Shown: in pieces, positions 1-64,000 of the stretch
How positions within the stretch are numbered: position 1 is the first letter of the stretch
How the letters are laid out: each line of letters begins with the position of its first letter
Source: Candidatus Zixiibacteriota bacterium
GTDB lineage: Bacteria > Zixibacteria > MSB-5A5 > GN15 > FEB-12
Direction: 5' to 3'
DNA length: 64,000 nucleotides
Assembly (NCBI GenBank): GCA_024276275.1
Contig: JAJRXM010000039.1
Location: 5,271 to 69,270, forward strand
Program-made: the position numbers and the translations under genes
The notes under the pieces: model-generated
Databases searched by the model: none
What the model was told of the DNA's origin: nothing
Seen by the model: the letters and a program-made list of their open reading frames with translations, nothing else

Positions 1-201
1 TTTTTAAACAATCACGGACTTACAAAACCGATGGTATTCAGAATGACCGGAAATATGTGGCAGGAGGGAGTCAGACTTTTTGAAGAGGCAAAAGCTGCCG
101 ACCCTGATATGTTTAAACAAATCGAATTTCACGGTATCGAAACACCGATTGAAGAAATCACCAAACGGGCAGTTGAAATTGCTCAGGAAGTGGGTACATA
201 A
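1..201 (+). CDS. sucC: succinate--CoA ligase beta subunit, C-terminal fragment (gene starts left of the window)
   Basis: Frame 1 is open from base 1 and reads ...KPMVFRMTGNMWQEGVRLFEEAKA...AVEIAQEVGT. The TAA at 199-201 overlaps the ATG of the alpha-subunit gene (TAATG). Its position directly upstream of sucD fits the conserved sucCD pair. It is absent from the ORF track because it has no start in the window. Confidence 0.6.
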   Translation, partial: FLNNHGLTKPMVFRMTGNMWQEGVRLFEEAKAADPDMFKQIEFHGIETPIEEITKRAVEIAQEVGT

Positions 202-1067
202 TGGCGATACTCTGTGATAAAAATTCAAAAGTAATGGTGCAGGGCATTACCGGTGGTGCGGGTAAATTCCATACCGAACGAATGATTGGCTACGGTACAA
301 ATATTGTCGGTGGCGTAACTCCCGGTAAAGGCGGACAAGTTGTTTGTGAACGTCCTGTTTTTGATACGGTTGCCGAATGTGTTAAAGCAACATCTGCCGA
401 CGTATCGGTAATTTTCTTACCGGCTCAATTTGTTAAAGAGGCAGCGATAGAAGCTATCCGTTCCGGTATAAAATTTGTTGTAGTTATCCCCGAACATATT
501 CCTATTCACGATATGCTGTATGTTCGCGAGGAAGCTATCAAACACGGTACAACTGTAATCGGTGGTAATACTGCCGGACTAATTACACCGGGTGAGGCGA
601 ATCTCGGTATCATGCCCGACATCGCATTTCAACCGGGTAAAGTAGGAACTGTCTCACGTTCGGCCTCTATTACCTATTATGTTGCCGATACTCTGACCCG
701 AACAGGTTATGGCGAAACATCATGCATAGGTCTCGGTGGAGACCCTGTCTTAGGTTCAACCTTTGCTGAAATTCTTTTGAAATTTGAAGAGGATGAAAAA
801 ACTAAAGCAGTTGTTATGTGCGGTGAAATCGGTGGAGTCTATGAAGAACTCGCTGCCGAGGTTATTCCCTCTATGAAAACACCTGTTCTTGCCATGATTG
901 GAGGAGTGCATGCTCCGATGGGAAAACGGATGGGGCACGCAGGTGCGATAGTTGAAGGGAAGATGGGAACCGCTCTTGATAAATTGAACATGCTTGATAA
1001 AGCCGGAGCACATCCTTGTAAAACATTTTTAGATATACCCGACACTTTAAAAAAATTAGGAATCTAA
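201..1067 (+). CDS. sucD: succinate--CoA ligase (ADP-forming) alpha subunit
   Basis: 288 aa. It has the N-terminal CoA-binding motif VQGITGGAGKFH and the phosphohistidine loop GKRMGHAGAIV, and is colinear with E. coli SucD over the whole length. Confidence 0.9.
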   Translation: MAILCDKNSKVMVQGITGGAGKFHTERMIGYGTNIVGGVTPGKGGQVVCERPVFDTVAECVKATSADVSVIFLPAQFVKEAAIEAIRSGIKFVVVIPEHIPIHDMLYVREEAIKHGTTVIGGNTAGLITPGEANLGIMPDIAFQPGKVGTVSRSASITYYVADTLTRTGYGETSCIGLGGDPVLGSTFAEILLKFEEDEKTKAVVMCGEIGGVYEELAAEVIPSMKTPVLAMIGGVHAPMGKRMGHAGAIVEGKMGTALDKLNMLDKAGAHPCKTFLDIPDTLKKLGI

Positions 1068-2030
1068 TATTTTGTAGGGAACAGGCCTGCCTGTTCCTTA
1101 TGTATTCAAATTTAATATTGTAATTCCCGATTTGATTGAAAATCTATATAACTTGTAGGGGCGTTTCGTGAAACGCCCTTTTTTTATACATGTGGGAATT
1201 TACCTAAGCTAGCTCATACATAGAATTTTCAAGCAATCTGTAAACATACGAATACTCAGAAACTCCTTTCCGTCGAAGACGGAAACCAGTGCAGAAACGT
1301 TTTAAACAAATTATTCGACATCTCAGAAAACTTTAACTAATTTTTATAATAACTACCTTTCTGTTACTGTTCTGGACTCCGTCTTTGTCGGAGTGGAGTA
1401 GTGACGTTCGTAAAAATTCTAAAGACAAGGACAGATATTTCTGAGACCTGACCTTCAAAGCTCTTTAGTGGTTCTGCCTTTTATTTATTCGTTCCAAAAT
1501 CCATACAGCATCACTACTTATTCTCAAACCTCTTCACTAAATGTATACCTATATTTTATAAGGAAATAATGCTATTCAAAATCACTACAATTAATAATAA
1601 CAAAAATGGCTTTAAGCCATTTTTTCAGGCAAAGCCATTTCTCTGTATTTATATGTGTGGGAGTATGTTATGGTGAAAAAACAACGAAAAAAGTGCCTTG
1701 AAAAACTTTTTTATATTGGAAACGAAGCCATTTTGAAGATACTTCGACTCCGCTCGAACATATCAGCGACTTGAACACAGCTTTGTAGGTCAGGAGGCCC
1801 GTCCTCCTGACTATTTATACCAATGTCAGGAGCACAGGGCTCCTGACCTACTAAACTAAACTCAGTATGACTTGTACCCATTAGCATGACTTGGACACAG
1901 TTGTCACCCTGAACACCCTGCAGGGTGTGAGCGGAGTCGAAGAGTGCAATAGAAAAAATTAGACAGGTTTTTAATTGAACCTATCCTTTTTATAAGTTAT
2001 CTTGTAGTAATGTAATAGAAAGGAACAATT
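1068..2030. repeat. roughly 1-kb non-coding mosaic of short hairpin and palindrome modules
   Basis: No ORF is present. It contains TGTAGG-led GC-rich hairpins (1073-1097, 1154-1178, 1784-1811, and an inverted copy at 1825-1853). Other elements are the TTTCCGTC-GAA-GACGGAAA hairpin (1267-1285), the AATGGCTT/AAGCCATT palindrome plus T-run (1605-1625), a 14-bp perfect inverted repeat CTTCGACTCCGCTC / GAGCGGAGTCGAAG (1742-1755 / 1929-1942), and the palindrome CACCCTGCAGGGTG (1914-1927). Confidence 0.8.
1159..1185 (+). terminator. rho-independent terminator downstream of sucCD
   Basis: The stem is GGGCGTTT (1159-1166) / AAACGCCC (1171-1178), with loop CGTG, followed by seven T (1179-1185). Confidence 0.7.
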
Positions 2031-2099
2031 TTATGCCACACGTGAAATTACAAAATTATAGAAGAAAAATTTTTATACGAGGGTTACCTCGGTAAAATT

Positions 2100-2354
2100 A
2101 TGCATGGTGAAAAATTAACCGTCGCTCATGTCAGAGTAACGGCAAACTCGGCTCTTCCCGAACATCATCATCCACATGAACAGATTCTAAATCTTATCGA
2201 GGGTGAATTTTTATTAACTGTCGACGGCACCGAATACCTTATGAAAGCAGGGGAGTCGTTTGTAATACCTTCAAATGTTCCTCATTCGGCAAAGTCTGTT
2301 ACTGATTGTTATATTGTAGATGTTTTCAATCCGACTCGCGATGACTGGAAATAG
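2100..2354 (+). CDS. cupin-domain protein (N-terminus apparently displaced by a 1-nt frameshift; an intact version would start at ATG 2033)
   Basis: It carries the cupin metal motif PEHHHPHEQ...G and the second motif PSNVPHSA. The upstream frame reads MPHVKLQ (2033-) and the ORF frame reads KIIEEKFLYEGYLGKIMHGEK. The two join if one A of the A4 run at 2052-2055 is removed. Confidence 0.65.
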   Translation: MHGEKLTVAHVRVTANSALPEHHHPHEQILNLIEGEFLLTVDGTEYLMKAGESFVIPSNVPHSAKSVTDCYIVDVFNPTRDDWK

Positions 2355-2537
2355 GCTATAGCGAATTATTGTTGGTCACGGCTTTAAGTATTCGCTTTAG
2401 TGAATGTAAAACCCAACTTATCAGATTATCAGAATGTATAAAAAAATCTATAAATTATAAAGGTTGCGGTTTTTTGGAAATCCTTGTACATTAACGCCCA
2501 TAAAAATTTATAATAATGAAAATGAAAGAATAATAAA

Positions 2538-3116
2538 ATGTCATTTTTAAAAAACACTCTATTAGTTGCTCTTATCGCTGTTTTTGCTGTCGGATGTTCA
2601 GATCAAGTCGGAACATCACAAGATTTTTCTGCTCAAATCGCTGTTTCAGATGCCGGTTTTGCCTCATTACAACAACTGGATTGGTCAGGATATGCTTCAC
2701 AGGTTGAACCGTTAGGAGTTGAAGGATTTCGTGCGGTACTTATGCCCGGTATTGAAAAAATGGTATTAGCATCAAAATCTGACTCTGTAAATCTTTTTGG
2801 AAAAAACTTTAATTCTCAAGAAATCCAATCATTAACACCATCTGAATTTTTTGTCCAAATGATGACAATGGTTTCGGAAGTTTCTCCTGAGATTAAATCG
2901 ACCTTTAGCAATATGACAAACGAGTCTATCGGAGCGGTTGCTGAAGGGGATTCACTTGTACACATGGTTATCAAAACAAAAATGATGATAGGACCTCGCC
3001 CTGTTGATGAGATGAATATCCAATCTGTTGTAAAAATAGACGGTAACTGGAAACTGAAAATGTCACCTAAATTAGAAGGTATCGCTATGATGCTTTCACA
3101 GGCATTTCCAAGATAA
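2538..3116 (+). CDS. hypothetical lipoprotein
   Basis: 192 aa, with a signal peptide ending in a lipobox-like FAVGC. I recognise no other motif. Confidence 0.5.
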   Translation: MSFLKNTLLVALIAVFAVGCSDQVGTSQDFSAQIAVSDAGFASLQQLDWSGYASQVEPLGVEGFRAVLMPGIEKMVLASKSDSVNLFGKNFNSQEIQSLTPSEFFVQMMTMVSEVSPEIKSTFSNMTNESIGAVAEGDSLVHMVIKTKMMIGPRPVDEMNIQSVVKIDGNWKLKMSPKLEGIAMMLSQAFPR

Positions 3117-3287
3117 GTATTTTATTTTTTCGTTGAAATAAAAGATAAAAGTAGTATATTATAAATATGAAACCGGTAATTCATTTTGGCTTAGAATTTC
3201 ATCGCCGTCAGGTGAAAAATGTAATCTAATACATTCTCTTTGTAGTAGTTCTGTTACACTATTAATTAAATAACAAGGAGAAAGAAA

Positions 3288-4688
3288 ATGAATTCCAAGC
3301 GTCATCCTGCCGAGCCGTTTCGTATTAAATCAATTGAATCAATCAAGCTGCTTTCTGAAAATGAAAGAGCTAAAAAACTTACCGAAGCAAATTATAATCT
3401 TTTTCAGATAGATGCGGAAAATATCTATATTGATCTTCTCACCGATTCCGGTACTACAGCTCTTTCTAATAAACAATGGGCTGCAATTATGTTGGGTGAT
3501 GAATCGTATGCCGGTGCTAAGTCGTTTAAACGATTTGAAAAAGCTGTCCAAGATATTTTTAAGCATAAGTTTGTAATCCCGACACATCAGGGACGTGCGG
3601 CTGAAAATATTATGTTCTCTACTATCGTAAAACCCGGGATGTATGTTTTAAACAATACTCACTTTGATACTACCAAAGGAAACACACTGCACAAGGGTGG
3701 AATACCGTTAGATTTTCCGTGTCAGCAATCTAAAGACAGTTCTAATTTTCCGTTCAAAGGGAATATGGATATCCTTGCGTTAGAAGAAGCGATTCTAAAA
3801 CATGGCACAGATAAAATTGCGATGGTTATCATGACTATCACGAATAATACAGTAGGTGGGCTTCCTGTCTCAATCAAAAATATCAGAGAAGTTTCTGCAT
3901 TATGTAAACAACATAATCTGCTATTTTACTTTGACTGTGCCAGATTTGCCGAGAATGCCTTTTTTATCAAAAGATACGAACCGGAATTTGCCGATTACTC
4001 CATAGAAGAAATCACTGCCGAAATGTTTGAACTTGTTGACGGTGCTATGATGTCTGCCAAAAAAGACGGGATGTCCAATATCGGTGGCTTTATTACCCTT
4101 AATGACAAAGAACTTTTTGAACAACTTACCGAACTTATGATTATTGTCGAGGGGTTTCCTACGTATGGCGGTTTAACGGGAAGAGATTTGGATTCTCTGG
4201 CAGTCGGGTTTTATGAAGCTATGGATGAAGCTTATTTAGAATACCGTATAGGTCAGGTGAGTTATTTGGGCGAAAGACTCAAAGAGATTGGCGTGCCGAT
4301 TGTTGAACCGACCGGCGGACATGCGATTTTTATAGATGCCGGAGCTTTGCTTCCGCACATTCCTGCTGAAGAATTTCCGGGACAGGCGTTGTCGACAGCG
4401 TTTTATCTGGAAGGTGGAATCCGTACTGTTGAAATAGGCTCGATAATGTTTGTAGAGGATGACTCTGAAACCGGTAAGACAATTTTAGCTCCCCGTGAAC
4501 TGGTACGATTAGCAATTCCAAGACGGGTATATACTGCTTCTCATATTGATTATATCATAGAAACTGCTCAAGAAATAGTTCGGAAAAAAGAATCTTTATC
4601 CGGTTATCGAATCAAAAAACAGCCTAAATTCTTAAGACATTTTACCTGTGAACTTGAACAGCTTAATTCTAAAAAGATAAAGGCTTAG
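3288..4688 (+). CDS. PLP-dependent beta-eliminating lyase (tryptophanase / tyrosine phenol-lyase family)
   Basis: 466 aa. The N-terminus AEPFRIKSIE...IYIDLLTDSGT, the PTHQGRAAE motif and the PLP-lysine context MSAKKDGMSNIGGF are colinear with TnaA/TPL. AAGGAG lies 7 nt upstream of the ATG. I cannot separate indole-forming from phenol-forming specificity by eye. Confidence 0.85.
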   Translation: MNSKRHPAEPFRIKSIESIKLLSENERAKKLTEANYNLFQIDAENIYIDLLTDSGTTALSNKQWAAIMLGDESYAGAKSFKRFEKAVQDIFKHKFVIPTHQGRAAENIMFSTIVKPGMYVLNNTHFDTTKGNTLHKGGIPLDFPCQQSKDSSNFPFKGNMDILALEEAILKHGTDKIAMVIMTITNNTVGGLPVSIKNIREVSALCKQHNLLFYFDCARFAENAFFIKRYEPEFADYSIEEITAEMFELVDGAMMSAKKDGMSNIGGFITLNDKELFEQLTELMIIVEGFPTYGGLTGRDLDSLAVGFYEAMDEAYLEYRIGQVSYLGERLKEIGVPIVEPTGGHAIFIDAGALLPHIPAEEFPGQALSTAFYLEGGIRTVEIGSIMFVEDDSETGKTILAPRELVRLAIPRRVYTASHIDYIIETAQEIVRKKESLSGYRIKKQPKFLRHFTCELEQLNSKKIKA

Positions 4689-4927
4689 AAATAGCTGTTG
4701 TTAAAGCATAATTTGCGTTTAAAATCGACATTTTGTGAATTAAATTTCAGGGTTCTTCAAAGAATTAATGATTTTTGTTACAGATGGGTTTTCTGTCGAG
4801 CTATTATAAGCTGTTGGTAGTTAACGTGATAGAGATAATCTTCAGAATTGTTTCTGTTTTGGCTTTGATATTGCTTAAATATCTGAAATAATATCCCATA
4901 TAAAAAAGTTTCATAATAAAGAGAGCC

Positions 4928-4956
4928 TTGACAATCTTTTTGGAACTTTATATAAT
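4928..4956 (+). promoter_or_regulatory. consensus sigma70-type promoter upstream of the porU operon
   Basis: TTGACA (4928-4933), a 17-nt spacer and TATAAT (4951-4956). It lies about 90-140 nt upstream of the possible porU starts (TTG 5047 / ATG 5095). Confidence 0.6.
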
Positions 4957-5046
4957 GTATGAGTTTATACAAATAGAAAGGATACTTTATAGCTCTTAGT
5001 TAAAAGAATTGTTTGAACTGAAATATTAAAAGGTGTAACAATTAAT

Positions 5047-8000
5047 TTGAAAGAGCTTTATTGCGTCCAAAATCTTGTGAAGATACGCATTTTTATGTGT
5101 AATCTTCTCTATAAATCTTTGATACTTCTAGTCGGTATCTTCTCAACATACAGTCTTGTATCTGCGTCTGAGTCTGCCCAGATAATCAGTTCCACAAACA
5201 ATACGTTAACATTACATGTTACAATTGAACCACAAAGTCTGCATAGATACGTATCAGAACAAAATGAAGTAAGTTATTATCAGTCGCTTGTTGTAGCTGT
5301 TCCGTATGATGGCGAGTTGTCGATTGCAGGATTGACTTTGGGGGCATTAAATTCATCTAGCAAAACAGGGCAAAAAGTTCAAACAGCACGACCTGATAAA
5401 ATTATAGAATTTTCAGAACCATTATTTGTACGTGGTCGTAAATTTTTTACGGTTTATATCTTTCCTGTTACACCGAGTGGTGTGTATAAAAATATCGAGC
5501 TTACTCTGAATTTTACCGGTACAACTACAAACGGTAAGGTTATTTCAGAAGATTCACCGTTTGAAAAAATGCTGTCCGCAAAGGTTGTCAATTATAAACA
5601 GTCAAAACAGTTTACTGCTCCGCCGGTTCGGAACTTTGCATCGGGAACTACTGCAGGTCCTTTTTCCGGTTCTACCGAGTGGATTAAAATTGATATAAAT
5701 AAAAACGGACTGTATAAATTAACAGGAGCACAACTTGATGCTACCGGAATGACAGTTACCGGAGAAGCATCATCTTCAATCCATCTCTATAATGCAGGCG
5801 GAGCACAGCTTCCTGTTCCGAATGAACAGGATAGACCTCAATTTACTGAAATTGCTATAAAAGTTATTGATGGGGGAGATGGGACATTTGATAGTAATGA
5901 TTATATCTTATTTTATGGTGAATCTGTAAACAGATGGATTTATGATACGACCCAAGTATTGTATCGATCCCATTCTTATTCTGAAAAGAATGTCTATTGG
6001 TTGAATACTTCATCGCTTACAGCAGGTTTACGAATTGAAACTGTAGACGGTTCAATAAACGGAGTAGTAGGCGGTTCTGTAATCCAGACGCTTGACCGCT
6101 ATACCCGTCGGGTGCATGTAGAGCAAAATAAAACGTTACGCCGATGGAGTGATAACAAAACAAATGATTACTACACCTGGTATTGGACAAAAGAGAACAG
6201 CTTGTCATTTTTTGTTGCAACTGAAAATCTAATCAGCGGTGATACTGTTGATATAGTTCTATCAGGGAAAACAATTGATACAACCGGTTCAAACGATGAT
6301 GTAGGATATATTGATTTCTTTGTGAATAATATAAAAGGTATAAATAAATCGTGTAACTTATCAGGTTGTACGTATCGTTCGACATCGTTTGTTGACGGTT
6401 CCACTGCTATTGATTTATCATTGATGTTTAATTCAAATCTTCCCCCGTATTTTAACTTCCTGGAATTAGCGTATACGTCTTATAATCAACCGATAAATAA
6501 TCAACTTGATTTACCTTTGGGGCAGTTAACAGGCAACACAGAGATTGAAGTTATTAATACATTCAATTCAAACCCGTTAATTTTGGATATTTCTAATCCG
6601 TTACTGCCGAGAGAATTGCAAATTACTTCCTATGGCTCAAACAGTTTTTCTTTTTATGACAGTCTATCTATATCAAAGTATAATAGATATTTTCTTATGC
6701 CGGAGGCACAAAGTTTAAACCCGTTAGCAGTTTCATCTGTTACAACAAATGATTTGTATCTTACACAAAATCAGGTCGATTTGATTATTATTTCACCTGA
6801 ATTCCTACAACCGTCTTTGAGTGAATATATTGACTACCGTACAACCGACGGGTATTCGGTTCAAACAGTTTCAGTAGATGATATAATGGATAATTTCGGA
6901 TTTGGACTGTATGACCCGACTGCTATTCGTGATTTTCTCAAATTTAGTTATGAAAATTACCAAGACCCAAAACCTTCTGCGGTATTGTTTGTCGGTGACG
7001 GAAACTATGATTTTTTAAATAATCTATCATCAAACATACCGAATTATGTTCCGCCGTATACACACAGGATTGATAACACATCATCCGATGACAACTATGT
7101 TTATTTTGGTGATTTTGGCATTATTGATTCAGACACAACTTATGACACATCACAGATTTCCTTTAATAGAGGATTTGACATGATGACAGCCAGATGGCCG
7201 ATTCGTACTCGAGCTGATGTACAGGTTATAACTGATAAAATTAAGCTATATGAATCAAACAATAATTTTGGTAATTGGAGAAACAACATTTCATTGGTTG
7301 CAGACGATGAATTTGGAACACTCAACAATGAAGTTTTTCACACTACACAAACAGAGGAATTAGAAAAGTATCATCTCCCTCTTACTTTTAACCGTAACAA
7401 AATTTATCTTTGGGAATACCCTTTTGTAAACGGTAAAAAACCGGAAGTGAACACTAAAATTGTTAGTGCTTTTAACTCTGGTTCTTTACTTGTCAACTAT
7501 GTAGGTCACGGTAACCCCGATGTATGGGCTCATGAAAATGTTTTTAATAGAGCAGGTGATTTACCTCGACTATATAACGACTTAAAACTTCCTTTAGTTT
7601 TAGCGGCATCATGTGCTATCGGATTTTTTGATGATCCGCTTCGTGAAGGTATGGCTGAAGAACTCCTTGCTATGTCATCCGGCGGTGCTATCGGGATTAT
7701 TTCGGCTACACGGTTAGTATACTCCTCCGACAATGCTCAGTTTAACAGAAAAGTCTACGATGTTTTGTTTAGTAATAAATCTCTTTCTATGTGTGAGGCT
7801 TTGTACACCGCAAAATTAGAACGACAATATTTGGGGTCGGTACCAAGACCGCAAGTAAACGATAGAAACTATCTCTATTTTGGCGGTCCGTTTGTGAAAC
7901 TTGCAAAGCCACAATACAAAATAAATTTTTCATCAACCCCCGATTCATTAGTAGCATTAGGTCAGGCACGAGTTGTCGGTACAGTAGTTGATAATAACGG

Positions 8001-8967
8001 GTCCGTAATTTTAGAAAATGGAATTATTGAAATAGATGTGCTGGATTCTAAACGAAATAAAATATATCAACTTAAAAATCCTAACGGTCAGGTTACGAAT
8101 GAGGTTCCGTATGCTACGAACGGTCCGACGATTTTTCGAGGTTCGGCATCTGTGACCGACGGTCAGTTTGATTTCCGGTTTGTACCTCCTTTGGATATCG
8201 GTTTTGGAGGAGAAGGGGCTCAAATTTCTGTATATGCATCTTTTAACTCTGTTGATGCTTCCGGAATTATAGACTCTATTTCAATTTCTGATTCTATTGC
8301 CGTTACAAATGATTCTTTAGGACCGGTTATCGATGCTACTTTTTCGGATCATCAAAACTTCATTTCCGGTGACTTTATCAATAAAGGAGAATCATTGATT
8401 TTACAGCTTTCAGATGAGTCAGGAATTAACTTAGCAGGTGGATTAGGTCACGGTATTACCTTGGAAATTGATAATAAACCTGAAAAATTACTTAATTTGA
8501 CCTCATATTTTAAGTATGAACAAGATAAATTTAATACAGGTTCATTGGAATTCCCTCTTGATGATTTAGAAACCGGCGTCCACTCTTTCAAAGTAAAAGC
8601 GTGGGATAACGCCAATAATTTCGCTAAAATTGAGTTTGAAGCAGAAATTAAATCTAATTCTTCACTTCAGATTGTCAATTTGCTAAATTACCCGAATCCT
8701 ATGCGTGAATCTACTCGTTTTTCATTTAGTTTGACTCAATCTGTAGATAATTTTGTATTGGATATTTTTACTCTTTCAGGAAAAAAAATAAAAACTTTTA
8801 CTCGGCAATATCTTGAACCGACATATTATGACGATATAATATGGTATGGCAATGATGTTGACGGAGATAGAGTTGCCACCGAAGTATATATATTTAAAGC
8901 CACGGCATATTCGTCAAATGACGGAGATAAAGTGGAATCATTTGGAAAAATAATTTTAGTTAATTAA
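5047..8967 (+). CDS. porU: PorU-like C25 (gingipain-family) cysteine peptidase with a T9SS C-terminal domain; candidate T9SS sortase
   Basis: 1306 aa. The signal peptide is best from ATG 5095 (MCNLLYKSLILLVGIFSTYSLVSA). It has the C25 catalytic contexts VNYVGHGN (His codon 7507-7509) and LAASCAIGFF (Cys codon 7612-7614). The C-terminus NYPNPMRESTRFSFSL...LDIFTLSGKKI resembles the T9SS sorting domain. The gene lies immediately upstream of a PorV-like gene, as in the P. gingivalis porU-porV pair. Confidence 0.75.
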   Translation: MKELYCVQNLVKIRIFMCNLLYKSLILLVGIFSTYSLVSASESAQIISSTNNTLTLHVTIEPQSLHRYVSEQNEVSYYQSLVVAVPYDGELSIAGLTLGALNSSSKTGQKVQTARPDKIIEFSEPLFVRGRKFFTVYIFPVTPSGVYKNIELTLNFTGTTTNGKVISEDSPFEKMLSAKVVNYKQSKQFTAPPVRNFASGTTAGPFSGSTEWIKIDINKNGLYKLTGAQLDATGMTVTGEASSSIHLYNAGGAQLPVPNEQDRPQFTEIAIKVIDGGDGTFDSNDYILFYGESVNRWIYDTTQVLYRSHSYSEKNVYWLNTSSLTAGLRIETVDGSINGVVGGSVIQTLDRYTRRVHVEQNKTLRRWSDNKTNDYYTWYWTKENSLSFFVATENLISGDTVDIVLSGKTIDTTGSNDDVGYIDFFVNNIKGINKSCNLSGCTYRSTSFVDGSTAIDLSLMFNSNLPPYFNFLELAYTSYNQPINNQLDLPLGQLTGNTEIEVINTFNSNPLILDISNPLLPRELQITSYGSNSFSFYDSLSISKYNRYFLMPEAQSLNPLAVSSVTTNDLYLTQNQVDLIIISPEFLQPSLSEYIDYRTTDGYSVQTVSVDDIMDNFGFGLYDPTAIRDFLKFSYENYQDPKPSAVLFVGDGNYDFLNNLSSNIPNYVPPYTHRIDNTSSDDNYVYFGDFGIIDSDTTYDTSQISFNRGFDMMTARWPIRTRADVQVITDKIKLYESNNNFGNWRNNISLVADDEFGTLNNEVFHTTQTEELEKYHLPLTFNRNKIYLWEYPFVNGKKPEVNTKIVSAFNSGSLLVNYVGHGNPDVWAHENVFNRAGDLPRLYNDLKLPLVLAASCAIGFFDDPLREGMAEELLAMSSGGAIGIISATRLVYSSDNAQFNRKVYDVLFSNKSLSMCEALYTAKLERQYLGSVPRPQVNDRNYLYFGGPFVKLAKPQYKINFSSTPDSLVALGQARVVGTVVDNNGSVILENGIIEIDVLDSKRNKIYQLKNPNGQVTNEVPYATNGPTIFRGSASVTDGQFDFRFVPPLDIGFGGEGAQISVYASFNSVDASGIIDSISISDSIAVTNDSLGPVIDATFSDHQNFISGDFINKGESLILQLSDESGINLAGGLGHGITLEIDNKPEKLLNLTSYFKYEQDKFNTGSLEFPLDDLETGVHSFKVKAWDNANNFAKIEFEAEIKSNSSLQIVNLLNYPNPMRESTRFSFSLTQSVDNFVLDIFTLSGKKIKTFTRQYLEPTYYDDIIWYGNDVDGDRVATEVYIFKATAYSSNDGDKVESFGKIILVN

Positions 8968-8983
8968 TTTTTAGGAGAATTTA

Positions 8984-11713
8984 ATGAAACAATTAAAACG
9001 TTTGCTCTCTCTCACAATCTTCTTACTGCTGTTTTCATTTGTATCACAGACTTATGCTGATATATCTGATGCGGCATTATTGTATCTACGTATTGCTCCG
9101 GGTGCTCGTGCTGCCGGTATGGGAGAGGCGTATGTTGCTGTTGCTGATGATGCTACTTCAACCCATTGGAATCCTGCCGGATTAGGTGCCTCGCCATTAG
9201 CAACTAATTGGCAGAATAAAAATATCCCACAGTATTTACAACCGATTACCGAAATAGCTACGGTTAAAGCACGAGCCGGATCAGGACATAATCAATATGA
9301 TGTTTGGACTATCTCAGCTCAGGGACTGGTTAGGTTTGACAATCACAAGTGGTTTACCTATGAAACATTTTCAACAAGAACAGACCAAACCGTTTCAGGC
9401 ATCGTAAAAACGTATTTTAGCATAAAAGACGACCAAAAACTTGCTGAAGCTGTTGTTAAAGTTGCTGAAGCTAACTCCACTCGCTCGTTTGAAGAAGTCG
9501 AAAAGTTTGCCTCTGATGTTTTAAGTGCTGTTCCAGAAGATTACTCTGACATAGAAGGATTAGTTCTAGGACTTGATTCTCTGAAAGCCCTCTATTTAGA
9601 TTGTCGTATCAATTGGAGCCGTTATGTAGAAGCTGAAGAGATTTATAAAAACAGTATTAAAGATGAGTCATTAACTGAAAAAGAAATTGATAAGATCAAT
9701 TTTGCGGTAGAAAAATCTAGGACACGGTTTATTCCTGAAGAATTAAATATCAAATACTCTGATTTATTTACCGGGAAGTTGACTACGATTAAATCAATAG
9801 GGACTACTCTTTTAATTGGAACTGATAACGGGTTTTTTACTTTTAATGGAATAAATTGGAAAACATATACATTAGAAGACGGTTTACCTTCTTTGAATAT
9901 ACTTTCTATCTCATCTGTAGGGCCTACTGCATATATCGGTACAGATATGGGGCTTGTAAAATATAGTAATAAAAAACTATCCAAAGTGATTCTACCTGAA
10001 GATGTCCAAAACGGTGCAGTTACAGGAATCGGTGCTTCAAACAGTCTGGATATTTGGGTTGTTATCAACAACGAACTCTATAATTATGACGGTAAAAAGT
10101 GGTCTAACTCTACAACTTATACTGCTTTGCTTGATGATACCTATGAGACTATCGCAGAAAGAATATCTATTTTCAAAACGGATTCAAATATCAAAATAAT
10201 TGCGGATAGAATTAATTTACTTAATGTCATTAATCTAGCGGAAACAACAACTACTGTAGATACTGCTGCTGTTGATACTACTCTTGAACAAATATCTGAT
10301 TCTACTTTGGCAACTACTGTACAAACAACAGAAGAAACCGTAGCTGACAGTACCGAAAATCTTGTACCTTCTACAACTCACGTTCCCACTGAATTTACTA
10401 TTGAACCGGGTAAACCTGTCAAGGTTCCTTTTGCTATCGGTATTAAAGGTAAGATAAATAAAATATACACCAACGGTACTAATAATCTATGGATTGCTAC
10501 TGATATCGGTTTATATACATTTAAAAACGGTGAATGGAAAGCATCCGGTTATAAAACTATAACAGTTACTGAAGGTCAAACACTTGATGATATAGCAGGA
10601 GCGTATCCACACATGCTATTAGATAACGAAGGATATGTTTCTCTGTTAAAAGAAATCAACGGACTGGAAACATCTGACGGTCTTATAGCAGAACAATCTC
10701 TAAAAGTGTTTAGCAATCCGTTGGCATATAAAATCAATGATGTCAGTTCTAATGGTACCGGTTTATATGTGGCTACCGGACGTGGATTGTATGAATTACA
10801 TGGTACAACGTTGTCTAAAGTTGATATCGGCGGTATGGGCAACTCCAATATTTTAAATGTAAAAACTGAAGGTAACGAGATTTGGTTTGCCTCTGATAAA
10901 AAAATTGCTATAAAAGCAAGCGGTCGTTCTGATATCTCTTTGATGTTTGCTAAATGGCTTCCACAGCTTGCCGATGATATGTATTACGGTTTTCTCTCCG
11001 GTGCTACTAATATCAGCGGATGGGGTACTTTTGGCGGTAATATAACCTATATCAACTATGGTACGGTTCAAAGAAGAGGTCAGGGAAATACTGATGAAGG
11101 TGTGTTCTATCCTTTTGATATAGCTTTTACATTATCTTATGGCGGTTCAGTGCTTGATAAACTCAAAGGAGGGGTTTCGGCAAAATTTATATATTCTCAT
11201 TTGAGTTTGCAGGGTGCCGGAGCTGAAAAAGGTGCCGGAACTGCTACCGGAGTAGGTCTGGATTTTGGTATTCTATGGAATATAAGCAAACGATTTGATC
11301 TTGGGGCAGCTGTTACCAATATCGGTCCTGACATTTCTTATATCGATGCTGCTCAGTCCGACCCGTTACCAAGAAATCTTGCAATAGGAATTAAAACAAA
11401 TTTGTTGAGTTCTGAATATAGTCATGCTATCTTTACCGTCGAAGTAAATAAGTCATTGGTAGGAATCAATGACGGATTTAGTGAAGAACTTAAACAGTTA
11501 GTTATAAACGGTGGATTTGAATATGCATATTCAGATATTTTTGCTGCCCGTTTCGGATATATATGGGATGATGAGGGTGAAGTAAAAACTCCGACTCTCG
11601 GATTTGGTGTAACTCCGTTAAGTAATTTTAAATTTGATTTTGCTTATATTCCGAGCAATACTAATGCACCGTTAGCAAATACATTACGGATATCAATGCA
11701 GATAACCCCGTAA
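8984..11713 (+). CDS. porV: PorV/PorQ-family outer-membrane barrel with a roughly 580-aa internal insertion
   Basis: 909 aa. AGGAG at 8973-8977 precedes the start, and the protein has a signal peptide. The family-typical N-terminal strand motif is LRIAPGARAAGMGEAYVAVADDATSTHWNPAGLG. The barrel-like region resumes near nt 10930 (FGGNITYINYG...GVGLDFGILWN...LGAAVTNIGPDISY...LPRNLAIGIK). The segment between them carries repeated propeller-like motifs (LWIATDIGLYTFKNGEWK, LYVATGRGLYEL, IWVVINNELYNYDGKKW) and a Thr/Val-rich linker. Confidence 0.6.
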   Translation: MKQLKRLLSLTIFLLLFSFVSQTYADISDAALLYLRIAPGARAAGMGEAYVAVADDATSTHWNPAGLGASPLATNWQNKNIPQYLQPITEIATVKARAGSGHNQYDVWTISAQGLVRFDNHKWFTYETFSTRTDQTVSGIVKTYFSIKDDQKLAEAVVKVAEANSTRSFEEVEKFASDVLSAVPEDYSDIEGLVLGLDSLKALYLDCRINWSRYVEAEEIYKNSIKDESLTEKEIDKINFAVEKSRTRFIPEELNIKYSDLFTGKLTTIKSIGTTLLIGTDNGFFTFNGINWKTYTLEDGLPSLNILSISSVGPTAYIGTDMGLVKYSNKKLSKVILPEDVQNGAVTGIGASNSLDIWVVINNELYNYDGKKWSNSTTYTALLDDTYETIAERISIFKTDSNIKIIADRINLLNVINLAETTTTVDTAAVDTTLEQISDSTLATTVQTTEETVADSTENLVPSTTHVPTEFTIEPGKPVKVPFAIGIKGKINKIYTNGTNNLWIATDIGLYTFKNGEWKASGYKTITVTEGQTLDDIAGAYPHMLLDNEGYVSLLKEINGLETSDGLIAEQSLKVFSNPLAYKINDVSSNGTGLYVATGRGLYELHGTTLSKVDIGGMGNSNILNVKTEGNEIWFASDKKIAIKASGRSDISLMFAKWLPQLADDMYYGFLSGATNISGWGTFGGNITYINYGTVQRRGQGNTDEGVFYPFDIAFTLSYGGSVLDKLKGGVSAKFIYSHLSLQGAGAEKGAGTATGVGLDFGILWNISKRFDLGAAVTNIGPDISYIDAAQSDPLPRNLAIGIKTNLLSSEYSHAIFTVEVNKSLVGINDGFSEELKQLVINGGFEYAYSDIFAARFGYIWDDEGEVKTPTLGFGVTPLSNFKFDFAYIPSNTNAPLANTLRISMQITP

Positions 11714-11739
11714 ATTAATAAAGTCATAGGAGAGAACAA

Positions 11740-14700
11740 TTGCTGTCAGGAAGACTGCTTGTAAAAATAGTAATTACGATATCATTTCTCTATGCGACAG
11801 CACAAATAGCTGTCGCAAGAGAAAATTTATATTACGGTAAAAAAGTCCAATCTGAAACGGTTAAGGGAGAGAACAAAGTCGTTCGACCTTGTTTAGCTCC
11901 ACGTACCGGCGGATTGATGGAAAAATATCTTGAGAGAGACAAACCGTGGTCGCTTCCCAAGCAGGCACTTGCTGCAGATTTTTTAGATACAGTTAAAGTT
12001 TTGGTTCTCAGATTTAATTTTCAAACTGAATCACCGGATGATCCAAATACAACCGGACTCGGTCGGATGAACCTGACACCCTTTGATGAAGCAGCCTTAC
12101 TGGAATCAGTCGGACATACCGTTGACCCGCCACCACATAATGCTGATTATTTTTCAGCACACCTGAGAGCTTTGGCAAATTATTATGAAGTAGTCTCAGA
12201 AGGAAAGATTACTCTTTCCTGGGATGTCTATCCTCCTCAATTAGACTCAGCCTATCAGTTACCTGAACAGATGAACTACTATGGCAAATGTGATTTTGCC
12301 GATGTTGTCGGCGGGCTTGAAAACTATTTTCGCGACGGTATCCGTGTTGCTGACACCACCACCCCCGAAATCAATTTTTCACAATACGAATCAATTTTTA
12401 TGTTTCATGCAGGCTCTGACAGGCAAAACGATATAGGTTTTCCGGAAACATGCAACGATTTGTTTACAGGTTTTATTAAATATGCCAATGAAGATACTGT
12501 TTTTGTCGATAACGGTTCAGTATTTATTACAAATGCATTAATGATGCCGGAGCAGGCTTCGCAAGATAACCGAGCAACAGCACTTAATGCTGTCTTAGCA
12601 CACGAGTTCGGACACCAACTCGGGTTAGTCGATTTATACAGTACTGCAACTTTTATTAGTCAACTTGGTGATTTTGCCTTGATGGATAACAACGGATTTG
12701 GTACTGGTATAGATTTTGGTTTTGTTGTCGGGCGTACATTCGGTGCAATTCCACTTTTCCCGACAGCATGGTCACGAGCTCATCTTGGATTTGTTGATGT
12801 AGTTGATTTTAGACAAGGTTCTGATATTCAACTGGTCGCAGCTGAAGTTGTTTCCTCGGGAATTAAAGTAGCCAGAATACCTATCTCTGATAAAGAGTAT
12901 TATCTTTTGGAAAATAGAAATGTAGAAGTAGACGGATACGTAACCGGAGTTCAGGCAGATTCATTAACAGGTGTATTTATGGGACCTGCGTATTGTATTG
13001 TTTGTGATACAAATCAAAACGGTAATATAACAGATATAACTTTATCACCGGAATATGATGCTCTTATGCCCGGGTCGGGACTACTTATTTATCATATTGA
13101 TGAAAGAGTTGCAGGGTTGGATTATAACTTTGACGGTGAATCAAACTTTGATGACAACCAACTGCAATGGGCTCGCGATTTAAACGGTACTTCGGTAGAC
13201 AGGTTTATAAGTTTAGTAGAAGGTGACGGTTTTGTGAATTTCGGAGGTTTCTATCGTTCGGGATTTGGACGTGCTGAAGATATGTACCGTGATGACCGCA
13301 ATACAGCATTTACACCTAATACAAATCCTCAAACAATTGACAATACCGGAAATAACACTCGCATAGCAATTGATAATATAACCCGAGTATTAGATACGAC
13401 ACTCATTAAACCTAAACTGATGGATTCGGTAATACAGTTTGATGTAACTACCGAAGATTTGGTCCAAGGTTTTCCGGTACGGGCAGGTGCACCACGTTTT
13501 CATATTTCACCTATCGCAGATGATTTAAACGGTGATGGAGTACCTGAGCTGATTTACGTCTCAGGTGATTTACTCTCGGTCGTTACAACAGACGGACAAG
13601 ACTTTTTAGAACAAATAGACCCTTGCGGTTGTCCTCCATATCAAGACTCATCGTTTGCATCTATTCATCCGGGTCGACTTAATACAATCCCACTCTTTAT
13701 AAAATTACCGGCCGATGCCTATACAATGCCTGTTACCGGAAGATTTTCCGATGATGCCGACCCGAACAAATTGGTTGCTATCGGCGAACAAGGACGTATA
13801 GATATCTTTCGTGTGGCAGATATAAATGATGACGGTCAGGCTGACCCAGCAAATTCTTTTTCAACCGGAATACTCGGCAACCCGATTGCATTAACATTTG
13901 GCGATACTTTGTTTGCACTTACCGATTCAGGGTATGTTCTACGAAAAACATTGTTAAATTCTGCCTATGATACTCTTATGCAATTTGCAAATGATGAGTA
14001 TCAAGGTATCTGTAGAGTTGATAACGTTCTTGCGGTTCTTGCCGGAGATTCAATTGAAACAATGGCTTATTTTGTCGATGGTAATATTATAGACTCTATT
14101 GCACTGGGAGAACATTATACTCTCGGACCGATTTATGTTGACTTGGATCTTGACGGCTCTAAAGAGCTGGTTGCTGCTACCCTAGACGGAAAAATAATTT
14201 TAGTCTCTATAAACTCTATACTTGAGACTAATAATATCTCAATAAAAGACCAAAAAGATTTAGGTTTTACTTTTATGGTAAACCCGATAGCATCCGATGT
14301 TGACTTAGACGGTTATCCCGATATTGTCATAGGTGGCACGAACTCTATATATGCTTTCAATTACGAACTTACTCTTAAAACATCGTTTCCAATCGAAATA
14401 AATAAAAAATTCCCGAACGACCATCCTATCAACGCTTTGATTGCAGCAGATATAGAAACAGGCGGAAAACCGGAACTCATTGTGCCGACAGAGATAGGGA
14501 ACCTTTATTCATTCGGTGATAAACTAACGCAAGATTTTCCGCTTTCAGGTGGAGAACAGGTAATTGGCTCTCCGGTTTTTCTAAATGATGATACCGGAGG
14601 AAAACTTGGGTATATAGGTGCCGACGGATGGTTTTATCTTTGGCATGTTGATACCGACTCTGTTACAAATTTCTGGCCGATGGCAGGGAATAATCCATCG

Positions 14701-15039
14701 GGAAATCTGAATTTTGAATCTACAAAGTTACCTTCTGCCAAAACATACGCTGACAATCTTCCGGAAAATTCTTTTTATAATTACCCAAATCCTGTTATAA
14801 ACGGTACAACAACGATACGATATTTCTTAGGTGAAAATGCGAGTTCGGTTGAATTGGCAATTTTTGATTTAAGTGGTCAGGAAATTGAACGGTTCAATGG
14901 TCCGACAACCGGGTTGGTCGATAATGAGGTTCTCTGGAATTGTTCCGATATTACATCGGGAATATATAGGTGTGTGATTTCGGTGGAGTTTCCTAGCGGA
15001 ACAGAAAGATCATTTACTGATATTTCGATTATAAAATAA
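11740..15039 (+). CDS. secreted M6 (immune inhibitor A-like) zinc metalloprotease with FG-GAP/VCBS-like repeats and a T9SS C-terminal sorting domain
   Basis: 1099 aa with a TTG start 6 nt after GGAGAG. It has the HEFGHQLGLVDLY zinc motif (HEFGH codons 12601-12615), repeated DLNGDG / DLDLDGSKE / DVDLDGYPD calcium-type repeats, and the C-terminus NYPNPVINGTTTIRYFL...LAIFDLSGQEI...GIYRCVI. Confidence 0.75.
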   Translation: MLSGRLLVKIVITISFLYATAQIAVARENLYYGKKVQSETVKGENKVVRPCLAPRTGGLMEKYLERDKPWSLPKQALAADFLDTVKVLVLRFNFQTESPDDPNTTGLGRMNLTPFDEAALLESVGHTVDPPPHNADYFSAHLRALANYYEVVSEGKITLSWDVYPPQLDSAYQLPEQMNYYGKCDFADVVGGLENYFRDGIRVADTTTPEINFSQYESIFMFHAGSDRQNDIGFPETCNDLFTGFIKYANEDTVFVDNGSVFITNALMMPEQASQDNRATALNAVLAHEFGHQLGLVDLYSTATFISQLGDFALMDNNGFGTGIDFGFVVGRTFGAIPLFPTAWSRAHLGFVDVVDFRQGSDIQLVAAEVVSSGIKVARIPISDKEYYLLENRNVEVDGYVTGVQADSLTGVFMGPAYCIVCDTNQNGNITDITLSPEYDALMPGSGLLIYHIDERVAGLDYNFDGESNFDDNQLQWARDLNGTSVDRFISLVEGDGFVNFGGFYRSGFGRAEDMYRDDRNTAFTPNTNPQTIDNTGNNTRIAIDNITRVLDTTLIKPKLMDSVIQFDVTTEDLVQGFPVRAGAPRFHISPIADDLNGDGVPELIYVSGDLLSVVTTDGQDFLEQIDPCGCPPYQDSSFASIHPGRLNTIPLFIKLPADAYTMPVTGRFSDDADPNKLVAIGEQGRIDIFRVADINDDGQADPANSFSTGILGNPIALTFGDTLFALTDSGYVLRKTLLNSAYDTLMQFANDEYQGICRVDNVLAVLAGDSIETMAYFVDGNIIDSIALGEHYTLGPIYVDLDLDGSKELVAATLDGKIILVSINSILETNNISIKDQKDLGFTFMVNPIASDVDLDGYPDIVIGGTNSIYAFNYELTLKTSFPIEINKKFPNDHPINALIAADIETGGKPELIVPTEIGNLYSFGDKLTQDFPLSGGEQVIGSPVFLNDDTGGKLGYIGADGWFYLWHVDTDSVTNFWPMAGNNPSGNLNFESTKLPSAKTYADNLPENSFYNYPNPVINGTTTIRYFLGENASSVELAIFDLSGQEIERFNGPTTGLVDNEVLWNCSDITSGIYRCVISVEFPSGTERSFTDISIIK

Positions 15040-15050
15040 GGATTCGATAG

Positions 15051-15965
15051 ATGAAAAAATATATACTGAGTGCTTTACTTCTGATATGTCCCCTAACGGC
15101 AGATGCATCTGAGTTTTTACAACAATCAGAATTTGACGTAGCTCAATCAAAAATCAAGTACTCACTTTTAAACAGTGATATTGCAAGTCAAAAGTTTCAA
15201 GATTCTGAATCCGGTGAAATTACTTATAAAAACGGTAAATCCGATAGCAAAACTAATTCTTATAAATCTCCCGGGAAAGCGTTTGCTATGTCACTTTTAA
15301 TCCCCGGTATGGGACAGCTTTATGTCGGAGACTCCAAATTAAAATCTCTTGCATTTTTCGGTACAGAAGTAACAAGTTGGATACTTTTCTTTAAGTGGGG
15401 AAAAGATGCTGATGATTTAACTGCTGCGTATGAAAAGTTTAACAACGATCATTGGATAGAATCTCGTTATATTGATATGCTCCAATGGACTTATGGTTTG
15501 GAAAATGATGATAATACCAGTGGATTGTATCCTGAATTAAGTCACCATTTGCCTAAAACAAAAGTACAACAATACTATGAAATGACCGGTAAATATGACC
15601 AGTTTTCATGGGGATGGGATGATGCTATGCTGCTTTCAGATAGTACGGTTTATGGCGATTACAGTCTGAACAATCCATTTCCTGTTTTAAATAGCCAGGA
15701 AAATATCCCTTTTTCTGCCAGAAGAAATGCCTATGAAATTATGCGTGATGATGCCAACAATAAATACAGTCAGGCACGAAAAATGGTTTATGTTTCAATG
15801 ATAAATAGAATGTTTGCGGCATTTGAAGCATTGATTGCCGCCAAAAGAAATAATAGAAATAGTGACGGTGGTTCTATCTTATCATCGTTATCAGCCGAGG
15901 CATCGTTTAAAAGTTCCTATGTCAAACGTGACACGCCGTATATAACATTGAGCATGAAGTTTTAA
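15051..15965 (+). CDS. hypothetical envelope protein, DUF5683-like (paralog 1)
   Basis: 304 aa with a signal peptide. It carries the motif SLLIPGMGQLYVGDSKLKSL, a C-terminal helix INRMFAAFEALIAAKR, and ends in ...LSMKF (terminal Phe). Confidence 0.45.
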   Translation: MKKYILSALLLICPLTADASEFLQQSEFDVAQSKIKYSLLNSDIASQKFQDSESGEITYKNGKSDSKTNSYKSPGKAFAMSLLIPGMGQLYVGDSKLKSLAFFGTEVTSWILFFKWGKDADDLTAAYEKFNNDHWIESRYIDMLQWTYGLENDDNTSGLYPELSHHLPKTKVQQYYEMTGKYDQFSWGWDDAMLLSDSTVYGDYSLNNPFPVLNSQENIPFSARRNAYEIMRDDANNKYSQARKMVYVSMINRMFAAFEALIAAKRNNRNSDGGSILSSLSAEASFKSSYVKRDTPYITLSMKF

Positions 15966-15975
15966 GAGAGAAAAT

Positions 15976-16767
15976 ATGAGTAGACTATATAACATATCTG
16001 TTTTTATTATTATATCAGCACTAACTGTTCAAGTAAGTTATAGCATAGAACTAAGTCAGACACCAATACAAAATCAGTTAAAGAATTCAATTTTACTTGC
16101 TGCTGATAGTTGGAATCTTGACGGGAAAAAAGATGCTGATAATAATTATATTGTAACCTCTCAAGGTATAAAACAAAAAAAATCAGCATTCAAAGCAGCT
16201 CTTTATTCAGCTCTGCTTCCGGGTCTGGGTGAACACTATGTCGGCAATAGAACCAAAGCAAAAGTTTTCTTTACGACCGAGGCTCTTACGTGGATGAGTT
16301 ATATTGCTTTCCGGACCTATGGAGATTGGAAAAAAGATGATATGGTTCGTTATGCTGCCGGTAAAGCGGGAGCAACTTTAGACGGAAAAAATGATGAGTA
16401 TTTTGACTGGGTCGGGTTTTATAATTCGACTGAAGACTTTAATTCTCTTGGTCGGGTTTCTGACCCTTCAAGAGCTTATCTAACAGGTTCAGATAACTAT
16501 TGGCAATGGGAATCTGATAACGACCGTGAAAATTTTAGAAGTTTAAAAAACAGCAGCCGTACGGCATACAATAGAGCAGGATTTATGGTTGTGGCTGCTA
16601 TAGGAAATAGAATTATTTCAATTATCGATGCAATACGTGATGCCAAACGAGCTAATAGTCATGAAAAGATAGATATCTCAGAAAAAAAATCTTATAACTA
16701 TAAATTTGCGGTTGACCCTTTAAGTTATAACAGGCAATTCTCAATAACGGTCTATACACCGTTTTAA
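15976..16767 (+). CDS. hypothetical envelope protein, DUF5683-like (paralog 2)
   Basis: 263 aa. It carries the motif SALLPGLGEHYVGNRTKAKV, a C-terminal helix GNRIISIIDAIRDAKR, and ends in ...VYTPF. The architecture matches the upstream gene. Confidence 0.45.
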   Translation: MSRLYNISVFIIISALTVQVSYSIELSQTPIQNQLKNSILLAADSWNLDGKKDADNNYIVTSQGIKQKKSAFKAALYSALLPGLGEHYVGNRTKAKVFFTTEALTWMSYIAFRTYGDWKKDDMVRYAAGKAGATLDGKNDEYFDWVGFYNSTEDFNSLGRVSDPSRAYLTGSDNYWQWESDNDRENFRSLKNSSRTAYNRAGFMVVAAIGNRIISIIDAIRDAKRANSHEKIDISEKKSYNYKFAVDPLSYNRQFSITVYTPF

Positions 16768-17723
16768 TGGAAGCCAAGATGCGTATTCTTTTGATGCTGA
16801 TACTTTTGGTATCTATCAGCTGTTCTACAGTTGAAAAAAATGTCATACGTCAGGAAGTATCTCAATCTATAAAAGTTGATCTTGTTTTTGAAAAAGAAAT
16901 AAAAGGGGTTGTTTTTGGTCTCCCGTTGAGTAAGCCGTTTGGGCTTGCGGTTGATTTTAAGGGTGATGTTTATGTTGCCGATGCGGGGAATAACCGAATA
17001 CTGAAGTTTGATTCAACAATGAATCCGTTAAAACTGTTCGGTGGATTCGGTTCGGATCAGGGACTTTTTAATTTCCCGACATATATCAGTTTTGATAACG
17101 GTCTAAATCTGATGGTTTCCGATGAAAAAAATCAGCGTATAGCAAGATTTAATTCACAATTACAATACGTAGACCAAATTCTGTTTTCAGACATTGATGA
17201 CCCGCTAAAATTCGGATACCCCTCAGGAATTACATTTACAAATTATGGAGAAATTTGGGTTGCCGACAGAGATAACAACCAAATCGCAATTTTTAATAAT
17301 ATAGGCAAGTATTCACACTCACTCGGACAGTTTGGATATGCCGGGGGACAGTTGTCCTCACCTGAAAAAATAATCAGAGATATGAACGGTGATTTCTTGG
17401 TATGCGATGCCGGCAACAAACGAATTGTACGGTATGATGAATATGCAAATTATCTCAATGAGTTTTCGCTAGACTTGTTTGAATATCCGAGTGCGGTTGC
17501 TTTACAACAAGATAAACTATTAGTATTAGACTCTGACATCGGTTCTATTTTTATTTTCAAAAAAAGCGGTCAGTTTATAGGCGAAATAAGTTCAAAGTTA
17601 CTGGGTGATAAAACAAATTTGTTAAATCCGACTGATTTACTTTTTATCTCAAACGATAGAATAATAATATCTGATACCGGCAATGACAGGTTAGTTATCG
17701 GCAAGCTCATTATAGAAGAATAA
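16767..17723 (+). CDS. NHL-repeat beta-propeller lipoprotein
   Basis: 318 aa with a lipobox-like VSISC. It has five or six NHL-type repeats (VYVADAGNNRILKFD, MVSDEKNQRIARFN, IWVADRDNNQIAIFN, LVCDAGNKRIVRYD, IISDTGNDRLVI). The start overlaps the upstream stop (TAATG). Confidence 0.75.
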   Translation: MEAKMRILLMLILLVSISCSTVEKNVIRQEVSQSIKVDLVFEKEIKGVVFGLPLSKPFGLAVDFKGDVYVADAGNNRILKFDSTMNPLKLFGGFGSDQGLFNFPTYISFDNGLNLMVSDEKNQRIARFNSQLQYVDQILFSDIDDPLKFGYPSGITFTNYGEIWVADRDNNQIAIFNNIGKYSHSLGQFGYAGGQLSSPEKIIRDMNGDFLVCDAGNKRIVRYDEYANYLNEFSLDLFEYPSAVALQQDKLLVLDSDIGSIFIFKKSGQFIGEISSKLLGDKTNLLNPTDLLFISNDRIIISDTGNDRLVIGKLIIEE

Positions 17724-17733
17724 CGGGTTCGTT

Positions 17734-20700
17734 ATGCTTCGAATAATAAACGGTATACTTATTCTCTTTCTGCTTTCCTTTAGTACAGTTACTGCTCAAA
17801 CAAAACTTCTTTTTGTCGGTAACGAAATAAAAAAAAATATTTATATAAATGCACATTTTATTGTAAATAACTCCGATAGCTTAGTTTTAAATCAAACCGT
17901 CTTACAAAGGGATATTGACTACCGATTTAATCAAAAGTTTAAACGGTTTGAACTGCTTATTAAGCATGATTCCGAATTTGATAGTTTGACTGTGCAGTAT
18001 CGTCAGCTTCCTTCATGGCTTCAGCAGAGGTACGGAAAAGCATTACCCGAAGTTACTCCCCAAACAAAAACATCTACCATAATTTTTCCTTCAGGAAATT
18101 ATAAAAAGCATCGCACAGAATCTGATATGAAACTGAGCGGTTCTAAATCCTTTAGGCTTACATCCTCTCAAACAGGTAGCACAGGGTTTAACCAAACGCT
18201 TGATCTTAATTTGTCGGGACACCTGGCTAAAAATCTTACTTTACAAGGTACAATCTCAGACAGGGGATACAACCCGTCTTATGGAACTTCCAATAGTCGT
18301 CTTAATGAACTTGATAAAATAAATATTAAGATAGCATCACCAAATTTCTCGGCACAAATAGGTGATATAATAATAGAGAGCAACAAAAGTTTCCGTGTGA
18401 GAGAAAAGAAAATTTCAGGTATTAATCTATCGGTTCATAATAAAAATATGCAGATTGGAATGATAGCCGCTCGTCCAAAAGGTCGGTATAATTCAGTTTC
18501 ATTTTTTGGGCAGAATAACAAACAGGGACCTTACCAAATAAAATCGCAATCGGTACGACAAGCTATTATCCCGAGTTCCGAAACTGTTTGGCTTGACGGA
18601 ATTCAGTTAAAACGGGGAGCAAATGATGACTACACTCTTGATTATCCGAACGGGCAGATTACTTTTAATGTCAATAACTTAATAGATGTCAGAAGTCGTA
18701 TAGTCATCGACTACGAACCGCTGTCATCTGAGTATAAACAAGAATACTTACATGCGAGTTCCGGATTTAATTCTACCGACTCAGTCTACAAATTTTCTTT
18801 TAACTGGATTCGTGAGGGAGATGATAAAGATGAAAATCTTTCGCAGTCGTTTTCATCTGCCGATGAGCAGCTGCTTGCCAATACTTTAGGCGAGGAACTA
18901 ATTTTTAAATCAGGAATAATTTCAGACACACTTGGTTCCTATCAAATTCTATCTGATTCACTTCCCGATACAGTCTATCAATTTGTAGGTGAAAATGCTG
19001 GGCAATATGATGTTCGTTTTTCGTATATTGATTCGGGAAAGGGAGACTATGTATATAGAGGAGCAAACCGATACCAATATGTCGGATATGGAAAAGGTGA
19101 TTTTCTTCCTGTTATTTTGTTAAATACTCCTAAAAGAACAGATTATCTTGGGGGGGCTTTTGTACTTACTGACGATAAAATAGGTCAGTTGCAAACGGAA
19201 TGGAACCAAAGCAGAAAAATCAACAATCTGTTTGCGGTAGATAATAGTTCCGATAATAATAATTACTACCGATTTGCCTATACAAAATTATTTGGAACTT
19301 CAAAAAACAAAGTAAGTGCATTATATCGAAAAAAAGATTTTAAATACTCAGAAAGAAATCGAGTCAACCAAGCTGATTATACCTATCAATACTATCTCCC
19401 TATACAAAGTAAGTTTAATTCAGCCGAACAACTAACATCTGTCAATTCTGTTATCAATATCTTTAGCAGTTTTACAATTCAATCAGGATATAGCTTGTTG
19501 AACTATTCCAATCAGTTTCAATCAAAAAACAGTAAAGTCGCCTTAAAGTTTTCTCCATTAAAAAAACTAAAATTTTTAGGCGATGCCAATATCATTCGGG
19601 CAGATTTATTAAATACTTCCCAAAAACAACAGGGACGTTCTGATATTGTAAATATACAGGGTGATTATAATTTTTACAAAAACTATACCCTTACAAGTTC
19701 TTTTGCCAAAACAAAACGGTCCAACGACTACAGTTTATTAGTCGGAGGATTCTCACACGATGAATATACTATTCGTATCGCCGACAAAAATTCTGAAATT
19801 TTATATCAATATTATACAGAAGATACCCTTTCTCTTGTATGGGAAAAAAAGAAAAACAGAAAAAGGATTCAATTCAAGTCGGAAAATAAAATTAAAAAAC
19901 TTAACTATACACTGCATGTCCGTTACCAAGAGCTTGATAATCTGACGAACAAACAAACATCACTGCTTACTTTGGCAAATTTTATCTATACTAACAGAAA
20001 ACAAAATTTACAAATACAGACATCATATACACTTTCCGATGAAACACGGTTTAGCAAAGGAATACGCTACTTAGAGGTAAACAACGGCGAGGGAGACTAT
20101 ATTTTTTCAGACAGTCAATATATACCTGAAGTCGGCGGGAATTATATACTTGTAGAGGAACTACTCTCTGAAACCGCACCGGTAAAACGAGGTGAAAAAT
20201 CATTCTCGCTCTCTAAAAGATGGGACAAAGTGTATGTGACCTTTAATTCGTTCATAAGTGAAGAATTGTTTGCTTCGGAATCCCGCAGTCGTAAATGGAT
20301 TTTTCCGGTTTTCTCCGATTCAAAATTGTCTTATCTTTTCTTCAACCGATTTTTAAAAGGCTCGCTTAAAGCATTTCCGATAAGCGGGGGATATTTTTTC
20401 ACTTTGAATTTTTCAGAAAAAAAAGAGAAACGATTTATCAACCAGCAAGACCGTTTAAAAGAGTCGTTAAAAAGTGAATTTATTTTTAATCAAAAAATAG
20501 AAAATATATTTATTGAAGAAAGACTGGAACTGTTTCAGGACGAACGTGATGCGTACTATTTTAGAGAAGGTGATATTAACGGACTAGCTTTAGTCGGAAA
20601 AGTAAAACAGGTAACTGATAAAAATGAATATGGAGTGCAGGTTAAATATAGAAGAGCTGTTTCAGCTGATTCTAAAATATCACAGATTTATATGTTTCTT

Positions 20701-20964
20701 TTGGAAAACAGATTTAAAATACAAAAACATGGTGAGCTAAAAGTAAGTTCAGAATTTTATCGTTCAAACAAAAATGATATCGTATCTTCACAAAGTTATC
20801 TCTTAACAGACAATCGCCCCGGAAGGCAGGGAGTTATATGGTCGCTGATTTTTCGGGCAAAATTAAAAAATGAATTCAGATTAAATTTTACTCTACAGGG
20901 CAGACACTCTGATATAAATGAGGCACGCATTTTTGCAAGGACTGAGTTTATTGCTCAATTTTAA
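17734..20964 (+). CDS. large outer-membrane protein with a SprA-like N-terminal region (short SprA paralog candidate)
   Basis: 1076 aa. The signal peptide ends TVTA/Q and the C-terminal residue is Phe (EFIAQF). Segments align by eye to the SprA encoded at 45698-51814: GINLSVHNKNMQIGMIAARPKG versus GLKTEAQVGNLRLTAIASQEKG, and IIPSSETVWLDGIQLKRGANDDYTLDYPNGQITF...RIVIDYEP versus IIEGSERITVNGEILKKGIDYDIQYDFGQVTL...QIKVDFEYAP. Confidence 0.5.
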   Translation: MLRIINGILILFLLSFSTVTAQTKLLFVGNEIKKNIYINAHFIVNNSDSLVLNQTVLQRDIDYRFNQKFKRFELLIKHDSEFDSLTVQYRQLPSWLQQRYGKALPEVTPQTKTSTIIFPSGNYKKHRTESDMKLSGSKSFRLTSSQTGSTGFNQTLDLNLSGHLAKNLTLQGTISDRGYNPSYGTSNSRLNELDKINIKIASPNFSAQIGDIIIESNKSFRVREKKISGINLSVHNKNMQIGMIAARPKGRYNSVSFFGQNNKQGPYQIKSQSVRQAIIPSSETVWLDGIQLKRGANDDYTLDYPNGQITFNVNNLIDVRSRIVIDYEPLSSEYKQEYLHASSGFNSTDSVYKFSFNWIREGDDKDENLSQSFSSADEQLLANTLGEELIFKSGIISDTLGSYQILSDSLPDTVYQFVGENAGQYDVRFSYIDSGKGDYVYRGANRYQYVGYGKGDFLPVILLNTPKRTDYLGGAFVLTDDKIGQLQTEWNQSRKINNLFAVDNSSDNNNYYRFAYTKLFGTSKNKVSALYRKKDFKYSERNRVNQADYTYQYYLPIQSKFNSAEQLTSVNSVINIFSSFTIQSGYSLLNYSNQFQSKNSKVALKFSPLKKLKFLGDANIIRADLLNTSQKQQGRSDIVNIQGDYNFYKNYTLTSSFAKTKRSNDYSLLVGGFSHDEYTIRIADKNSEILYQYYTEDTLSLVWEKKKNRKRIQFKSENKIKKLNYTLHVRYQELDNLTNKQTSLLTLANFIYTNRKQNLQIQTSYTLSDETRFSKGIRYLEVNNGEGDYIFSDSQYIPEVGGNYILVEELLSETAPVKRGEKSFSLSKRWDKVYVTFNSFISEELFASESRSRKWIFPVFSDSKLSYLFFNRFLKGSLKAFPISGGYFFTLNFSEKKEKRFINQQDRLKESLKSEFIFNQKIENIFIEERLELFQDERDAYYFREGDINGLALVGKVKQVTDKNEYGVQVKYRRAVSADSKISQIYMFLLENRFKIQKHGELKVSSEFYRSNKNDIVSSQSYLLTDNRPGRQGVIWSLIFRAKLKNEFRLNFTLQGRHSDINEARIFARTEFIAQF

Positions 20965-20965
20965 T

Positions 20966-22579
20966 ATGAAAAAAATAATATTCTACATAAGCTGTCTTAT
21001 AATTTTCACCGAATACTCAAGTGGCACAGTATTGCAATTTATAGATACAACAGATATTGCTATTCAGAATAAAATTGAGCAAAACAAATCATTACATAAT
21101 GCAGATTCACTCTATACATATTTTATCGACAACGGTTATCTTGATGTTTCAATAACCAATTTAAATGACACTCTGTTAATATCATCAGGGTCTCAATATT
21201 TTCTTAGAAATATCTATTTAAATTCTCTAATAATTACAAAAAATACAACGCCTGAAAAATTCACAAAAGAAACTGTAACAACCGAGATAGAAAAAACAAT
21301 TCAAAATGTAAACAAAGACGGGTATCAATTTGCAACTGTTGTTGTTGAGTCTACAGTTGTACATGATAAGATGGTTGACTTGTTCTGTTCTTTAAACAAA
21401 GGACCTCAAGTTGTTTTGGATTCTTTGATTTTTGAAGGACTCACAAAAACGCAAAAGCCGATACTGCATAAATATATTACCCTTGATGATTCACTCATCA
21501 CACCGAAACTTTTACGCACAATTGAAAAAGATGTGCGGGAAATACCGTTTGTGCAATTTGTTCCACCGATAAAACAAGAGTTACTGCAAGGTTATCAATC
21601 TGCCAATCTTATCATTCCGTTAAAAGAACGAAAAAATATCTTGTTTGAGGGTGGGGGAGGATATCTTTCCGATCAGGATCTATTTCTGTGGAATATTTCA
21701 TTACAATTTCAAAATATGTTTGGAGCAGGACGAGAAATATCTGTTCTTTCACAAAAGAAAGATATCAATCACCAAAATTTAACACTCGAATACAAACAAC
21801 CTCTTTTTGTATTAGGCATAGGTTCGGCAGGTTTTAAAATTCAGACAAGAGACTATCGTGACCAATTTTATGAATTTGTCATAAACTCTCAATTTCAAAC
21901 TTCCTATAAGAAGAAATTCAATTTTGGTACTTCGGCACAATACAAAACTGTAGAGCAGGAGAATAACCTCTCGTATCGTTCAGCTGAATTATCACTTTCG
22001 GTGAGCAATGATAAACTAAACTTAAAGGTAAAAAATAGAACCGATAAATTGATCTATGACTGGAAACTCAGTTATGGAAATAGAAAATATAAAAATGATA
22101 CTAACCTGACTATATCTTCACACAGTTCTTTTAATGAATCTCGTTTTGAAATAAAAACTCAGTTTTTAACTCCGATTAAAAACAGTTTGATGTTTTTTAT
22201 CAGTAGTAATCTACAAAGTTACCTTACAAATGAAAACATACCGCCACTTGCCGAGTTATACTTAATCGGCGGGACAGGTTCTATACGTGGATTCAAAGAT
22301 GAACAGTTTCCGTCAATACGTAATCTTATTGTAACGGTTGAACCTCAATACCAATTTGAAACCGGCAATCTGTTTATCTTCTACGACGGTGGATATATAT
22401 ATAATAGAACAGCTTCAGTAATTTCTGATTTTGATGAAACGACAATTTATCGTTATGGATATGGGATAGGTCTTTCGTTTCTAAATAATTCTCAATTTCT
22501 AAAAATTTCATTTGGTTGGAATAAAGAGGTCTCTTTTGATAATCCCAGAATTTCTTTACTTTTAAAAACCGGATTATAA
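20966..22579 (+). CDS. Omp85/BamA-family outer-membrane protein
   Basis: The ATG at 20966 (MKKIIFYISCLIIF signal) lies 1 nt after the upstream stop. The track ORF start at 20918 overlaps the upstream gene and is less likely. It carries the family motif LYLIGGTGSIRGFKDEQF and has beta-strand-rich, Y/F/N/S-rich composition. Confidence 0.7.
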   Translation: MKKIIFYISCLIIFTEYSSGTVLQFIDTTDIAIQNKIEQNKSLHNADSLYTYFIDNGYLDVSITNLNDTLLISSGSQYFLRNIYLNSLIITKNTTPEKFTKETVTTEIEKTIQNVNKDGYQFATVVVESTVVHDKMVDLFCSLNKGPQVVLDSLIFEGLTKTQKPILHKYITLDDSLITPKLLRTIEKDVREIPFVQFVPPIKQELLQGYQSANLIIPLKERKNILFEGGGGYLSDQDLFLWNISLQFQNMFGAGREISVLSQKKDINHQNLTLEYKQPLFVLGIGSAGFKIQTRDYRDQFYEFVINSQFQTSYKKKFNFGTSAQYKTVEQENNLSYRSAELSLSVSNDKLNLKVKNRTDKLIYDWKLSYGNRKYKNDTNLTISSHSSFNESRFEIKTQFLTPIKNSLMFFISSNLQSYLTNENIPPLAELYLIGGTGSIRGFKDEQFPSIRNLIVTVEPQYQFETGNLFIFYDGGYIYNRTASVISDFDETTIYRYGYGIGLSFLNNSQFLKISFGWNKEVSFDNPRISLLLKTGL

Positions 22580-22616
22580 AAGTTGACTCATCGGGGCGAC
22601 TTATATATGCTCCTAT

Positions 22617-23462
22617 ATGCAAAAGATACTACCGTATATCATTATAATTCGTCCGTTAAATTGTCTCTTAGCGGCAGCAACAGTATGGGTGGGAGCATTG
22701 ATGACTTGGCTGGAGCCGCAATTTTTAGCCCCGTTTCTGACATCACTTGCTACTTTTCTTGTTTGTGCTTCGGGGAATATAGTAAATGATATTGTTGATA
22801 TACCAATTGACCGTATAAACAGACCGCAGAGAATTCTTGTTCAGCAAAAAATACCTTTACAATCAGCCTATATTTTTTCGGTTTTGTTAAATCTTTCCGC
22901 ACTTGCTTTGGCAATCTTTGTAAGCCTTGATGTCTTTATTGCTGCTTTAATCGCAATCAGTTTACTTTATTTCTATAACTATAAAGCCAAACAAATCCCA
23001 TTTTTAGGAAATATAATTATCGCTTTGTTGGCCGGTATGGTATTTATAACCGGAGGGTTATCAATTGACAGATTGCTTGCATTTACATTGCCCGGACCTC
23101 TGATTGGGGCTGTTTTTGCTTTCCTGTTTCATTTAGTGAGAGAGATTGTCAAAGATATCGAGGATATAGACGGCGATTTGCAGTCCGGTATCAAAACTAT
23201 TCCAATTATCTTTGGGAAAAAGGTCTCAATAGCAATTGCTATGTCTCTTTTTTTGATTTTGACCTTATTTACCTATCTACCGATTCTCAAAGGCTGGTAT
23301 ACGGAAATTTATAAAATCCTGACTGTTTATATTGTAGATTTGCCTTTGCTGGCTTTTCTTATATTGTTATGGGGAAACCCGACGAAAAAAATGCTCGCAG
23401 CGACCTCATTATTGTTGAAAATCGGGATGGGAATAGGGATTATCGCCCTTATTTTTTCATAA
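22617..23462 (+). CDS. UbiA-family prenyltransferase, digeranylgeranylglyceryl-phosphate (DGGGP) synthase-like
   Basis: 281 aa and polytopic. The first Asp-rich motif is NDIVDIPIDRINRPQR and the second is KDIEDIDGDLQSGIKTIPIIFG. Both resemble the archaeal DGGGPS-type signatures within the UbiA superfamily. Confidence 0.65.
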   Translation: MQKILPYIIIIRPLNCLLAAATVWVGALMTWLEPQFLAPFLTSLATFLVCASGNIVNDIVDIPIDRINRPQRILVQQKIPLQSAYIFSVLLNLSALALAIFVSLDVFIAALIAISLLYFYNYKAKQIPFLGNIIIALLAGMVFITGGLSIDRLLAFTLPGPLIGAVFAFLFHLVREIVKDIEDIDGDLQSGIKTIPIIFGKKVSIAIAMSLFLILTLFTYLPILKGWYTEIYKILTVYIVDLPLLAFLILLWGNPTKKMLAATSLLLKIGMGIGIIALIFS

Positions 23463-23558
23463 AATATTGAAACGAATAGATGAAACATGAGTATAATTTC
23501 AACTATAAGAGTAACTTGTAGTTGAAATAAATAGAAAAATGTATTACATACAGCAAGT

Positions 23559-24439
23559 ATGATTATGAGTATAAAAATGACACGATATTTTTTGCGATAT
23601 TTAATACTGATTATAACGATTTTGACGTTTTCAAGTTCTGTAACCGCCGAAATTAAAATCTCACAATCAATTTCTAAATCTGAAATTGCATTTGAAGATT
23701 CTGCCCAATTTAATATTTTGATTGAGTGGGAAGGTAGTCAATCAGCATACTTGTTTAAAAAACCTCTCAGTCCATTTATAGACCGAATGAAAATTGGGCA
23801 ATTCAGCTCATCTGTCAGTAGCCGCATAATTAATGGTGTCGAAACTACACAAAAAAATATCATTATTCACTTATCCCGACATCGGCAGGGTTGGGGATTA
23901 TCGACTCGATTTCTATTGCCTATATGAAACGAGGAGATTCTCTTCCGAGTTTTGTTGTTACGGAACCGATGGAAGTAATAATTGCGAACCCGGTAGCAAA
24001 AGTTAAAGATGATACTGAATTAAATATTTGGCTCGTATTTGGTCTGGTGCTTATTATTCTGTCTGCTGTTTTATTATTCTTTAATCTGAGAAACAAATCG
24101 CAACAAAGTGAAACCGAATTGACCCCCAAAGAACAGTTCCTAAAAAAACTAACTGAGATAAAAAACAGTTCCGGCTCTGAAATGAAAAATTTTCAAACTC
24201 AACTATTTCACGCATTGTCAAAATATCTTGTTACAGAGTATAGTATAAATGTTTCTCAAATAGATAAAGATTTACTTGTTAACGAACTTTCTAAAGCAGG
24301 TATGAGTTTAAAAAACGGAGAAAAAATTGTCGGCTGGTTACAACAAGCTGAAATTGATAAGTTTGCTCCTATTACCCAAAGTCCCGGAGCAGTTGTCAGA
24401 TTAGAATCAGAAATACGAACTTTTTTTGAAAAGATATAA
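23559..24439 (+). pseudogene. BatD-family membrane protein interrupted by a -1 frameshift at an A7 run
   Basis: Frame A (23559-23927) reads ...SSRIINGVETTQK. Frame B is open from 23834 and reads TKKYHYSLIPTSAGLGIIDSISIAY..., followed by a TM helix and a BatD-type C-terminal region. The frames join cleanly if the A7 run at 23851-23857 is read as A8. Confidence 0.7.
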
Positions 24440-24461
24440 TTATTAAATAATTGGAGTACCT

Positions 24462-25451
24462 ATGAACACAGATATTCAGGAAATTCAAGCACGAGTTGAA
24501 AAAGAGGCACAGTTTGTCGAAAAACTGATGACGCAGATAAGTTCCGTCATTGTCGGACAGAGCTATCTGATAGAACGTCTACTGATAGGAATTTTAGCTG
24601 ACGGACATATTCTTATCGAGGGTGTCCCCGGATTGGCTAAAACTCTTTCGGTGAATACTCTTGCCAATGCGATACAGGCAAAATTTCAAAGATTACAATT
24701 TACACCGGACTTGTTACCTGCCGATTTAATCGGAACAATGATTTACAATCCGCAGACATCAGAATTTACAATCAAAAAAGGACCTGTCTTTGCTAACATC
24801 ATCTTAGCCGATGAAATCAACCGTGCCCCTGCCAAAGTGCAGTCAGCTCTTCTTGAAGCAATGCAGGAGCGTCAGGTTACTATAAGCGATACGACGTATA
24901 AGCTTGATGAACCGTTTTTGGTAATGGCAACGCAGAACCCGATTGAACAGGAAGGTACTTATCCTCTTCCTGAAGCACAAATCGATAGGTTTATGCTGAT
25001 GCTCAAAATTGGTTACCCGTCACCGACAGAAGAACGGATTATCATGGATAGAAATACTTCTTCTGAAAAAATAACTATCGAAAAAATTATTACTCCCGCT
25101 GAAATAATATCAGCTCGTGAAGTTGTCCGTTCGATTTATATTGATGATAAAATCAAAGACTATATTATTAATATTGTTTTTGCTACCCGTGAACCTGAAA
25201 AATACGGACTCGCTGAAATTAAAGATTTGATTTCTTTTGGAGTTTCTCCTCGTGCGACAATCTATCTTAATTTGGCAGCAAAAGCACACGCTTTCTTAAG
25301 AGGTCGTGGATATGTTACTCCTGAAGATATTAAAGCTATCGGGCATGATGTTCTCAGGCACCGTTTGCTGGTAACATATGAAGCGGAAGCTGAAGAAATA
25401 AACTCCGATGATTTAGTAACAAAGATATTTGACGCTATTGAGGTTCCGTAA
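24462..25451 (+). CDS. MoxR-family AAA+ ATPase
   Basis: 329 aa with Walker A GVPGLAKT and Walker B ILADEINRA, and the typical MoxR length and layout. It is the first gene of a Bat-type locus. Confidence 0.9.
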   Translation: MNTDIQEIQARVEKEAQFVEKLMTQISSVIVGQSYLIERLLIGILADGHILIEGVPGLAKTLSVNTLANAIQAKFQRLQFTPDLLPADLIGTMIYNPQTSEFTIKKGPVFANIILADEINRAPAKVQSALLEAMQERQVTISDTTYKLDEPFLVMATQNPIEQEGTYPLPEAQIDRFMLMLKIGYPSPTEERIIMDRNTSSEKITIEKIITPAEIISAREVVRSIYIDDKIKDYIINIVFATREPEKYGLAEIKDLISFGVSPRATIYLNLAAKAHAFLRGRGYVTPEDIKAIGHDVLRHRLLVTYEAEAEEINSDDLVTKIFDAIEVP

Positions 25452-25460
25452 ATAGAAGAT

Positions 25461-26336
25461 ATGATACCTAAAGAGATATTAAAAAAAATACGGCGTATTG
25501 AAATTCATACCAATAAATTGGTGAATGACCTTTTTTCAGGTGAGTATCATTCTACATTTAAAGGTCAGGGTATGGAATTTGAAGAGGTACGCCAGTATGT
25601 AGCGGGTGATGATATTCGTCTTATAGATTGGAATGTGACTGCCCGTACCGGATATCCTCATATTAAAAAATTCCGTGAAGAACGTGAATTGTCAGTTGTA
25701 CTTTTGTTCGATGCATCATCATCGGGGAAGTTTGGAACAAGGGATAGATTCAAAAGTGAAACTGCTGCCGAATTATCTGCCCTGTTGGCATTTTCAGCTA
25801 TCAAAAACAACGACAAAGTCGGGTTGATTATTTTTACCGATAAAATTGAAAAATTTATCCCGCCCCAAAAGGGAAGAGGTCATGTTTTGAGGTTGATTCG
25901 GGAAGTTCTCTACTTTGAACCTGAGTCTGTAGGTACCGACATCAATGGAGCTTTAGAGTATCTCAATAAAGTTATCAAACGAAAATCAGTTGTATTTCTT
26001 ATCTCTGATTTTATGTCGGAAGATTTTTATAAACCGTTGCAGATTGCTAATAACAAGCATGATGTTATCGCGATGAAAATTTCTGATCCGCGGGAAACAT
26101 CATTTGAAAATGTCGGACTTATCGAATTAGAAGATTCCGAAACCGGAGAAGTCTTTTTAGTGGACACATCTTCTAAAAAATTCCGAAATGAATTTACTGC
26201 CCGTGCCGACGAAGATAATGTCAATTTAGTAAAAGGGTTCAGGCTTATCAATGTTGACTTTATCAATATTCGAACAGATGAATCATATATCATTCCGCTC
26301 ATCAATTTCTTTAAAATGAGGGGGAAACGTCATTGA
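25461..26336 (+). CDS. DUF58 (vWA-like) protein
   Basis: 291 aa. It has the GEYHSTFKGQGMEFEEVRQYVAGDDIRLIDWNVTAR signature typical of DUF58 partners of MoxR. Confidence 0.85.
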   Translation: MIPKEILKKIRRIEIHTNKLVNDLFSGEYHSTFKGQGMEFEEVRQYVAGDDIRLIDWNVTARTGYPHIKKFREERELSVVLLFDASSSGKFGTRDRFKSETAAELSALLAFSAIKNNDKVGLIIFTDKIEKFIPPQKGRGHVLRLIREVLYFEPESVGTDINGALEYLNKVIKRKSVVFLISDFMSEDFYKPLQIANNKHDVIAMKISDPRETSFENVGLIELEDSETGEVFLVDTSSKKFRNEFTARADEDNVNLVKGFRLINVDFINIRTDESYIIPLINFFKMRGKRH

Positions 26337-27397
26337 TGAGAATCTATAAACCTGTCATACCTATTATAATATCATTTGTGTTTCTATTGCTGCTTACCGC
26401 TGATAGTTTTGCAGAAATTGATTCGACCGCCCAAAGTGAAAAACTTGCGGGAGTCGAAATACAAACCTCTATAAATAAGGCAGAGATTTATATCGGCGAC
26501 TTGGTGGAATACAAACTCACTATAATATATGATTCTACTATTGAACTAATACCGCCACCACTAGGTGCAAACCTTGGGGCTTTTGATGTCAAAGATTACC
26601 AACCTGATATTGAGACAAAACTTGATGACGGACGAATCCAAAGTGAGAACAAATTTATTCTTTCAACTTTTACAACAGGCGATTATGTTATTCCCTCAAT
26701 TCCGATTCTTTTTACATTGCCTGACGGTACACAAAAAGTCATGTATTCCGAATCGGTTCCTATTAAAGTAGTTTCACTTCTTTTTGACACCGATGATGAT
26801 CAGGAAATTGCACCGTTAAAACCGCAATATGAATTCAAACGAGACTATACTTGGTATTACATTATAGGTTCAATTTTATTAATACTTCTATTGCTTGCCG
26901 GAATAATTATTCGCAGACGTATGTTAAAATCAAAAGATGATTCCGAACCTGTTGATTTACGTCCGGCATGGGAAATCGCATTTGAAAAGCTGGCATTTTT
27001 AAAACAGAACAATTATCTGCAAAATTCTGAATTTAAATCATACTATATTGAATTAACCGACATAGTAAGACTCTTTCATGAAAAAATGTATAAACAAAAC
27101 TTCAGAGACATGACGACTGAGGAGTTTCTTGCGGCATTCCAAGAATTAGAACTACCTGAATCTCTCTATGAAAATACTAAGAAATTCTTACAACATGCTG
27201 ACTTAGTAAAATTTGCTAAATACATTCCGGAAATAGAACGCTCAAAATCAGACTACGAGTTAATTCATCAGATGATTGAACAAGTGCGTGTAGACACACT
27301 TAAAAAAGAAGAAGAGATCCGCTTAATTGAAGCTCAGAAAGAAAAAAATAAAACTGAGACTGTAGTTGCGAGTAAAGCAGATGAGGTGAAATCATGA
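26333..27397 (+). CDS. BatD/DUF4381-like membrane protein (third upstream gene of the Bat locus)
   Basis: 354 aa. It has a signal peptide, an Ig-like N-terminal region, one TM helix (YYIIGSILLILLLLAGIIIRRR), and a C-terminal region ending LVKFAKYIP, as in BatD-type proteins. Confidence 0.55.
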   Translation: MMRIYKPVIPIIISFVFLLLLTADSFAEIDSTAQSEKLAGVEIQTSINKAEIYIGDLVEYKLTIIYDSTIELIPPPLGANLGAFDVKDYQPDIETKLDDGRIQSENKFILSTFTTGDYVIPSIPILFTLPDGTQKVMYSESVPIKVVSLLFDTDDDQEIAPLKPQYEFKRDYTWYYIIGSILLILLLLAGIIIRRRMLKSKDDSEPVDLRPAWEIAFEKLAFLKQNNYLQNSEFKSYYIELTDIVRLFHEKMYKQNFRDMTTEEFLAAFQELELPESLYENTKKFLQHADLVKFAKYIPEIERSKSDYELIHQMIEQVRVDTLKKEEEIRLIEAQKEKNKTETVVASKADEVKS

Positions 27398-28437
27398 CCT
27401 TTGAATTTTCGGGTTTATCTCTTAATTTGTTTGACCTGGTAGAAGGAACTGTCCCACCGTTGATAATCTTTCTTATCGGTGCCTTGGTTATCAGTTTTAT
27501 GTTGTTTTATCAAGTGTGGAAACGAAACAAAAAAACATCTGCAATAAAATACTCTGATATCCGTCTGGTAAAAAGAGCTTCTCGTTCTAAAAAACAAAAA
27601 TTTCGGTTTGTACTTACATTACTAAGAGTATTGGCTATTGCTTTTTTCTTTATAGCATTTGCCCGACCACGCTCCGGAACAGAGTATAAAGAGACGACCT
27701 CAGAGGGTGTAGATATAATTTTGGCAATTGATGTTTCATCGTCTATGCAGGCAGAAGATTTTAAACCGAATAACCGTCTGTATGTAGCAAAAGAAGAGAT
27801 GAAAAAATTTGTCAGCCATCGTCTTAATGACAGAATTGGGTTGGTAGTCTTTGCCAGATATTCATTTACCCAATGTCCTTTGACAACAGATTATTCAGTT
27901 CTGCTTAATTTTATAGACATGGTTGATTTTGGATTAGTAGAAGACGGTACCGCTATCGGAATGGCTTTGGCGAATTCGGTAAACCGTTTAAGAGAGTCAA
28001 CCGCTAAATCAAAAGTAATAATTCTTTTAACGGATGGTGATAATAATGCCGGGGAAATTGACCCTATCACAGCTGCGACGATAGCTGAGGCTATGGGAGT
28101 AAAAGTCTATACAATCGGTGCCGGGAAATCCGGAAATGCGATGTATCCGTATCAGGACAAACTGTTCGGAAAACGGTATGTATACCAACCGACAACTATT
28201 GATGAGCCGACTCTTAAAGCTATTGCCGAAAAGACAGGCGGTAAATATTTTAGAGCAAAATCAGGCGAAGAGCTGCAAGAAATTTATACCTTAATTGATA
28301 AACTTGAAAAAACAGAAGTGAAAACATCATCTCATGTCGAATATGTAGAACTATTTCAGTTTTTTCTCTACATAGGGTTATTTCTTTTAGCACTTGAGAT
28401 GCTCTTAGCTCACACGATATTAAGAAAACTTCCGTAA
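27394..28437 (+). CDS. batA: vWA-domain membrane protein BatA
   Basis: 347 aa with N- and C-terminal TM helices, the MIDAS motif DVSSSM and LLTDGDNNAG. It sits at the canonical locus position. Confidence 0.85.
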   Translation: MTFEFSGLSLNLFDLVEGTVPPLIIFLIGALVISFMLFYQVWKRNKKTSAIKYSDIRLVKRASRSKKQKFRFVLTLLRVLAIAFFFIAFARPRSGTEYKETTSEGVDIILAIDVSSSMQAEDFKPNNRLYVAKEEMKKFVSHRLNDRIGLVVFARYSFTQCPLTTDYSVLLNFIDMVDFGLVEDGTAIGMALANSVNRLRESTAKSKVIILLTDGDNNAGEIDPITAATIAEAMGVKVYTIGAGKSGNAMYPYQDKLFGKRYVYQPTTIDEPTLKAIAEKTGGKYFRAKSGEELQEIYTLIDKLEKTEVKTSSHVEYVELFQFFLYIGLFLLALEMLLAHTILRKLP

Positions 28438-28448
28438 GGGGACTAAAG

Positions 28449-29447
28449 ATGAGATTTGCTGAACCTTTACATTTTATGCTTTTAATACTAGTTGCGTTAC
28501 TGGCTATTTTTGCTTTTTGGGCATTAGCACGTAAGAAGAAACTCTTAGCCCTGTTTGCAGATATACCGTTGATAATGAAAAATGCACCGTATATATCTTT
28601 TGCTCGCCAACGAACAAAAGTTATTTTAGTGCTTATCGGTATGGTATTAATAGTTCTTGCCCTGGCACGATTGCAGTTTGGAACTCATTTAGAAAAAATC
28701 AAACGCGAAGGTCTTGATATTATTGTAGCTCTTGATATTTCCACCTCTATGCTGGCTCAGGATATTAAACCAAACAGGCTAGCCAAAGCAAAACAGGAAG
28801 TACTCGGAATTATTGAACGACTCAAAGGTGATCGCTTTGGCTTAGTTGTATTTGCAGGTGAGGCTTTCCCTCAATGTCCACTTACGTTAGACTATGCTTC
28901 AGCACGGTTGCTGCTAAACGCTATGACTACTTCTTCTGTTACAGTACAGGGAACCTCAATCGCTCAGGCATTGGAGGTTGCTACCCGGATGTATGACCAG
29001 GAAACTAAAAAACATAAAATCCTGCTTTTACTTACCGATGGAGAAGACCATAGTGAAGCTGTCGAAAAAACCGCAACTTTAGCACGTCAACAAGGTATAA
29101 AAATATATACTGTGGGAATCGGTAACCCGAATGGGGAACCTATTCCTCTGTTTGACCGTAATAATATGCAGATAGGCTATAAAAAAGATAAAAACGGCGA
29201 AGTAGTCGTTTCGAAGTTAAATGATGAGATTTTAAAGAAAATTTCTCGGGCTACCGGAGGTAAATATTTCCCGGCTACCGCAGGAGAATTAGAACTGGAT
29301 GTTATTTTTGATGAAATTTCTGATGATGAAAAAAAGGAATTGGAAGGCACGTTAATTACTCGATATGATGACCGTTTCCAATGGCCGTTACTGTTTGCAC
29401 TCTTTTTAATTGTTGGTGAATTTTTCCTTTCTGAAAGGAAAAAATAA
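28449..29447 (+). CDS. batB: vWA-domain membrane protein BatB
   Basis: 332 aa with the MIDAS motif DISTSM, LLTDGEDH and flanking TM helices. Confidence 0.85.
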   Translation: MRFAEPLHFMLLILVALLAIFAFWALARKKKLLALFADIPLIMKNAPYISFARQRTKVILVLIGMVLIVLALARLQFGTHLEKIKREGLDIIVALDISTSMLAQDIKPNRLAKAKQEVLGIIERLKGDRFGLVVFAGEAFPQCPLTLDYASARLLLNAMTTSSVTVQGTSIAQALEVATRMYDQETKKHKILLLLTDGEDHSEAVEKTATLARQQGIKIYTVGIGNPNGEPIPLFDRNNMQIGYKKDKNGEVVVSKLNDEILKKISRATGGKYFPATAGELELDVIFDEISDDEKKELEGTLITRYDDRFQWPLLFALFLIVGEFFLSERKK

Positions 29448-29461
29448 GGATATATTTTTGT

Positions 29462-30283
29462 ATGCGTAAACTGACCTTAACAATATTGTTCTTATTTTTG
29501 TCAGTATCAATTGTATCAGCAGATGATTATATTGATATGGTCAAAAAAGGGAATAAAGCTTTTGCTGAAAAGAAATACAGCGAAGCATTAGATTTCTATC
29601 GCTCGGCCGAACCGGAACTACCGGGTTCAGCAGAAATTGAGTACAACCTTGGCGGAGCTTTATATCAAAAAGGAAATTTCCCAGAAGCTGTTGAACGATA
29701 TAAAAAAGCTTTGAATACAACAGATCTGAATTTAGAAGGCCAAGCTCACTATAATTTGGGAAATACATACTTTAAAATGGAAGACTATCAAAATGCGATT
29801 ACATCGTATCAAGATTACTTAATGATAAACCCCGAAGATTTAGATGCGAAGAAAAACCTGGAACTTGCTCGCAAAATGCTTAAAGAACAGATGAAAAATC
29901 AAGAGGGTGAGCAAGGGGAACAGGATAAAAATCAGGAAAAGCAAGACCAAGAAAAAGATCAACAGCAACAAGACGGTCAAGACCAACAGGGCGATGAAAA
30001 TCAAAAACAGGATCAGCAAGGCGAACAGGACGATCAAAAGCAGGATGAGCAGCAAGGCGATAAAAAAGACGGTGAAGACGGAAAGTCTGAAGCTGAAAAA
30101 CAAAAAGAAAAAGAGCAAAAAGCTGCTGAAGAAAGAAAAAAACAAGAACTTGCGGGTAAGGTAATGTCGAAAGAAGATGCCGAAAGAATTTTAAACAGTA
30201 TTAAAAATGATGAAGAAAAACAACAGAAGAAATTAAGAAAAAAAGTTTATAATCAAAAAGAATATTATGGAAATGATTGGTAA
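29462..30283 (+). CDS. batC: TPR protein BatC with a Q/D/E/K-rich low-complexity tail
   Basis: 273 aa with a signal peptide and TPR repeats (YNLGGALYQKGNFPEAVERYKKAL, YNLGNTYFKMEDYQNAITSY). These are followed by a QEGEQGEQDKNQEKQDQEKDQQQQDGQDQQ... tract. Confidence 0.8.
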   Translation: MRKLTLTILFLFLSVSIVSADDYIDMVKKGNKAFAEKKYSEALDFYRSAEPELPGSAEIEYNLGGALYQKGNFPEAVERYKKALNTTDLNLEGQAHYNLGNTYFKMEDYQNAITSYQDYLMINPEDLDAKKNLELARKMLKEQMKNQEGEQGEQDKNQEKQDQEKDQQQQDGQDQQGDENQKQDQQGEQDDQKQDEQQGDKKDGEDGKSEAEKQKEKEQKAAEERKKQELAGKVMSKEDAERILNSIKNDEEKQQKKLRKKVYNQKEYYGNDW

Positions 30284-30287
30284 AACA

Positions 30288-32096
30288 ATGCGTAAGATTT
30301 TCTTGTTACTCATACTTATGCTGTCACTTTGTGTTACTCCGCAAGTTTTTGCGGCTAAAAGTGAATTAGATATTGTCGTCTCGTTGGATAGAGATACAAT
30401 CGGTATGGACGAACAAGCTGTTTTACAAATTGTTGTATTAGGTGAAAGCCAAAACCTTCCAACTCCGAATATTCCGACTTTCTCTATGTTTGATATTTAA
30501 ACCCGTGGTAGATCCTCTAATTTTTCATACAATAACGGTGTAGTAGAAACCTCGATGACATATCATTATTTACTGATTCCAAAACGTCCGGGTACTTTTC
30601 CGATTGACCAGATTTCAGCAGTCTATAATAATAAACGATATAAAGGTAATCGCTTGGAACTTACCGTTCTAAAGGACGGTTCAACTGTATCGGATAAACT
30701 TTCTAAGCGTGCGGTCAATGTAACGGGAAAAACGAAAGATTACTTTTTAGAGGCTATCGTTGATAACAAAACACCTTATGTGAACGAACAGATTACCCTG
30801 ACTCTCAAATTTTATATCGCTTCTCGGTATTACGGTTCACCTGAGTTAACAGAGCCGACTACAACCGGTTTCTGGAAAGAAATCATCGGTAATAAAACAC
30901 CGTATAATCAAAAAATTAATGACCGTCAATACAAAATTATAGAACGCAAGTATGCACTCTTTCCAACCCAAACAGGCGAATTGGAAATTGGACGTGCAAT
31001 GATTCGGGTTACTGTTCCGTCCAAAAGACAATCTCGTCGAGGAAATAATTTCTTTGGTGGCTTGTTTGGTAATGGTGAAGAAGTATCGATTAGAAGTAAC
31101 ATAGTAAAAGTAAAAGTAAAGCCGCTTCCTACTAAGGGAAAGCCTGATGATTTTACCGGAACTATAGGGAAATTTTCAATCCATGCCTCTGCTAATAAAA
31201 AAGTAGTGGAAGCTAACCAACCGGTTTCTGTTTCTATCAAAATTTCCGGACGTGGAAATATCAAATCAATAGCAGAACCGAAGATGCCTGAACTTGACGA
31301 TCAATTTAGAATTTACAGAGCATCAACATCTGAAAATATCTCCAAATCAGGCAGTATTCTAGGCGGTACTAAATTATTTGAGGAAGTATTTATCCCAAAA
31401 CGACCGGGTGATATAGAGATTCCTCCTATAAAGTATAACTATTTTGACCCATCCCAAAAACAATACAAATATATTTCAACGAAGGCGATTAAATTAAAAG
31501 TTATAAAGCCCGAGGGTTATACCGCATCGGGCGATATTCCATTCCCTGCTCCTGATTTTAAAATTAGCTCAAATGCAAGAGATATTCGATATATAAAAGA
31601 TGACATAGGTGATACACAACCGGTCAATCAACTTATTCTTGCAAGCCCAATCTATATTATTGTGAATGCGATACCTTTGTTTATTTTCGCGGGTATGATA
31701 GCTGTGCGAGTCCGCAGAGAAAAATTTGCCTCCGATGTCGGACTTGCTCGTTCTAGAGCAGCCTTAAAGGAAGCAAAGAGAAGACTTACAAAAGCGAAGT
31801 CAATAGCTCATACAGATTCCGTATCAGAATTTTATGTCGAGGTTTATACAGCTGTAACCTCTTTTATTGCTGACAAAATGAATATATCACCTCACGGTTT
31901 AACGATTGAACGTATCAAATCTTTGCTAGCTGACAATAATGCTGATACCGGACTTATCACACAAATTGAGGAACTTCTCAAACATTCAGATTTTGCGAGA
32001 TATGCCTCGTCATCAATGACGCAAGATGATATAAATTCTGACTTAGAAAAAGCCCATAACATTATGGTCGCAATGTCGGAGGTGTCGTTTGAATAA
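30288..32096 (+). pseudogene. batD: BatD protein interrupted by a single in-frame TAA
   Basis: The ATG at 30288 lies 5 nt after the batC stop. The TAA at 30498-30500 is followed, in the same frame, by TRGRSSNFSYNNGVVETSMTYHYLLIPKRPGTFPI. This continues the conserved BatD N-terminal domain without a gap. The rest of the protein (TM helix, C-terminal helical region) is intact. Confidence 0.75.
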
Positions 32097-32838
32097 GCTG
32101 ACTGTTTTTATACTCATAAGTTTATTATCTATTACAGCAACTGTTACTGCCGATACATCTTTATTTACTGAAGCAAACAAACAGTATGAACAAAAAGATT
32201 ATTCGAAAGCTATTGAGCTTTATACTGAAATACTCAATACCAATATCGAATCAGCTCCTTTATATTTTAATCTAGGGAATGCCTATTTTAAAAACGGTGA
32301 TTTGGGTCATGCTATTTTATTTTATATGAAAGCGAAAAGATTGGCTCCCGATGACCAAGCTATTCGTCATAATCTTGAATTTGCTCAACGGTTCTCTTCA
32401 GTACAAATGGAGGGTGTTGAGTTGAACCCTGTTACATCGTTTCTGGCATCATTGGTTGATACCTATAATTTAACTTTTTTAGCATGGGGTTCGTCAATTA
32501 TTTTTATTCTATTTATCATTACCCTTATTCTAAGACTGGGAATGGGTTATAACAACGCGATGCTTAGAGCCGGAGTAGTCATTTTGCTTTTATTGCTTAT
32601 GATAACTTCGGGACTCACGACTTTTAAATATCGGTATGAATACCTTACCAAACGAGCAGTTATTATAGCTGAAAATGCAAAAGTATTTACCGGTGCCTCA
32701 GAACAATCAGATATTGAACTTGAGGGAGCTCCGGGACTTATTGTCGAAATTCTCTCTGAATCAGCAGACTTTTATAATGTCCTTTTCGAGAATAAACGCA
32801 GAGGATGGATAAAAAAAGGCTTAATTGCTGAATTCTAA
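32089..32838 (+). CDS. batE: TPR plus SH3b protein BatE
   Basis: 249 aa with a TTG start after GGAGGTG. It has TPR repeats (YFNLGNAYFKNGDLGHAILFYMKA), two TM helices and a C-terminal SH3b-like segment (FYNVLFENKRRGWIKKGLI). Confidence 0.75.
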   Translation: MNKLTVFILISLLSITATVTADTSLFTEANKQYEQKDYSKAIELYTEILNTNIESAPLYFNLGNAYFKNGDLGHAILFYMKAKRLAPDDQAIRHNLEFAQRFSSVQMEGVELNPVTSFLASLVDTYNLTFLAWGSSIIFILFIITLILRLGMGYNNAMLRAGVVILLLLLMITSGLTTFKYRYEYLTKRAVIIAENAKVFTGASEQSDIELEGAPGLIVEILSESADFYNVLFENKRRGWIKKGLIAEF

Positions 32839-32933
32839 CAAGTTACGGTTAATTCTAATTCACTTTATTTGATTGACTATGCTGACTCAAACATCTATTT
32901 TATTCAGCATAACCTGAAATATATAGGTGTGAT

Positions 32934-34004
32934 TTGGCTTTTTTTAAGAAAAAACAATTCTGGGGCAGTTTGATTGCTGTCGCCTTACTTTTTTACTGTG
33001 TAAAAGATATCAAAATTGAAGATATGAAATCTCTTTCTGAGAGAATTAATTATTTCTATCTTATTTTAGCTTCTATATGTTCATTTTCATTTATCCTTAC
33101 AAAAGGCTACAGATGGAAACTGATGGTCTCTCAACAAAAATCAATGAAAGCATGGCGGGCGTTAACGTTATATTCTGCGGGACAGATTTTAAATATTATA
33201 ATGCCGATGCTGACCGGACAAGTTGGTCGCATGTTTCTTTTTTCAAAAAACGAGGGACTTAAAAAATCTTTTATTTTCTCTACTATTGTTTTAGAAATAC
33301 TTTTTGATTCTCTTAGCCTTATTCTGTTTTTACTGCTGACATCTATAGCCTTTGCTTTTCCTGAAAAATATAGGTTTGTTAGTTATATTATTGCTTCAAT
33401 AACTTTTGTTTTGATAGTTATTTTGTATATGATATTGCTTTTTCAGGGAAATCTTGAAAACAAAATGCAGTCTAAACTCAAACCGAGATGGCCGAGTTTT
33501 TATATCGGTTTAAAAAAGTTTATTCGTTCCTTTGTAAAAGGAATAAACCTGCTCAAATCAAGCCAGCATTTTTTTGGTTCACTCGGATATTCGGTTGCAT
33601 CATGGGTATCTCATACATTGGTTGTATATTTTCTTTTAAAATCATTCGGTTTTGAACTGCCCTTTGCTGCGGCAGCATCTATAATGATTCTAAGTACCCT
33701 GGCCCTGATGATTCCGATTACTCCGGGTAATGCCGGTACCTTTGAGGTCGCAGTATCAAGTTCTTTAATCGCATTTTCTGTTGGGTTTGTCGGTGATGTC
33801 GGATATGTCGGGCGGTCTGATGCTGTTTTATTTGCTTTAGTTTTACATGTTATTGATATTATTCCGATAGGTATATTAGGGTATAGTTATCTGCACATGG
33901 AAAAAGTATCTATACGTGAAATCAAAGCGGAACATGAAGATGAAAATATGTTTGATAAAGTTTCAGAAGACGGGTCATTAGTCGAAAACGAGGTCCGAAA
34001 ATGA
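32934..34004 (+). CDS. flippase-like polytopic membrane protein (lysyl-PG synthase TM-region / UPF0104 family)
   Basis: 356 aa with a TTG start. It has about 8 TM helices and the motifs KGYRWKLM and PITPGNAGTFE typical of the family. Confidence 0.6.
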   Translation: MAFFKKKQFWGSLIAVALLFYCVKDIKIEDMKSLSERINYFYLILASICSFSFILTKGYRWKLMVSQQKSMKAWRALTLYSAGQILNIIMPMLTGQVGRMFLFSKNEGLKKSFIFSTIVLEILFDSLSLILFLLLTSIAFAFPEKYRFVSYIIASITFVLIVILYMILLFQGNLENKMQSKLKPRWPSFYIGLKKFIRSFVKGINLLKSSQHFFGSLGYSVASWVSHTLVVYFLLKSFGFELPFAAAASIMILSTLALMIPITPGNAGTFEVAVSSSLIAFSVGFVGDVGYVGRSDAVLFALVLHVIDIIPIGILGYSYLHMEKVSIREIKAEHEDENMFDKVSEDGSLVENEVRK

Positions 34005-34969
34005 TTAAATCTTTTCATTATATTCCTGATGAAGGAGTAAAAATAATCGACGGTATAGCTGATTTTGATAAATTAGCAGCAGTAGAAAATTCGCTCCTAT
34101 GGGTTGATCTTTGTAAACCTACCGATCAGGAATCATTTATCTTAACTCACGACTTTAAATTTCACCCTCTTGCGATTGAAGATGTAATCTCGGAAAAACC
34201 CCGTACGAAAATTGATGATTATACAAAATATATTTTTATGGTTTTTCAAATTGTTGATTATATAGGGAAAGAGGAAGGACTCAAAATTGGCGAGATAGAT
34301 TTATTCCTCTCAAAAAATACTCTGGTAACAGTGCATTACGACGAACATAGAATTTTTGATTATTTATACCATAGGGCAGCTCGCGATGAACGTCTTATAG
34401 GTCGGGGTGCTGACTTTTTATTCCATGCTGTTATCGATACTATTGTTGATAATTATAATACTACTTTAGATATTTTAGAATACGATGTTGATCAGGTTGA
34501 AGATGATGTTTTGGGTGAGGCAGATGAAGATACTATCAAATCGATATTTACCCTTCGACGTGATATAGTTCATTTGAAACGGATTGTGCTTCCGCAAAGA
34601 GAGGCACTCAACCGTCTTTCTAAAGAACACTTTTCTTTAATCAGTAAAACAGCAGCAGTATATTTTTCAGATATTCATGACCATCTGGTTCGTATTAACG
34701 ATATTGCTGATTTCCATCGAGAAATATTGAATTCTTCTCTGGAGGTGTATTATTCATCGGTTTCTACAAAAACAAACGAAGTTATCAAATTTTTAACTAT
34801 TTTTACAGTTATTTTTATTCCACCTACATTTTTGGTCGGGTTATGGGGGATGAATTTTAAATATATGCCTGAACTTGACAGCGAATACGGTTATTTTGCC
34901 TCTTTAATTGTAATGTTTCTTATCAGTTTTGCCTTAATATTATTCTTCCGTAGGAAAAAGTGGATTTAA
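34001..34969 (+). CDS. corA: magnesium/cobalt transporter CorA
   Basis: 322 aa. It has a cytosolic funnel domain, then two C-terminal TM helices with the signature WGMNF. Confidence 0.9.
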   Translation: MIKSFHYIPDEGVKIIDGIADFDKLAAVENSLLWVDLCKPTDQESFILTHDFKFHPLAIEDVISEKPRTKIDDYTKYIFMVFQIVDYIGKEEGLKIGEIDLFLSKNTLVTVHYDEHRIFDYLYHRAARDERLIGRGADFLFHAVIDTIVDNYNTTLDILEYDVDQVEDDVLGEADEDTIKSIFTLRRDIVHLKRIVLPQREALNRLSKEHFSLISKTAAVYFSDIHDHLVRINDIADFHREILNSSLEVYYSSVSTKTNEVIKFLTIFTVIFIPPTFLVGLWGMNFKYMPELDSEYGYFASLIVMFLISFALILFFRRKKWI

Positions 34970-35025
34970 TTCTCTCCAGATTAATATTTATTGAAACATC
35001 TTGATATAAATACTGTTAGAGAAGT

Positions 35026-36678
35026 ATGAAAATTTTAGAACAAGAAAGTAATACGATGTCGACTATCATAAAGCCGAGTAAAACCTTAGGCTATTCAGAT
35101 ATTTATTTGGATTTTCTTAATAGAAAAGACGGGATAGATACCTTTTATCCGGCACCATCGATACAATCTGTCGCCGAACAACTTGGCAGTATAAATTATG
35201 ACCGAAATAATATCGCAGATATTTTGATTACTCAGAACAAAATGTTCGGTTCATCACAAAAGGTTTTTGATAATATCGAATTATTACGTAATAGCAATAC
35301 TCTTTGCGTGGCTACCGGTCAACAGGCATGTCTGTTTGGTGGGTCTTTATTGATAATCATTAAAGCCTTGGCTATTGTAAAATCAGCCAAACTTTATTCC
35401 TCACAATTACAGAGAGAGGTCATACCGATTTTTTGGATTGCGGGTGATGATCATGACTATGAAGAAGTAAACCATACTTTTACTTTGGACCGTGAATCTC
35501 AACTTGTAAAATCAACCTATGAAGATATCCCAAATGTTGAGCTACCTACCGCTGAATTACAATTTACTAATGAAGAAGCTCTAGGAAAAGCAAAAGCAAC
35601 TCTCAAAGAATCTCTCGGCGAAACTGATTTCACAAAAGAGCTGTATGATTTAATCGACCGATGCTATACAACATCTGACAACTATGCATCTGCTTTTGGT
35701 AAACTGATGGCACAACTGACCAAACAATATGGTCTCATTCTCTTTTCGCCCGGAGATATTAAAGTAAAAAAAATGAGCATAGATTTTTTTCAGTCTATAA
35801 TTGAAAAGCAAGATACGTTACATGAAATTCTATCAGCAACAAACAATCAACTGCATTCGCAGGGCTATCATATTCAGGTCGAGAAAAAAGAAAACTCTGC
35901 CCATCTGTTTTATAATCTGAACGGACGAAAACCTATATTACGGGATGGGGATAATTTTACGGTCGGTGAGAAATCTTTTACAAAAAAAGAATTACTGGAA
36001 GCTATTGCTGAGAACCCTGAAAAATTTTCACCCGATGTTATGACTCGTCCTATTTGGCAGTCTCTTCTTTTTCCTGTGTTAAGTCAAAAGGGAGGAGCTG
36101 CAGAAATAGCATATCTTGCTCAAATAAATAAAATCTTTGAAATGTTTGGTTTAGTTACTCCATTCTACAAAGCACGTCCAACTTTGACTGTTGTTGAAAA
36201 AAGATATCAAACTCTGATGGAAAAACATTCGATTCAATTTGAAGATTTAGTCGGTGATATTGAACTGCTGGTAAACAAAATCCTTGCTGAATCGTTTCCC
36301 GAAGGTATAGAACAGAAGTTTCAATCATTAAAAAATCATATCAAATGTCATTTTGAAGATTTCTCGGCTGAATCACTTACTTTTGATAAATCGCTTGAGG
36401 CTTTTTCTAAACAGATAATGGGAAAAATAGATTATTCCCTTAATTCATTTGAAGGTAAAATATTTTCAGCACATAAGAAAAAATCAAAAGAAAGCCGTGA
36501 AAGAATTTATCGCCTTTGGCATTCTCTCTACCCAAACAGAACTTTTCAAGAACGTATTTTGAATATATCCTATTTTATCTCAAGATATGGTTTTGAGTTT
36601 ATAACTTTTTTATATTCACAGATTGAATCAGAAGAGCCGAGTCATAAATTGATATACCTTTCTGAGATGGAGAAATAA
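35026..36678 (+). CDS. bshC: bacillithiol biosynthesis cysteine-adding enzyme BshC
   Basis: 550 aa. It has the motif VATGQQACLFGGSLLIIIKALAIVKSAK, and its length and colinearity match YllA/BshC. It lies directly upstream of bshA-bshB. Confidence 0.8.
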   Translation: MKILEQESNTMSTIIKPSKTLGYSDIYLDFLNRKDGIDTFYPAPSIQSVAEQLGSINYDRNNIADILITQNKMFGSSQKVFDNIELLRNSNTLCVATGQQACLFGGSLLIIIKALAIVKSAKLYSSQLQREVIPIFWIAGDDHDYEEVNHTFTLDRESQLVKSTYEDIPNVELPTAELQFTNEEALGKAKATLKESLGETDFTKELYDLIDRCYTTSDNYASAFGKLMAQLTKQYGLILFSPGDIKVKKMSIDFFQSIIEKQDTLHEILSATNNQLHSQGYHIQVEKKENSAHLFYNLNGRKPILRDGDNFTVGEKSFTKKELLEAIAENPEKFSPDVMTRPIWQSLLFPVLSQKGGAAEIAYLAQINKIFEMFGLVTPFYKARPTLTVVEKRYQTLMEKHSIQFEDLVGDIELLVNKILAESFPEGIEQKFQSLKNHIKCHFEDFSAESLTFDKSLEAFSKQIMGKIDYSLNSFEGKIFSAHKKKSKESRERIYRLWHSLYPNRTFQERILNISYFISRYGFEFITFLYSQIESEEPSHKLIYLSEMEK

Positions 36679-37811
36679 TGGTTATTGGTATTACATGCTA
36701 TCCCGTAGCGGGTGGCTCAGGTATTGTTGCCACCGAACTAGGTATACAATTAGCAGCCCGAGGACATCAAGTACATTTTATTTCTTATGCTATGCCTTTT
36801 CGGCTTGATGATTTCAAAACAAATCTAATGTATCATGCCGTCGAAACAACAGCGTATCCACTTTTTAAATACCCTCCGTATACTTTAACTCTCGCGGCAA
36901 AAATGGCGGAAGTCTCTCGTAACTATAACTTAGATGTTTTACATGTGCATTATGCCATTCCCCATGCTGCCTGTGCCTTTTTAGCTAAACAATTGTTGAA
37001 CGGTGTTGAGAAACAACCCAAAATTATTACAACTCTACATGGTACAGATATTACATTAGTAGGTTCAGACCCATCGTATTATGAAATAACCCGTTTTTCT
37101 ATAAACGCATCCGACGGTCTCTCGGCTGTTTCAAAATATCTTGCCGACGAAACAAAAGATGTATTCAAATTAGAACAGGATATACGTGTAGTATATAATT
37201 TTTTTGATGAAAAACGATTTAAACCGAATTCCAAACATTGTATCAAATCAGAATTTGCCGAAGAAAACGAGTTTCTTATTACTCATGTTTCTAATTTTCG
37301 TCCTGTCAAAAGAACTCTTGATGTTATAGATATATTTGAAAAAATATCAACAGAACTACCTGCTAAACTTCTTTTAATCGGTGAAGGTCCCGATACTATT
37401 TTAACAAGACGGCAGGTGAACAAAAAAGGACTTGCCGATAAAGTTATTTTCTTAGGGAACCAAAGTAGAGTAGAGGCAGTACTGCCATGTTCGGATCTCT
37501 TTTTACTTCCTTCGGAAGAAGAATCTTTCGGCTTAGCTGCTCTTGAGGCTCTTGCTTGTGGAGTTCCTGTAATAGGGACACAAGGGACAGGGTTGGTCGA
37601 AGTAGTAGATGATTACAAAAACGGATTTTTACTACCTGTAGGAGATACAACCTCAATGGCACGGGCTTCTATATCGCTGTTAAAAGATACGAATCGCTTA
37701 GCTACGTTTAAAAGAGATGCTGCCAAAATAGCTTTTGATAGATTTAACTCTCAAAAAATCATCTCTGATTATGAATCATACTATGAGGATGTATTAAATG
37801 GTAAATCTTGA
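36678..37811 (+). CDS. bshA: N-acetyl-alpha-D-glucosaminyl L-malate synthase BshA (GT4)
   Basis: 377 aa. The N-terminus IGITCYPVAGGSGIVATELGIQLAARGHQVHFISYAMPFRL closely matches the BshA N-terminus, and it carries the GT4 motif EESFGLAALEALACGVPVIG. Confidence 0.85.
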   Translation: MVIGITCYPVAGGSGIVATELGIQLAARGHQVHFISYAMPFRLDDFKTNLMYHAVETTAYPLFKYPPYTLTLAAKMAEVSRNYNLDVLHVHYAIPHAACAFLAKQLLNGVEKQPKIITTLHGTDITLVGSDPSYYEITRFSINASDGLSAVSKYLADETKDVFKLEQDIRVVYNFFDEKRFKPNSKHCIKSEFAEENEFLITHVSNFRPVKRTLDVIDIFEKISTELPAKLLLIGEGPDTILTRRQVNKKGLADKVIFLGNQSRVEAVLPCSDLFLLPSEEESFGLAALEALACGVPVIGTQGTGLVEVVDDYKNGFLLPVGDTTSMARASISLLKDTNRLATFKRDAAKIAFDRFNSQKIISDYESYYEDVLNGKS

Positions 37812-38511
37812 TGTTTTAGCAATTGCTGCTCACCCTGACGATATAGAAATTACTTGTGGAGGACTCTTAATAAATATGTCGAAACAAGGTCGGAAAACCG
37901 GAGCGTTAGATTTAACAAGAGGCGAGATGGGAACCTTTGGTACTCAGGCTGATAGAGATTCTGAGGCAATCGCAGCAGGTGAACTTATGGGTTTATCATA
38001 TCGTAACAACCTTTCCATATCCGACTCTGCTGTTGCTTATAATCAGGAGAATAAATTAAAAATTGCACAGGTAATCAGAGATACAAAAGCGGAGTTATTG
38101 ATTCTTCCTCATTGGGAACAAAGACATCCCGACCACTTGGCTTGTACAAAATTGGGTTATGATGCAAGTTTTTTAGCAGGATTGAAAAAAATAGATTTAA
38201 ACGGTGAACCTCATCGCCCACGCAAAATAATTTATATTTCATACTCCCGAACTGCCGATTTTTCCTTTTTAGTAGATATTTCAGAAAGTTTCGAGCAAAA
38301 ATGCGAGGCAGTAAGAGCTTATAAATCTCAATTTGAAAACCGGGAAAATGCAAAACGAATTTTTCAACCCGGGTTGGATGTTTTTGAATATATGGAAATC
38401 AAAGCAAAATTTCTAGGTCAAATAGCAGGCGTAAAGTTTGCTGAGTCATATTTTATAAAAGAATCTATCCTCATTGATGACCCACAAAACATGCCCATAG
38501 CATCAGTTTAA
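37798..38511 (+). CDS. bshB1: N-acetyl-alpha-D-glucosaminyl L-malate deacetylase BshB (LmbE family)
   Basis: 237 aa. It has the LmbE zinc motif AHPDDIEITCGG and HPDH. It overlaps the bshA end by 14 nt. Confidence 0.8.
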   Translation: MVNLDVLAIAAHPDDIEITCGGLLINMSKQGRKTGALDLTRGEMGTFGTQADRDSEAIAAGELMGLSYRNNLSISDSAVAYNQENKLKIAQVIRDTKAELLILPHWEQRHPDHLACTKLGYDASFLAGLKKIDLNGEPHRPRKIIYISYSRTADFSFLVDISESFEQKCEAVRAYKSQFENRENAKRIFQPGLDVFEYMEIKAKFLGQIAGVKFAESYFIKESILIDDPQNMPIASV

Positions 38512-38705
38512 TTCTCTTAATTCCTTGTTTTATAATGACTTATCGATATAGCGACTAGTTGTTCTCTAATATTCGCTAGATTGAGTTCAGAACTTAAGAT
38601 TATAATCCGATAAAATAAATAGATTTGAGAAGCAGGGGATACGGGTTATTTCAATCATGAAATTTCCCCCTGCTTAATAATCTCAATCAAGGGGATAGGA
38701 AAATT

Positions 38706-38739
38706 ATTCGACTGTAATTTAATTACAGTCGAATTTTTT
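38706..38739 (+). terminator. strong rho-independent terminator or attenuator between bshB and the CDF gene
   Basis: It is a near-perfect hairpin, ATTCGACTGTAAT-TT(T)-AATTACAGTCGAAT (38706-38734), followed by a T-run to 38739. It ends only 21 nt before the CDF ATG. Confidence 0.7.
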
Positions 38740-38760
38740 ATTAACAATTTAATTCTTATT

Positions 38761-39660
38761 ATGTATTTTACATCTATGTCAGAGCTATCAAAAAATATGA
38801 GCAAAGGTTTTTTAGTAACTATAGTCGGTATATGTGCAAATATTGTCTTGGTCGTTATTAAAATATATGCCGGACTTCTTGGAAAAAGTCAAGCACTGGT
38901 TGCCGACGGAATCCATTCTCTCTCGGATTTACTCTCAGATTTTATTGTTCTATTCGGACTAAAATGGGGAGCTATGGATGCTGATGAAAATCACCCTTTT
39001 GGTCATGGGAGAATTGAAACTCTCTCGAGTATGATTGTCGGAATTCTTTTAATCGGAGCCGGAGTAGGAATAGTTTACAATTCTGTTGAGGTTCTTTATG
39101 AACATCAAAAAGCAGAACCGACTCTACTTACTATTTTTATAGCTTTTACCTCCATTTTAATTAAAGAAACAATGTATTGGTACACGGTGTTGATTGGCAG
39201 AAAGATGAAAAGTATGCTCTTAATTGCAAATGCCTGGCATCATAGAACCGATGCCCTCTCATCTGTTGCTGTTCTAATTGGTGTCGGCGGGGTCTATTTG
39301 AATCCTGATTGGTATTTAGCAGATTCTTTGGCATCACTTTTTGTAACGTATTTTATTTTTCGTGCAGGTGGACAGATGGTTTGTACTGCTCTTAAAGAAG
39401 TTGCTGATACTGCTCCAAGTAAAGATGTGTTAGATAAAATCAGAGATACTGCTCAAACAGTAGATGGTGTTATAAACGCTCATGACATCCATGCCCGTTT
39501 TTCAGGTGGGCAGATTTTCTCTGAAATTCATATTGTTGTAAATCCGGAAATTACTGTTCGGGAAGGTCATGAAATTGCTGATGAAGTTGAAAGAGCGGTA
39601 ATTGCTGAAGTCGACGACTTAGTTCGTGTGATAGTACATGTTGACCCTATCGAAGATTGA
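38761..39660 (+). CDS. cation diffusion facilitator (CDF) family metal efflux transporter
   Basis: 299 aa with six TM helices. It has the metal-site motifs HSLSDLLSD (TM2) and HHRTDALSS (TM5) and a C-terminal cytoplasmic domain. The true start may be the downstream Met at 38797. Confidence 0.85.
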   Translation: MYFTSMSELSKNMSKGFLVTIVGICANIVLVVIKIYAGLLGKSQALVADGIHSLSDLLSDFIVLFGLKWGAMDADENHPFGHGRIETLSSMIVGILLIGAGVGIVYNSVEVLYEHQKAEPTLLTIFIAFTSILIKETMYWYTVLIGRKMKSMLLIANAWHHRTDALSSVAVLIGVGGVYLNPDWYLADSLASLFVTYFIFRAGGQMVCTALKEVADTAPSKDVLDKIRDTAQTVDGVINAHDIHARFSGGQIFSEIHIVVNPEITVREGHEIADEVERAVIAEVDDLVRVIVHVDPIED

Positions 39661-39837
39661 TATAAATCTGTCATAACTGAGTCCGCCTAGGCGGAAAGTA
39701 TTCTCCAAAATATAAAGTTCTATCATAATTTCACTAATCAAGTTCAGTAGGTCGCGGTTCCGTTGATTTGAAATCGTTAGATTTTAAAATCGAGAAACCC
39801 GACAATTTCATAGTAATTAAATTAGTTTTATGTCTTT

Positions 39838-40971
39838 TTATTGTGCAATTATTTTTAGTAGACTATCTGCTTTTGTATTTGTGTTATCTATCTTTATTAT
39901 TTCTTCTAATTGCTTAATTGAATTATTAGTATCTAATATTGTTAAATATGACAATGCTAATAAATAAATTGCATCAACATAATTTGGATTTAATTCAAGT
40001 GCATTCTTCAAATGAAAAATTGAATTACCGAATTCAGATTTACTTGTATCCAATACCGCAAGATTAAAATGTAACGATTCATCGTTTGAACACAAAAATA
40101 GAGCATGTTTCAAATATCTTTCTGATAATTCATACTCATATTTGTTTAGATAAGTAACCCCTAAATTTTTATAAAGAATACAATTATTTGAGTCATATTT
40201 AATAGCTTCCAAGTAAAAAAATTCAGCAGAATCTAAATTAGAAGAATATACATAATTGTATGCTAAAGCATTATATCCTTGTGAAATGGGATTCATATCA
40301 TTTTTATCCTTGTCTTGAAGAAATATAGTTGAAATCTTTCCTATAATATTGGCTGAGGATTTATCAATTCCATTACTAAAATTATAGTTCTTTTGAAGTT
40401 CTATTATCTTATAATTGTTAGAATCAAACTTAATACTTTCATGATGAATATCTATATACGGAAACATAATAGAATTTGAATTATTAACATGATAAGCTCC
40501 AAATAAATGAGCAATTTCATGTGTAAGCAATAATGACAAATAAATTTTATTTAATTCTTTTTCTTCAATTGTAATAAGAACTTTCGTACCTAGTATTGGA
40601 GAAAGTCCTCTCGGAGTGCTTTGCTTAAATCTTTGTGAGTTTTTATTCAATTTACTTGATGATAAAAAAATTTGTATATCAACGTTATTTTGTTTTATGT
40701 ACTTTCTAGTTAATAATAAATTTTCTTGAAAATCAAACAAGTTACTTTTTGGGGTCCATTTGAATTTTTCATTCTTAACAAAGGTAACCCCAAATGGTTC
40801 ATAAGCATCATTTACGAGTTGGAATGAAAATTGTAATAATTCTTCAATTTTATTATTTTGAATTAACTCGTCATCCAAATAGATGTCATAATTAACAATT
40901 CTTTTTGTTTTACAATAAGAAGAAGAATGTATGAACGTTACTAAAAACAGAACTGCGAATATTTTTTTCAT
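39838..40971 (-). CDS. secreted metzincin-like zinc metalloprotease fused to TPR repeats (AT-rich orphan)
   Basis: 377 aa with a signal peptide. It has the motif HEIAHLFGAYH (HExxHxxGxxH) followed by SIM (a possible Met-turn), and C-terminal TPR repeats (YKNLGVTYLNKYEYELSERYLKHAL and others). Two sampled 60-nt lines hold 14 and 15 G+C, against 24/60 in a recG line. Confidence 0.55.
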   Translation of the reverse strand: MKKIFAVLFLVTFIHSSSYCKTKRIVNYDIYLDDELIQNNKIEELLQFSFQLVNDAYEPFGVTFVKNEKFKWTPKSNLFDFQENLLLTRKYIKQNNVDIQIFLSSSKLNKNSQRFKQSTPRGLSPILGTKVLITIEEKELNKIYLSLLLTHEIAHLFGAYHVNNSNSIMFPYIDIHHESIKFDSNNYKIIELQKNYNFSNGIDKSSANIIGKISTIFLQDKDKNDMNPISQGYNALAYNYVYSSNLDSAEFFYLEAIKYDSNNCILYKNLGVTYLNKYEYELSERYLKHALFLCSNDESLHFNLAVLDTSKSEFGNSIFHLKNALELNPNYVDAIYLLALSYLTILDTNNSIKQLEEIIKIDNTNTKADSLLKIIAQ

Positions 40972-41320
40972 AATTTCAATATTATTTTACTCTTTTGTTG
41001 CTTGAATATAAATGTTCTATGCAATGGTAAACCTTACTGACTTTTTGTCAATAAGTTTTTTATTTTATTGAAATTATGTGATATAGCAAAGTTCTGGATT
41101 CCCAATCAAGTTGGGAATGACATTTGGGGAAATACCTTTCAACAAGTGCAATGTGACTTATAAAAAGTAGGGAAACCACTTTTCAGTTAAGCGACGTAGG
41201 GTAATATCATGGCAATTATCTTGTCCGATCTTGATTTTGAGACCTGCCTAAAATAATAATATTACCTAATACATATATAAATTCAATTGCCACTCAATCT
41301 ATTTTTTATATATTGTCTTC

Positions 41321-41417
41321 GGAAGTGGATGTCGTCTGGTGGCGGTCCCGGTCTTCAAAGCCGTGTGGGGGGCAATGATCTTGTCCTCGGTAGGTTCGAT
41401 TCCTACCCCTTCCGCCA
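41321..41417 (+). tRNA. selC: tRNA-Sec (anticodon UCA)
   Basis: 97 nt starting GGAAGTGG and ending CCCCTTCCGCCA. It has an 8-bp acceptor stem (one U:C mismatch), a 6-bp D stem GUCGUC/GGCGGU with a 4-nt loop, and the anticodon loop CUUCAAA (TCA at 41355-41357). It also has a long variable arm (GGGGGCAA-UGAUC-UUGUCCUC), a T arm with GGTTCGATTCC, and an encoded CCA. It is closely colinear with E. coli selC. Confidence 0.9.
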
Positions 41418-41433
41418 TTATAAATAAAAACTT

Positions 41434-42024
41434 TTAAAACCAGCTTAATCGTTTTAACTCAGGAATTTCTTCACGCATTCTATCAGAGATTTCTTCTAAT
41501 TCGCGTGCCATATCTTCAATATTTTCAGCACGAAGTTCTATTTTATCCGCTTTCTTTTCAATCTTTTTAGCTTTTTGCTCCATCTCTTCTTCTAAATCAT
41601 CGGAATCATAATCAGGAGAAATAAGTTTAAACACACAAAGTATTGCAGAAAGACCCAATTTTGCACCCTCAGCTCCGATTTTCGCCCCATCCCATACAAT
41701 ATCTTTGGCTTCTTTAAAAATCAGATCAATAGAACGATACATCTCTTTTGTTAATTTTCGCTGTTTAGGAGTAGTTTGAATATGCTTATCATTGATATAC
41801 AGCTCATATTTTTTATCAATTGTAAATGATGTTTTTTCATCGGTATTGGTAACTTTCAGGATATCATCGTCGAAATCAATATTGATATTATCAATAGTAA
41901 TACCATCAAAACCGTAACGGGCATTATGCCCTTTATCTTTATATTTCTTTGCAGAAACAGATGATACCGTGAGCATGATTGATAAAACTATTAAAAATGA
42001 TATACTTCTTTGAAATGTATACAT
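41434..42024 (-). CDS. hypothetical secreted protein with a C-terminal acidic coiled coil
   Basis: 196 aa with a signal peptide (VSSVSA/KK). GGAGAAG precedes the start. The C-terminus reads EEEMEQKAKKIEKKADKIELRAENIEDMARELEEISDRMREE. Confidence 0.5.
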   Translation of the reverse strand: MYTFQRSISFLIVLSIMLTVSSVSAKKYKDKGHNARYGFDGITIDNINIDFDDDILKVTNTDEKTSFTIDKKYELYINDKHIQTTPKQRKLTKEMYRSIDLIFKEAKDIVWDGAKIGAEGAKLGLSAILCVFKLISPDYDSDDLEEEMEQKAKKIEKKADKIELRAENIEDMARELEEISDRMREEIPELKRLSWF

Positions 42025-42132
42025 TATTCTTCTCCTTAATTGTAATTAGTACAAATACGGAAAAATGAATAAAAAAGTTTCATTTTGTATTTTGAGATTG
42101 ACTTTTTCGCATAATTAAAATTTACTTCAGCA

Positions 42133-44220
42133 ATGGCAGAATTAAAATTACATTCACCACTACAATATGTAAAAGGCGTAGGTCCTAAAAAAGCAGCTTT
42201 TTTACAAACCATGGGGATACAGTCCGTCAAGGATATTCTGTTCTATTTTCCTAGGAGTTATCTCGACCGAACATCTGTAACCGATATCGCAAAACTCTCA
42301 CCTGATAGCTATGTAACGATTATCGGGAGAGTAAAATCTCATGGAATGCTCTATGGTCGAAAAAAAAGATACGAAGTAATTTTACAAGATGATACCGGGG
42401 CAATTACATTAACCTGGTTTCACGGTATAAGGTACTGGGAAAAATTATTTAAAAAAAATCAGGTTTATGCCTGTTCAGGATTAGTCGGTTCATATTTTGG
42501 TATGCAGATGGTGCATCCCGACATGGAACGACTTGAAGATGAGTCCGATAAGATGATTCATGCAGGTCGTATAATACCGGTCTATCCTCAAACAGCAGAA
42601 TTGTCCAAAGCAGGTCTGAACAGCAAAATGATGCGAAGGATAACAACCTTTATTTTTGAAAACCTGACTGAGCCTATTCCCGATTTTCTCCCAAAAGAAG
42701 TTTTACAAACTACCAGACTACTTTCATTAGACCAAGCTCTTAAAACTATTCATTATCCCGATAACAGAGAAGAAATTGAGAAAAGTAGAAAACGTCTTTC
42801 TTTTGATGAGCTTTTGAATTTTCAGTATATGGTTTTCTTAAGAAAAGAACGGAAAAAAACTATCACTAAAACTCATACATATAAACCGATTTCAAAAACC
42901 TATGAGAAATTTAAGAAAGAACTTCCGTTTTCTTTAACACCTGCTCAGGAAAAAGCTCTCAACGAAATTCTTTCGGATTTAAATAAAAAGTTTCCTATGT
43001 CAAGAATGCTGCAGGGTGATGTCGGCTGCGGTAAAACAGTTGTAGCAATCTTGGCAGCTTTGTTTGCATCACAAAGTAATCATCAGGTAGCTTTTATGGC
43101 TCCTACCGAAATTTTAGCTGAACAACATTTTCGAAATTGGAACAGTTTGCTTGAAAAAATCGGTGTTTCTTCAAGATTGCTGACATCATCACAAAAGGCT
43201 GCCGAGAAAAAGAAAACAGCCGAACTTTGTCAAACAGGTGAAGTCGATATCCTTTTTGGCACACATGCTTTGATTTATGATTCAATCAATTTTAAGCAAT
43301 TAGGACTGGTTATTATTGACGAACAGCATCGGTTTGGTGTTGAGCAAAGAAGTCGTCTTTGTGACAAAGGAGAAAACCCTGACCTATTGGTAATGACCGC
43401 TACCCCGATTCCGAGAACCTTAGCCTTGACTCTTTACGGAGATTTGGAAATCTCTACAATTGATACACTTCCAAAAGGACGACAACCGATTAAAACAGTC
43501 TGGCGTACCGGCGATGTACGGGAAAAAGTGTATAAATATATTTTGGATGATGTCAAAAAAGGAGGACAGACCTATATCGTCTATCCGTTGATTGAAAAAT
43601 CTGAAATGACAGAGCTTGAAAATGTCGAAGATGCGTATAAAAGATTATCAAGTTCAACTTTTAAAAACATCTCGGTCGGCATGGTACACGGAAAAATCAA
43701 ACCGAAAGAACGTGATGATATTATTCGGAATTTTTTTGAAGGTTCTATCAATGTACTAATGGCTACTACTGTTATCGAGGTAGGCCTTGATAATCCAAAT
43801 GCTACTATCATGGTCATAGAACATGCCGAACGGTTTGGTTTGGCACAACTGCATCAACTTCGGGGAAGGATTGGTCGAGGTAAAAAGAAGTCAACATTGG
43901 TAGCGATAGCACACCCGCCGTTAACTGAAATAGCAACTCAAAGACTTGAGTATTTTATCTCGACAACCGACGGTTTTAAAATCTCCGAAGCTGACTTACA
44001 TCTAAGAGGTCCAGGGGAATTTTTTGGGCTGCGTCAATCAGGCGAAATGAGGTTTCAGAATGTTCGACTTGGAGAAGATTCGGAGCTGTTGGAACACTCA
44101 AGAATACTACTTGAAAAACTCTTTCAAAAGAAGAACGAGCTTGACTCTGCATACAAATATTTGCATACATACCTATCAGAAAAAATAGATATTGACACTG
44201 TTGAACTAAAAGGAGCATAG
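42133..44220 (+). CDS. recG: ATP-dependent DNA helicase RecG
   Basis: 695 aa. It has the N-terminus LQYVKGVGPKKAAFL...FYFPRSY, a wedge domain, Walker A GDVGCGKT, DEQHRFGV, and the TRG-type motif QLRGRIGRG. Confidence 0.95.
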   Translation: MAELKLHSPLQYVKGVGPKKAAFLQTMGIQSVKDILFYFPRSYLDRTSVTDIAKLSPDSYVTIIGRVKSHGMLYGRKKRYEVILQDDTGAITLTWFHGIRYWEKLFKKNQVYACSGLVGSYFGMQMVHPDMERLEDESDKMIHAGRIIPVYPQTAELSKAGLNSKMMRRITTFIFENLTEPIPDFLPKEVLQTTRLLSLDQALKTIHYPDNREEIEKSRKRLSFDELLNFQYMVFLRKERKKTITKTHTYKPISKTYEKFKKELPFSLTPAQEKALNEILSDLNKKFPMSRMLQGDVGCGKTVVAILAALFASQSNHQVAFMAPTEILAEQHFRNWNSLLEKIGVSSRLLTSSQKAAEKKKTAELCQTGEVDILFGTHALIYDSINFKQLGLVIIDEQHRFGVEQRSRLCDKGENPDLLVMTATPIPRTLALTLYGDLEISTIDTLPKGRQPIKTVWRTGDVREKVYKYILDDVKKGGQTYIVYPLIEKSEMTELENVEDAYKRLSSSTFKNISVGMVHGKIKPKERDDIIRNFFEGSINVLMATTVIEVGLDNPNATIMVIEHAERFGLAQLHQLRGRIGRGKKKSTLVAIAHPPLTEIATQRLEYFISTTDGFKISEADLHLRGPGEFFGLRQSGEMRFQNVRLGEDSELLEHSRILLEKLFQKKNELDSAYKYLHTYLSEKIDIDTVELKGA

Positions 44221-44226
44221 TTATAA

Positions 44227-44565
44227 ATGACAGCTGACTTACAAAAAATTGATCCTCATTTTATGCAAATCGTTTTGTCTTTGCAAGTTGCTGCAATGCA
44301 GTATATGGGCAAAGTTATGAACCCGATGACTTCGAAAATCGAACGTGATTTGGTGATGGCTCAAAACAGTATAGATATGCTTTCCATGCTTGATACAAAA
44401 ACGAAAAACAACCTCACCGAAGAAGAGTCAAAACTGATTGAACATGTCTTATATGAACTTCGGCTCAACTATGTCGATGAAACGAACAAAAAAGATGAAC
44501 CTGCTGTATCTGCTGAAAAAAATGATACAACAGATGAAAATGACAAAAACGAAGAAAATAAATAA
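44227..44565 (+). CDS. DUF1844 domain protein
   Basis: 112 aa. The pattern FMQIVLSLQVAAMQYMGKVMNP...RDLVMAQNSIDMLSMLDTKTKNNLTEEE...LRLNYV matches my recollection of DUF1844. Confidence 0.6.
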   Translation: MTADLQKIDPHFMQIVLSLQVAAMQYMGKVMNPMTSKIERDLVMAQNSIDMLSMLDTKTKNNLTEEESKLIEHVLYELRLNYVDETNKKDEPAVSAEKNDTTDENDKNEENK

Positions 44566-44682
44566 TAACGGGAAATTTCTTTCTATTTGATTGTATAATC
44601 ATTTACCTGAGAATGACTTAGGAAAACAAAATCTTTCTTCTTACGACTTGCAATATTGCCACTTAAATGTTATATTAAAATA

Positions 44683-45639
44683 ATGGAAATGACTGAACAA
44701 CTGGAAGTTAAGGGTGAAATGCCAAAGCAGAAAATGAGTACTCTTTTTGGCGAATCTTTGCAATTCAATACTCCGTTGGCTGACTATTCAAGTTTTCGTA
44801 CCGGGGGAAATGCGGCTTGTTTTATAAATACAAAAACTGTTGATGAAACCGTTCATGCGGTCTTAACTGCTCATGAGAATCAAATCCCTTTTATTATCAT
44901 AGGAGGCGGTTCGAATTTGCTGATTTCTGATAACGGATACGACGGTTTGGTCATCAAAATCGATGTTTTAGGAATAAAAATGACCGGTGATACTGAAATA
45001 GAGTGCGGTGCAGGTGAAGATTTGATGAATTTGGTCAATTTTGCTGCCGATAACAGCATGAAAGGGCTCGAATTTGCGGCAGGTATATGGGGGTCGGTCG
45101 GTGGAGCTGTTTTTGGAAATGCCGGAGCATATGGCGGAGAAATGAAAGATATTCTTACTGAAATCACTCTTTTGGATAGAAACGGTAAATTAAAACATGT
45201 CAAACCTGAATACTGTAAATTTGAGTATAGAAGCTCTTATTTGAAAGAAACCAAAGAAATTGTTCTTTCAGTAAAAATGAAGCTACAAAAAGGTAATAAA
45301 GACGAACTAAAGACTAAAATTGATGAAATATTGGCAATTAGAGCTTCAAAACATCCGGTCGAACAGTTTTCAGCAGGAAGTTTCTTTAAAAATATACCTG
45401 ATCCGAAAGAAAAATACGGCAAATTACCGGCAGGTAGATTACTAGAGGAAATTGGTGCTAAAGACATTTCAGTCGGTGGTGCTAAAGTCTATGAGAAACA
45501 TGCTAATATTATTATAAACGACGGTACTGCTACCTCAAAAGATATTCGGGAATTAGCCGACATATTAAGAAAGAAAGTATTTGAGAAATATGGCATCACA
45601 TTAGAAGATGAAGTCATATCAATCGGAAATTTTAAATAA
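44683..45639 (+). CDS. murB: UDP-N-acetylenolpyruvoylglucosamine reductase MurB
   Basis: It has an FAD-binding domain (FRTGGNAACFI, IIGGGSNLLISD) and a C-terminal MurB domain (GSFFKNIP, GGAKVYEKHANIIIN). The ATG at 44683 is preferred over the track TTG at 44656. Confidence 0.9.
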   Translation: MEMTEQLEVKGEMPKQKMSTLFGESLQFNTPLADYSSFRTGGNAACFINTKTVDETVHAVLTAHENQIPFIIIGGGSNLLISDNGYDGLVIKIDVLGIKMTGDTEIECGAGEDLMNLVNFAADNSMKGLEFAAGIWGSVGGAVFGNAGAYGGEMKDILTEITLLDRNGKLKHVKPEYCKFEYRSSYLKETKEIVLSVKMKLQKGNKDELKTKIDEILAIRASKHPVEQFSAGSFFKNIPDPKEKYGKLPAGRLLEEIGAKDISVGGAKVYEKHANIIINDGTATSKDIRELADILRKKVFEKYGITLEDEVISIGNFK

Positions 45640-45697
45640 GGAGATTTTATAGAACATTAGCTAATCTAATAAAATTAACACAATTTTTTGAATTGTT

Positions 45698-48600
45698 GTG
45701 AAAACTATATCTAAAGTATTATTACAATTTACACTCGCCTGCATAGCAGTACTTTCTACTGCTGTGTTTTCTTTTGCAGAAATCGGGTTTCATGCTAAAC
45801 TTGATACTCCTCCGTTATTTATTACTCATTACGAGGAAGTAGAAGATAAAATCTCTGTAGCTATATATCCCAAAACATATCCAATTCTTTCAAGATGGTT
45901 AAAATATAAACCTCGCCCAAAAGAATCTAATTTTGCCGAAAATTCTATCCGGTTTGAGACAGAGTATTTTAATATTAAAAGAGATAAATATTTTCTTATA
46001 CCTCTTTCAGTAGATGCTGAAAAATATTCGCAATATCGTATCAGAAAATCTCTTCAAAAAAAACTACGTGAAAATTTTAGTCGGTCGATTAGTAAAGACC
46101 CTACGAAGAAAAAAGGCTCAGGTTTAGGAGTACAGGTTGCTCTGCCTAAAAGATTAGAAAAGATTTTTGGTGAAGGCTCGGCCGGACTTAAAATTTCGGG
46201 TAGAAGAAGAATTTCTTTTGCCGGAAGATCAAACTGGTCCGATGAGGCGACATCCGGTATCAATCAAAGTAAATTTCCGGCACTTGTAATGGACCAGGTT
46301 TCACAGTTTAACATTACAGGTACTATCGGTTCAAAAATTACGGTAAAAGTTTCTCAAGATTCGCAAACTGATATTCCACTTGCCAATAGAATTCAGATTC
46401 GGTACAGAGGGGACGAGGATGATATCTTAAAAGCTATTGAAGCGGGCAATACAACACTTTCTCTTCCTAACACAAAGTTCGTCGGATATTCATCTCGTAT
46501 CAGAGGTTTATTTGGCTTAAAAACCGAAGCACAAGTAGGTAATTTGCGACTTACAGCTATTGCTTCACAAGAAAAAGGTTCGTCAGAAACAACATCTATT
46601 ACTGCCGGTGGTGAAGAAAGCGTAGAGTACATTCGGGATTACGAATATGTCGAACGAAGAATTTTTGATTTAGTTCTGCCTTTCGATAGCTTAAAACCGA
46701 CCGAAAGAGTAACAGTTCTTGATATGTACGAATCGGTTCCAAGTTATAATTCTATTGAAGATCAAATTGTTGCAAATTTTTACGTTGATCCGGACAGTAC
46801 CGCAAGGTTCGCTTCTGAAGCAGTCAAGGGTAACGATACTAAAATTAAAGCAATTCCAAGTACAAAATATAGATTTTATCACGACAGTAAACGAAACGTT
46901 CCCTATGTTGTTTTTAATTCACCTCAGTCAAGAAACAATCATATCGGTTATTACATGGAAGTCGAAGATGAAAACGGTGCGGTGCGAACATTTGGTGATT
47001 TAGGAGATACTCTAGAGACACCTATAGATTCGGTTATGGTAATAGATTCTATTACAAATGATACAACCTATGATGTTACTTATAAATATTCTCTTCTCTA
47101 TAAGTTAAAACTTTTAATTCGTGCTGAACCACTTCCGGCTCCTACTGATCAGACTTGGAAGCTTATGTGGCGGAATTGTTATAATGTTCCTAAGGGAGCT
47201 CTTATTGAAGATATAAAGTTTAAAGTTCTAAAAGGACTAGAGGGTAATGAAAAAAGTACTAACTCTGTACCTTATCAAATAGAAGGTTCAAAGAATATAG
47301 ATTATCTTGAGATTCTTGGACTGGATTTAAAGAATACAAATACCGGAAAAGATACTCCCGATGGAATTGTCGATGATGACCCACTTATATATAGATCCGA
47401 CTGGGGTTTGGTTATTTTCCCTAGCAGAACACCGTTCAACGATACTATAACATATCAGTATGGCAATACAGAATTACCGGGATTAGATAAGAAGGTTCCT
47501 GAACTGTATAACTATACTTCGTGGACTGAAAAAACAGAAAGAAGTGAGTATTTTATTCAAAAAGTAACCACAACTCGTGGTTCTATTATTCGCCTTAACC
47601 GAGCGAATATTATAGAAGGCTCAGAACGGATTACAGTTAACGGTGAAATCTTGAAAAAAGGGATTGACTATGACATTCAGTACGATTTTGGACAAGTAAC
47701 ACTTCGGTCTGAAAAAGCAACAGACCCAAATGCTCAAATTAAAGTCGATTTTGAATACGCACCGTTTTTTGCGGTACAAAAAAAATCTCTCCTGGGACTT
47801 CGTGCGGAATATGAGTGGAGTAAAGATTTAAAATTCGGTTCTACATTTTTATATAAATCTGATAAAGCACAAGAGAGAAAACCGAAAGTTGGACAGGAAA
47901 CAGCTCGTACGGTAATTTTTGATGCTGATTTATCGCTTAAATTATATCCTGAATTTTTAACTTCTATGGTAGATGCTTTACCGTTTATTGAAACAGAATC
48001 TAAATCAAACTTGACTATTTCAGCAGAAATAGCTCAGTCTCATCCAAATCCGAATGTTAATGAAGTAGCCTATGTTGATGACTTTGCAACAGCTCTAGAC
48101 AATATCTCACTAGGTACTTTTAGAACAGTTTGGAAACAAACTTCACTTCCGGCACAACTTGATGCAAGCGAATATGTACAGGCAAAAATGCTGTGGCATA
48201 GACCTATAAACCAAACACCAATTACTGATATTTATAACAGAGATACTCAAGCCGGAAGTGGGACTATGCGTACTTTCCGGATGATTTTCAGACCGCAAAA
48301 TCAGGTGGTTGATACCGCTGTTGCTGAAGACTCATCATTAACTATTACCACTACCCCGACTAAATCCTGGGGGGGGATTATGAGGTATTTTGGCTCTCCG
48401 TTACAAGAAAACAGAGTAAAATTATTTGAAGTGCGGATGAGAGCAACGAGTGGTAAAATTCATTTTGACTTTGGTGCTATCAATGAAGATTTAAACAATA
48501 ATGATAATGCTGATACCGAGGATCGTGATAATAGTAATGATATTGATATAGAAGGTACCGAAGATACAGGGTTAGACGGGTTGATGGACAAGGATGAAGT

Positions 48601-51600
48601 ACCTGAAGGTGAGTATGACCCGTCCGTTAATCCTGATCCAAACGGAGATAACTGGTACTCGTTTTTTGATGGGAAAGGGAAATGCCCTCTACCGGAAGGA
48701 TGTGATGCTATAGACGCAGATGATTATAATAATCCTCGATATTATGATTTTTTAAACGGTACTGAAGGAAACATCTCCGACGGGGGATCGTCACGACTTC
48801 CTGATAAAGAAAAGTACTCTCCGGGATTTACTACGAATAATGCCTATTTCTCGTATGTTCTTGATTTAGATAATTACCCTGACAGCTTTCTTGTAAAAGA
48901 TTCAAAAAGATATCCTGAAAATGATTTGAATCAGCTCCCGTGGGTTACCTATCGAATTCCGATTAAAGACCCTGATGCAATAGACCAAATTATTACATCT
49001 GAAGGGGGTATTCAACCTGAATGGAATAAAATAACTCATGTTCGTATATGGATGGAAGGTGACGAACTCAGTACAAAATGGGATACAGTTGAAGTTGCCG
49101 ATTGGTATTTTGTTCAGCCGAACTGGAGAGATTCCGTTATTTTCTCACCTCTTTCAGATATGAAGTCTGATTTTGTTATAGCATCTATCGGTGATGATAT
49201 AGATACGAATTTTTATCCTCCTCCTAGTGTGGAAGCATACAAAGACCCGACTACAAACGTAATAGAAGTTCAAAAAGCTTTGCAACTGACTTTTGAAAAT
49301 TTAAATCAACAGGATACTTGTATTGCTACTAAGAACCTTCTTTCGATTGACCAGTATTCAGGCTATAGAAGAATTGAGATGTTTGTACATGGCGATGAAA
49401 ATATTGTCACAAATACGGATATTGATAAAATTAGATTTTTCTTTAGACTCGGGCGTGATGATAAAAATTATTATGAATATTTTACAAATATTAAACCCGG
49501 TTGGGATCAGTCAAACCATGTTAATATTGATTTTAACGAACTGACAGCTTTAAAAGATTCAGCATTAAAAGTTCTTAAAAAAGGGGAGGTGCTGAATGTC
49601 GAAAATGATAAATATAGAATAACAGGTAACCCGAATATAAACGAAATTAAATTTTTGGCTGTAGGCGTGCTAAATGAAGATACCGTTAATTCTATTAGCG
49701 GGAATATATGGATTGATGAGTTACGGGTAACCGATGTACGAAAAGATGTCGGTACAGCCGGTCGTATTTCTGCGAATGGAAATATGGCGGATCTTATCAG
49801 CTATAATTTCTCTTTGCAGTCTAAAGATCCGTTCTTTAGAGGACTCTCATCAGCAACCCGTGGTGGTTCACAAAATAATTTAGGCTCCGGTAGACATGAA
49901 ACTACTATGAGTTCAAGTATGACTTTTAATTTACATAAACTACTTCCTCAGTCTTGGAGTGCATCGATACCGGTTACTTTGAGTTATAATAAGTCAGTAC
50001 AAACTCCATTGTTAAGAAACAATTCTGATATAATACTTGCTGAAGAAACTCGTATTGAGGAACAACGGGTAAGCGAATCTAAATCCTTTTCGATCTCCGC
50101 TAAATTTAAAAAGAAAACAAAAAACCCACTTTTCTCTGTTTTATTAAACCGATTGAATTCAAGAATGTCGTATAGACAAACAAATTTAAAATCAGTTAAT
50201 TTTTCTTATAACTACGGAGAAGTTCTTGATTTAAAAGCGGATTATAATTTGAATATAAAAAAGATACCGAAAATTCCTATTTTCTTCTTTTTAAAGTCAA
50301 TTCCTATTCTGAAAAAAGCATCCGATTCTAAACTTTCTTTATATCCGGATTCTTGGACTATGAACGGGAGTTTTAACCGAAGTATTTCTATTCGTGATGC
50401 TGTTAATTCTACGAGACGTACAGATTTAAAGAGAAATTTCACCGGATCAATGAAAATTAGTTTTAAATTCTTTAATAAATTGGTGTCTAGCTATAGCTAT
50501 AACACTCGAAGAGATTTGACTAATCTAGAACTAATTAATTTTAAATTTAACAGAAAAGATTTTAAACTTGGGCTGGAAACATATTACGGGCAAAAGTTTA
50601 CTGCCTCTTATGACCCGCAGTTGCTAAAATTCTTTACCACCAGCTTTTCATATAAATCATCGTACTCCGATGATCTAGAACGTACGAATCTAACCAGACG
50701 TTCAGCACTATCAAGAAATATGTCCGTTGGAGGTACTTTCGATCACCAGGCTCTACTAGGTGGAAAAAGCACTTCTTCATCAGGTCGAAGTTTTAAAGGA
50801 CGACGTGGTGGGCGAAAAAAGAATGTTATTGAAGAAGAGAATAAAAAGAAAAAGAAATTTTATGAACCGGTTCTAACAGGGGTAAGAAAACTAACCGGAT
50901 GGATTAGCCCTTTCAAGTATTCTTACAATACCAACTTTACTAATTCTTTGCCGGGACTGGTAAAAAGACCTAACTATAGATATCTCTTTGGTTTTACAGA
51001 CGATGCAAATGTAGAGACATTGGAAGATACTAGAATTCAAAAATCCGGAAATGGGGAATCGTATGATATTTCTTCCGGTTTTACTTTCCTTGGCGGTCTT
51101 GTTACAACTGTTAAATTCCGTAGGTCAATTTCGCGTGATTTGGTAAAACAGGGTAAACGGTTTGAAAATATATCAGAGAATTGGCCGGATTTAGGTATCC
51201 GTATTACTAAATTCAGAAATTTACCTTTAATTCAGTCTTATGTAAATAAATTTATTGATATATTTTCTCCTCGCACAGGTTTTTCAAGGTCGGTAAAGGA
51301 ATCAAGAGATAGAGACGGTAATTTCACGGTTACAAAATCCACAAGTACAGGGTTTAATCCGTTACTGCAAATAAATTTTAAACTGTTCCGCTCACTTTCT
51401 TTAACGAGTTCTGTAACTCGCTCTATTACCGAAAGCGAAACTCATTCACCGGTTGATGGAGTATTGCAGTCAACATCTACAACGAGTAAACAGACATTTG
51501 CTTTGACAACTAAGTATTCGTTTACATCCCAAAACGGTATCTCAATTCCTATCTTTGGAAGATTGAAATTTAGGTCTACCGTAGATTTATCGATGAATGT

Positions 51601-51814
51601 GAAATTTAATTCTTCTAAAACTGAAAACCATGTTGTAATTGGAAATCTTAATAATGTTACAAACGATGAATCATCTATATCTTTTAATCCGGTGATTGCC
51701 TATACTTTCAGCCGTCAGATAAAAGGAGGTATCACTATGAGATGGCAGGATGTAAAAGGGCGAAGAAATAATCACACTCGTGAAGTTCAACTTTGGACAG
51801 AAATTAGTTTCTAG
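45698..51814 (+). CDS. sprA: T9SS translocon protein SprA (Sov)
   Basis: 2038 aa with a GTG start and a signal peptide. It has the typical SprA N-terminal segments (GLKISGRRRISFAGRSNW, IEAGNTTLSLPNTKF) and beta-barrel-type composition throughout. The terminal residue is Phe (LWTEISF). Confidence 0.8.
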   Translation: MKTISKVLLQFTLACIAVLSTAVFSFAEIGFHAKLDTPPLFITHYEEVEDKISVAIYPKTYPILSRWLKYKPRPKESNFAENSIRFETEYFNIKRDKYFLIPLSVDAEKYSQYRIRKSLQKKLRENFSRSISKDPTKKKGSGLGVQVALPKRLEKIFGEGSAGLKISGRRRISFAGRSNWSDEATSGINQSKFPALVMDQVSQFNITGTIGSKITVKVSQDSQTDIPLANRIQIRYRGDEDDILKAIEAGNTTLSLPNTKFVGYSSRIRGLFGLKTEAQVGNLRLTAIASQEKGSSETTSITAGGEESVEYIRDYEYVERRIFDLVLPFDSLKPTERVTVLDMYESVPSYNSIEDQIVANFYVDPDSTARFASEAVKGNDTKIKAIPSTKYRFYHDSKRNVPYVVFNSPQSRNNHIGYYMEVEDENGAVRTFGDLGDTLETPIDSVMVIDSITNDTTYDVTYKYSLLYKLKLLIRAEPLPAPTDQTWKLMWRNCYNVPKGALIEDIKFKVLKGLEGNEKSTNSVPYQIEGSKNIDYLEILGLDLKNTNTGKDTPDGIVDDDPLIYRSDWGLVIFPSRTPFNDTITYQYGNTELPGLDKKVPELYNYTSWTEKTERSEYFIQKVTTTRGSIIRLNRANIIEGSERITVNGEILKKGIDYDIQYDFGQVTLRSEKATDPNAQIKVDFEYAPFFAVQKKSLLGLRAEYEWSKDLKFGSTFLYKSDKAQERKPKVGQETARTVIFDADLSLKLYPEFLTSMVDALPFIETESKSNLTISAEIAQSHPNPNVNEVAYVDDFATALDNISLGTFRTVWKQTSLPAQLDASEYVQAKMLWHRPINQTPITDIYNRDTQAGSGTMRTFRMIFRPQNQVVDTAVAEDSSLTITTTPTKSWGGIMRYFGSPLQENRVKLFEVRMRATSGKIHFDFGAINEDLNNNDNADTEDRDNSNDIDIEGTEDTGLDGLMDKDEVPEGEYDPSVNPDPNGDNWYSFFDGKGKCPLPEGCDAIDADDYNNPRYYDFLNGTEGNISDGGSSRLPDKEKYSPGFTTNNAYFSYVLDLDNYPDSFLVKDSKRYPENDLNQLPWVTYRIPIKDPDAIDQIITSEGGIQPEWNKITHVRIWMEGDELSTKWDTVEVADWYFVQPNWRDSVIFSPLSDMKSDFVIASIGDDIDTNFYPPPSVEAYKDPTTNVIEVQKALQLTFENLNQQDTCIATKNLLSIDQYSGYRRIEMFVHGDENIVTNTDIDKIRFFFRLGRDDKNYYEYFTNIKPGWDQSNHVNIDFNELTALKDSALKVLKKGEVLNVENDKYRITGNPNINEIKFLAVGVLNEDTVNSISGNIWIDELRVTDVRKDVGTAGRISANGNMADLISYNFSLQSKDPFFRGLSSATRGGSQNNLGSGRHETTMSSSMTFNLHKLLPQSWSASIPVTLSYNKSVQTPLLRNNSDIILAEETRIEEQRVSESKSFSISAKFKKKTKNPLFSVLLNRLNSRMSYRQTNLKSVNFSYNYGEVLDLKADYNLNIKKIPKIPIFFFLKSIPILKKASDSKLSLYPDSWTMNGSFNRSISIRDAVNSTRRTDLKRNFTGSMKISFKFFNKLVSSYSYNTRRDLTNLELINFKFNRKDFKLGLETYYGQKFTASYDPQLLKFFTTSFSYKSSYSDDLERTNLTRRSALSRNMSVGGTFDHQALLGGKSTSSSGRSFKGRRGGRKKNVIEEENKKKKKFYEPVLTGVRKLTGWISPFKYSYNTNFTNSLPGLVKRPNYRYLFGFTDDANVETLEDTRIQKSGNGESYDISSGFTFLGGLVTTVKFRRSISRDLVKQGKRFENISENWPDLGIRITKFRNLPLIQSYVNKFIDIFSPRTGFSRSVKESRDRDGNFTVTKSTSTGFNPLLQINFKLFRSLSLTSSVTRSITESETHSPVDGVLQSTSTTSKQTFALTTKYSFTSQNGISIPIFGRLKFRSTVDLSMNVKFNSSKTENHVVIGNLNNVTNDESSISFNPVIAYTFSRQIKGGITMRWQDVKGRRNNHTREVQLWTEISF

Positions 51815-51856
51815 TTTTCAATTGACTTATTGTCATAAATCAATCATTTTACCCTA

Positions 51857-52795
51857 ATGAAAAAAAATACTATCCGTATAATTCTTTTATCAATTTTATT
51901 TACCGGTGTAGTTTCCTGTCACTCAGATAAACAGATTCCACCACCACAATTCAACGCAGAAAGAGCATTTACGTACTTGGAAAAACAGGTCGCATTTGGT
52001 CCGCGTGTTCCCGGTTCGCAATCTTCTGCCGACTGTAGAAACTTCTTCTACGAGACATTTCAAAATCTCCAAATCCCTGTTGACTCGCAAGTATTTATTT
52101 TTTTCGATTTATACTCTCAAAGCAATATACGAATGGTCAATGTTATTGGCTCAATAGTTTCTAATGAAAATTATCCTACAATAGTTCTTATGGCACACTA
52201 TGACAGTAGACCCCGAACAGATTTTACTAATAATCCGCTATTAAAAAATAAACCGATAGACGGTGCCTCAGACGGTGCTTCAGGTGTTGCTGCCCTGCTT
52301 GAACTGGCTCACATGTTTTCAGAAAGAAAGCCGGAGCTAAATATTGATATTGTCTTTGTTGATGGAGAGGACTGGGGGAAATCGGGTGATATACAATTTT
52401 ATATGCTCGGTTCTAAAGAGTTTGCCCGCAAAGGAATCAGAGGAAAATATAAATTCGGAATTCTTTTGGATATGATTGGCGATAAAGATTTAACTATCTA
52501 CCGAGAACAGTATTCTGAAAATAATGCCAAAAATTTAAATGATTTAATTTTTGAAACAGCAAAAAATATACAAGCAAAAGGATTTATTGACTCGGTTAAA
52601 TATGCAATACAGGATGATCATCTTTCTTTGATAACAGCAGGAATTCCAACCGTGAATATTATTGACTTTGATTATAAATACTGGCATACTGAATTTGACA
52701 CACCGGAAAACTGCTCGGCAGAATCGCTTGAGTCGGTCGGTAAAGTATTAGCAGAAATAATTTACAACAAATCATTATGGCAAAAAGTACAATAA
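51857..52795 (+). CDS. M28-family metallopeptidase fold, glutaminyl-cyclase-like
   Basis: 312 aa with a lipoprotein-like signal (TGVVSC). The metal-ligand contexts MAHYDSR, GASDGASGVAALLELA, FVDGEDWG, LLDMIGD and WHTEFD are arranged as in animal-type glutaminyl cyclases. Confidence 0.6.
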   Translation: MKKNTIRIILLSILFTGVVSCHSDKQIPPPQFNAERAFTYLEKQVAFGPRVPGSQSSADCRNFFYETFQNLQIPVDSQVFIFFDLYSQSNIRMVNVIGSIVSNENYPTIVLMAHYDSRPRTDFTNNPLLKNKPIDGASDGASGVAALLELAHMFSERKPELNIDIVFVDGEDWGKSGDIQFYMLGSKEFARKGIRGKYKFGILLDMIGDKDLTIYREQYSENNAKNLNDLIFETAKNIQAKGFIDSVKYAIQDDHLSLITAGIPTVNIIDFDYKYWHTEFDTPENCSAESLESVGKVLAEIIYNKSLWQKVQ

Positions 52796-54159
52796 CTCAA
52801 TTAAGAGATTTCCCCTCGGTGGAAGAACTCTTGCAGCATAAAAAAATTGCTGCAAGTATTAAATATCTTCCAAGACCTATTGTTGCCCGTGTTGTAAAAG
52901 AAACAATAGCTTTATCAAAAAAAGATTTCAAAAATGGAATATCAATTACACCTGATAAATTGATTGAATCTGTTATACGTGAAACAAAAAAAATAAAACG
53001 TAAAGAAATTACAAAAGTTATCAATGCTACCGGAATTGTAGTACATACAAATTTGGGAAGAGCTCCTTTATCTGATGAACTGTTTGATGAAATTAGAAAA
53101 ACTACTGTCGGGTTTGGAAATGTCGAATATGATTTACAGACCGGCAAAAGAGGGAAAAGAGGAGAGGCGTGTGAGAATTATCTGTCTGAACTTTCCGGTG
53201 CGGAATCATCTACAGTTGTTAATAATTGTGCAGCTGCCCTGTTTTTAATTCTAAACACGCTGGGCAATAGAAAAGAAGTTATTATTTCTCGTTCCGAACT
53301 TGTGCAAATAGGCGGCGGATTTCGTATCCCTGATATCTTAAAAAAATCCGGTGCAAAACTCAAAGAAATCGGCTCTACTAATATTACAACTCTTATTGAT
53401 TATGAAAATGCTATAACACATAAAACCGGAATTATTCTAAAAGTTCATCAAAGTAATTTTGTGCAAAAAGGATTTGTAGAACAGGTACCATTAAAAGAAC
53501 TTGTTACTCTTGGAAAAAAACATTCAATTCCGGTTCTGAACGATTTAGGCAGCGGAGTCTTTATTCCTACTAAGAAAATCATTGGTTACGCTGAACCGAC
53601 TGTGCAAATGTCGGTACGTGACGGTGCCGCTATAACCTGTTTCTCGGGTGATAAACTTTTGGGTGGCTCTCAGGCAGGTCTTATTGTCGGAAAAACGGAA
53701 CTGGTTGAAAAGATTAAAAAAAATCCGATATTCAGAACTATGCGAGCCGACAAAATAGTATTCGCTATATTAGAAAAACTTCTTATGTACTACTTAGACA
53801 ATAGTTGGCAGGAAAAAATTAAGCTGTGGAATATGCTTTCTATCTCGGAATCAGAATTATATGAAGTCGGTAAATCAATTCAAAAGAATTTAAAAAACAA
53901 TAATATCTCAGTTGAAGCAACTAAAGGATTTGTAGGCGGCGGAGCTTTGCCCGAAGCTGATATCCCGTCGGTAGGCATTATTTTTTCGAATAAACTAAGT
54001 CCTAACAAACTAATGAAAGAGTTTCAAGGATTAGAAATTCCAATCATCGGAAGAATAGATAACGACCGATATATTCTGGACTTAAAAGCAGTAGAGAAAT
54101 CAGACATTACCTATCTCGAACAATCAATAAAAAAGATACTCCATAAATTCTCATGTTAG
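52777..54159 (+). CDS. selA: L-seryl-tRNA(Sec) selenium transferase SelA
   Basis: 460 aa. It has the N-terminus [11 protein letters not shown] and the PLP-lysine context [17 protein letters not shown]. It overlaps selB in an ATGTTAG junction. Confidence 0.9.
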
Positions 54160-56042
54160 TAATCGGCACCGCAGGACATATCGACCATGGTAAATCAGCA
54201 GTTGTCAAACGACTGACTAACACCGACCCCGATAGACTTCCCGAAGAAAAAGCTCGTGGAATGACAATTGACTTAGGATTTGCATTTTATACGACTCCCG
54301 AAAATGAAACTATCGCATTTATTGATGTTCCCGGTCATGAACGCTTTGTAAAAAATATGGTATCCGGTGTCGGTGGTATCGACGTAGTGATGCTTGTCAT
54401 AGCTGCTGATGACGGATGGATGCCACAATCGGAAGAACATTTTCAAATTGTCAGACTGCTGAAAATTAAAAACGGAATTATCCTTATCAATAAAATTGAT
54501 TTAGTTGATGATGAATGGCTTTCTCTCTTAGAATCTGAAATCAAAGAAAAAGTTGCAGGTTCGTTTTTGGAAAATGCTCCGATAGTAAAAGTATCTGCTC
54601 AAACAGGCTTGAACTTTGATGAACTGCAAACATACTTAAATAAATTACCGACACAAATTAAGTCTCAAAGAGATATTGGCAAACCACGCCTATATATCGA
54701 CCGTTCTTTTGTTCGCCCGGGTATCGGTGGTGTTGTTACCGGTACACTTCGAGGGGGTGAACTGACAGTCGGTCAAACGGTCAAGATATTTCCTGCCGAT
54801 GTTGATGCTAAAATCAGATCCCTGCACTCAAATAATCTGGATGTTCAAACTGCCGTACCGGGACAGCGAACAGCTGTTTCGTTTACCGGAATTGATAAAG
54901 ATATCCTCGAACGAGGCGGTGTGATACTATCATCTCACAATACTGAACAACTATTTGATAATAAAGTGTTAGCTCTAGCAATTGAAATGCTGCCGCATGC
55001 GGTCGTCCCACTAGAAGACAGAAGAAGAATGTTATGTATTATCGGAACAACCGAAGTTGAGGGAGAAGTTCGACTCTTAGAAAAGAAACAAATCATGCCG
55101 GGAGAAAAAGGAATTATTTTTTTCAAACCCGATAACCCGCTTTATGCACTCCTTGGTGAAAAATGGATCGGCAGGCTTCCGACTCCTATGGTTACAATCG
55201 GTGGGGGCGAGGTTTTAGACTATCTTCCTTATTTCCCTCGAAAGAAAAATTACGATTCTTATAGTTATTTACAAGAACGAACAAATATGAACTTAGAAAA
55301 ACTTATTTTATCAGAACTACAAAAAGAATTTATCCTCCCCAAAGAAAACATGCTTCCTCTTGCTGATTATTCTGAAAAAGCAGTTAACAACCAAATCAAA
55401 AATATGTGGCAAAAAAAAGTTATACAAATTTTTGAAGGACATATTTATTTCGAAAAATTTTTCACCGAAGCAATAAACATCTTTAAAAAAGATATAGAAA
55501 AACATCTTGAAGAAAATGCTCACTTAAACGGGCTATTACTTGAGCAAATTGAACAGATTGTATCGTATGAAAAAAATAAAGTTCATATCTTTTTGAAATA
55601 TCTCATTTCTACAGGAGAACTGCTTAAAAATAATGATAAGTATATACCTTCCGGTCAAAAGATGATTTTAAAAGGAGCCGTCAAAAACTCCTATGAACTT
55701 ATTATGCGTGAACTTTCAGAGAAGAAATACACACCCCCTACAATTCAGAACCTAATTCATATAGGCAAACAGGCACGCAACGCAATCAGATTTATTGTCG
55801 ATACATCGCAGGCATACAAATGCGGAAGCGATTTTTTATTTTTGACTGACGTATGGCAGGAAATTATTTTGTTTGTGAAAGATACTATAGACAAAAACAA
55901 CGAACTCAAAGTTTCAGACCTGAAAGAAAAATTTGAAATGTCCCGAAAATATACGATTCCGATTTTGGAAGAAACCGACCGCTTGAAAATAACAGCTCGG
56001 TCCGGTGATGTTCGCATCAAAGGAGAAAACTTTGAAAACTAA
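54153..56042 (+). CDS. selB: selenocysteine-specific elongation factor SelB
   Basis: 629 aa. It has the G domain [19 protein letters not shown] and NKIDL, followed by beta-barrel domains and C-terminal winged-helix (SECIS-binding) repeats. Confidence 0.9.
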
Positions 56043-57621
56043 AACATTACTCTACAATGCGGTTATTTATACCCAATCGGATTCTCTGGTTGTAAACTCA
56101 ATGGCAATATATAAAAACTCTATTGTTGCAGTCGGAAATAATTTAGAACATGATGCCGATTTCAAATCGTATTCTAAAATTAACTTACAAGGCAAAACTG
56201 TTATACCGGGCTTAACCGATGCCCATACCCATTTTTTCTTTTTTGCCCTTTCATTAGGACGTGTCAAACTGCACGGGTTAGAATCTATCGAAGCATGTTT
56301 ACAAGAGATTAATTCATTTGCCAATAAACTCAAAAAAAATGAATGGGTTGTCGGTGAGGGATACTCACCCGATCAGTTCAAAAAATTTATTCAACCTGAT
56401 AAATATATGCTTGATGATGTAACCGGTGGACGACCGGCCTTTATCTATTCCAAAGACCAACACTCGGCATGGGTCAATAGCAAAGCACTTCAAATAGCAG
56501 GGATAACATCACAAACAAAAGACCCACAGGGGGGAGAAATTGTTCGCTTTGAAAACGGAGAACCGACCGGAATACTCCGAGAAATGTCAGCCTATATTGA
56601 CCTCTACAATAAAATTCCGCAACCGTCCAAAACAAAAATAGATAAACTGTATAAACAAGCTCTTGCATTTGCATATCAAAACGGCGTAACTGCTGTTAAT
56701 TCATTTGATAAAGAAAATGGGTTTGCATATTTTGCCGAACAGACAGAAAAAAACAAACTCGGACTGCGTATCAACTATTATTTTCCTGATACAGTTCTTG
56801 ATGAATTACTGGAACATAAAATTTTATTCGGTACAGGTGATGAGTTTCTCAGGTTAGCCGGAGTTAAGATATATGCTGACGGTGCCTTGGGAAGTCAAAC
56901 TGCTCTCTGTTTTCATGAATATATCGGTTCAAAAAATAATTTTGGAATCGAAGTTGAGTCGGTAAAATCTATGACCAAGAAAATGAAAAAAGCTCTCAAA
57001 CTCGGTTATCCCTGTGCAATTCATGCTATAGGGGATAAGGCGGTATCAAATGTCTTAGATGCGATAGAAGAGTTACCGAAATTGCATTTTGGAGCAAAAC
57101 ATCGCATCGAACATTTGCAGTTGATTCGGAAAAAAGATATAAAACGTCTGAAAGAGTTAAACATTACTGCCTCAATGCAGCCATCACATTGTCCGTCAGA
57201 TATCAAAATGATTCATAAATATTGGGGGAAACAAGGGGCCAATGCCTTTGTATTTAATACTCTCCAAAAAAAGAAGATTGACCTCGCTTTTGGCTCCGAT
57301 GCACCGATTGAGCCGTTAAAGCCCCTTGAGGGTATCGCCGCTGCTGTCCTGCGTGCCAAACCGAACAGTAGAGAGAAGTTTTATCCCGATGAAAAAATCA
57401 CTGCCTCCGATGCTTTGTATCACTATACAGTCGGTCCTGCCAAGGCGGTCGGTCAGGAACATTGCCGTGGGATGCTTATGCCTGACTACCCTGCCGATTT
57501 TGTGCTGTTGTCTGATGATATTACTAAGCTTGCCCCGACTAAACTGTATGACATAAAAGTCTTGGCAACGATTTTTGACGGCAAGTTAAAATATGACTTG
57601 TCAAATATCTTTAAGAAATAA
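56005..57621 (+). CDS. amidohydrolase-family metallo-hydrolase (YtcJ-like, Amidohydro_3 type)
   Basis: 538 aa on the track. It has the HxH motif GLTDAHTHFF, later HAIGDKA, and GSDAPIEP. The more likely start is TTG 56032, 6 nt after AGGAG (56021-56025). Confidence 0.75.
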   Translation: MMFASKEKTLKTKTLLYNAVIYTQSDSLVVNSMAIYKNSIVAVGNNLEHDADFKSYSKINLQGKTVIPGLTDAHTHFFFFALSLGRVKLHGLESIEACLQEINSFANKLKKNEWVVGEGYSPDQFKKFIQPDKYMLDDVTGGRPAFIYSKDQHSAWVNSKALQIAGITSQTKDPQGGEIVRFENGEPTGILREMSAYIDLYNKIPQPSKTKIDKLYKQALAFAYQNGVTAVNSFDKENGFAYFAEQTEKNKLGLRINYYFPDTVLDELLEHKILFGTGDEFLRLAGVKIYADGALGSQTALCFHEYIGSKNNFGIEVESVKSMTKKMKKALKLGYPCAIHAIGDKAVSNVLDAIEELPKLHFGAKHRIEHLQLIRKKDIKRLKELNITASMQPSHCPSDIKMIHKYWGKQGANAFVFNTLQKKKIDLAFGSDAPIEPLKPLEGIAAAVLRAKPNSREKFYPDEKITASDALYHYTVGPAKAVGQEHCRGMLMPDYPADFVLLSDDITKLAPTKLYDIKVLATIFDGKLKYDLSNIFKK

Positions 57622-57690
57622 TATATCATAGTTATTCTATCTTGTTTTAAAAACGATTGACTTTATACTTTTCGTTTGTCATATTTCTAT

Positions 57691-58992
57691 ATGAAGCATA
57701 TTAATTTCTGCCTTTCATTTTTTCTTTTTTCCCTCTTTACACTCCAAATTAGTCATGCCGAAAACCAATCTGACAGTAGTCTGAATTCTTCTGAATCAAT
57801 TGTATATCAATTACATGTTGATCGCATGGTCGGAACAGTCATGCATGACAGAATAATTAACGCTATTGAACTTGCCGAAGATAAAAACGCTGAACTATTG
57901 CTTATTACACTTAACACACCTGGCGGATATACCTCAACGACTCGAAAAATTTGTACAGCTATTTTAAATTCGGAAGTACCTGTTTGTGTATTTGTTTATC
58001 CACCGGGTTCGCATGCCGGTTCCGCAGGAGCATATATTTTATATTCATCCCATATCGCTGCCATGGCATACACGACAAACATCGGTTCGGCTCATCCTGT
58101 TTCCGGAGACGGCAAAGATATAGATTCTCTAATGAATGAAAAAGTAACCAACGATGCTGTCGCGCAAATAAAATCGTATGCTGAAAAACATGGAAGAAAT
58201 ATCGAATGGGCAGAAAAAGCAGTTCGTGAATCTGTGAATATAACCGACAAAGAGGCTCTTGAACTGGGAGTAATTGAATTTACGGCTGAAACAATCGATG
58301 ATTTACTTGACCAGCTTGACTCCCTTGAGGTTGAAACTGTTGCAGGTATAGCAATATTGAGTATGAAAAAACGAAAAGTCGTCCCGATTGAAATGACAAT
58401 CGCAGAAAAAATTCTCAAACTTCTTTCAAGCCCTGATTTTATTATGATATTAATGACTATCGGTATTGCCGGTATATCTATTGAACTGTATAATCCGGGA
58501 GCAATTCTTCCCGGTGTTGTCGGTGTTCTTTCTCTTATTTTGATTCTCTACTCATCACAGACACTTCCGTACAATGTTGCCGGGGTTGCTCTAATAGTAT
58601 TTGCTGTTGCTTTGTTTATTGCCGAAATCAAAGTTGTCTCGCATGGTATCTTGGCTATCGGCGGTATGGTCTCGTTTTTCTTAGGAGGTACTATGTTATT
58701 TGATTCAGTTGACCCGACTCTCCAGGTATCAAAATCACTTTTGGTTGCAATAGTTTCTGTAATCGGGATTCTGATGGTAATTGTAATGACCGTGGTCATC
58801 CGAGACCGCAAACGAAGACCGGCGATAGGAAATGAGGGTATGGTCGGTTTAACAGCAGAGGCTCGCTCAAATGAAATGGTCTACATCAATGGAGCCTTAT
58901 GGAAAGCGGAATCTGATGAAACTCTTCACAATGGTGACAAAGTTATAATTATTGCTGTACATAAATTACTTTTAAAAGTTAAAAAAATCTAA
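57691..58992 (+). CDS. nfeD: NfeD-family membrane-bound serine protease (ClpP class)
   Basis: The ATG at 57691 starts MKHINF... with a signal peptide. It has a ClpP-like domain ([20 protein letters not shown]), then about 5 TM helices and a C-terminal OB-like NfeD domain. It is followed by an SPFH gene. Confidence 0.8.
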
Positions 58993-59008
58993 AAATATCG
59001 AGGTTGTT

Positions 59009-59776
59009 ATGCCGTTTCAAGTAATGTTAGTTGTAGGTTTTCTTGTTTTATTTGTTCTTTTTAATATCGTTAAGATATTAAAAGAATACGAACGTGGTGT
59101 TATTTTTCGTTTGGGTCGCCTTGTTGGTTCTCGCGGTCCCGGTTTGATATTACTCATTCCGTTCATTGAAAAAATGAACCGCGTTGATTTACGTGTTATT
59201 ACCTACGACATTCCTCCGCAGGATGTTATTACCAAAGACAACGTTTCTATCAAAGTTAATGCGGTACTTTATTTTCAAGTTGTAAATCCAAATGATGCTA
59301 TCGTGTCGGTAGCAAACTTTTTTGAGGCAACCTCTCAAATTGCCCAAACAACCCTTCGTTCTGTATTAGGTCAGGTAGAGCTTGATGACCTTCTGGCACA
59401 ACGTGAACAAATTAATGCCAGGCTACAAAAAATAATCGACGAACAGACCGAACCGTGGGGTATTAAAGTTTCGGTTGTCGAAGTAAAAAATGTCGACCTT
59501 CCGCTTGAAATGACTCGTGCTATGGCAAAACAGGCCGAGGCAGAAAGAGAACGTCGGGCAAAAGTTATTCATGCCTAAGGTGAATTTCAAGCATCGCAAA
59601 AAATTGCCGATGCTGCCACGGTTATTGCAACAGCACCGAATGCTATGCAGCTTCGGTTCTTGCAAACACTTGTCGAGGTCTCTGCTGAGAAAAACTCAAC
59701 GATGATATTCCCTGTACCTATTGACCTACTCGGATCTCTCAAAGACTTCTTAGACCGCGGAGCAGCCAAAGAATAA
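59009..59776 (+). pseudogene. SPFH/stomatin-family protein interrupted by a single in-frame TAA
   Basis: The reading frame runs ...[17 protein letters not shown](59576-59578)[51 protein letters not shown]... to the TAA at 59774-59776. In stomatin homologs this position reads IHAEGE, so GAA (Glu) is expected where TAA is found. Confidence 0.8.
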
Positions 59777-59824
59777 GGTTTGACTAAACAATTCTCGTAT
59801 AGTCGGTAACTAAAATAATTATAG

Positions 59825-59851
59825 GGAACAGGCTCGCCTGTTCCTTTTTTT
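59825..59851 (+). terminator. rho-independent terminator after the NfeD-stomatin operon
   Basis: The stem is GGAACAGG / CCTGTTCC with loop CTCG, followed by seven T (59845-59851). The stem sequence is the same as in the hairpin at 1078-1097. Confidence 0.75.
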
Positions 59852-60141
59852 GATTGAAATGACCCATATTGCAAAACAACTTTTTCTCTATAATCTTATC
59901 GCACACTTTTAGTTACAGTAAAATGGCTTTGTTTCGTACAAATTTAGTTTTTTTTGCATTTTAGTTTCCTTCTGAATACTTTTTAAGTATCTCATAGAAC
60001 AGGATAGAGAAAGAAATTACATAATATGTGTAGTAATACTGTAACAGCAGTCATTGCGAACGATTCCGCCGAAGACGGAAGAAGTGTGGCAATCTCATCT
60101 TTCAATCTTGACACTAAAACCAAAAGAGACGTTTATAGAAT

Positions 60142-60744
60142 ATGGATGGAATTAAGAAAATCAGTTTATATGCTATAGTTTCTGTTTTGGTAATGGGTTG
60201 TTATAATAATATGATTATTGATCCTTGGTGGGTCTTTAGAGATTATAATACGTCGATGAGTATGATTAAAAATGATTCTTTGTATTTTCGTGCGGAGTAT
60301 TATAGTTTTGATGATTCTCTCTATTTATATGCAGATGGTTATAATGTTATTCGCAATGAAACTGAAACAAATTTAGCATATAGAGTAAGATTATATATAG
60401 AGCTATTTAGTAAGAAAAAAATTAAAAATTTGATAATTGATCCTAAAAGAATTGAGTTGCGAATAAATGACAGTCTTATGGTTTTTGATTCACTGATTTC
60501 GTCACCAAATAAAAGAAATAAAAAAGAGTACTATTATGATTTACAATTTAGCTTTAATTCTATAGAGAAAATTCAACCTATTGAAAATATGCTAAACTCT
60601 AAACTTTCTGGGTATCTTATTACTATAAATTTAAATGATTTTCTTTCAATAGATTCAAAATTTTTATCAATTGACACAATCTTAGGTTTTCAAGATAGTA
60701 ACATTTATTTGCAAGCGGATGATAGTTATTCACCTTTTAGATGA
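60142..60744 (+). CDS. hypothetical lipoprotein (AT-rich orphan)
   Basis: 200 aa with lipobox VLVMGC. I recognise no motif. Sampled lines hold 19/60 and 13/60 G+C. Confidence 0.45.
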   Translation: MDGIKKISLYAIVSVLVMGCYNNMIIDPWWVFRDYNTSMSMIKNDSLYFRAEYYSFDDSLYLYADGYNVIRNETETNLAYRVRLYIELFSKKKIKNLIIDPKRIELRINDSLMVFDSLISSPNKRNKKEYYYDLQFSFNSIEKIQPIENMLNSKLSGYLITINLNDFLSIDSKFLSIDTILGFQDSNIYLQADDSYSPFR

Positions 60745-60838
60745 ACTAGCTAATTATTGACGTTAAGTAACAACTCTCTAACATCACATTCTCACTCCCA
60801 CCATTGCTAAACGAACTTGATTTACATATCTTTCCCCC

Positions 60839-62059
60839 ATGACATCACCTCTGAAAATCACACATACCCAAGTAAGGCGAATTGCTCTGCACTCATCCTT
60901 ACTCTATGGACAGGCAAAACTCCCAAAAGGGAAAGATGGTGTCATGTCGGTTATCCAAAAACTCGGTTATACCCAGATAGATACAATTTCAGTCATAGAA
61001 CGAGCCCATCATCATACTCTCTGGACACGTTGCTCCGACTACAAACCTGAATTTATGCATCAGCTAATGTCAGACGATAAATCTATCTTTGAATACTGGG
61101 GACATGCGATGTCGTATCTTCCGATGGAGAACTACCGCTTTTACATGCACTCGTTCAAACGGTTTAACAAACCGGATGGTAAATGGAGTAAAATACGGTT
61201 TGAAAAAACTAAAACTCTTTTGCCAAAAATTCTTAAGCGTATAAAAAACGAAGGAGCCTTAGGCTCTAAAGATTTTGAAAATGATGGGGCGAAAAAAAAT
61301 AGCGGATGGTGGGACTTCAAACCTGCAAAAATTGCTCTTGAACTGCTTTACTGGCAGGGGAAACTGATGGTTGCATCACGTCAGAATTTCCACCGCAAGT
61401 ACGACCTTGCTGAACGGGTTCTTCCAAGTCACATCAACAAAATAATTCCAACAATCAAAGAGCAGACTGAGTTTTGGATTTATCGTGCTTTACAATCTTA
61501 CGGTATCGCAACAGTTGCCGATATAAAAAAGCATCTCTATCATTGTGATAAAAAAGCAATCGAAAAGTATCTGCAGGTATTAGTATCATCTTCCAAAATT
61601 CTACAACTGCAAATTGAAGGACTATCAGAAAGCTATTATGCTGTGTCCGAGCAGTTTGAAAATAACTATCCCTTGAAAAAGAAAACTGACAAGCTGCATA
61701 TTTTATCACCATTCGATAATGCCGTCATCAATCGTGACCGTCTGGCAAAACTGTTTGATTTTGATTATACAATCGAATGTTATCTCCCTAAAGAAAAAAG
61801 AAAATTCGGTTATTTTGTTCTGCCTATATTGTGGGGAGATAAATTTATTGGTCGACTTGATGCAAAAGCAGATAGAAAAACAAAAGAACTGATAGTTCAT
61901 AATATTTATTTTGAAAATAAATTCAAACCTACCGAGTCGTTTAATAAATCATTCAGCAAAAAAATTCAATCATTTGCACAGTTCAACAGTTGTAATACGA
62001 TTTCTTTACGTCAATCAGAACAAAGTTTATTTACAAAAGAACTTAATAATCAGATATAG
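60839..62059 (+). CDS. YcaQ-like winged-helix DNA glycosylase family protein (DUF1006)
   Basis: 406 aa. The segment VIQKLGYTQIDTISVIERAHHHTLWTRC...EYWGHAMSYLP is colinear with E. coli YcaQ, including the Q-I-D catalytic-motif position. Confidence 0.65.
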   Translation: MTSPLKITHTQVRRIALHSSLLYGQAKLPKGKDGVMSVIQKLGYTQIDTISVIERAHHHTLWTRCSDYKPEFMHQLMSDDKSIFEYWGHAMSYLPMENYRFYMHSFKRFNKPDGKWSKIRFEKTKTLLPKILKRIKNEGALGSKDFENDGAKKNSGWWDFKPAKIALELLYWQGKLMVASRQNFHRKYDLAERVLPSHINKIIPTIKEQTEFWIYRALQSYGIATVADIKKHLYHCDKKAIEKYLQVLVSSSKILQLQIEGLSESYYAVSEQFENNYPLKKKTDKLHILSPFDNAVINRDRLAKLFDFDYTIECYLPKEKRKFGYFVLPILWGDKFIGRLDAKADRKTKELIVHNIYFENKFKPTESFNKSFSKKIQSFAQFNSCNTISLRQSEQSLFTKELNNQI

Positions 62060-62070
62060 AAGAATATTTT

Positions 62071-62150
62071 TGTCTTTCAAGACCCTCGATAAGCTCAGGG
62101 TGACTTGAAAGACAGTTACGTATAAATTTGTCGTGCTGAGCTTGTCGAAG
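62071..62150. repeat. nested inverted repeats immediately downstream of the YcaQ-like gene
   Basis: There is a perfect 11-bp inverted repeat, TGTCTTTCAAG (62071-62081) / CTTGAAAGACA (62104-62114). The imperfect inverted pair CTCGATAAGCTCAGGGTGAC (62085-62104) / GTCGTGCTGAGCTTGTCGAAG (62130-62150) is related to the GTCACCCTGAAC and GAGCGGAGTCGAAG modules at 1903-1942. Confidence 0.7.
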
Positions 62151-62238
62151 AATACTTCCAAAAATATGATTTTTTAATAGTTTTCTGTAAAAGGGATTTG
62201 GGATGTGTCATTATTTTGGATTTTCAAAAAAATGCAAT

Positions 62239-62423
62239 AAAAAAGCCGCTGTCCGTTCATCACGGGAACCGAAGCGCCCATGACGGGGGAGGGAAGTTAG
62301 GACAACGGCGATATCTTTAAAATACCATATTTCCCAAAAAAATCAATATATTTTTATCATAGAAGTGTCTAATAAATTAACACCTCAACCCTTTAATTCT
62401 TATTTGAAATTCGAATTAAAGAC
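62239..62423 (-). ncRNA. candidate roughly 185-nt small RNA (promoter to intrinsic terminator) of unknown family
   Basis: On the minus strand there is TTGACT (62458-62453), a 17-nt spacer and TACTAT (62435-62430). Downstream is the 9-bp hairpin CTTTAATTC/GAATTAAAG (62421-62391). A GC-rich 3' structure follows: GCCGTTGTCC...GGACAGCGGC (62309-62245) encloses CGTCATGGG-CGCTTCGGTT-CCCGTGATG and is followed by a T6 run. No ORF longer than 5 codons is present. Confidence 0.4.
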
Positions 62424-62548
62424 GGACAAATAGTACACTAATATATTACGCTAGTCAACTGAAATTGTTTGTTTTTTAACATCTTTTTTATACCATTCTA
62501 TAACTTTCACTTTTCATAGCTTAAGAATAACAGTATATTCTTCTCATT

Positions 62549-63049
62549 ATGAAAACAAAACGTACAGATTATATAAACTGGGATGAATACTTTATGGCAA
62601 TCGCCCAGCTATCCGCCAAAAGGTCAAAAGACCCCTCCACGCAAGTTGGTGCGTGTATAGTAAATAACAAAAAGAGGATAATAGGTATCGGGTATAACGG
62701 CTTTCCGATAGGCTGCTACGACGACCTGCTTCCGTGGGACAGAGAAGGTGACTTTTTAGATACCAAATATCCCTATGTCTGTCATGCCGAGATGAATGCT
62801 ATAACAAATTCCTCCAATAAAATGCAGCTTGAGGGAGCCTCGATTTATGTCTCTTTATTCCCTTGTAATGAGTGTGCCAAGCTTATAGTACAAGTCGGTA
62901 TAAAAGAGGTTGTTTTTCTATCAGATAAATATGCCGATACCGACATTTTTATCGCATCCCGCAAGATTTTTGATATGGCGGGAGTCCGTCTGAGGCAGTT
63001 AGTTACAGAAACCAAAGAAATTCAACTGGAATTGAACAATGATATATAA
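62549..63049 (+). CDS. deoxycytidylate (dCMP) deaminase
   Basis: 166 aa with the zinc motifs CHAEMNAI and PCNECAKLI. The N-terminus [19 protein letters not shown] is typical of ComEB/dCMP deaminases. Confidence 0.9.
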
Positions 63050-63075
63050 GTTTTTCAATTTAGAGTAAATTTTTA

Positions 63076-63103
63076 TTGTGTTTCTGCCTATATAGATTAT
63101 AAT
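63076..63103 (+). promoter_or_regulatory. possible sigma70-type promoter of glnA
   Basis: TTGTGT (63076-63081), a 16-nt spacer and TATAAT (63098-63103), about 55 nt upstream of the glnA ATG. Confidence 0.35.
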
Positions 63104-63157
63104 AGTCGCTTATTAGAAAATTAGTGAAATTTTATATATTCTGCTGAGGAGCAAAAA

Positions 63158-64000
63158 ATGACCAAGACCAAAGAAGATATTTTAAGGATGATAGACGAAG
63201 CCGGTGTACGTTATATCAGGCTTTGTTTTACAGATATTTTAGGACAAATCAAGGGAATGTCTATTACTCGTTCTGAAATCGAACAAGTTATGGATGAAGG
63301 TCAGGGATTTGACGGTTCTTCGGTTGAAGGTTTTGCTCGTATTGAAGAGTCCGATCTTATGGCTATGCCCGATCCTCGTACTTTCAGAATTATCCCGTGG
63401 GAAATCGCCGGTGAACGGGTTGCCATGATGTTTTGTGATATTACCTACCCTGACGGTAAACCTTATTCAGGAGATCCGAGATGGGCATTAAAAAGAAATC
63501 TGCAAAAACTTGATGACAAAGGCTGGACTTGTTTTATTGGTCCTGAACTTGAGTATTTCTATTTCGAAAATGATAACGAACCTATCACTATTGATAAAGC
63601 CGGATATTTTGACTATGGCACAGTCGATATCGGTACTCAAGTCAGAAAACGTACGGTCAATGCCCTTGAAGCTATTGATGTTACGGTAGAATGTTCGCAT
63701 CATGAAGTTGCTCATTCACAGCATGAGATTGATTTGAAATATCAAGAAGCACTTGTCATGGGAGATTTTGCCCAGATTTATAAATTCATTGTCAAAGAAA
63801 TCGCTTTAGAACATGGCCTCTATGCAACCTTTATGCCAAAACCTATTTTTGGTCAAAATGGCTCAGGGATGCATTGTCATATATCACTTTTTGAGGGAGA
63901 CAAAAATTTGTTCTTTGATAAAAAAGGTGATTATAATCTCTCAGAACTTGGTCGCCAGTTTACCGCAGGTGTTTTAAAACATATTAAAGAATTTACTCTT
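63158..64000 (+). CDS. glnA: glutamine synthetase type I, N-terminal two-thirds (runs off window end)
   Basis: The ATG at 63158 lies 7 nt after GAGGA. It reads IRLCFTDILGQIKG, GFDGSSVEGF, GPELEYF, ECSHHEVAHSQHEID and GSGMHCHISL. It is absent from the ORF track because there is no stop in the window. Confidence 0.9.
   Translation, partial: MTKTKEDILRMIDEAGVRYIRLCFTDILGQIKGMSITRSEIEQVMDEGQGFDGSSVEGFARIEESDLMAMPDPRTFRIIPWEIAGERVAMMFCDITYPDGKPYSGDPRWALKRNLQKLDDKGWTCFIGPELEYFYFENDNEPITIDKAGYFDYGTVDIGTQVRKRTVNALEAIDVTVECSHHEVAHSQHEIDLKYQEALVMGDFAQIYKFIVKEIALEHGLYATFMPKPIFGQNGSGMHCHISLFEGDKNLFFDKKGDYNLSELGRQFTAGVLKHIKEFTL

Follow-up and report, generated by a model that had tools for sequence, protein, structure and literature searches.

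Layout of the Locus

The + strand of the 64 kb window (the whole stretch of DNA analysed) carries eight closely spaced genes, g1 to g8, whose open reading frames were called at 5047-8967, 8984-11713, 11740-15039, 15051-15965, 15976-16767, 16767-17723, 17734-20964, and 20918-22579. Taking the ATG at 20966 as the start of g8, whose open reading frame itself runs from 20918, gives intergenic gaps of 16, 26, 11, 10, -1, 10, and 1 nt, exactly the string and spacing reported in an earlier reading of this DNA made without database searches (the sequence-only reading). A sigma-70-type promoter candidate (TTGACA-17-TATAAT, 4928..4956, + strand), which that reading had listed as a consensus promoter, is contained in the 358-nt gap upstream of g1. 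It matches the consensus at 12 of 12 positions and is the sole perfect -35/-10 match on either strand of the window, where 0.12 such matches are expected and where at least one arose in 12 of 100 shuffles. Weaker promoter-like sites and terminator-like sites occur in the window as often as by chance, and none of the terminator-like sites of the window examined is intergenic. Co-transcription of g1-g8 is favoured by the short gaps (-1 to 26 nt) and by terminator-like sites being absent between the genes.

The operon may extend beyond nucleotide 22579, as a same-strand gene, g9, lies downstream. This UbiA-family prenyltransferase gene (22617..23462, + strand; UbiA, 1.6e-35), a possible 3' extension of the unit, begins 37 nt after g8 with no terminator-like site between them, and its product is closest to geranylgeranylglycerol-phosphate-type enzymes, its best NCBIfam matches falling under cutoff. 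In nearly all Zixibacteria loci long enough to show it, and in the distant locus L085, g9 comes after g8; in the candidate division KSB1 it does not. No T9SS motor or ring genes were found in the cluster or elsewhere in the window.

Genes g1-g3: PorU, a PorV-Family Barrel, and an M6-Like Protease

The first gene encodes PorU, the T9SS C-terminal signal peptidase/sortase (5095..8967, + strand; NCBIfam equivalog NF033707, 686 bits, cutoff 420; Peptidase_C25, 1e-77). The longest open reading frame starts at TTG 5047, and the ATG at 5095, which yields a normal signal peptide (MCNLLYKSLILLVGIFSTYSLVSA), is the probable start. An alignment with Porphyromonas gingivalis PorU (6za2) extends over about 755 residues (E 1e-64), with both members of the His/Cys dyad, the histidine of GHG and the catalytic cysteine, retained. 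The g1 product looks like a catalytically intact sortase of the canonical type. By score it is not of the PorU2 type, reaching 150 bits with that model (cutoff 450).

The product of g2 (8984..11713, + strand) is a PorV/PorQ-family barrel with an insertion of about 570 aa. It scores 234 bits with the PorV_fam model NF033709 (cutoff 90) and 180 with the PorV equivalog model, under the cutoff of 250, and the profile of 23 g2 orthologs matches F. johnsoniae PorV (6h3i_F) with E 3.6e-43. The insertion (9185..10918, + strand, about aa 68-645) begins directly after a WNPAG motif, at a point between residues 64 and 71 of F. johnsoniae PorV, and by profile and Pfam matches consists of a Reg_prop-type beta-propeller and a LysM-like segment. 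The profile finds its counterparts in propellers from the sensor part of hybrid two-component systems (4a2l, E 3.5e-18), and Pfam recognizes LysM in nine of the 23 orthologs, Reg_prop in eight, and PorZ_N_b_propeller in three (best 5.5e-7).

The third gene (11740..15039, + strand) encodes, according to profile matches, an M6-like zinc metalloprotease that also contains FG-GAP repeats and ends in a T9SS type A C-terminal domain. Its scores are 283 bits with NF052323 (cutoff 600), 68 bits with TIGR03296 (cutoff 111), and 8.6e-8 with FG-GAP_3. Across 44 orthologs the motif HEFGHxLGLxDxY (nt 12601-12639) hardly varies, its H, E, H, D, and Y being invariant, and the active site is, judged by these residues, intact. 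The C-terminal sorting domain (CTD; aa 1015-1099, 14782..15036, + strand) exceeds the cutoff of TIGR04183 (25.5 bits, cutoff 23) and scores 25.4 bits with Por_Secre_tail of Pfam (gathering score 27); the g3 ortholog in L085 has an unmarked PF18962 match.

Genes g4-g6 and g8: DUF5683 Paralogs, an NHL Propeller, and an Omp85 Protein

The paralogs g4 (15051..15965, + strand) and g5 (15976..16767, + strand) encode DUF5683-like secreted proteins. The domain scores 20.6 bits in g4, under the gathering score of 26.7, and 24.4 bits in g5, and is matched by 23 of 26 g4/g5 orthologs (best 9e-10). HMMs of the two cross-match down to 1e-23, and both share the conserved motif KS..KA..S...PG.GQ.Y and a C-terminal Phe. 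The g6 product (16767..17723, + strand) is an NHL-repeat beta-propeller (2.5e-29) and a probable lipoprotein, with a Cys after the signal sequence (…LLVSISC); its orthologs lie directly 5' of g7-family genes in Zixibacteria, in L085, in the KSB1 locus (L086), and in L087.

The final gene, g8 (20966..22579, + strand), encodes an Omp85-family protein, identified from its predicted fold and its homologs, with three POTRA domains and a 16-strand barrel. It falls under the Pfam thresholds and has no direct match there; among the 29 homologs returned, PF01103 is found in 20, ten of which have PF07244 as well. Its AlphaFold2 model (pLDDT 83.9) matches BamA (E 4e-24) and TamA (4c00, TM 0.62/0.61) in Foldseek, and the sequence has the IRGF loop-6 motif; the modelled architecture is TamA-like. 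Profile and structure searches thus agree with seven of the eight family assignments of the sequence-only reading, the exception being g7.

The Giant Barrel g7 and Its Relation to SprA

The g7 gene (17734..20964, + strand) encodes a giant outer-membrane beta-barrel of 1076 aa, whose family lacks annotation, recognized from its AlphaFold2 model and Foldseek matches. It has no match in Pfam or NCBIfam, PF14349 and TIGR04189 included. Its 119 homologs are spread across the FCB superphylum (Fibrobacteres-Chlorobi-Bacteroidetes); none has a Pfam domain, and the sole name given to them is "hypothetical". The model (pLDDT 85.9, pTM 0.74) predicts about 38-40 long strands, and the chain ends in …AQF. 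Foldseek returns barrels exclusively, among them SprA, which ranks with generic barrels at TM 0.22-0.29.

The canonical SprA/Sov translocon of 2038 aa (45698..51814, + strand; TIGR04189, 592 bits, cutoff 200; PF14349) lies outside the cluster, where the sequence-only reading had placed it, and serves as comparator. Two SprA-type beta-sandwich domains are recognized in g7 by hhalign and HMM: domain A, an N-terminal copy (aa 23-95, 17800..18018, + strand), and domain B, inserted in the barrel (aa 264-335, 18523..18738, + strand), which is the best-conserved part of the g7 family, with Q264, G265, P266, Y267, G289, D299, and R322 invariant. Outside g7, the HMMs of these domains match nothing in the window but SprA residues 624-693. 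In hhalign, domain A aligns with a diverse SprA profile at 93.1% (E 3.2e-7, SprA 617-691), and its HMM detects the SprA of the window with E 3e-11 and matches 261 of 267 SprA-family sequences. Domain B aligns with SprA at 97.5% (E 5.2e-12, SprA 628-722), the alignment continuing through the next two strands; its HMM matches g7 and SprA only among all six-frame open reading frames of the window, and g7 orthologs only among the 9394 open reading frames of the loci. This specific shared domain ties g7, at the level of sequence, to T9SS hardware.

For the remainder of the barrel the likeness is fainter. The barrel-to-barrel match in the N-terminal part is colinear and weak (hhalign probability 24.6%). 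With both g7 domains masked, the N-terminal barrel match to SprA reaches P 0.0015, against 0.08-0.16 in control barrels; with SprA profiles from Zixibacteria only, the similarity of the g7 barrel equals that of control barrels, and a profile HMM gave no match between g7 and the solved SprA. The SprA barrel has 36 strands, and its cap region helps bind the CTD (PMC10994853). The name "SprA-like barrel" given to g7 in the sequence-only reading accordingly stands as far as the two domains, the weak colinear match, and the similar strand number go, and fails in that no SprA model matches; that reading had staked the name on a significant SprA-family hit or fold, and, read strictly, half of this was found. 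The best reading of g7 is a distant, half-length SprA relative that has the domain twice and colinear N-terminal strands and lacks the cap region.

Conservation and Gene Neighbourhood

In almost all of 80 Zixibacteria loci, g1 to g8 stand in the same order, with g7 identity down to about 30%, and all nine genes g1-g9 have orthologs in L085 at 21-37% identity, where most of the neighbourhood 3' of the set differs. The gene order is strongly conserved, so that an order kept in no relative, which the sequence-only reading had offered as grounds against a functional unit, is not what the survey shows. The synteny in Zixibacteria nevertheless reaches clearly unrelated genes (UbiA, MoxR, DUF58, and the Bat aerotolerance genes BatA-E), and conserved adjacency alone is therefore weak support for shared function.

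Parts of the set also occur apart. Of the set, the KSB1 locus retains g6, g7, and g8 orthologs and no others (HMM E about 1e-55), and L087 keeps the NHL gene and g7, both without PorU/PorV; chromosome CP070824.1 has g4-g8 with no adjacent PorU or PorV. Lone g7-like genes are found in Ignavibacteria, Nonlabens, and L088, those of Nonlabens and Ignavibacteria having housekeeping genes as neighbours. The lineages with the g7 family found so far all belong to the T9SS-bearing FCB group. The group g6-g8 is thus separable, and a reading of the eight genes as joined modules fits better.

A Proposed Model of Joined Modules

The locus is interpreted, with a probability of about 0.5, as a conserved Zixibacteria outer-membrane operon in which T9SS cargo processing is joined to a separable giant-barrel module. 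From the observed family assignments, predicted folds, domain sharing, and synteny, we infer the interactions and the direction of transport that follow, against the background known for PorU, PorV, PorQ, and PorZ (PMC10202324, PMC8545088, PMC5562754). Module 1 (g1-g3) would carry out T9SS cargo processing. The canonical SprA, encoded 23 kb away, would let CTD proteins cross the outer membrane; the PorV-family protein g2 would carry them or serve as their dock, and PorU (g1) would cut them. The g3 protease, too, would leave by the T9SS, probably as a fixed partner and not as a random cargo. Module 2 would comprise the two DUF5683 paralogs (g4-g5), and the separable module 3 the NHL-propeller lipoprotein, the giant barrel, and the TamA-like Omp85 protein (g6-g8). 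In module 3, g7 with its lipoprotein partner g6 as plug or lid would make up a further outer-membrane pore or platform, of very large size and connected with the processing station, and g8 may be a dedicated Omp85 insertase for g7, a pairing of g8 and g6 that can be likened to BamA with the propeller lipoprotein BamB.

The same genes might instead stand together without a shared function, g1-g3 being ordinary T9SS attachment genes and g6-g8, perhaps with g4-g5, an unrelated outer-membrane system, for example a large pore for uptake or export together with its lipoprotein and a TamA-like factor for assembly, or a unit of general envelope biogenesis, adjacent because regional gene order is frozen across the phylum. 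Synteny running on into UbiA, MoxR, DUF58, and BatA-E would fit such a history, as would the KSB1 and L087 loci, where module 3 stands without PorU/PorV, chromosome CP070824.1, where it is separated from them, g7-like genes amid housekeeping genes in Nonlabens and Ignavibacteria, and Foldseek matches of g7 to generic barrels. We consider this rather unlikely, given gaps and absent terminator-like sites that favour co-transcription, the persistence of g1-g8 at 21-37% identity in L085 amid mostly different downstream genes, the SprA-specific domain in g7 as a tie to T9SS hardware, and a g7 family met so far solely in T9SS-bearing FCB lineages.

The sequence-only reading had suggested in g1-g8 a second, self-contained unit, possibly dedicated to secretion and attachment; such a unit would work parallel to the canonical SprA, with g7 as a shortened SprA-type translocon, g2 as carrier, g1 as sortase, g3 as cargo, and g8 as insertase. 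Two copies in g7 of a domain otherwise met here in SprA alone, colinear if weak barrel matches, a predicted strand number near the 36 of SprA (PMC10994853), a fixed CTD protein with an invariant catalytic motif, and the whole set kept in L085 are consistent with such a unit; so are the NCBIfam models of a "PorU2 / PorV2 / M6-like" trio, matched under cutoff by g1-g3, by which secondary sorting sets on such a plan appear to exist. It is nonetheless improbable: g1 passes the model for canonical PorU (686 bits, cutoff 420) and falls short of that for PorU2 (150 bits, cutoff 450), and no PorU or PorV duplicate was noticed, leaving "second" unsupported as stated; g7 matches no SprA model and lacks the CTD-binding cap region (PMC10994853); and "self-contained" is likewise unsupported, with no energising components in the cluster, no motor or ring genes in the window, and g6-g8 (KSB1), NHL with g7 (L087), or g7 alone occurring elsewhere without PorU/PorV.

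Comparison with Known Systems

No description of PorU, PorV, a giant barrel, and Omp85 in one operon was found within the literature searched, in agreement with the sequence-only reading, which knew of none. A close parallel to g1-g3 is the P. gingivalis attachment complex PorU-PorV-PorQ-PorZ (PMC5562754, PMC8545088, PMC10202324), which has in common with the locus a C25-type PorU sortase with a His/Cys dyad, a PorV/PorQ-family barrel gene beside the PorU gene, and a Reg_prop/PorZ-type propeller and a CTD-bearing protein in the set. In contrast to P. gingivalis, the cluster has no separate PorQ or PorZ; the propeller, with a LysM-like segment, lies inside the PorV-family barrel after the NPA motif and not in a separate CTD protein. 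By analogy with FadL-family topology the g2 insertion may be periplasmic and, if so, unlike PorZ. The M6-like protease, the two DUF5683 proteins, the NHL lipoprotein, the giant barrel, and Omp85 are co-encoded here, unlike in P. gingivalis. The NCBIfam families PorU2, PorV2, and "T9SS-dependent M6-like inactivated metalloprotease" (NF052324, NF052325, NF052323) represent the same three protein types as g1-g3, which match all three under cutoff (150 vs 450, 40 vs 325, and 283 vs 600); by these model scores g1 is the canonical PorU type, unlike PorU2, and g3 has an intact, invariant metal-binding motif despite the "inactivated" of the family name.

The g8 protein resembles TamA and BamA in its three POTRA domains, 16-strand barrel, and loop-6 IRGF in the predicted structure, and the beta-propeller lipoprotein gene g6 in the same module parallels BamA/BamB. 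Unlike TamA, g8 has no encoded TamB/DUF490 partner and has a barrel gene as neighbour; g6 is an NHL propeller and not of the BamB type, and a g6-g8 contact is putative. Like SprA/Sov (6h3i, 8gl8; PMC10994853), g7 is a very large single-chain barrel, and in both a beta-sandwich domain of about 70 aa leads into two strands that also correspond (97.5%, E 5e-12), with the paired motifs GDI and GNT, QG and QG, and ARPKG and SQEKG in the first strands of g7 and SprA, respectively. Unlike SprA, g7 is half as long (1076 aa vs 2038-2400), lacks the region covered by PF14349/TIGR04189, cap included, contains the beta-sandwich domain twice with one copy N-terminal, and is paired with genes for an NHL lipoprotein and an Omp85 protein.

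Organization of the Gene Cluster and Its Neighborhood

Eight open reading frames lie on the + strand of the window from 5047 to 22579 and encode, in order, a PorU peptidase (g1), a PorV-family barrel (g2), an M6-like protease (g3), two DUF5683-type proteins (g4 and g5), an NHL lipoprotein (g6), a barrel protein of 1076 residues (g7), and an Omp85 protein (g8). Their coordinates and the intergenic gaps of 16, 26, 11, 10, −1, 10, and 1 nt, first read from the sequence alone, agree with the ORF listing, where the gap figures assume that g8 starts at ATG 20966. The g1 ORF does run from 5047 on the + strand, but its start is corrected here, as ATG 5095 is more likely and gives a normal signal peptide. 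The promoter ascribed to the cluster at 4928–4956 is a 12/12 match to TTGACA-17-TATAAT within the 358-nt gap preceding g1 and the sole perfect match on both strands of the 64 kb, where 0.12 would be expected. Weaker promoter-like and terminator-like sites are about as frequent in the window as chance predicts, and no terminator-like site found there falls between genes. The observed grouping of g1–g8 stands, but its 3′ boundary is not fixed, as a UbiA-family gene (g9) follows g8 by 37 nt on the same strand and may be part of the transcription unit. The GC content is 0.33–0.39 throughout the window without a step at the cluster, which gives no sign of horizontal transfer, and the nearest homologs of the window proteins are labeled Zixibacteria. 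The DNA derives from a metagenome-assembled genome of this phylum.

The UbiA-family prenyltransferase gene (22617–23462) also stands after the Omp85 gene in a distant metagenome contig, L085 (15054–15812); it follows g8 in almost all Zixibacteria loci that reach that far and is not found there in KSB1. The best matches of its product, all below cutoff, are to models of the geranylgeranylglycerol-phosphate geranylgeranyltransferase type, which describe archaeal-type ether-lipid enzymes. The next gene, at 23559–24439, is split into two overlapping ORFs of 122 and 182 residues in different frames, which match the N- and C-terminal parts (E 8e-22 and 9e-33, respectively) of a single 271-residue ortholog in CP070756.1. 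The split is a frameshift, from either a pseudogene or an assembly error. Directly downstream, at 24462–32838, lies a complete Bat/MoxR-type set encoding a MoxR AAA ATPase, a DUF58 protein, an unannotated protein of 354 residues, BatA/VWA, VWA, TPR, BatD, and TPR proteins, and this set is syntenic with the cluster across Zixibacteria. A row of bacillithiol biosynthesis genes (BshC, GT4 glycosyltransferase, PIG-L deacetylase) occupies 35026–38511, and this trio recurs in L085 (19255–22790), again downstream of the cluster. The canonical SprA of 2038 residues is encoded 23 kb away (45698–51814, + strand) and is followed immediately, at 51857–56042, by genes for an M28 peptidase and for SelA and SelB of the selenocysteine machinery.

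The PorU and PorV-Family Proteins

The assignment of g1 as a PorU-like C25 peptidase holds well: its product scores 686 bits against NF033707, above the equivalog cutoff of 420, matches Peptidase_C25 (PF01364) at 1e-77, and aligns over about 755 residues with P. gingivalis PorU (6za2, E 1e-64). Its GHG histidine and the cysteine of its …aasCa… segment pair with the corresponding residues of 6za2, which form the catalytic His/Cys dyad (PMC10202324). Against the PorU2 model the score is 150 bits, with a cutoff of 450.

The second gene had been described as encoding a PorV-like barrel, and the family stands; the narrower assignment to PorV proper is less certain. The protein scores 80.6 bits against Pfam PorV (PF19572, cutoff 27) and 234 bits against the PorV/PorQ subfamily model (cutoff 90), and the profile of its orthologs matches solved PorV with E 3.6e-43; its scores fall below cutoff for the PorV equivalog NF033710 (180 of 250 bits) and for the PorQ model (74 of 220). 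In contrast to the compact FadL-type barrel of PorV, which has about 400 residues and no large insertion, g2 has 909 residues and carries an insertion of about 570 residues between PorV residues 64 and 71. The match is split accordingly, with the segment up to WNPAG corresponding to residues 3–64 of F. johnsoniae PorV and residues 648–906 to 71–392. The insertion is conserved in orthologs, and its profile matches the β-propellers of Bacteroides hybrid two-component sensors (4a2l, E 3.5e-18); Pfam searches of 23 g2 orthologs found LysM in nine, Reg_prop in eight, and the PorZ N-terminal propeller in three (best 5.5e-7). Because the NPA motif is part of the N-terminal hatch in FadL-family barrels, the insertion would most likely emerge on the periplasmic side, a placement that would suit a LysM-like module.

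The M6-Like Protease and the Accessory Proteins

The third protein had been called a CTD-tagged M6 protease. Its sorting domain, of type A and at the extreme C-terminus (residues 1015–1080 of 1099), is recognized by TIGR04183 at 25.5 bits, above the cutoff of 23; the Pfam sorting-domain score, 25.4, is just under 27, and the L085 ortholog has a clear PF18962 match. The protease assignment is weaker, and we call g3 M6-like because its scores against the family models all lie below cutoff (TIGR03296, 68 of 111 bits; PF05547, 15.8 of 22; NF052323, 283 of 600). The protein also contains FG-GAP repeats. Across 44 orthologs the H, E, H, D, and Y of its HEFGHxLGLxDxY motif are invariant, and the remaining fixed positions are almost so; judged by this motif, g3 would not be of the inactivated type named by NF052323.

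The DUF5683-like proteins g4 and g5 are paralogs, with cross-matches between their HMMs down to 1e-23. The window proteins score 20.6 and 24.4 bits against DUF5683 (PF18935), below the gathering score of 26.7, and 23 of 26 orthologs match it at E ≤ 0.01 (best 9e-10). Both begin with a signal peptide and end in Phe, and both contain the conserved motif KS..KA..S...PG.GQ.Y. Five of the 26 orthologs of this gene pair (window 15051–16767) also match DUF6677 (best 5e-6), which hints that the two domain families share the PG.GQ.Y hairpin motif.

The NHL propeller proposed for g6 is well supported by PF01436 (2.5e-29, 100 bits against a cutoff of 20), and a Cys immediately after the signal sequence marks the protein as a probable lipoprotein. 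For g8 itself, direct searches of Pfam and NCBIfam gave no match at E ≤ 0.01. Among the 29 proteins returned as its homologs, 20 carry PF01103, and 10 of these also carry POTRA (PF07244). The AlphaFold2 model of g8 (pLDDT 83.9) has three POTRA units of the β-α-α-β-β order and about 16 strands, and Foldseek places it with BamA (E 4e-24) and TamA (4c00, TM 0.62/0.61). The loop-6 (V/I)RG(F/Y) motif reads IRGF, and the architecture is that of an Omp85 protein.

The Giant Barrel and Its Relation to SprA

The protein encoded by g7, described in the sequence-only reading as a SprA-like barrel, gave no match in Pfam or NCBIfam at E ≤ 0.01, the SprA models TIGR04189 and PF14349 included, and a profile of 70 homologs found nothing among solved structures at E ≤ 1, SprA included. 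The only names given to its family members are “hypothetical” and “outer membrane beta-barrel protein”. The AlphaFold2 model (pLDDT 85.9, pTM 0.74) begins with a signal peptide, a small β domain (residues 23–90), and a disordered linker (97–128), and continues with long strands to the C-terminal …AQF, interrupted by inserted domains at 259–330 and 369–462. About 38–40 long strands are predicted, as counted from the secondary-structure string of the model only, compared with the 36-strand barrel of SprA with its extracellular cap and lateral opening; g7 lacks the sequence from which most of the SprA inserts are formed. Foldseek against the PDB returned barrels only, with SprA at ranks 2, 3, 11, and 39 (TM 0.21–0.29) beside BtuB, MtrB, FimD, and LptD, a list that gives no family assignment. 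Two other identities were discarded, namely TamB, since no DUF490 match was found, a signal peptide and a C-terminal Phe are present, and the structural neighbors are all barrels, and LptD, since no OstA/LptD model matched and LptD ranks low in the Foldseek list.

A relation to SprA emerged from profile–profile comparison by hhalign with a diverse profile of 40 SprA sequences taken from representatives. Two β-sandwich domains of about 70 residues in g7 match one and the same SprA domain: residues 264–363 align with SprA 628–722 (probability 97.5%, E 5e-12), an alignment that extends past the domain through the next two strands, and residues 23–95 align with SprA 617–691 (probability 93%, E 3e-7). 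A third segment, residues 126–262, pairs with SprA 158–306 at a probability of 24.6% (E 8e-4) through the motifs SG, Q.L.L.SG.L, GDI versus GNT, QG, and ARPKG versus SQEKG, and additional weak matches follow in colinear order in the middle and C-terminal parts. HMMs of the g7 domains match only g7 and SprA among all six-frame ORFs of the window (E 3–4e-11), 260–261 of 267 SprA-family sequences, and only g7 orthologs among the 9394 ORFs of 86 fetched loci. Within the g7 family no part is more conserved than the shared domain, which is a well-conserved block in SprA too. For the barrel proper the similarity is fainter. The HMM of the N-terminal strands gave only weak matches to the 267 SprA sequences; with both small domains masked, g7 matched the diverse SprA profile with P 0.0015, while Omp85 and PorV control profiles gave P 0.08–0.16 against the same profile, and against a Zixibacteria-only SprA profile the masked g7 (P 0.029) was equal to the controls. 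The gain brought by the diverse profile is suggestive only.

We read g7 as a member of an unannotated family that has a signature module in common with SprA. By its sequence it falls outside the SprA family under the current definition, and it is probably a distant relative of half the length without the region covered by the SprA models. Of the earlier description, the SprA likeness is retained for the domains, and the match of the barrel itself is weak.

Conservation and Modularity

A profile scan of species-representative genomes with the Zixibacteria-type g7 subset returned 80 loci, nearly all from Zixibacteria, some under other labels from binning pipelines. The survey found the gene order conserved: g1–g8 are colinear in loci with enough flank, down to about 30% identity in g7, and are succeeded by the genes for UbiA, the 271-residue protein, and MoxR. 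Spacing is similarly tight in the complete chromosome CP070756.1, where the gaps are 6–18 nt, with one overlap. All nine genes g1–g9 have orthologs in L085 at 21–37% identity (27% for g7), and much of the remaining downstream neighborhood differs. Synteny across the phylum also runs into plainly unrelated genes, which speaks for adjacency without shared function, an explanation that we regard as rather unlikely.

Smaller versions of the cluster occur as well. In a KSB1 genome (L086), orthologs were found for g6, g7, and g8 (HMM E about 1e-55) and for no other gene of the set; in L087 an NHL gene lies 2 nt upstream of a g7-like gene and the rest of the set is absent; and a g7-like gene is solitary in L088, an Ignavibacteria genome, and Nonlabens. 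In the complete Zixibacteria chromosome CP070824.1, g4–g8 are present and PorU and PorV are not adjacent, with an M4 protease and unrelated genes upstream. Because of these smaller versions, the cluster is read as nested modules, with a core of NHL lipoprotein and barrel, the Omp85 protein next, and PorU, PorV, the M6-like protein, and the DUF5683 proteins joined to them in Zixibacteria and the L085 lineage.

The genes that replace PorU, PorV, and the M6-like gene before g4–g8 in CP070824.1 (locus positions 441–7288) encode an M4 (thermolysin-type) protease, a TPR/hydrolase protein, and an aldo-keto reductase, and a 137-residue ORF there matches the C-terminal end of g3 (HMM E 8e-17) and may be a remnant of rearrangement. 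At the Ignavibacteria locus, two unannotated g7 neighbors (542 and 634 residues) were tried as divergent Omp85 proteins and showed no similarity, and the g2–g11 family HMMs matched none of the other ORFs. Many contigs labeled “uncultured Ignavibacteriales” (L009, L014, L028, L033, L038, L040, and others) carry the full Zixibacteria-type cluster at 31–39% identity, and a contig from a different Ignavibacteriae-labeled assembly (L002) shows no more than a distant g7-like gene (27% identity); the labels of these assemblies look unreliable. A contig labeled Candidatus Deferrimicrobium (L026, 9950–13240) encodes a full-length g7 of the Zixibacteria type (35% identity) next to a Ser/Thr kinase-TPR protein, with the other cluster genes absent, and is either mis-binned or a real relocation. 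In Nonlabens sp. (L004, 10001–13411) a g7-family protein of 1136 residues stands alone beside acetyl-CoA carboxylase genes; its carriers are cultivable Flavobacteriia, namely Nonlabens xylanidelens and relatives.

Proposed Function

The analysis established the protein families and folds, the domain that g7 has in common with SprA, the gene spacing, and the synteny; the workings described below are inferred. We favor, with a probability of roughly one half, a composite cluster in which T9SS cargo-processing genes have been joined to a separable giant-barrel module. CTD proteins, g3 and probably PorU among them, would cross the outer membrane via the canonical SprA, be handled by the PorV-family g2, and be cut by g1, as in the attachment pathway (PMC10202324, PMC5562754). 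The g2 insertion would add a glycan-binding-type propeller and a LysM-like module, which could stand in for PorZ if exposed at the surface (PMC8545088) or, if periplasmic, could tether the complex to peptidoglycan in the fashion of PorE (PMC12773672). In the barrel module, g7 would be a pore or platform of very large size and the lipoprotein g6 its partner, acting as a plug or lid, a pairing comparable to LptD/LptE and SprA/Plug, and g8 with its three POTRA domains would be a dedicated insertase, its pairing with g6 resembling that of BamA with BamB. The stricter model put forward earlier, in which the cluster is a second, dedicated translocon equipped with a carrier, sortase, and cargo of its own, is improbable, its main weakness being that g1 looks like a canonical PorU and that a duplicate has to be assumed.

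A broader and distinctly speculative reading is that the g7 family represents previously unrecognized half-size relatives of the SprA translocon, distributed over the FCB superphylum (Zixibacteria, KSB1, Calditrichota, Ignavibacteria, and some Flavobacteriales). They would make up a second type of giant conduit for proteins in the outer membrane, with an NHL lipoprotein as plug or lid, a TamA-like insertase of its own in some lineages, and a direct connection to PorU and an enlarged PorV in Zixibacteria. Were this true, the conduit would be an alternative exit route for the T9SS or a surviving simpler form of the translocon.

To our knowledge, SprA is the largest single-chain barrel, and we know of no account of its origin or minimal working core. 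If g7 is a half-length relative that keeps a well-conserved SprA block and dispenses with the cap, it could serve as a minimal comparator that would show which parts are essential, and it is a candidate second conduit, maybe another giant outer-membrane pore. A lead on the assembly of very large barrels comes from the pairing of one such barrel with a propeller lipoprotein and a TamA-like Omp85 protein of its own, and the cultivable Nonlabens homologs make the family experimentally tractable. The attachment step outside Bacteroidota is, as far as we know, little studied, and a PorU co-encoded with a propeller- and LysM-bearing PorV and a fixed M6-like CTD protease suggests how it may be organized there.

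Comparison with Known Systems

Literature searches found no treatment of a T9SS in Zixibacteria, of paralogs of SprA, or of a cluster with PorU, PorV, and Omp85, and nothing relevant on DUF5683 and PorU2; the earlier impression that the arrangement had not been described agrees with the searched literature, in which no account of it was found. Among known systems, those nearest to the cluster are the PorU/PorV/PorQ/PorZ attachment complex, SprA/Sov, TamA and BamA, and the NCBIfam trio of PorU2, PorV2, and the “T9SS-dependent M6-like inactivated metalloprotease”. All three models of this trio are matched by g1–g3, each below cutoff, and the model names, from which the trio is known here, show that curators already recognize a PorU-like/PorV-like/M6-like grouping elsewhere. 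The T9SS parts are ordinary in type. What is new is a PorV with an absorbed propeller, a fixed M6-like CTD protein that is putatively active by its intact motif, and, above all, a giant barrel family with the signature domain of SprA and its own lipoprotein and Omp85 protein.

Follow-up and report, generated by a model that had tools for sequence, protein, structure and literature searches.

A Zixibacteria PorV-family protein with a predicted propeller and LysM-like modules inserted between its hatch and barrel

Introduction

In current models of type IX secretion systems (T9SS), PorV is central: it picks up cargo at the SprA/Sov pore, takes it to the PorU sortase and is believed to be mobile in the outer membrane; for Bacteroidota it is modelled as a laterally mobile carrier, including in PMC10994853. 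The PorV proteins of F. johnsoniae and P. gingivalis (6H3I, 8GL6 chain F) are ~400 aa FadL-type 14-stranded barrels encoded in linkage with porU, with an N-terminal hatch carrying the signature ARAAGxG...WNPA and only ~6 residues between the hatch and strand 1. The FadL hatch and its NPA motif have been described: the hatch plugs the lumen, and the NPA motif is essential for its conformational change (PMC8407342). Additions to such barrels are represented by Treponema pallidum TP0548, TP0859 and TP0865, which are FadL-like, have the hatch and NPA motif together with an added periplasmic helical (TPR) domain, and are described as having a 'bipartite topology' (PMC8407342).

Propellers occur elsewhere in type IX secretion and in periplasmic sensing. 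PorE of P. gingivalis (PG1058) is a periplasmic T9SS lipoprotein composed of TPR, WD40 propeller, CRD and peptidoglycan-binding OmpA_C domains; it connects PorP, a FadL-type barrel of the outer membrane, with the cell wall and carries heavy O-glycosylation. PorZ (5M11), a component of the attachment complex, is a secreted CTD protein with two seven-bladed propellers of the BT4663 class and no LysM, and is held on the surface by PorQ. The sensors BT4663, BT4673 and BT3049 (PF07494) of Bacteroides hybrid two-component systems (HTCS) have two glycan-binding periplasmic propellers and a YYY domain on an inner-membrane kinase.

T9SS outside the Bacteroidota is almost unstudied. In our literature searches no paper linked Zixibacteria with PorV or with type IX secretion, and PorV with LysM gave unrelated co-mentions only; a PorV with a propeller–LysM insert is apparently undescribed in the searchable literature. 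Here we describe such a protein, a phylum-wide form of PorV with a ~62 kDa module that is probably periplasmic, peptidoglycan-binding and glycosylated, and that would test the need for PorV mobility.

A long PorV with a hatch and a separate barrel

The stretch of DNA analysed here (the window) is 64,000 nucleotides of a Candidatus Zixiibacteriota assembly, and includes a gene for a 909-aa protein referred to below as long PorV (Table 1). Its full-length AF2 model has a mean pLDDT of 85.8 and a pTM of 0.78. The signal peptide, as read from the sequence, has no lipobox, and its cleavage is predicted after SQTYA.

Table 1. Features of the long porV locus and of other T9SS-related genes, in nucleotide positions of the window.
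Feature	Position	Strand	Basis
porU (T9SS sortase)	5047..8967	+	NF033707 685.9 bits (cutoff 420)
long porV, whole gene	8984..11713	+	909 aa + stop; PorV HMM matches, AF2 model
Predicted Sec-type signal peptide, aa 1-25 (...SQTYA, then D)	8984..9058	+	read from sequence; AF2 helix 2-18
Predicted FadL-type N-terminal hatch/plug segment with NPA motif (LRIAPGARAAGMGEAYVAVADDATSTHWNPAGLG)	9059..9193	+	conservation, AF2, alignment to F. johnsoniae PorV 3-64
Inserted module, aa 71-646: seven-bladed Reg_prop-class propeller with three excursions	9194..10921	+	AF2 models of the full protein and of the insert alone
Velcro strand of blade 7 (aa 75-80) and blade 1 (aa 90-130)	9206..9373	+	DSSP E75-80, E90-95, E105-111, E114-118, E126-130
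Six-helix bundle excursion, aa 137-245	9392..9718	+	AF2/DSSP helices, pLDDT above 90
Blades 2-4, aa 253-380	9740..10123	+	DSSP; first-pass repeats 1-3
LysM-like module 1, aa 376-483, split by disordered loop	10109..10432	+	beta-alpha-alpha-(loop)-beta in DSSP; hhalign
Thr/Val/Asp/Glu-rich disordered loop, aa 419-470	10238..10393	+	AF2 pLDDT below 50; 4 D-S/T-hydrophobic sequons
Blade 5, aa 491-520	10454..10543	+	DSSP E491-496, 502-506, 510-514, 517-520; first-pass repeat 4
LysM-like module 2, aa 523-578	10550..10717	+	Pfam LysM; beta-alpha-alpha-beta in DSSP
Blades 6-7, aa 584-645	10733..10918	+	DSSP; first-pass repeat 5
14-stranded PorV barrel, aa 650-907	10931..11704	+	14 long strands in DSSP; HMM stretch 645-907
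M6-like metalloprotease-fold protein, FG-GAP repeats, T9SS CTD	11740..15039	+	NF052323 283 bits (cutoff 600); TIGR04183
Two DUF5683-like genes	15051..16767	+	weak PF18935 matches
SprA/Sov T9SS translocon	45698..51814	+	TIGR04189 591.7 bits (cutoff 200)

Long PorV is matched by HMMs in two separate parts, at aa ~34-68 and aa ~645-907. Both Pfam PorV (PF19572; 80.6 bits, cutoff 27) and NCBIfam PorV_fam (NF033709; 233.7 bits, cutoff 90) exceed their cutoffs, the N-terminal and C-terminal parts each scoring as the family; the first-pass annotation's description of a PorV-family barrel with a large insert is thus borne out, with an insert of ~575 aa. Among PDB sequences the sole phmmer match is F. 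johnsoniae PorV (6h3i_F), in which residues 3-64 align with 6-66 of long PorV and the alignment resumes at residue 71 with long PorV 648, such that ~575-580 residues stand where F. johnsoniae PorV has ~6. In silico removal of aa 71-645 leaves a complete PorV of 334 aa, which aligns unbroken across the junction (query 6-253 to F. johnsoniae 3-260, E 1.8e-28) and gives a single PorV_fam stretch over profile positions 3-324 of 326 with 258.9 bits. At the equivalog level the PorV model (NF033710) gives 180.0 bits before and 203.5 bits after the insert is removed, below its cutoff of 250, and the PorQ model (NF033711) 74.1 and 91.6 bits, below its cutoff of 220; PorV2 gives 40.3 and 52.3 bits. The PorV score is far above those for PorQ and PorV2, but with the equivalog cutoff missed, long PorV may not match Bacteroidota PorV exactly in function.

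No other block of long PorV is as conserved as the hatch, at 3.4-3.9 bits per column, and its HWNPAGLG motif (aa 61-68), which aligns with QWNPA of F. johnsoniae PorV, is invariant in 109 homologues; both sequence and alignment therefore give an N-terminal hatch with a conserved NPA motif. This segment (GARAAGMGEA...HWNPAGLG) had been taken for the first strand of the barrel. The AF2 model has no beta strand in aa 34-68 and places all 14 barrel strands after the insert; the motif is the predicted counterpart of the lumenal hatch of the FadL family and not strand 1. The remainder is a 14-stranded FadL-type barrel by both AF2 and Foldseek, the latter matching long PorV to PorV (8gl6_F, E 9.6e-17; 6h3i_F, E 1.1e-13), next to Reg_prop-class HTCS propellers, and lower down to FadL and TbuX.

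The inserted module is a propeller with three excursions

Modelled without the barrel, the insert has a pLDDT of 84.8 and a pTM of 0.79, and forms a seven-bladed propeller in which blade 7 is composed of aa 623-645 plus aa 75-80. Trp residues at positions 76 and 108, in the velcro strand and blade 1, are invariant among long PorV homologues. The five repeats quoted in the first-pass annotation are all present in the translation and correspond in the AF2 model to blades 2-6, and their assignment to the two-component-regulator (Reg_prop) class agrees with both the family profile and Foldseek. In the PDB the family profile of the insert matches BT4663 with E 1.6e-22, followed by BT4673 and BT3049 with ~1e-15 (to 2e-15), and HTCS propellers are the top Foldseek matches of the insert. 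A phmmer search with the insert recovers 59 clusters at E<1e-30, and multi-Reg_prop proteins are matched at 1e-15 to 1e-25; blades 2-4 are the source of the sequence matches to these proteins and to HTCS sensors. Pfam Reg_prop (PF07494) scores 22.9-59.8 bits on long PorV homologues (cutoff 20.4), with no match at E<=0.1 on the whole protein studied here and none at E<=10 on its aa 249-399, and a Pfam scan of blades 2-4 alone finds no family. The blades are homologous to those of the periplasmic, glycan-binding HTCS sensors, although long PorV has a single propeller, interrupted by a helical bundle and LysM inserts and joined to an outer-membrane barrel.

An excursion from the propeller follows each of blades 1, 4 and 5. 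The first is a bundle of six helices (aa 137-145, 150-163, 169-182, 190-205, 211-224 and 232-245 in AF2/DSSP) with conserved CRINW and FAVEKSRxRFIPEEL motifs, and aa 131-250 have no Pfam match. The second is a LysM-like module split by a disordered loop. Pfam LysM (PF01476) finds no match to this module in the 909-aa protein and gives 13.5-19.2 bits in its homologues, all below the cutoff of 20.9; when the loop is spliced out, the family profile aligns by hhalign with the profile of the second LysM at 96.9% probability and E 1.8e-10. Module 2, the third excursion, scores 22.6 bits with PF01476 in isolation and 19.2 bits in the whole-protein scan against the same cutoff; PF01476 is annotated in several long PorV homologues, one of which is named a LysM protein by NCBI. 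Judged by sequence, modules 1 and 2 are homologous. Both have extra residues between the helices, and ligand binding by both may therefore be lost. Neither the six-helix bundle nor the two LysM-like modules figured in the first-pass annotation.

The disordered loop within module 1 contains the low-complexity tract reported earlier, which is present in the translation (aa 420-470, nt 10241-10393); it had been called a linker, but does not lie between domains and is instead a variable, sequon-rich loop inside the module. Across 109 homologues it is 2-80 aa long, with a median of 50. The O-glycosylation sequon of Bacteroidota, D-(S/T)-(A/I/L/V/M/T), occurs 202 times in the loops family-wide compared with 48±6 in shuffles (z≈24, about fourfold), while control motifs reach z≤4.7, and per 100 aa it is found 3.98 times in the loop and 0.39 times outside it. 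In Bacteroidota, O-glycosylation at this sequon marks periplasmic domains, as in PorE, PorW, LptD and TamA, and the loop likewise has the sequon in an exported domain. We consider it moderately likely that the loop is O-glycosylated. Its sequon content suggests that the general O-glycosylation system of Bacteroidota, or a related one with the same sequon, may operate in Zixibacteria.

The module probably lies in the periplasm

The insert ends 4 residues ahead of barrel strand 1 (S1, aa 650-657), and the orientation of this strand can be read from F. johnsoniae PorV, in which N87 and F115 are in extracellular loops contacting the CTD and residues 193-199 form a periplasmic loop (PMC10994853). 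The CTD-binding loop regions of Bacteroidota PorV align with loops of long PorV, and in the HMMER alignment the counterpart of N87 is in the S1-S2 loop, that of F115 in the S3-S4 loop and that of 193-199 in the S6-S7 turn, so that S1 of long PorV should start at the periplasmic rim. With this start and a connector of ~4 residues, strand counting and residue mapping argue strongly that the whole ~62 kDa module is in the periplasm and not surface-exposed. The first-pass annotation had left the side open as 'surface- or periplasm-exposed'; the periplasmic option is by far the likelier of the two, and structure prediction shows a discrete seven-bladed propeller at the junction of hatch and strand 1. 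The variant in which the N-terminal motif is strand 1 and the insert occupies extracellular loop 1 is ruled out by the AF2 strands together with the F. johnsoniae residue mapping. A parallel in topology is provided by FadL-like proteins from T. pallidum, although their addition is a small C-terminal helical bundle, whereas that of long PorV is a large propeller ahead of strand 1, in a T9SS context.

Gene neighborhood

The operon has the order porU – long porV – M6-like CTD protein – two DUF5683-like genes. In the window porU ends 17 nt upstream of long porV, and it is directly upstream in 80 of 80 loci, also in UBP14; long porV thus has the linkage to the sortase gene that marks PorV-type genes. 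The M6-like gene, whose product scores 25.5 bits with the Por_Secre_tail model TIGR04183 (cutoff 23), is downstream in 75 of the 80 loci, the contig ending first in the other five, and in most loci that extend far enough the DUF5683-like genes keep their place. Among those window ORFs (≥150 aa) included in the scan, the T9SS genes are porU, porV, the CTD protein gene and sprA only; none of porK/L/M/N, porE, porQ or porZ was seen in this set. PorV proper takes up type A CTDs and fits into SprA's lateral opening; SprA and CTD proteins are both encoded in the window.

Possible roles of the inserted module

We propose that long PorV arose by one ancient domain insertion between the FadL-type hatch (...HWNPAGLG) and barrel strand 1. 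Velcro closure of the propeller would bring its N- and C-termini together, which fits the very short connector from hatch to strand 1. The ~62 kDa module would then hang under the barrel in the periplasm. Its predicted LysM modules would bind glycan strands of peptidoglycan, its propeller and helix bundle would offer proteins a surface to dock on, and PorV, together with its bound CTD cargo and with the PorU sortase at the cell surface, would thereby be held in position with respect to the wall and to the T9SS parts in the periplasm. In Porphyromonas this job is done by separate proteins, for example PorE with its propeller and OmpA_C domain. The explanation that we take, as a whole, to be a little more likely than not is that long PorV is the regular PorV orthologue of a Zixibacteria type IX secretion/sorting system, and that its module, by analogy with PorE, would tether the PorV–PorU attachment machinery to peptidoglycan in the periplasm and serve it as a docking platform. 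Within it, peptidoglycan binding and tethering by the predicted LysM modules are proposed with moderate confidence.

The likeness to PorE is one of function and not of homology: the long PorV module is built into its barrel protein, it has LysM in place of OmpA_C, and it is on PorV rather than PorP. Long PorV has no TPR, CRD or OmpA_C matches and, without a lipobox, does not have the make-up of a PorE lipoprotein. As a compact fusion of functions spread over several Bacteroidota proteins, it could help to assign the roles of PorE, PorW/Skp and the ring contacts.

Tethering to peptidoglycan conflicts with the mobile-carrier model of the Bacteroidota PorV, as long PorV would probably be held in place. 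We raise as a tentative possibility that PorV in Zixibacteria, UBP14 and related FCB lineages is a wall-anchored, O-glycosylated, stator-like unit and not a free shuttle, its module standing in for PorE and perhaps for PorW/Skp or ring contacts. In that case type IX sorting is possible with a PorV that does not move, and Bacteroidota-type periplasmic O-glycosylation extends to these same lineages.

A periplasmic placement would equally suit a platform for protein docking or cargo handling that does not bind peptidoglycan, a role that we regard as rather unlikely. The propeller, bundle and degenerate LysM folds could replace the periplasmic extension of the translocon (SprE/PorW, Skp and the PorD 'dish'), or the module could link PorV with a ring or motor of the PorK/N type, so as to recruit CTD cargo or to pass on the force that frees PorV from SprA. 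The bundle motifs are strongly conserved and match no known family, and the LysM scores are marginal, although two LysM-like modules are kept across phyla and the characterised Reg_prop propellers bind glycans. There are precedents for such contacts, as the periplasmic face of F. johnsoniae PorV contacts SkpA and periplasmic structure adjoins PorV (PMC10994853), and the attachment complexes of P. gingivalis sit on PorK/N rings. The added recognition or docking function suggested in the first-pass annotation is accordingly plausible, but no partner protein was identified here, which counts against a module devoted to docking.

Compared with a periplasmic tether, a surface location is harder to reconcile with the position of the insert. 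It is improbable that the propeller is a PorZ-like surface module in a PorV/PorQ-type barrel, binding the glycolipid anchor, presenting it to PorU and merging the roles of PorQ-PorZ and PorV, since the insert precedes strand 1, which it joins at the periplasmic rim through a connector of 4 residues, and a folded ~62 kDa loop domain would need to cross the outer membrane. The propellers of PorZ are likewise seven-bladed and BT4663-like in class, and PorZ is found in the Foldseek search of the insert (5m11; rank 21, E 5.4e-6) and weakly in the profile search (E 0.038), but HTCS propellers match far better. The adjacency of long porV to porU and the failure to see porZ or porQ among the scanned window ORFs would suit such a merger; the single propeller without a CTD, where PorZ has two propellers and then a CTD, and the LysM modules and periplasm-typical sequon loop, which point to the periplasm, do not.

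The placement of the insert directly after the NPA motif, essential to movement of the FadL hatch (PMC8407342), and in the wake of the most conserved segment of long PorV, could also suit a regulatory gate, in which a ligand or a pull moves the NPA hatch and controls the PorV lumen or its lateral interactions; this is purely speculative and quite improbable, as the PorV lumen and hatch have no known T9SS function and the data fit a passive tether equally well.

Conservation of the architecture

The architecture of long PorV is found in Zixibacteria, Calditrichaeota and GN15, and also in the phylum UBP14. Independent assemblies provide more than 120 full-length homologues of 838-959 aa. Both the architecture and the gene order recur at 80 genome loci counted at species level, some of them on closed MAG chromosomes. 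The insertion point is identical in variants of 734-1052 aa, and architecture and operon are kept in the 80 loci down to 32% identity, a degree of conservation that we count as support for purifying selection and a T9SS function of long PorV. Chances that the long ORF results from chimeric assembly or from a false joining of porV to an unrelated propeller gene are negligible: the borders, examined through conservation instead of reads, show no join artefact, the ORF is continuous with no break in base composition, and AF2 models it confidently as a single chain.

An insertion at a single site of PorV

The long porV gene encodes a 909-residue protein, long PorV, to which the amino acid numbers below refer. 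The assignment of its product to the PorV/PorQ family in the first-pass annotation, which HMM scores could have overturned, holds, with matches to NF033709 (233.7 bits, cutoff 90) and Pfam PF19572 (80.6 bits, cutoff 27). In HMM scans the family match is split in two (aa ~34-68 and ~645-907), and the sole match among all PDB sequences is Flavobacterium johnsoniae PorV (Fjo PorV), with residues 6-66 aligning to Fjo 3-64 and residue 648 to Fjo 71. When aa 71-645 are removed in silico, the 334-aa remainder aligns with Fjo PorV in one unbroken alignment spanning the junction (E 1.8e-28) and matches the PorV_fam profile end to end (258.9 bits, profile positions 3-324 of 326). This unbroken alignment of the excised form indicates that ~575 residues are inserted cleanly at one site of PorV; the insertion coordinates first proposed (9190-10930) are correct, as are the repeats and the Thr/Val tract quoted with them. 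The PorV equivalog score lies below its cutoff of 250 bits in both the native (180) and excised (203.5) forms, is far above the PorQ and PorV2 scores of the same protein, and the gene has the linkage to porU expected of porV.

Conservation and operon structure

A search of 5.8 billion proteins recovers over 120 relatives that are full-length (838-959 aa) and come from numerous independent assemblies, the named ones belonging to Zixibacteria, Calditrichaeota or the FCB group. Relatives are encoded in 267 stretches of species-representative genomes, and the best 80 of these are mostly from Zixibacteria MAGs, including several closed chromosomes, together with GN15, Calditrichaeota and bins labelled Ignavibacteriales. 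All of the best 80 loci carry the long form with porU immediately 5' of it; the gene for an M6-like protein with a T9SS (type IX secretion system) C-terminal domain (CTD) follows in 75, the other five contigs ending before it, and two DUF5683-like genes are present in most of the longer loci. With the insert alone as query, 59 clusters are found at E<1e-30 among 50%-identity representatives, and the insert starts at aa ~69-72 in nearly all of them. Distant variants of 734-1052 aa all combine PorV with Reg_prop in Pfam; their hatch motif is retained (aa ~30-70) and "WNPAGLGxYPL" runs directly into the insert, and one of them, of 820 aa, is found in the same operon in candidate phylum UBP14. Column information is 2-3 bits across most of the insert. 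From this shared architecture, insertion point and operon, and from the column information, we conclude that the insertion is old, common to several phyla, and under purifying selection. The chimeric assembly considered in the first-pass annotation is contradicted by the relatives and the conserved loci, and an artefact is ruled out by the independent assemblies, the same form in 80 loci, and the lack of any break in base composition at the insert borders.

Among the best 80 loci, many bins with the Zixibacteria-type operon are titled 'uncultured Ignavibacteriales' and one Candidatus Deferrimicrobium; these titles seem to be placeholders or taxonomic misassignments and not genuine finds in those groups. 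The proteins themselves are public under automatic names ("PorV/PorQ family protein", once "LysM ... protein"), and our literature search found no paper linking PorV or type IX secretion to Zixibacteria and no description of a PorV–LysM or PorV–propeller fusion.

Structure of the insert

With a 109-sequence alignment, AlphaFold2 modelled the full-length protein confidently (pLDDT 85.8, pTM 0.78), and a second model covers the insert alone (pLDDT 84.8, pTM 0.79). They predict a seven-bladed propeller with a velcro closure, in which strand 75-80 joins the last blade (623-645) and completes it, bringing both ends of the insert together, as is required of a domain set into a short connector. Three excursions leave the propeller, one a six-helix bundle and two beta-alpha-alpha-beta units (see table).

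Foldseek with the full-length model returns PorV at the top (8gl6_F, E 9.6e-17; 6h3i_F, the Fjo structure, E 1.1e-13), followed by the propellers of the Bacteroides hybrid two-component periplasmic sensors BT4673, BT4663 and BT3049, with FadL and TbuX at lower ranks. The insert alone gives the same BT-type top matches (E 6e-8 to 1e-6), with Ycf48 and Vgb lyase further down and PorZ (5M11) at rank 21. With the insert-family profile, E is 1.6e-22 for BT4663, about 1e-15 for BT4673 and BT3049, and only 0.038 for PorZ and 0.22 for a LysM endopeptidase. Pfam Reg_prop is below significance in a scan of long PorV itself and significant in its homologues; the insert is homologous to Reg_prop propellers by profile and fold, not by Pfam on long PorV. 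The first-pass proposal of at least five Reg_prop-type repeats stands as to class, through the BT4663 profile match, and the blade count is revised to seven.

LysM membership of the two beta-alpha-alpha-beta modules is borderline. Module 2 scores 22.6 bits against Pfam LysM as an isolated segment and 19.2 bits in a whole-protein scan (cutoff 20.9), and module 1 only 13-19 bits, in homologues; the module 1 family profile, with its loop spliced out, matches the LysM2 profile with 96.9% probability (E 1.8e-10). PF01476 is precomputed on some homologues, and NCBI gives one the name of a LysM protein.

Orientation in the outer membrane

The 14-stranded barrel of FadL is plugged by an N-terminal hatch that bears a conserved NPA motif (PMC8407342). 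The most conserved block of long PorV (aa 34-68) has no beta strand in the model, HWNPAGLG is invariant in the homologue alignment, and 14 long strands follow the insert at aa 650-907. The N-terminal motif, initially taken for the first barrel strand, is better read as a FadL-family hatch.

In Fjo PorV, N87 and F115 lie in extracellular loops holding the CTD, and 193-199 form a periplasmic loop (PMC10994853). When these experimentally assigned residues are mapped through a HMMER alignment, N87 falls between model strands 650-657 and 667-677, F115 after strand 681-691, and 193-199 at the turn between strands 752-766 and 771-780, as expected if 650-657 is barrel strand 1 (S1) running from the periplasm to the outside. 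Four residues separate the end of the final propeller strand (aa 645) from S1. This short gap and the periplasmic start of S1 argue strongly for a propeller at the barrel's periplasmic rim.

A Thr/Val-rich loop with candidate glycosylation sites

In LysM-like module 1, the disordered Thr/Val-rich loop separates helix 2 from the final strand. Across 109 homologues it is 2-80 residues long (median 50), rich in E, A, T, D, V, S and P, and contains 202 occurrences of D-[ST]-[AILVMT], the general O-glycosylation motif of Bacteroidota. This amounts to 3.98 per 100 aa against 0.39 outside the loop, a tenfold enrichment; composition-preserving shuffles give 48±6, about fourfold fewer (z≈24), and for permuted or related control motifs z does not exceed 4.7. 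The enrichment persists in 87 non-redundant loops (158 observed, 38±5 expected), and four of the five such sequons of long PorV fall inside the loop. This enrichment suggests that the loop is probably an O-glycosylated periplasmic loop, if these phyla have such a system, in which case the reading agrees independently with the topology. To judge from the loop sequons, such a system may exist in Zixibacteria.

Possible roles of the insert

Long PorV comprises a complete PorV barrel and hatch and, very probably on the periplasmic side, a Reg_prop-class propeller together with two LysM-like units and a bundle of helices. The LysM-like units would bind peptidoglycan and the propeller and helical bundle would form a docking surface, such that PorV, with the PorU sortase it holds, may be kept in a fixed position with respect to the wall and the periplasmic machinery. 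The nearest functional analogue is PorE, a T9SS lipoprotein of the periplasm that combines a propeller with an OmpA_C peptidoglycan-binding domain and links PorP to the wall (PMC9143113, PMC12773672); long PorV belongs to neither the PorE nor the PorZ family, and these are analogies only. A fixed PorV, if true, would be unlike the Bacteroidota models, where PorV leaves the translocon with cargo. The insert might instead be a protein-only platform for docking or cargo handling, in place of the SprE/Skp extension or of ring contacts. A glycolipid-presenting, PorZ-like module on the surface is opposed by the topology, by the LysM units and by the lack of a CTD, and a hatch-gating device is speculative.

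Neighboring genes

Features of the long porV locus and its surroundings
Feature	Position	Strand	Remarks
porU (T9SS sortase)	5047-8967	+	1306 aa; NF033707 685.9 bits
long porV	8984-11713	+	909-aa ORF, starts 17 nt after porU ORF
six-helix bundle	aa 137-245		after blade 1; AlphaFold2
LysM-like module 1 (beta-alpha-alpha-beta)	aa 376-483		after blade 4; AlphaFold2
disordered Thr/Val-rich loop	10238-10393 (aa 419-470)	+	pLDDT below 50 in both models
LysM module 2 (beta-alpha-alpha-beta)	aa 523-578		after blade 5; AlphaFold2
two antisense ORFs within insert region	9643-10071, 10576-10848	-	142 and 90 aa
M6-like CTD protein gene	11740-15039	+	1099 aa; M6-like metalloprotease domain, FG-GAP repeats, T9SS CTD
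two adjacent paralogous DUF5683-like genes	15051-15965, 15976-16767	+	weak PF18935 matches
BatA/BatB/BatC-like (aerotolerance-type VWA/TPR) cluster; bshC, bshA (bacillithiol biosynthesis)	24462-30283 and 35026-37811	+	
SprA/Sov translocon homologue	45698-51814	+	TIGR04189 591.7 bits
ORF just 3' of sprA	51857-52795		312 aa; no family match
selA and selB (selenocysteine incorporation machinery)	52777-56042	+	adjoin sprA region

The PorU ORF has a TTG start ~200 residues ahead of the sortase-model match (aa 209-1304), reflecting either an extra N-terminal domain or a true start further downstream, and its C-terminal CTD match is weak. The M6-like CTD protein gene also follows long porV in UBP14; its product, at 283 against a cutoff of 600, falls short of the NCBIfam 'M6-like inactivated metalloprotease' model, and its HEFGH (HExxH) motif is intact. 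It may serve the PorU–PorV pair as a fixed partner, with a PorZ-like position in the operon. The DUF5683-like genes close a five-gene operon conserved in Zixibacteria and UBP14. The SprA/Sov homologue has only 2038 aa, matching positions 441-1900 of the 2319-position model. The antisense ORFs in the insert region are most likely spurious, because the sense-strand protein is strongly conserved.

Follow-up and report, generated by a model that had tools for sequence, protein, structure and literature searches.

The translocon of type IX secretion, SprA/Sov, is a 36-strand barrel (PDB 6H3I, 8GL8) represented by the models TIGR04189 and PF14349 and, to our knowledge, regarded as unique in kind and as the largest of the known membrane barrels formed by a single chain. 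T9SS occurs within the FCB (Fibrobacterota-Chlorobiota-Bacteroidota) group and Gemmatimonadota. Another large barrel, that of LptD-LptE, has 26 strands and is plugged by a lipoprotein. Single barrels larger than SprA, of 38 and 40 strands, were predicted for an unnamed superfamily (families 002 and 003), which according to the main text of the study is made up of some of the largest families that it describes (Solan et al. 2021, PMC8346858). This 2021 prediction was the only result of a literature search for a name, giant barrels, SprA-like proteins, DUF5683, PorU2/PorV2 and Zixibacteria T9SS, and the main text of the paper reports neither a link to SprA nor the gene context.

Here, a window of 64,000 nucleotides from a Candidatus Zixiibacteriota bacterium (the term refers to the whole stretch of DNA that was analysed) is described, in which a SprA gene is accompanied by another gene for a putative giant barrel (Table 1). 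The reading favoured here, with moderate confidence, is that this protein represents a family of giant barrels of about 38 strands from the FCB phyla, the N-terminal part of which is distantly related to SprA, and that it forms a putative wide channel.

Table 1. The predicted barrel gene, its domains, its neighbours and the corresponding parts of SprA, with positions in the window
Feature	Position	Strand	Remarks
PorU sortase	5047-8967	+	T9SS attachment-type gene
PorV-family barrel with long N-terminal extension	8984-11713	+	T9SS attachment-type gene
M6-like/FG-GAP cargo protein with T9SS C-terminal sorting domain	11740-15039	+	
Two paralogous secreted proteins	15051..16767	+	304 and 263 aa; weak DUF5683 matches; upstream of NHL gene
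NHL-repeat beta-propeller protein	16767..17723	+	Pfam NHL, E 2.5e-29; ends 10 nt before barrel gene start
Predicted giant-barrel gene	17734..20964	+	1076 aa; signal peptide aa 1-22; C-terminal Phe
Small beta domain, copy 1	17824..18018	+	aa 31-95; then a linker of ~30 residues, low confidence (aa 98-128)
First ~8 predicted strands (blocks 1 and 2)	18106..18510	+	aa 125-259; near-invariant motif NSRLNELDKI
Small beta domain, copy 2, and following strand hairpin (block 3)	18565..18825	+	aa 278-364; hhalign match to SprA aa 638-723
Third inserted domain	18856..19119	+	aa 375-462; one helix and short strands
C-terminal strand run	19135..20961	+	aa 468-1076; 29 long strands (DSSP of model), mostly short turns
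BamA-like Omp85 with POTRA domains and IRGF motif	20966..22579	+	537 aa; starts 2 nt past barrel stop codon
UbiA-family prenyltransferase	22617..23462	+	downstream of Omp85 gene
SprA	45698..51814		2038 aa; C-terminal end ...TEISF
SprA counterpart of blocks 1 and 2	46157..46606	+	SprA aa 154-303
SprA small domain and hairpin, counterpart of block 3	47573..47866	+	SprA aa 626-723

The barrel protein and its predicted fold

Translation of the gene bore out what the original prediction had said of its product, i.e., the length, the signal peptide and the terminal Phe that SprA also possesses. The protein starts with MLRIINGILILFLLSFSTVTAQ and ends in ...FIAQF, and its signal peptide, all-beta meander and C-terminal aromatic residue are the marks of an outer-membrane barrel. 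The terminal Phe is near-invariant among the members of the family, and 20 of the 26 invariant residues are found within aa 162-498, which comprises the part shared with SprA and the third inserted domain. This domain contains many of the invariant residues (F429, G437, Y439, P459) and, outside the family, matches only SH3, and weakly (E 0.2).

The AlphaFold2 model of the window protein (pLDDT 85.8, pTM 0.74) contains 39 long strands in aa 131-1075, as counted, like all strands here, from the DSSP strings of the models, and these are linked mostly by connections of 2-5 residues. The model of an orthologue from Nonlabens (Flavobacteriia) that is 18% identical (pLDDT 75.3, pTM 0.55) likewise has 39 long strands and, as this number is odd, one segment must either have been miscounted or lie outside the barrel wall. 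The models thus point to about 38 strands (38 or 40) and, if these close into a single barrel, its width would equal or exceed that of SprA with its 36. The half-size barrel that had been proposed is contradicted by both models, which indicate a width like that of SprA, and the protein would be short due to the absence of the large inter-strand inserts of SprA, rather than to a smaller number of strands.

The 39 DSSP segments fall between the 38 and 40 strands predicted for families 002 and 003, and the family described here is, like those, very large, although its identity with them is a guess, given that the main text of that paper contains no accessions, taxa or sequences (PMC8346858). In Foldseek searches of the PDB, SprA ranked first and reached the best query TM-score with either model. 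The TM-scores were nevertheless 0.21-0.28 and the E-values barely better than those of BtuB or SusC, and for this reason kinship with SprA is not established by Foldseek; a Foldseek comparison with viral structures yielded nothing informative.

Relationship to SprA

Searches of Pfam, NCBIfam and the PDB sequences with the protein and with its family profile yielded no assignment, the family profile found nothing among the PDB sequences, not even SprA, and the database names of the members are all hypothetical or generic. The family comprises 5,691 clusters (50% identity) at E <= 1e-3, or 2,743 at E <= 1e-30, and its proteins, of about 1,080-1,200 aa, come from the FCB phyla. The name of TonB-dependent receptor, which UniProt gives automatically to one homologue, was rejected because plug and TonB-dependent barrel Pfam domains are missing, as was an identity with LptD, given that no OstA/LptD domain was matched in Pfam or NCBIfam, and a TpsB substrate, for which there was no domain match either.

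The window protein matches neither TIGR04189 (200-bit cut-off) nor the SprA_N model of Pfam (PF14349), and the latter is not matched by any of 42 relatives; the SprA of the window scores 592 bits against TIGR04189 (E 3.4e-177). This model was matched by 15 of the 42 family members, with a best E-value of 2.4e-7 and, where positions were listed, only at about model positions 574-687. The notion of a paralogue within the SprA family gives way to that of a separate, very large and unnamed FCB family and, judged from these profile searches, the barrel protein is not a recent SprA paralogue, but belongs to a family that coexists with SprA. In at least 15 pairs of the barrel protein and SprA, the longest contigs are of identical length, and the assemblies of Flavobacterium sp. 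FlaQc-48 and LC2016-12 each contain the two genes. Relatives were sampled by means of a Flavobacteriia sub-alignment and a degenerate DNA motif for FxGxxGxQGPY, which proved to be fully specific (119 of 119 loci are true family members), and the named source organisms all belong to the FCB group or Gemmatimonadota, except for one probably mis-binned MAG labelled 'Patescibacteria group'.

Three blocks of similarity had been noted between the two proteins of the window, and all three lie where they had been placed and in the same order in both. The homology of block 3 (target aa 278-330, SprA aa 638-688) is solid at the level of sequence profiles: pairwise BLASTP against the window SprA returned an E-value of 2e-4, and hhalign of the family profiles gave a probability of 96.7-96.8% (E 3-4e-10, score about 102), in an alignment that also takes in the adjoining beta hairpin and ends at target aa 364 and SprA aa 723. 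The shared segment, which comprises a small beta domain and the hairpin next to it, corresponds to about aa 697-800 in F. johnsoniae SprA, and the signature of the domain is G-S-E-x-V-x-x-D/N-G-x-x-L-x-R/K-G-x-D-Y-x-I-D/Q-Y. The copy near the N-terminus of the barrel protein aligns with SprA aa 626-691 (92.7-93%, E 3-4e-7) and with the second copy (98%, E 1.2e-13).

This domain is not specific to SprA, as indicated by the matches of the barrel relatives to the phage distal-tail families TIGR02217 (13 of 42) and DUF2460 (PF09343; 6 of 42), which are sub-threshold and partial. A phage tail-tube model is matched by 4 of the 42 and, weakly, by the window SprA at aa 624-688; the window barrel protein itself matches neither DUF2460 nor TIGR02217. 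Given that phage tail proteins share it, the small domain may be a mobile module. Unlike the situation in the distal-tail families, it is inserted in or appended to a membrane barrel here, with nothing phage-like nearby.

Blocks 1 (target aa 131-144, SprA aa 164-178) and 2 (target aa 229-250, SprA aa 273-294) are not significant in pairwise BLASTP, and both are contained within one profile alignment of 125-128 columns (target aa 125-259, SprA aa 154-303, i.e., aa 126-275 of F. johnsoniae SprA), which is colinear with block 3. The E-value of this alignment was 0.017 using the Zixibacteria SprAs alone, 0.009 using fast full-length alignments, and 3.1e-5 (72.9%) with the N-terminal 1000-1100 residues of SprAs from Zixibacteria and Flavobacterium accurately aligned; a Flavobacterium-only SprA profile recovered the same regions weakly. 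In four reversed-profile controls, the top scores were 17-25, versus 35-57 for the match of blocks 1 and 2, for which, out of about 2,000 columns, the best-matching SprA segment is the colinear one, and all three profile matches to SprA, two of them colinear, exceed these controls.

The homology of blocks 1 and 2 to SprA is probable, then, with a score that is unstable across alignments. The claim that the blocks exceed chance holds for block 3 (96.7%), and only as a probability, which depends on the alignment (E 0.017 to 3e-5), for the other two. A compositional coincidence, which would have undone the original prediction, does not account for profile alignments that surpass the reversed controls, although the relation is distant and confined to the N-terminal quarter. 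In the remaining C-terminal ~700 residues, about 70% of the barrel, no similarity to SprA was detected by hhalign (scores <=30, against a control ceiling of 25).

Like SprA, the barrel protein is (as predicted here) a giant single-chain outer-membrane barrel, comes from the same phyla, and has a signal peptide and Phe as its last residue. The small beta domain and the hairpin behind it are homologous in the two, as are, probably, the first ~8 strands, whose order is the same, and in each family the conserved residues cluster in the N-terminal part. It differs from SprA in having half the length (1076 versus typically about 2,000-2,500 aa), about 38 predicted strands rather than 36, and an additional, N-terminal copy of the small domain. 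The insert of ~330 residues between the two shared segments of SprA is also missing and loops are short all along the chain, and nothing resembling the cap and lateral opening of SprA is therefore evident.

Neighbouring genes

The barrel is encoded together with an NHL protein and an Omp85 protein, and we know of no report of such a pairing for SprA. The NHL protein, with its ...LLVSISC segment, is probably a lipoprotein, and in this the locus resembles LptD-LptE, where a large barrel is also accompanied by a lipoprotein; a location of the NHL protein in or under the lumen would offer an analogy for the sealing of a wide pore, although the partner is an NHL propeller rather than an LptE fold, and the barrel would have about 12 more strands. 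The Omp85 protein is 33% identical, over its full length, to that of locus L004, itself a Pfam Omp85 match, and its orthologues match BamA (TIGR03303) and the solved BamA/TamA structures. Its size is about that of TamA and, with its POTRA domains, IRGF motif and position immediately downstream, it recalls TamA or BamA and their clients, except that, unlike TamA, it has no TamB/AsmA-like gene nearby.

Outside Bacteroidota, the order NHL, barrel and Omp85 is conserved, being found in the window and in loci L004, L005 and L166, with orthologous neighbours and a barrel identity of 26-38%. Orthologues of the NHL gene lie upstream of the barrel gene in these three loci, and in nine of the 119 randomly sampled loci; NHL and/or Omp85 neighbours occur in 12 of the 119. 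The DUF5683-like pair is kept upstream of the NHL gene and is also present in L208, the upstream order of PorU, PorV-family and cargo genes (5047..15039) is repeated in L004 and L166, and the UbiA gene is found downstream in L004, L166 and L231 as well. Overall, the order PorV-like, CTD cargo, D1, D2, NHL, barrel, Omp85 and UbiA is kept down to a barrel identity of 27%, and the trio is preceded by PorV-like and T9SS-cargo genes and followed by UbiA in three lineages (window, L004, L166).

A co-occurrence with porU/porV-like genes had been anticipated, and it was encountered in these three lineages but not in Bacteroidota. None of the named Bacteroidota loci in the 119-locus sample has partner genes nearby and, in Bacteroidota and some Ignavibacteria, the barrel gene stands alone among housekeeping genes, so the link with T9SS may be lineage-specific. 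In Nonlabens and other sampled loci, the gene is located beside fatty-acid, succinate dehydrogenase or glycogen genes; in KSB1, the trio is preceded by ribosomal and translation genes, without PorU or PorV; and the neighbours of the barrel gene in the Ignavibacteria locus L002 (405, 542 and 634 aa) are unrelated and resemble neither the NHL nor the Omp85 partner. Arguments from adjacency are also weakened by the fact that nearly all genes of the window are on the + strand.

Alternative readings and putative role

A SprA-family barrel with about half the strands (about 18) and a much narrower lumen would agree with the length of 1076 aa, compared with 2038 aa in SprA, but is scarcely credible given the 39 long strands of two independent models, the about 945 near-uninterrupted strand-turn-strand residues, far beyond the needs of 18 strands, and the lack of matches to the SprA family models. 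It is also very unlikely that the chain forms tandem barrels, e.g., of 10-14 N-terminal and 24-28 C-terminal strands, rather than one giant barrel. Multi-barrel chains exist according to the main text of Solan et al. (PMC8346858), the run of strands is broken by large domains behind strands 8 and 10, and a mean-field direct-coupling analysis (335 sequences, reduced alphabet) recovered sequence-adjacent pairs for about half of the strands, with no first-last strand contact among the couplings recovered. On the other hand, strands 10 and 11, which flank the third domain, share the strongest long-range coupling, in keeping with a single uninterrupted sheet, and the pTM of 0.74 applies to the whole chain. 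In addition, a true sub-barrel of 16-26 strands should match the PDB well, and the failure of any PDB barrel of this size to exceed a target TM-score of 0.32 with either model argues against a chain of ordinary-sized barrels. Greater weight, while still on the unlikely side, is due to a barrel unrelated to SprA, in which the promiscuous small beta domain, found also in phage distal tails, was inserted independently into two giant barrels. The matches to phage families (13, 4 and 6 of 42) are about as numerous as the 15 to SprA, two of the three alignment sets left blocks 1 and 2 at E 0.009-0.017, and the remaining ~700 residues show nothing; even so, the best match passes the domain by about 35 residues, into the next barrel hairpin, blocks 1 and 2 select a colinear SprA segment (35-57, with controls <=25), and the position of the domain relative to the strands is the same in both proteins.

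With regard to function, it is quite possible that the protein serves the envelope in a general way, e.g., as a wide channel for diffusion or uptake, an exporter of lipids or polysaccharides, or a structural protein, with an incidental PorU/PorV neighbourhood and no mechanistic tie to T9SS. This would fit the solitary genes of Nonlabens and other loci, the lack of partner genes near the named Bacteroidota loci, the KSB1 trio with its ribosomal and translation genes, and the presence of a UbiA prenyltransferase as a conserved neighbour, although it fits less well with the gene order from PorV-like to UbiA being kept at such low barrel identities, and with source organisms that, bar the one MAG, fall within the T9SS range.

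Under the reading favoured here, of a giant barrel distantly related to SprA, the protein would be neither a truncated nor a half-size SprA. The barrel is predicted to be nearly devoid of surface loops, with the first copy of the small domain on a flexible N-terminal linker, the second after strand 8 and the third domain after strand 10. Homology with the corresponding part of SprA would be distant and would cover the first ~10 strands plus the small domain, and a common giant-barrel ancestor appears most likely, from which SprA would have gained about 1,000 residues of inserts.

The best guess for the function is a gated wide channel. As such a channel must stay shut, its likeliest gates would be its own tethered N-terminal domain and/or the NHL propeller, and the BamA-like Omp85 may insert the barrel into the membrane or act as its partner. 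The clustering of the trio with PorU, PorV-like and T9SS-cargo genes in Zixibacteria and some related lineages suggests the export or assembly of cell-surface material, a role that the barrel might perform beside the canonical SprA, rather than replacing it. A bolder version, which is rather improbable, would make the family a stripped-down sister or ancestral form of the type IX translocon, i.e., a second, cap-less pore of ~38 strands shared by virtually all FCB bacteria, gated by the tethered domain and the NHL propeller and inserted by a dedicated BamA paralogue, that exports a class of surface material not dealt with by SprA, for example with the PorU/PorV-type attachment genes of Zixibacteria.

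If the favoured reading is correct, there would be a second family of a width equal to or greater than that of SprA, which would provide a simpler system for the sealing of the pore and the insertion of ~38 strands, and its recurrent association with a dedicated BamA-like protein would be directly relevant to how the insertion machinery handles about 38 strands. It would also illustrate a possible route for the evolution of the type IX translocon, namely the addition of inserts to a plain giant barrel. Given that the family is encoded in common laboratory species of Flavobacterium, it is an unexplored and probably important component of the envelope.

Extent of the similarity to SprA

The product of the barrel gene starts with a typical signal peptide (MLRIINGILILFLLSFSTVTAQ), and its C-terminus, ...FIAQF, shares the final Phe with the SprA of the window, as noted in the original prediction, which described a half-size SprA paralogue on the basis of three blocks aligned by eye. 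The three blocks are present in both proteins and in the same order. In a pairwise BLASTP of the two, block 3 alone was supported (barrel protein aa 275-328, SprA aa 635-686, E 2e-4), and blocks 1 and 2 were not. When an alignment of 70 homologues of the barrel protein was compared by hhalign with that of 37 Zixibacteria SprAs, block 3 and the hairpin following it (aa 278-364) were aligned with SprA aa 638-723 (96.7%, E 4e-10), and the N-terminal domain (aa 31-95) with SprA aa 626-691 (92.7%, E 4e-7), i.e., with the same SprA domain, which implies that a small domain is present twice in the barrel protein; its two copies, compared directly, matched at 98% (E 1.2e-13). Blocks 1 and 2 (aa 125-259) were aligned with SprA aa 154-303, colinearly with block 3, at E 0.017, with values of 0.009 from fast full-length alignments and 3.1e-5 (score 57, 72.9%) when Flavobacterium SprAs taken from genomes were added and the N-terminal 1000-1100 residues were aligned by an accurate method; none of four reversed-profile controls exceeded a score of 25. 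For the remaining ~700 residues, hhalign gave nothing above reversed-profile noise. On these profiles, the similarity to SprA is real for block 3 and probably so for blocks 1 and 2, and it ends after about residue 365.

The scanning of 42 family members individually against family models returned matches to the SprA model TIGR04189 in 15 (best E 2.4e-7), to the phage distal-tail family TIGR02217 in 13, to Pfam DUF2460 in six, and to a phage tail-tube model in four. Where matched positions were given, the TIGR04189, phage-tail and DUF2460 matches map to the small domain, which is thus not specific to SprA. The phage-tail matches keep alive the view that the two proteins share only a mobile module, although their best alignment extends beyond this domain into a barrel hairpin, and the strands ahead of it match best to the segment of SprA that is colinear with them, both of which count against this view.

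Predicted fold and breadth of the family

The AlphaFold2 model of the barrel protein, built from the 70-homologue alignment (pLDDT 85.8, pTM 0.74), comprises the N-terminal domain, a disordered linker (aa 98-128) and 39 long strands (aa 131-1075). Only three features break this series: the second small domain, which follows strand 8, a third domain (aa 375-462), which follows strand 10, and a single surface hairpin (aa 787-802); the other connections are mostly of 2-5 residues. A second model, made for the orthologue from Nonlabens (18% identical, from a different alignment; pLDDT 75.3, pTM 0.55), repeats these 39 segments and their arrangement. As an even strand number is required when both barrel ends face the periplasm, the count is read as 38 or 40, which, by predicted secondary structure, would form a single closed giant barrel rather than a chain of smaller ones. 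In Foldseek, SprA chains were the top match of either model and had the highest query TM-scores (0.21-0.28), and every barrel of ordinary size had a target TM-score of at most 0.32, which counts against such a chain and is not proof. The half-width barrel of the original prediction is unsupported, given that both models carry 39 long strands with short connections and not half of the SprA number; on these models the protein is short because it is bare, with short loops, and not because it has fewer strands.

When 1.84 billion representative proteins were searched with the family profile, 5,691 clusters matched at E <= 1e-3 and 2,743 at the stricter E <= 1e-30, and the best 150 full-length family proteins have about 1,075-1,230 aa. 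Pfam and NCBIfam hold no model for this giant-barrel family; source names are all "hypothetical" or a generic barrel label, and the automatic name "TonB-dependent receptor" and the name "DUF2460 domain-containing" are each attached to one homologue. A degenerate DNA motif for FxGxxGxQGPY, used to find genomic loci, gave at least 120 stretches, and all 119 that were scanned encode true members, from Flavobacteriales, Weeksellaceae, Chitinophagales, Sphingobacteriales, Bacteroidales MAGs, Ignavibacteria, Melioribacteraceae, Balneolaceae, one Chlorobiaceae MAG and one Gemmatimonadota MAG. The homologue search adds Zixibacteria, KSB1 and Calditrichaeota, and the family range with these is the FCB group. 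True members with an Omp85 neighbour also occur on a contig of a MAG labelled 'Patescibacteria group', probably a binning error, and in the Gemmatimonadota MAG, which may indicate a wider range.

The giant-barrel family coexists with SprA: in at least 15 pairs the longest contigs of the two proteins are of identical length, and the assemblies of Flavobacterium sp. FlaQc-48 and LC2016-12 contain both genes. The giant barrels are thus an old, separate family and not a recent paralogue: the protein is related to SprA in its N-terminal part and does not belong to the SprA family. The observation in the original prediction is accordingly confirmed in part, and its interpretation is supported in part. 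A 2021 survey (PMC8346858) predicted that barrels of 38 and 40 strands make up an unnamed superfamily, which, with compatible strand numbers, may be the giant-barrel family.

Gene neighbourhood and possible closure of the pore

Features of the barrel gene cluster and of the SprA region, in window positions
Feature	Position	Strand	Description
PorU	5047		sortase
PorV-family barrel	8984-11713		NF033709, 234 bits at aa 645-907; N-terminal extension of ~640 aa
M6-like FG-GAP cargo	11740-15039		1099 aa; type A T9SS C-terminal sorting domain
Two paralogous DUF5683-like secreted proteins	15051-15965, 15976-16767		304 and 263 aa; sub-threshold DUF5683
NHL propeller	16767		probably lipoprotein
Barrel gene	17734..20964	+	ORF, 1076 aa
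BamA-like Omp85	20966		start 2 nt past barrel stop codon
UbiA	22617		downstream of Omp85
MoxR-Bat operon	24462-32096		after UbiA; MoxR / DUF58 / BatA / BatB / TPR / BatD, aerotolerance-type
SprA	45698..51814		ORF, 2038 aa; TIGR04189 592 bits, E 3.4e-177
selA and selB	52777-56042		selenocysteine machinery; directly downstream of SprA and M28 peptidase

The canonical SprA gene lies 25 kb from the barrel gene, with murB on one side and an M28 peptidase on the other. The whole succession of genes, PorV-like through UbiA, is also found in a Zixibacteria chromosome (barrel 38% identical), where PorU again lies upstream, and in a metagenomic lineage that is further removed (barrel 27% identical); KSB1 has the NHL, barrel and Omp85 genes without the rest. 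BLASTP shows these neighbouring genes to be orthologous. NHL and/or Omp85 neighbours occur at 12 of the 119 sampled loci, none of them from a named Bacteroidota genome, and the barrel gene stands alone among housekeeping genes in Nonlabens and at two further loci (L167, L168). Given that 39 of the 41 window ORFs of at least 150 aa are on the + strand (GC 36%), adjacency is a weaker sign of co-function than in a mixed-strand region.

The mechanical ORF start of Omp85 at 20918 gives a 47-nt overlap with the barrel gene (window 20918-20968), and the ATG at 20966 is likelier because the signal peptide (MKKIIFYISCLIIF...) starts there. The PorV-like extension has weak matches to LysM (aa 526-575) and a 'PorV2' model (aa 34-68), and the genes at this position in the Zixibacteria chromosome and the metagenomic lineage encode proteins of 874 and 858 aa, respectively, which match PorV of Pfam. 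The cargo protein, with FG-GAP repeats, scores 283 bits against the NCBIfam 'T9SS-dependent M6-like inactivated metalloprotease', under its 600-bit cut-off, and could be PorZ-like, partnering the neighbouring PorU and PorV. The DUF5683-like pair is kept upstream of the NHL gene in both related stretches and in an Ignavibacteriales locus, and in the Zixibacteria chromosome the greater part of the operon after UbiA is also present there (MoxR, DUF58, BatA, a second VWA protein, TPR).

A pore of such width with minimal loops could presumably not remain open in a living cell. Candidate closures would be the N-terminal domain on its tether, both inserted domains and the NHL propeller, whose gene lies 10 nt upstream, by analogy with LptE in the barrel of LptD and with Plug on SprA, and the tightly coupled Omp85 would most simply be a dedicated insertase or docking partner. 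Among the 26 invariant residues, 20 fall within aa 162-498, and the NSRLNELDKI motif (aa 187-196, window 18292-18321) is nearly invariant in the family (L190, E192, D194), its form in Flavobacteriia being TQQLxEFDQV. In either AlphaFold2 model the loop that carries it has a pLDDT of less than 50, a pattern as expected for a partner-binding element, for which the motif is a candidate.

In basal lineages, the conserved clustering with PorU, PorV-like and CTD cargo genes suggests a role in export to the surface or attachment there, an idea held loosely as such clustering is absent in Bacteroidota. The function of the protein is inferred, and its strand count and closure rest on predicted secondary structure. 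It belongs to a large, uncharacterised family of predicted giant barrels, bare of inserts, whose NHL and Omp85 partners are conserved.
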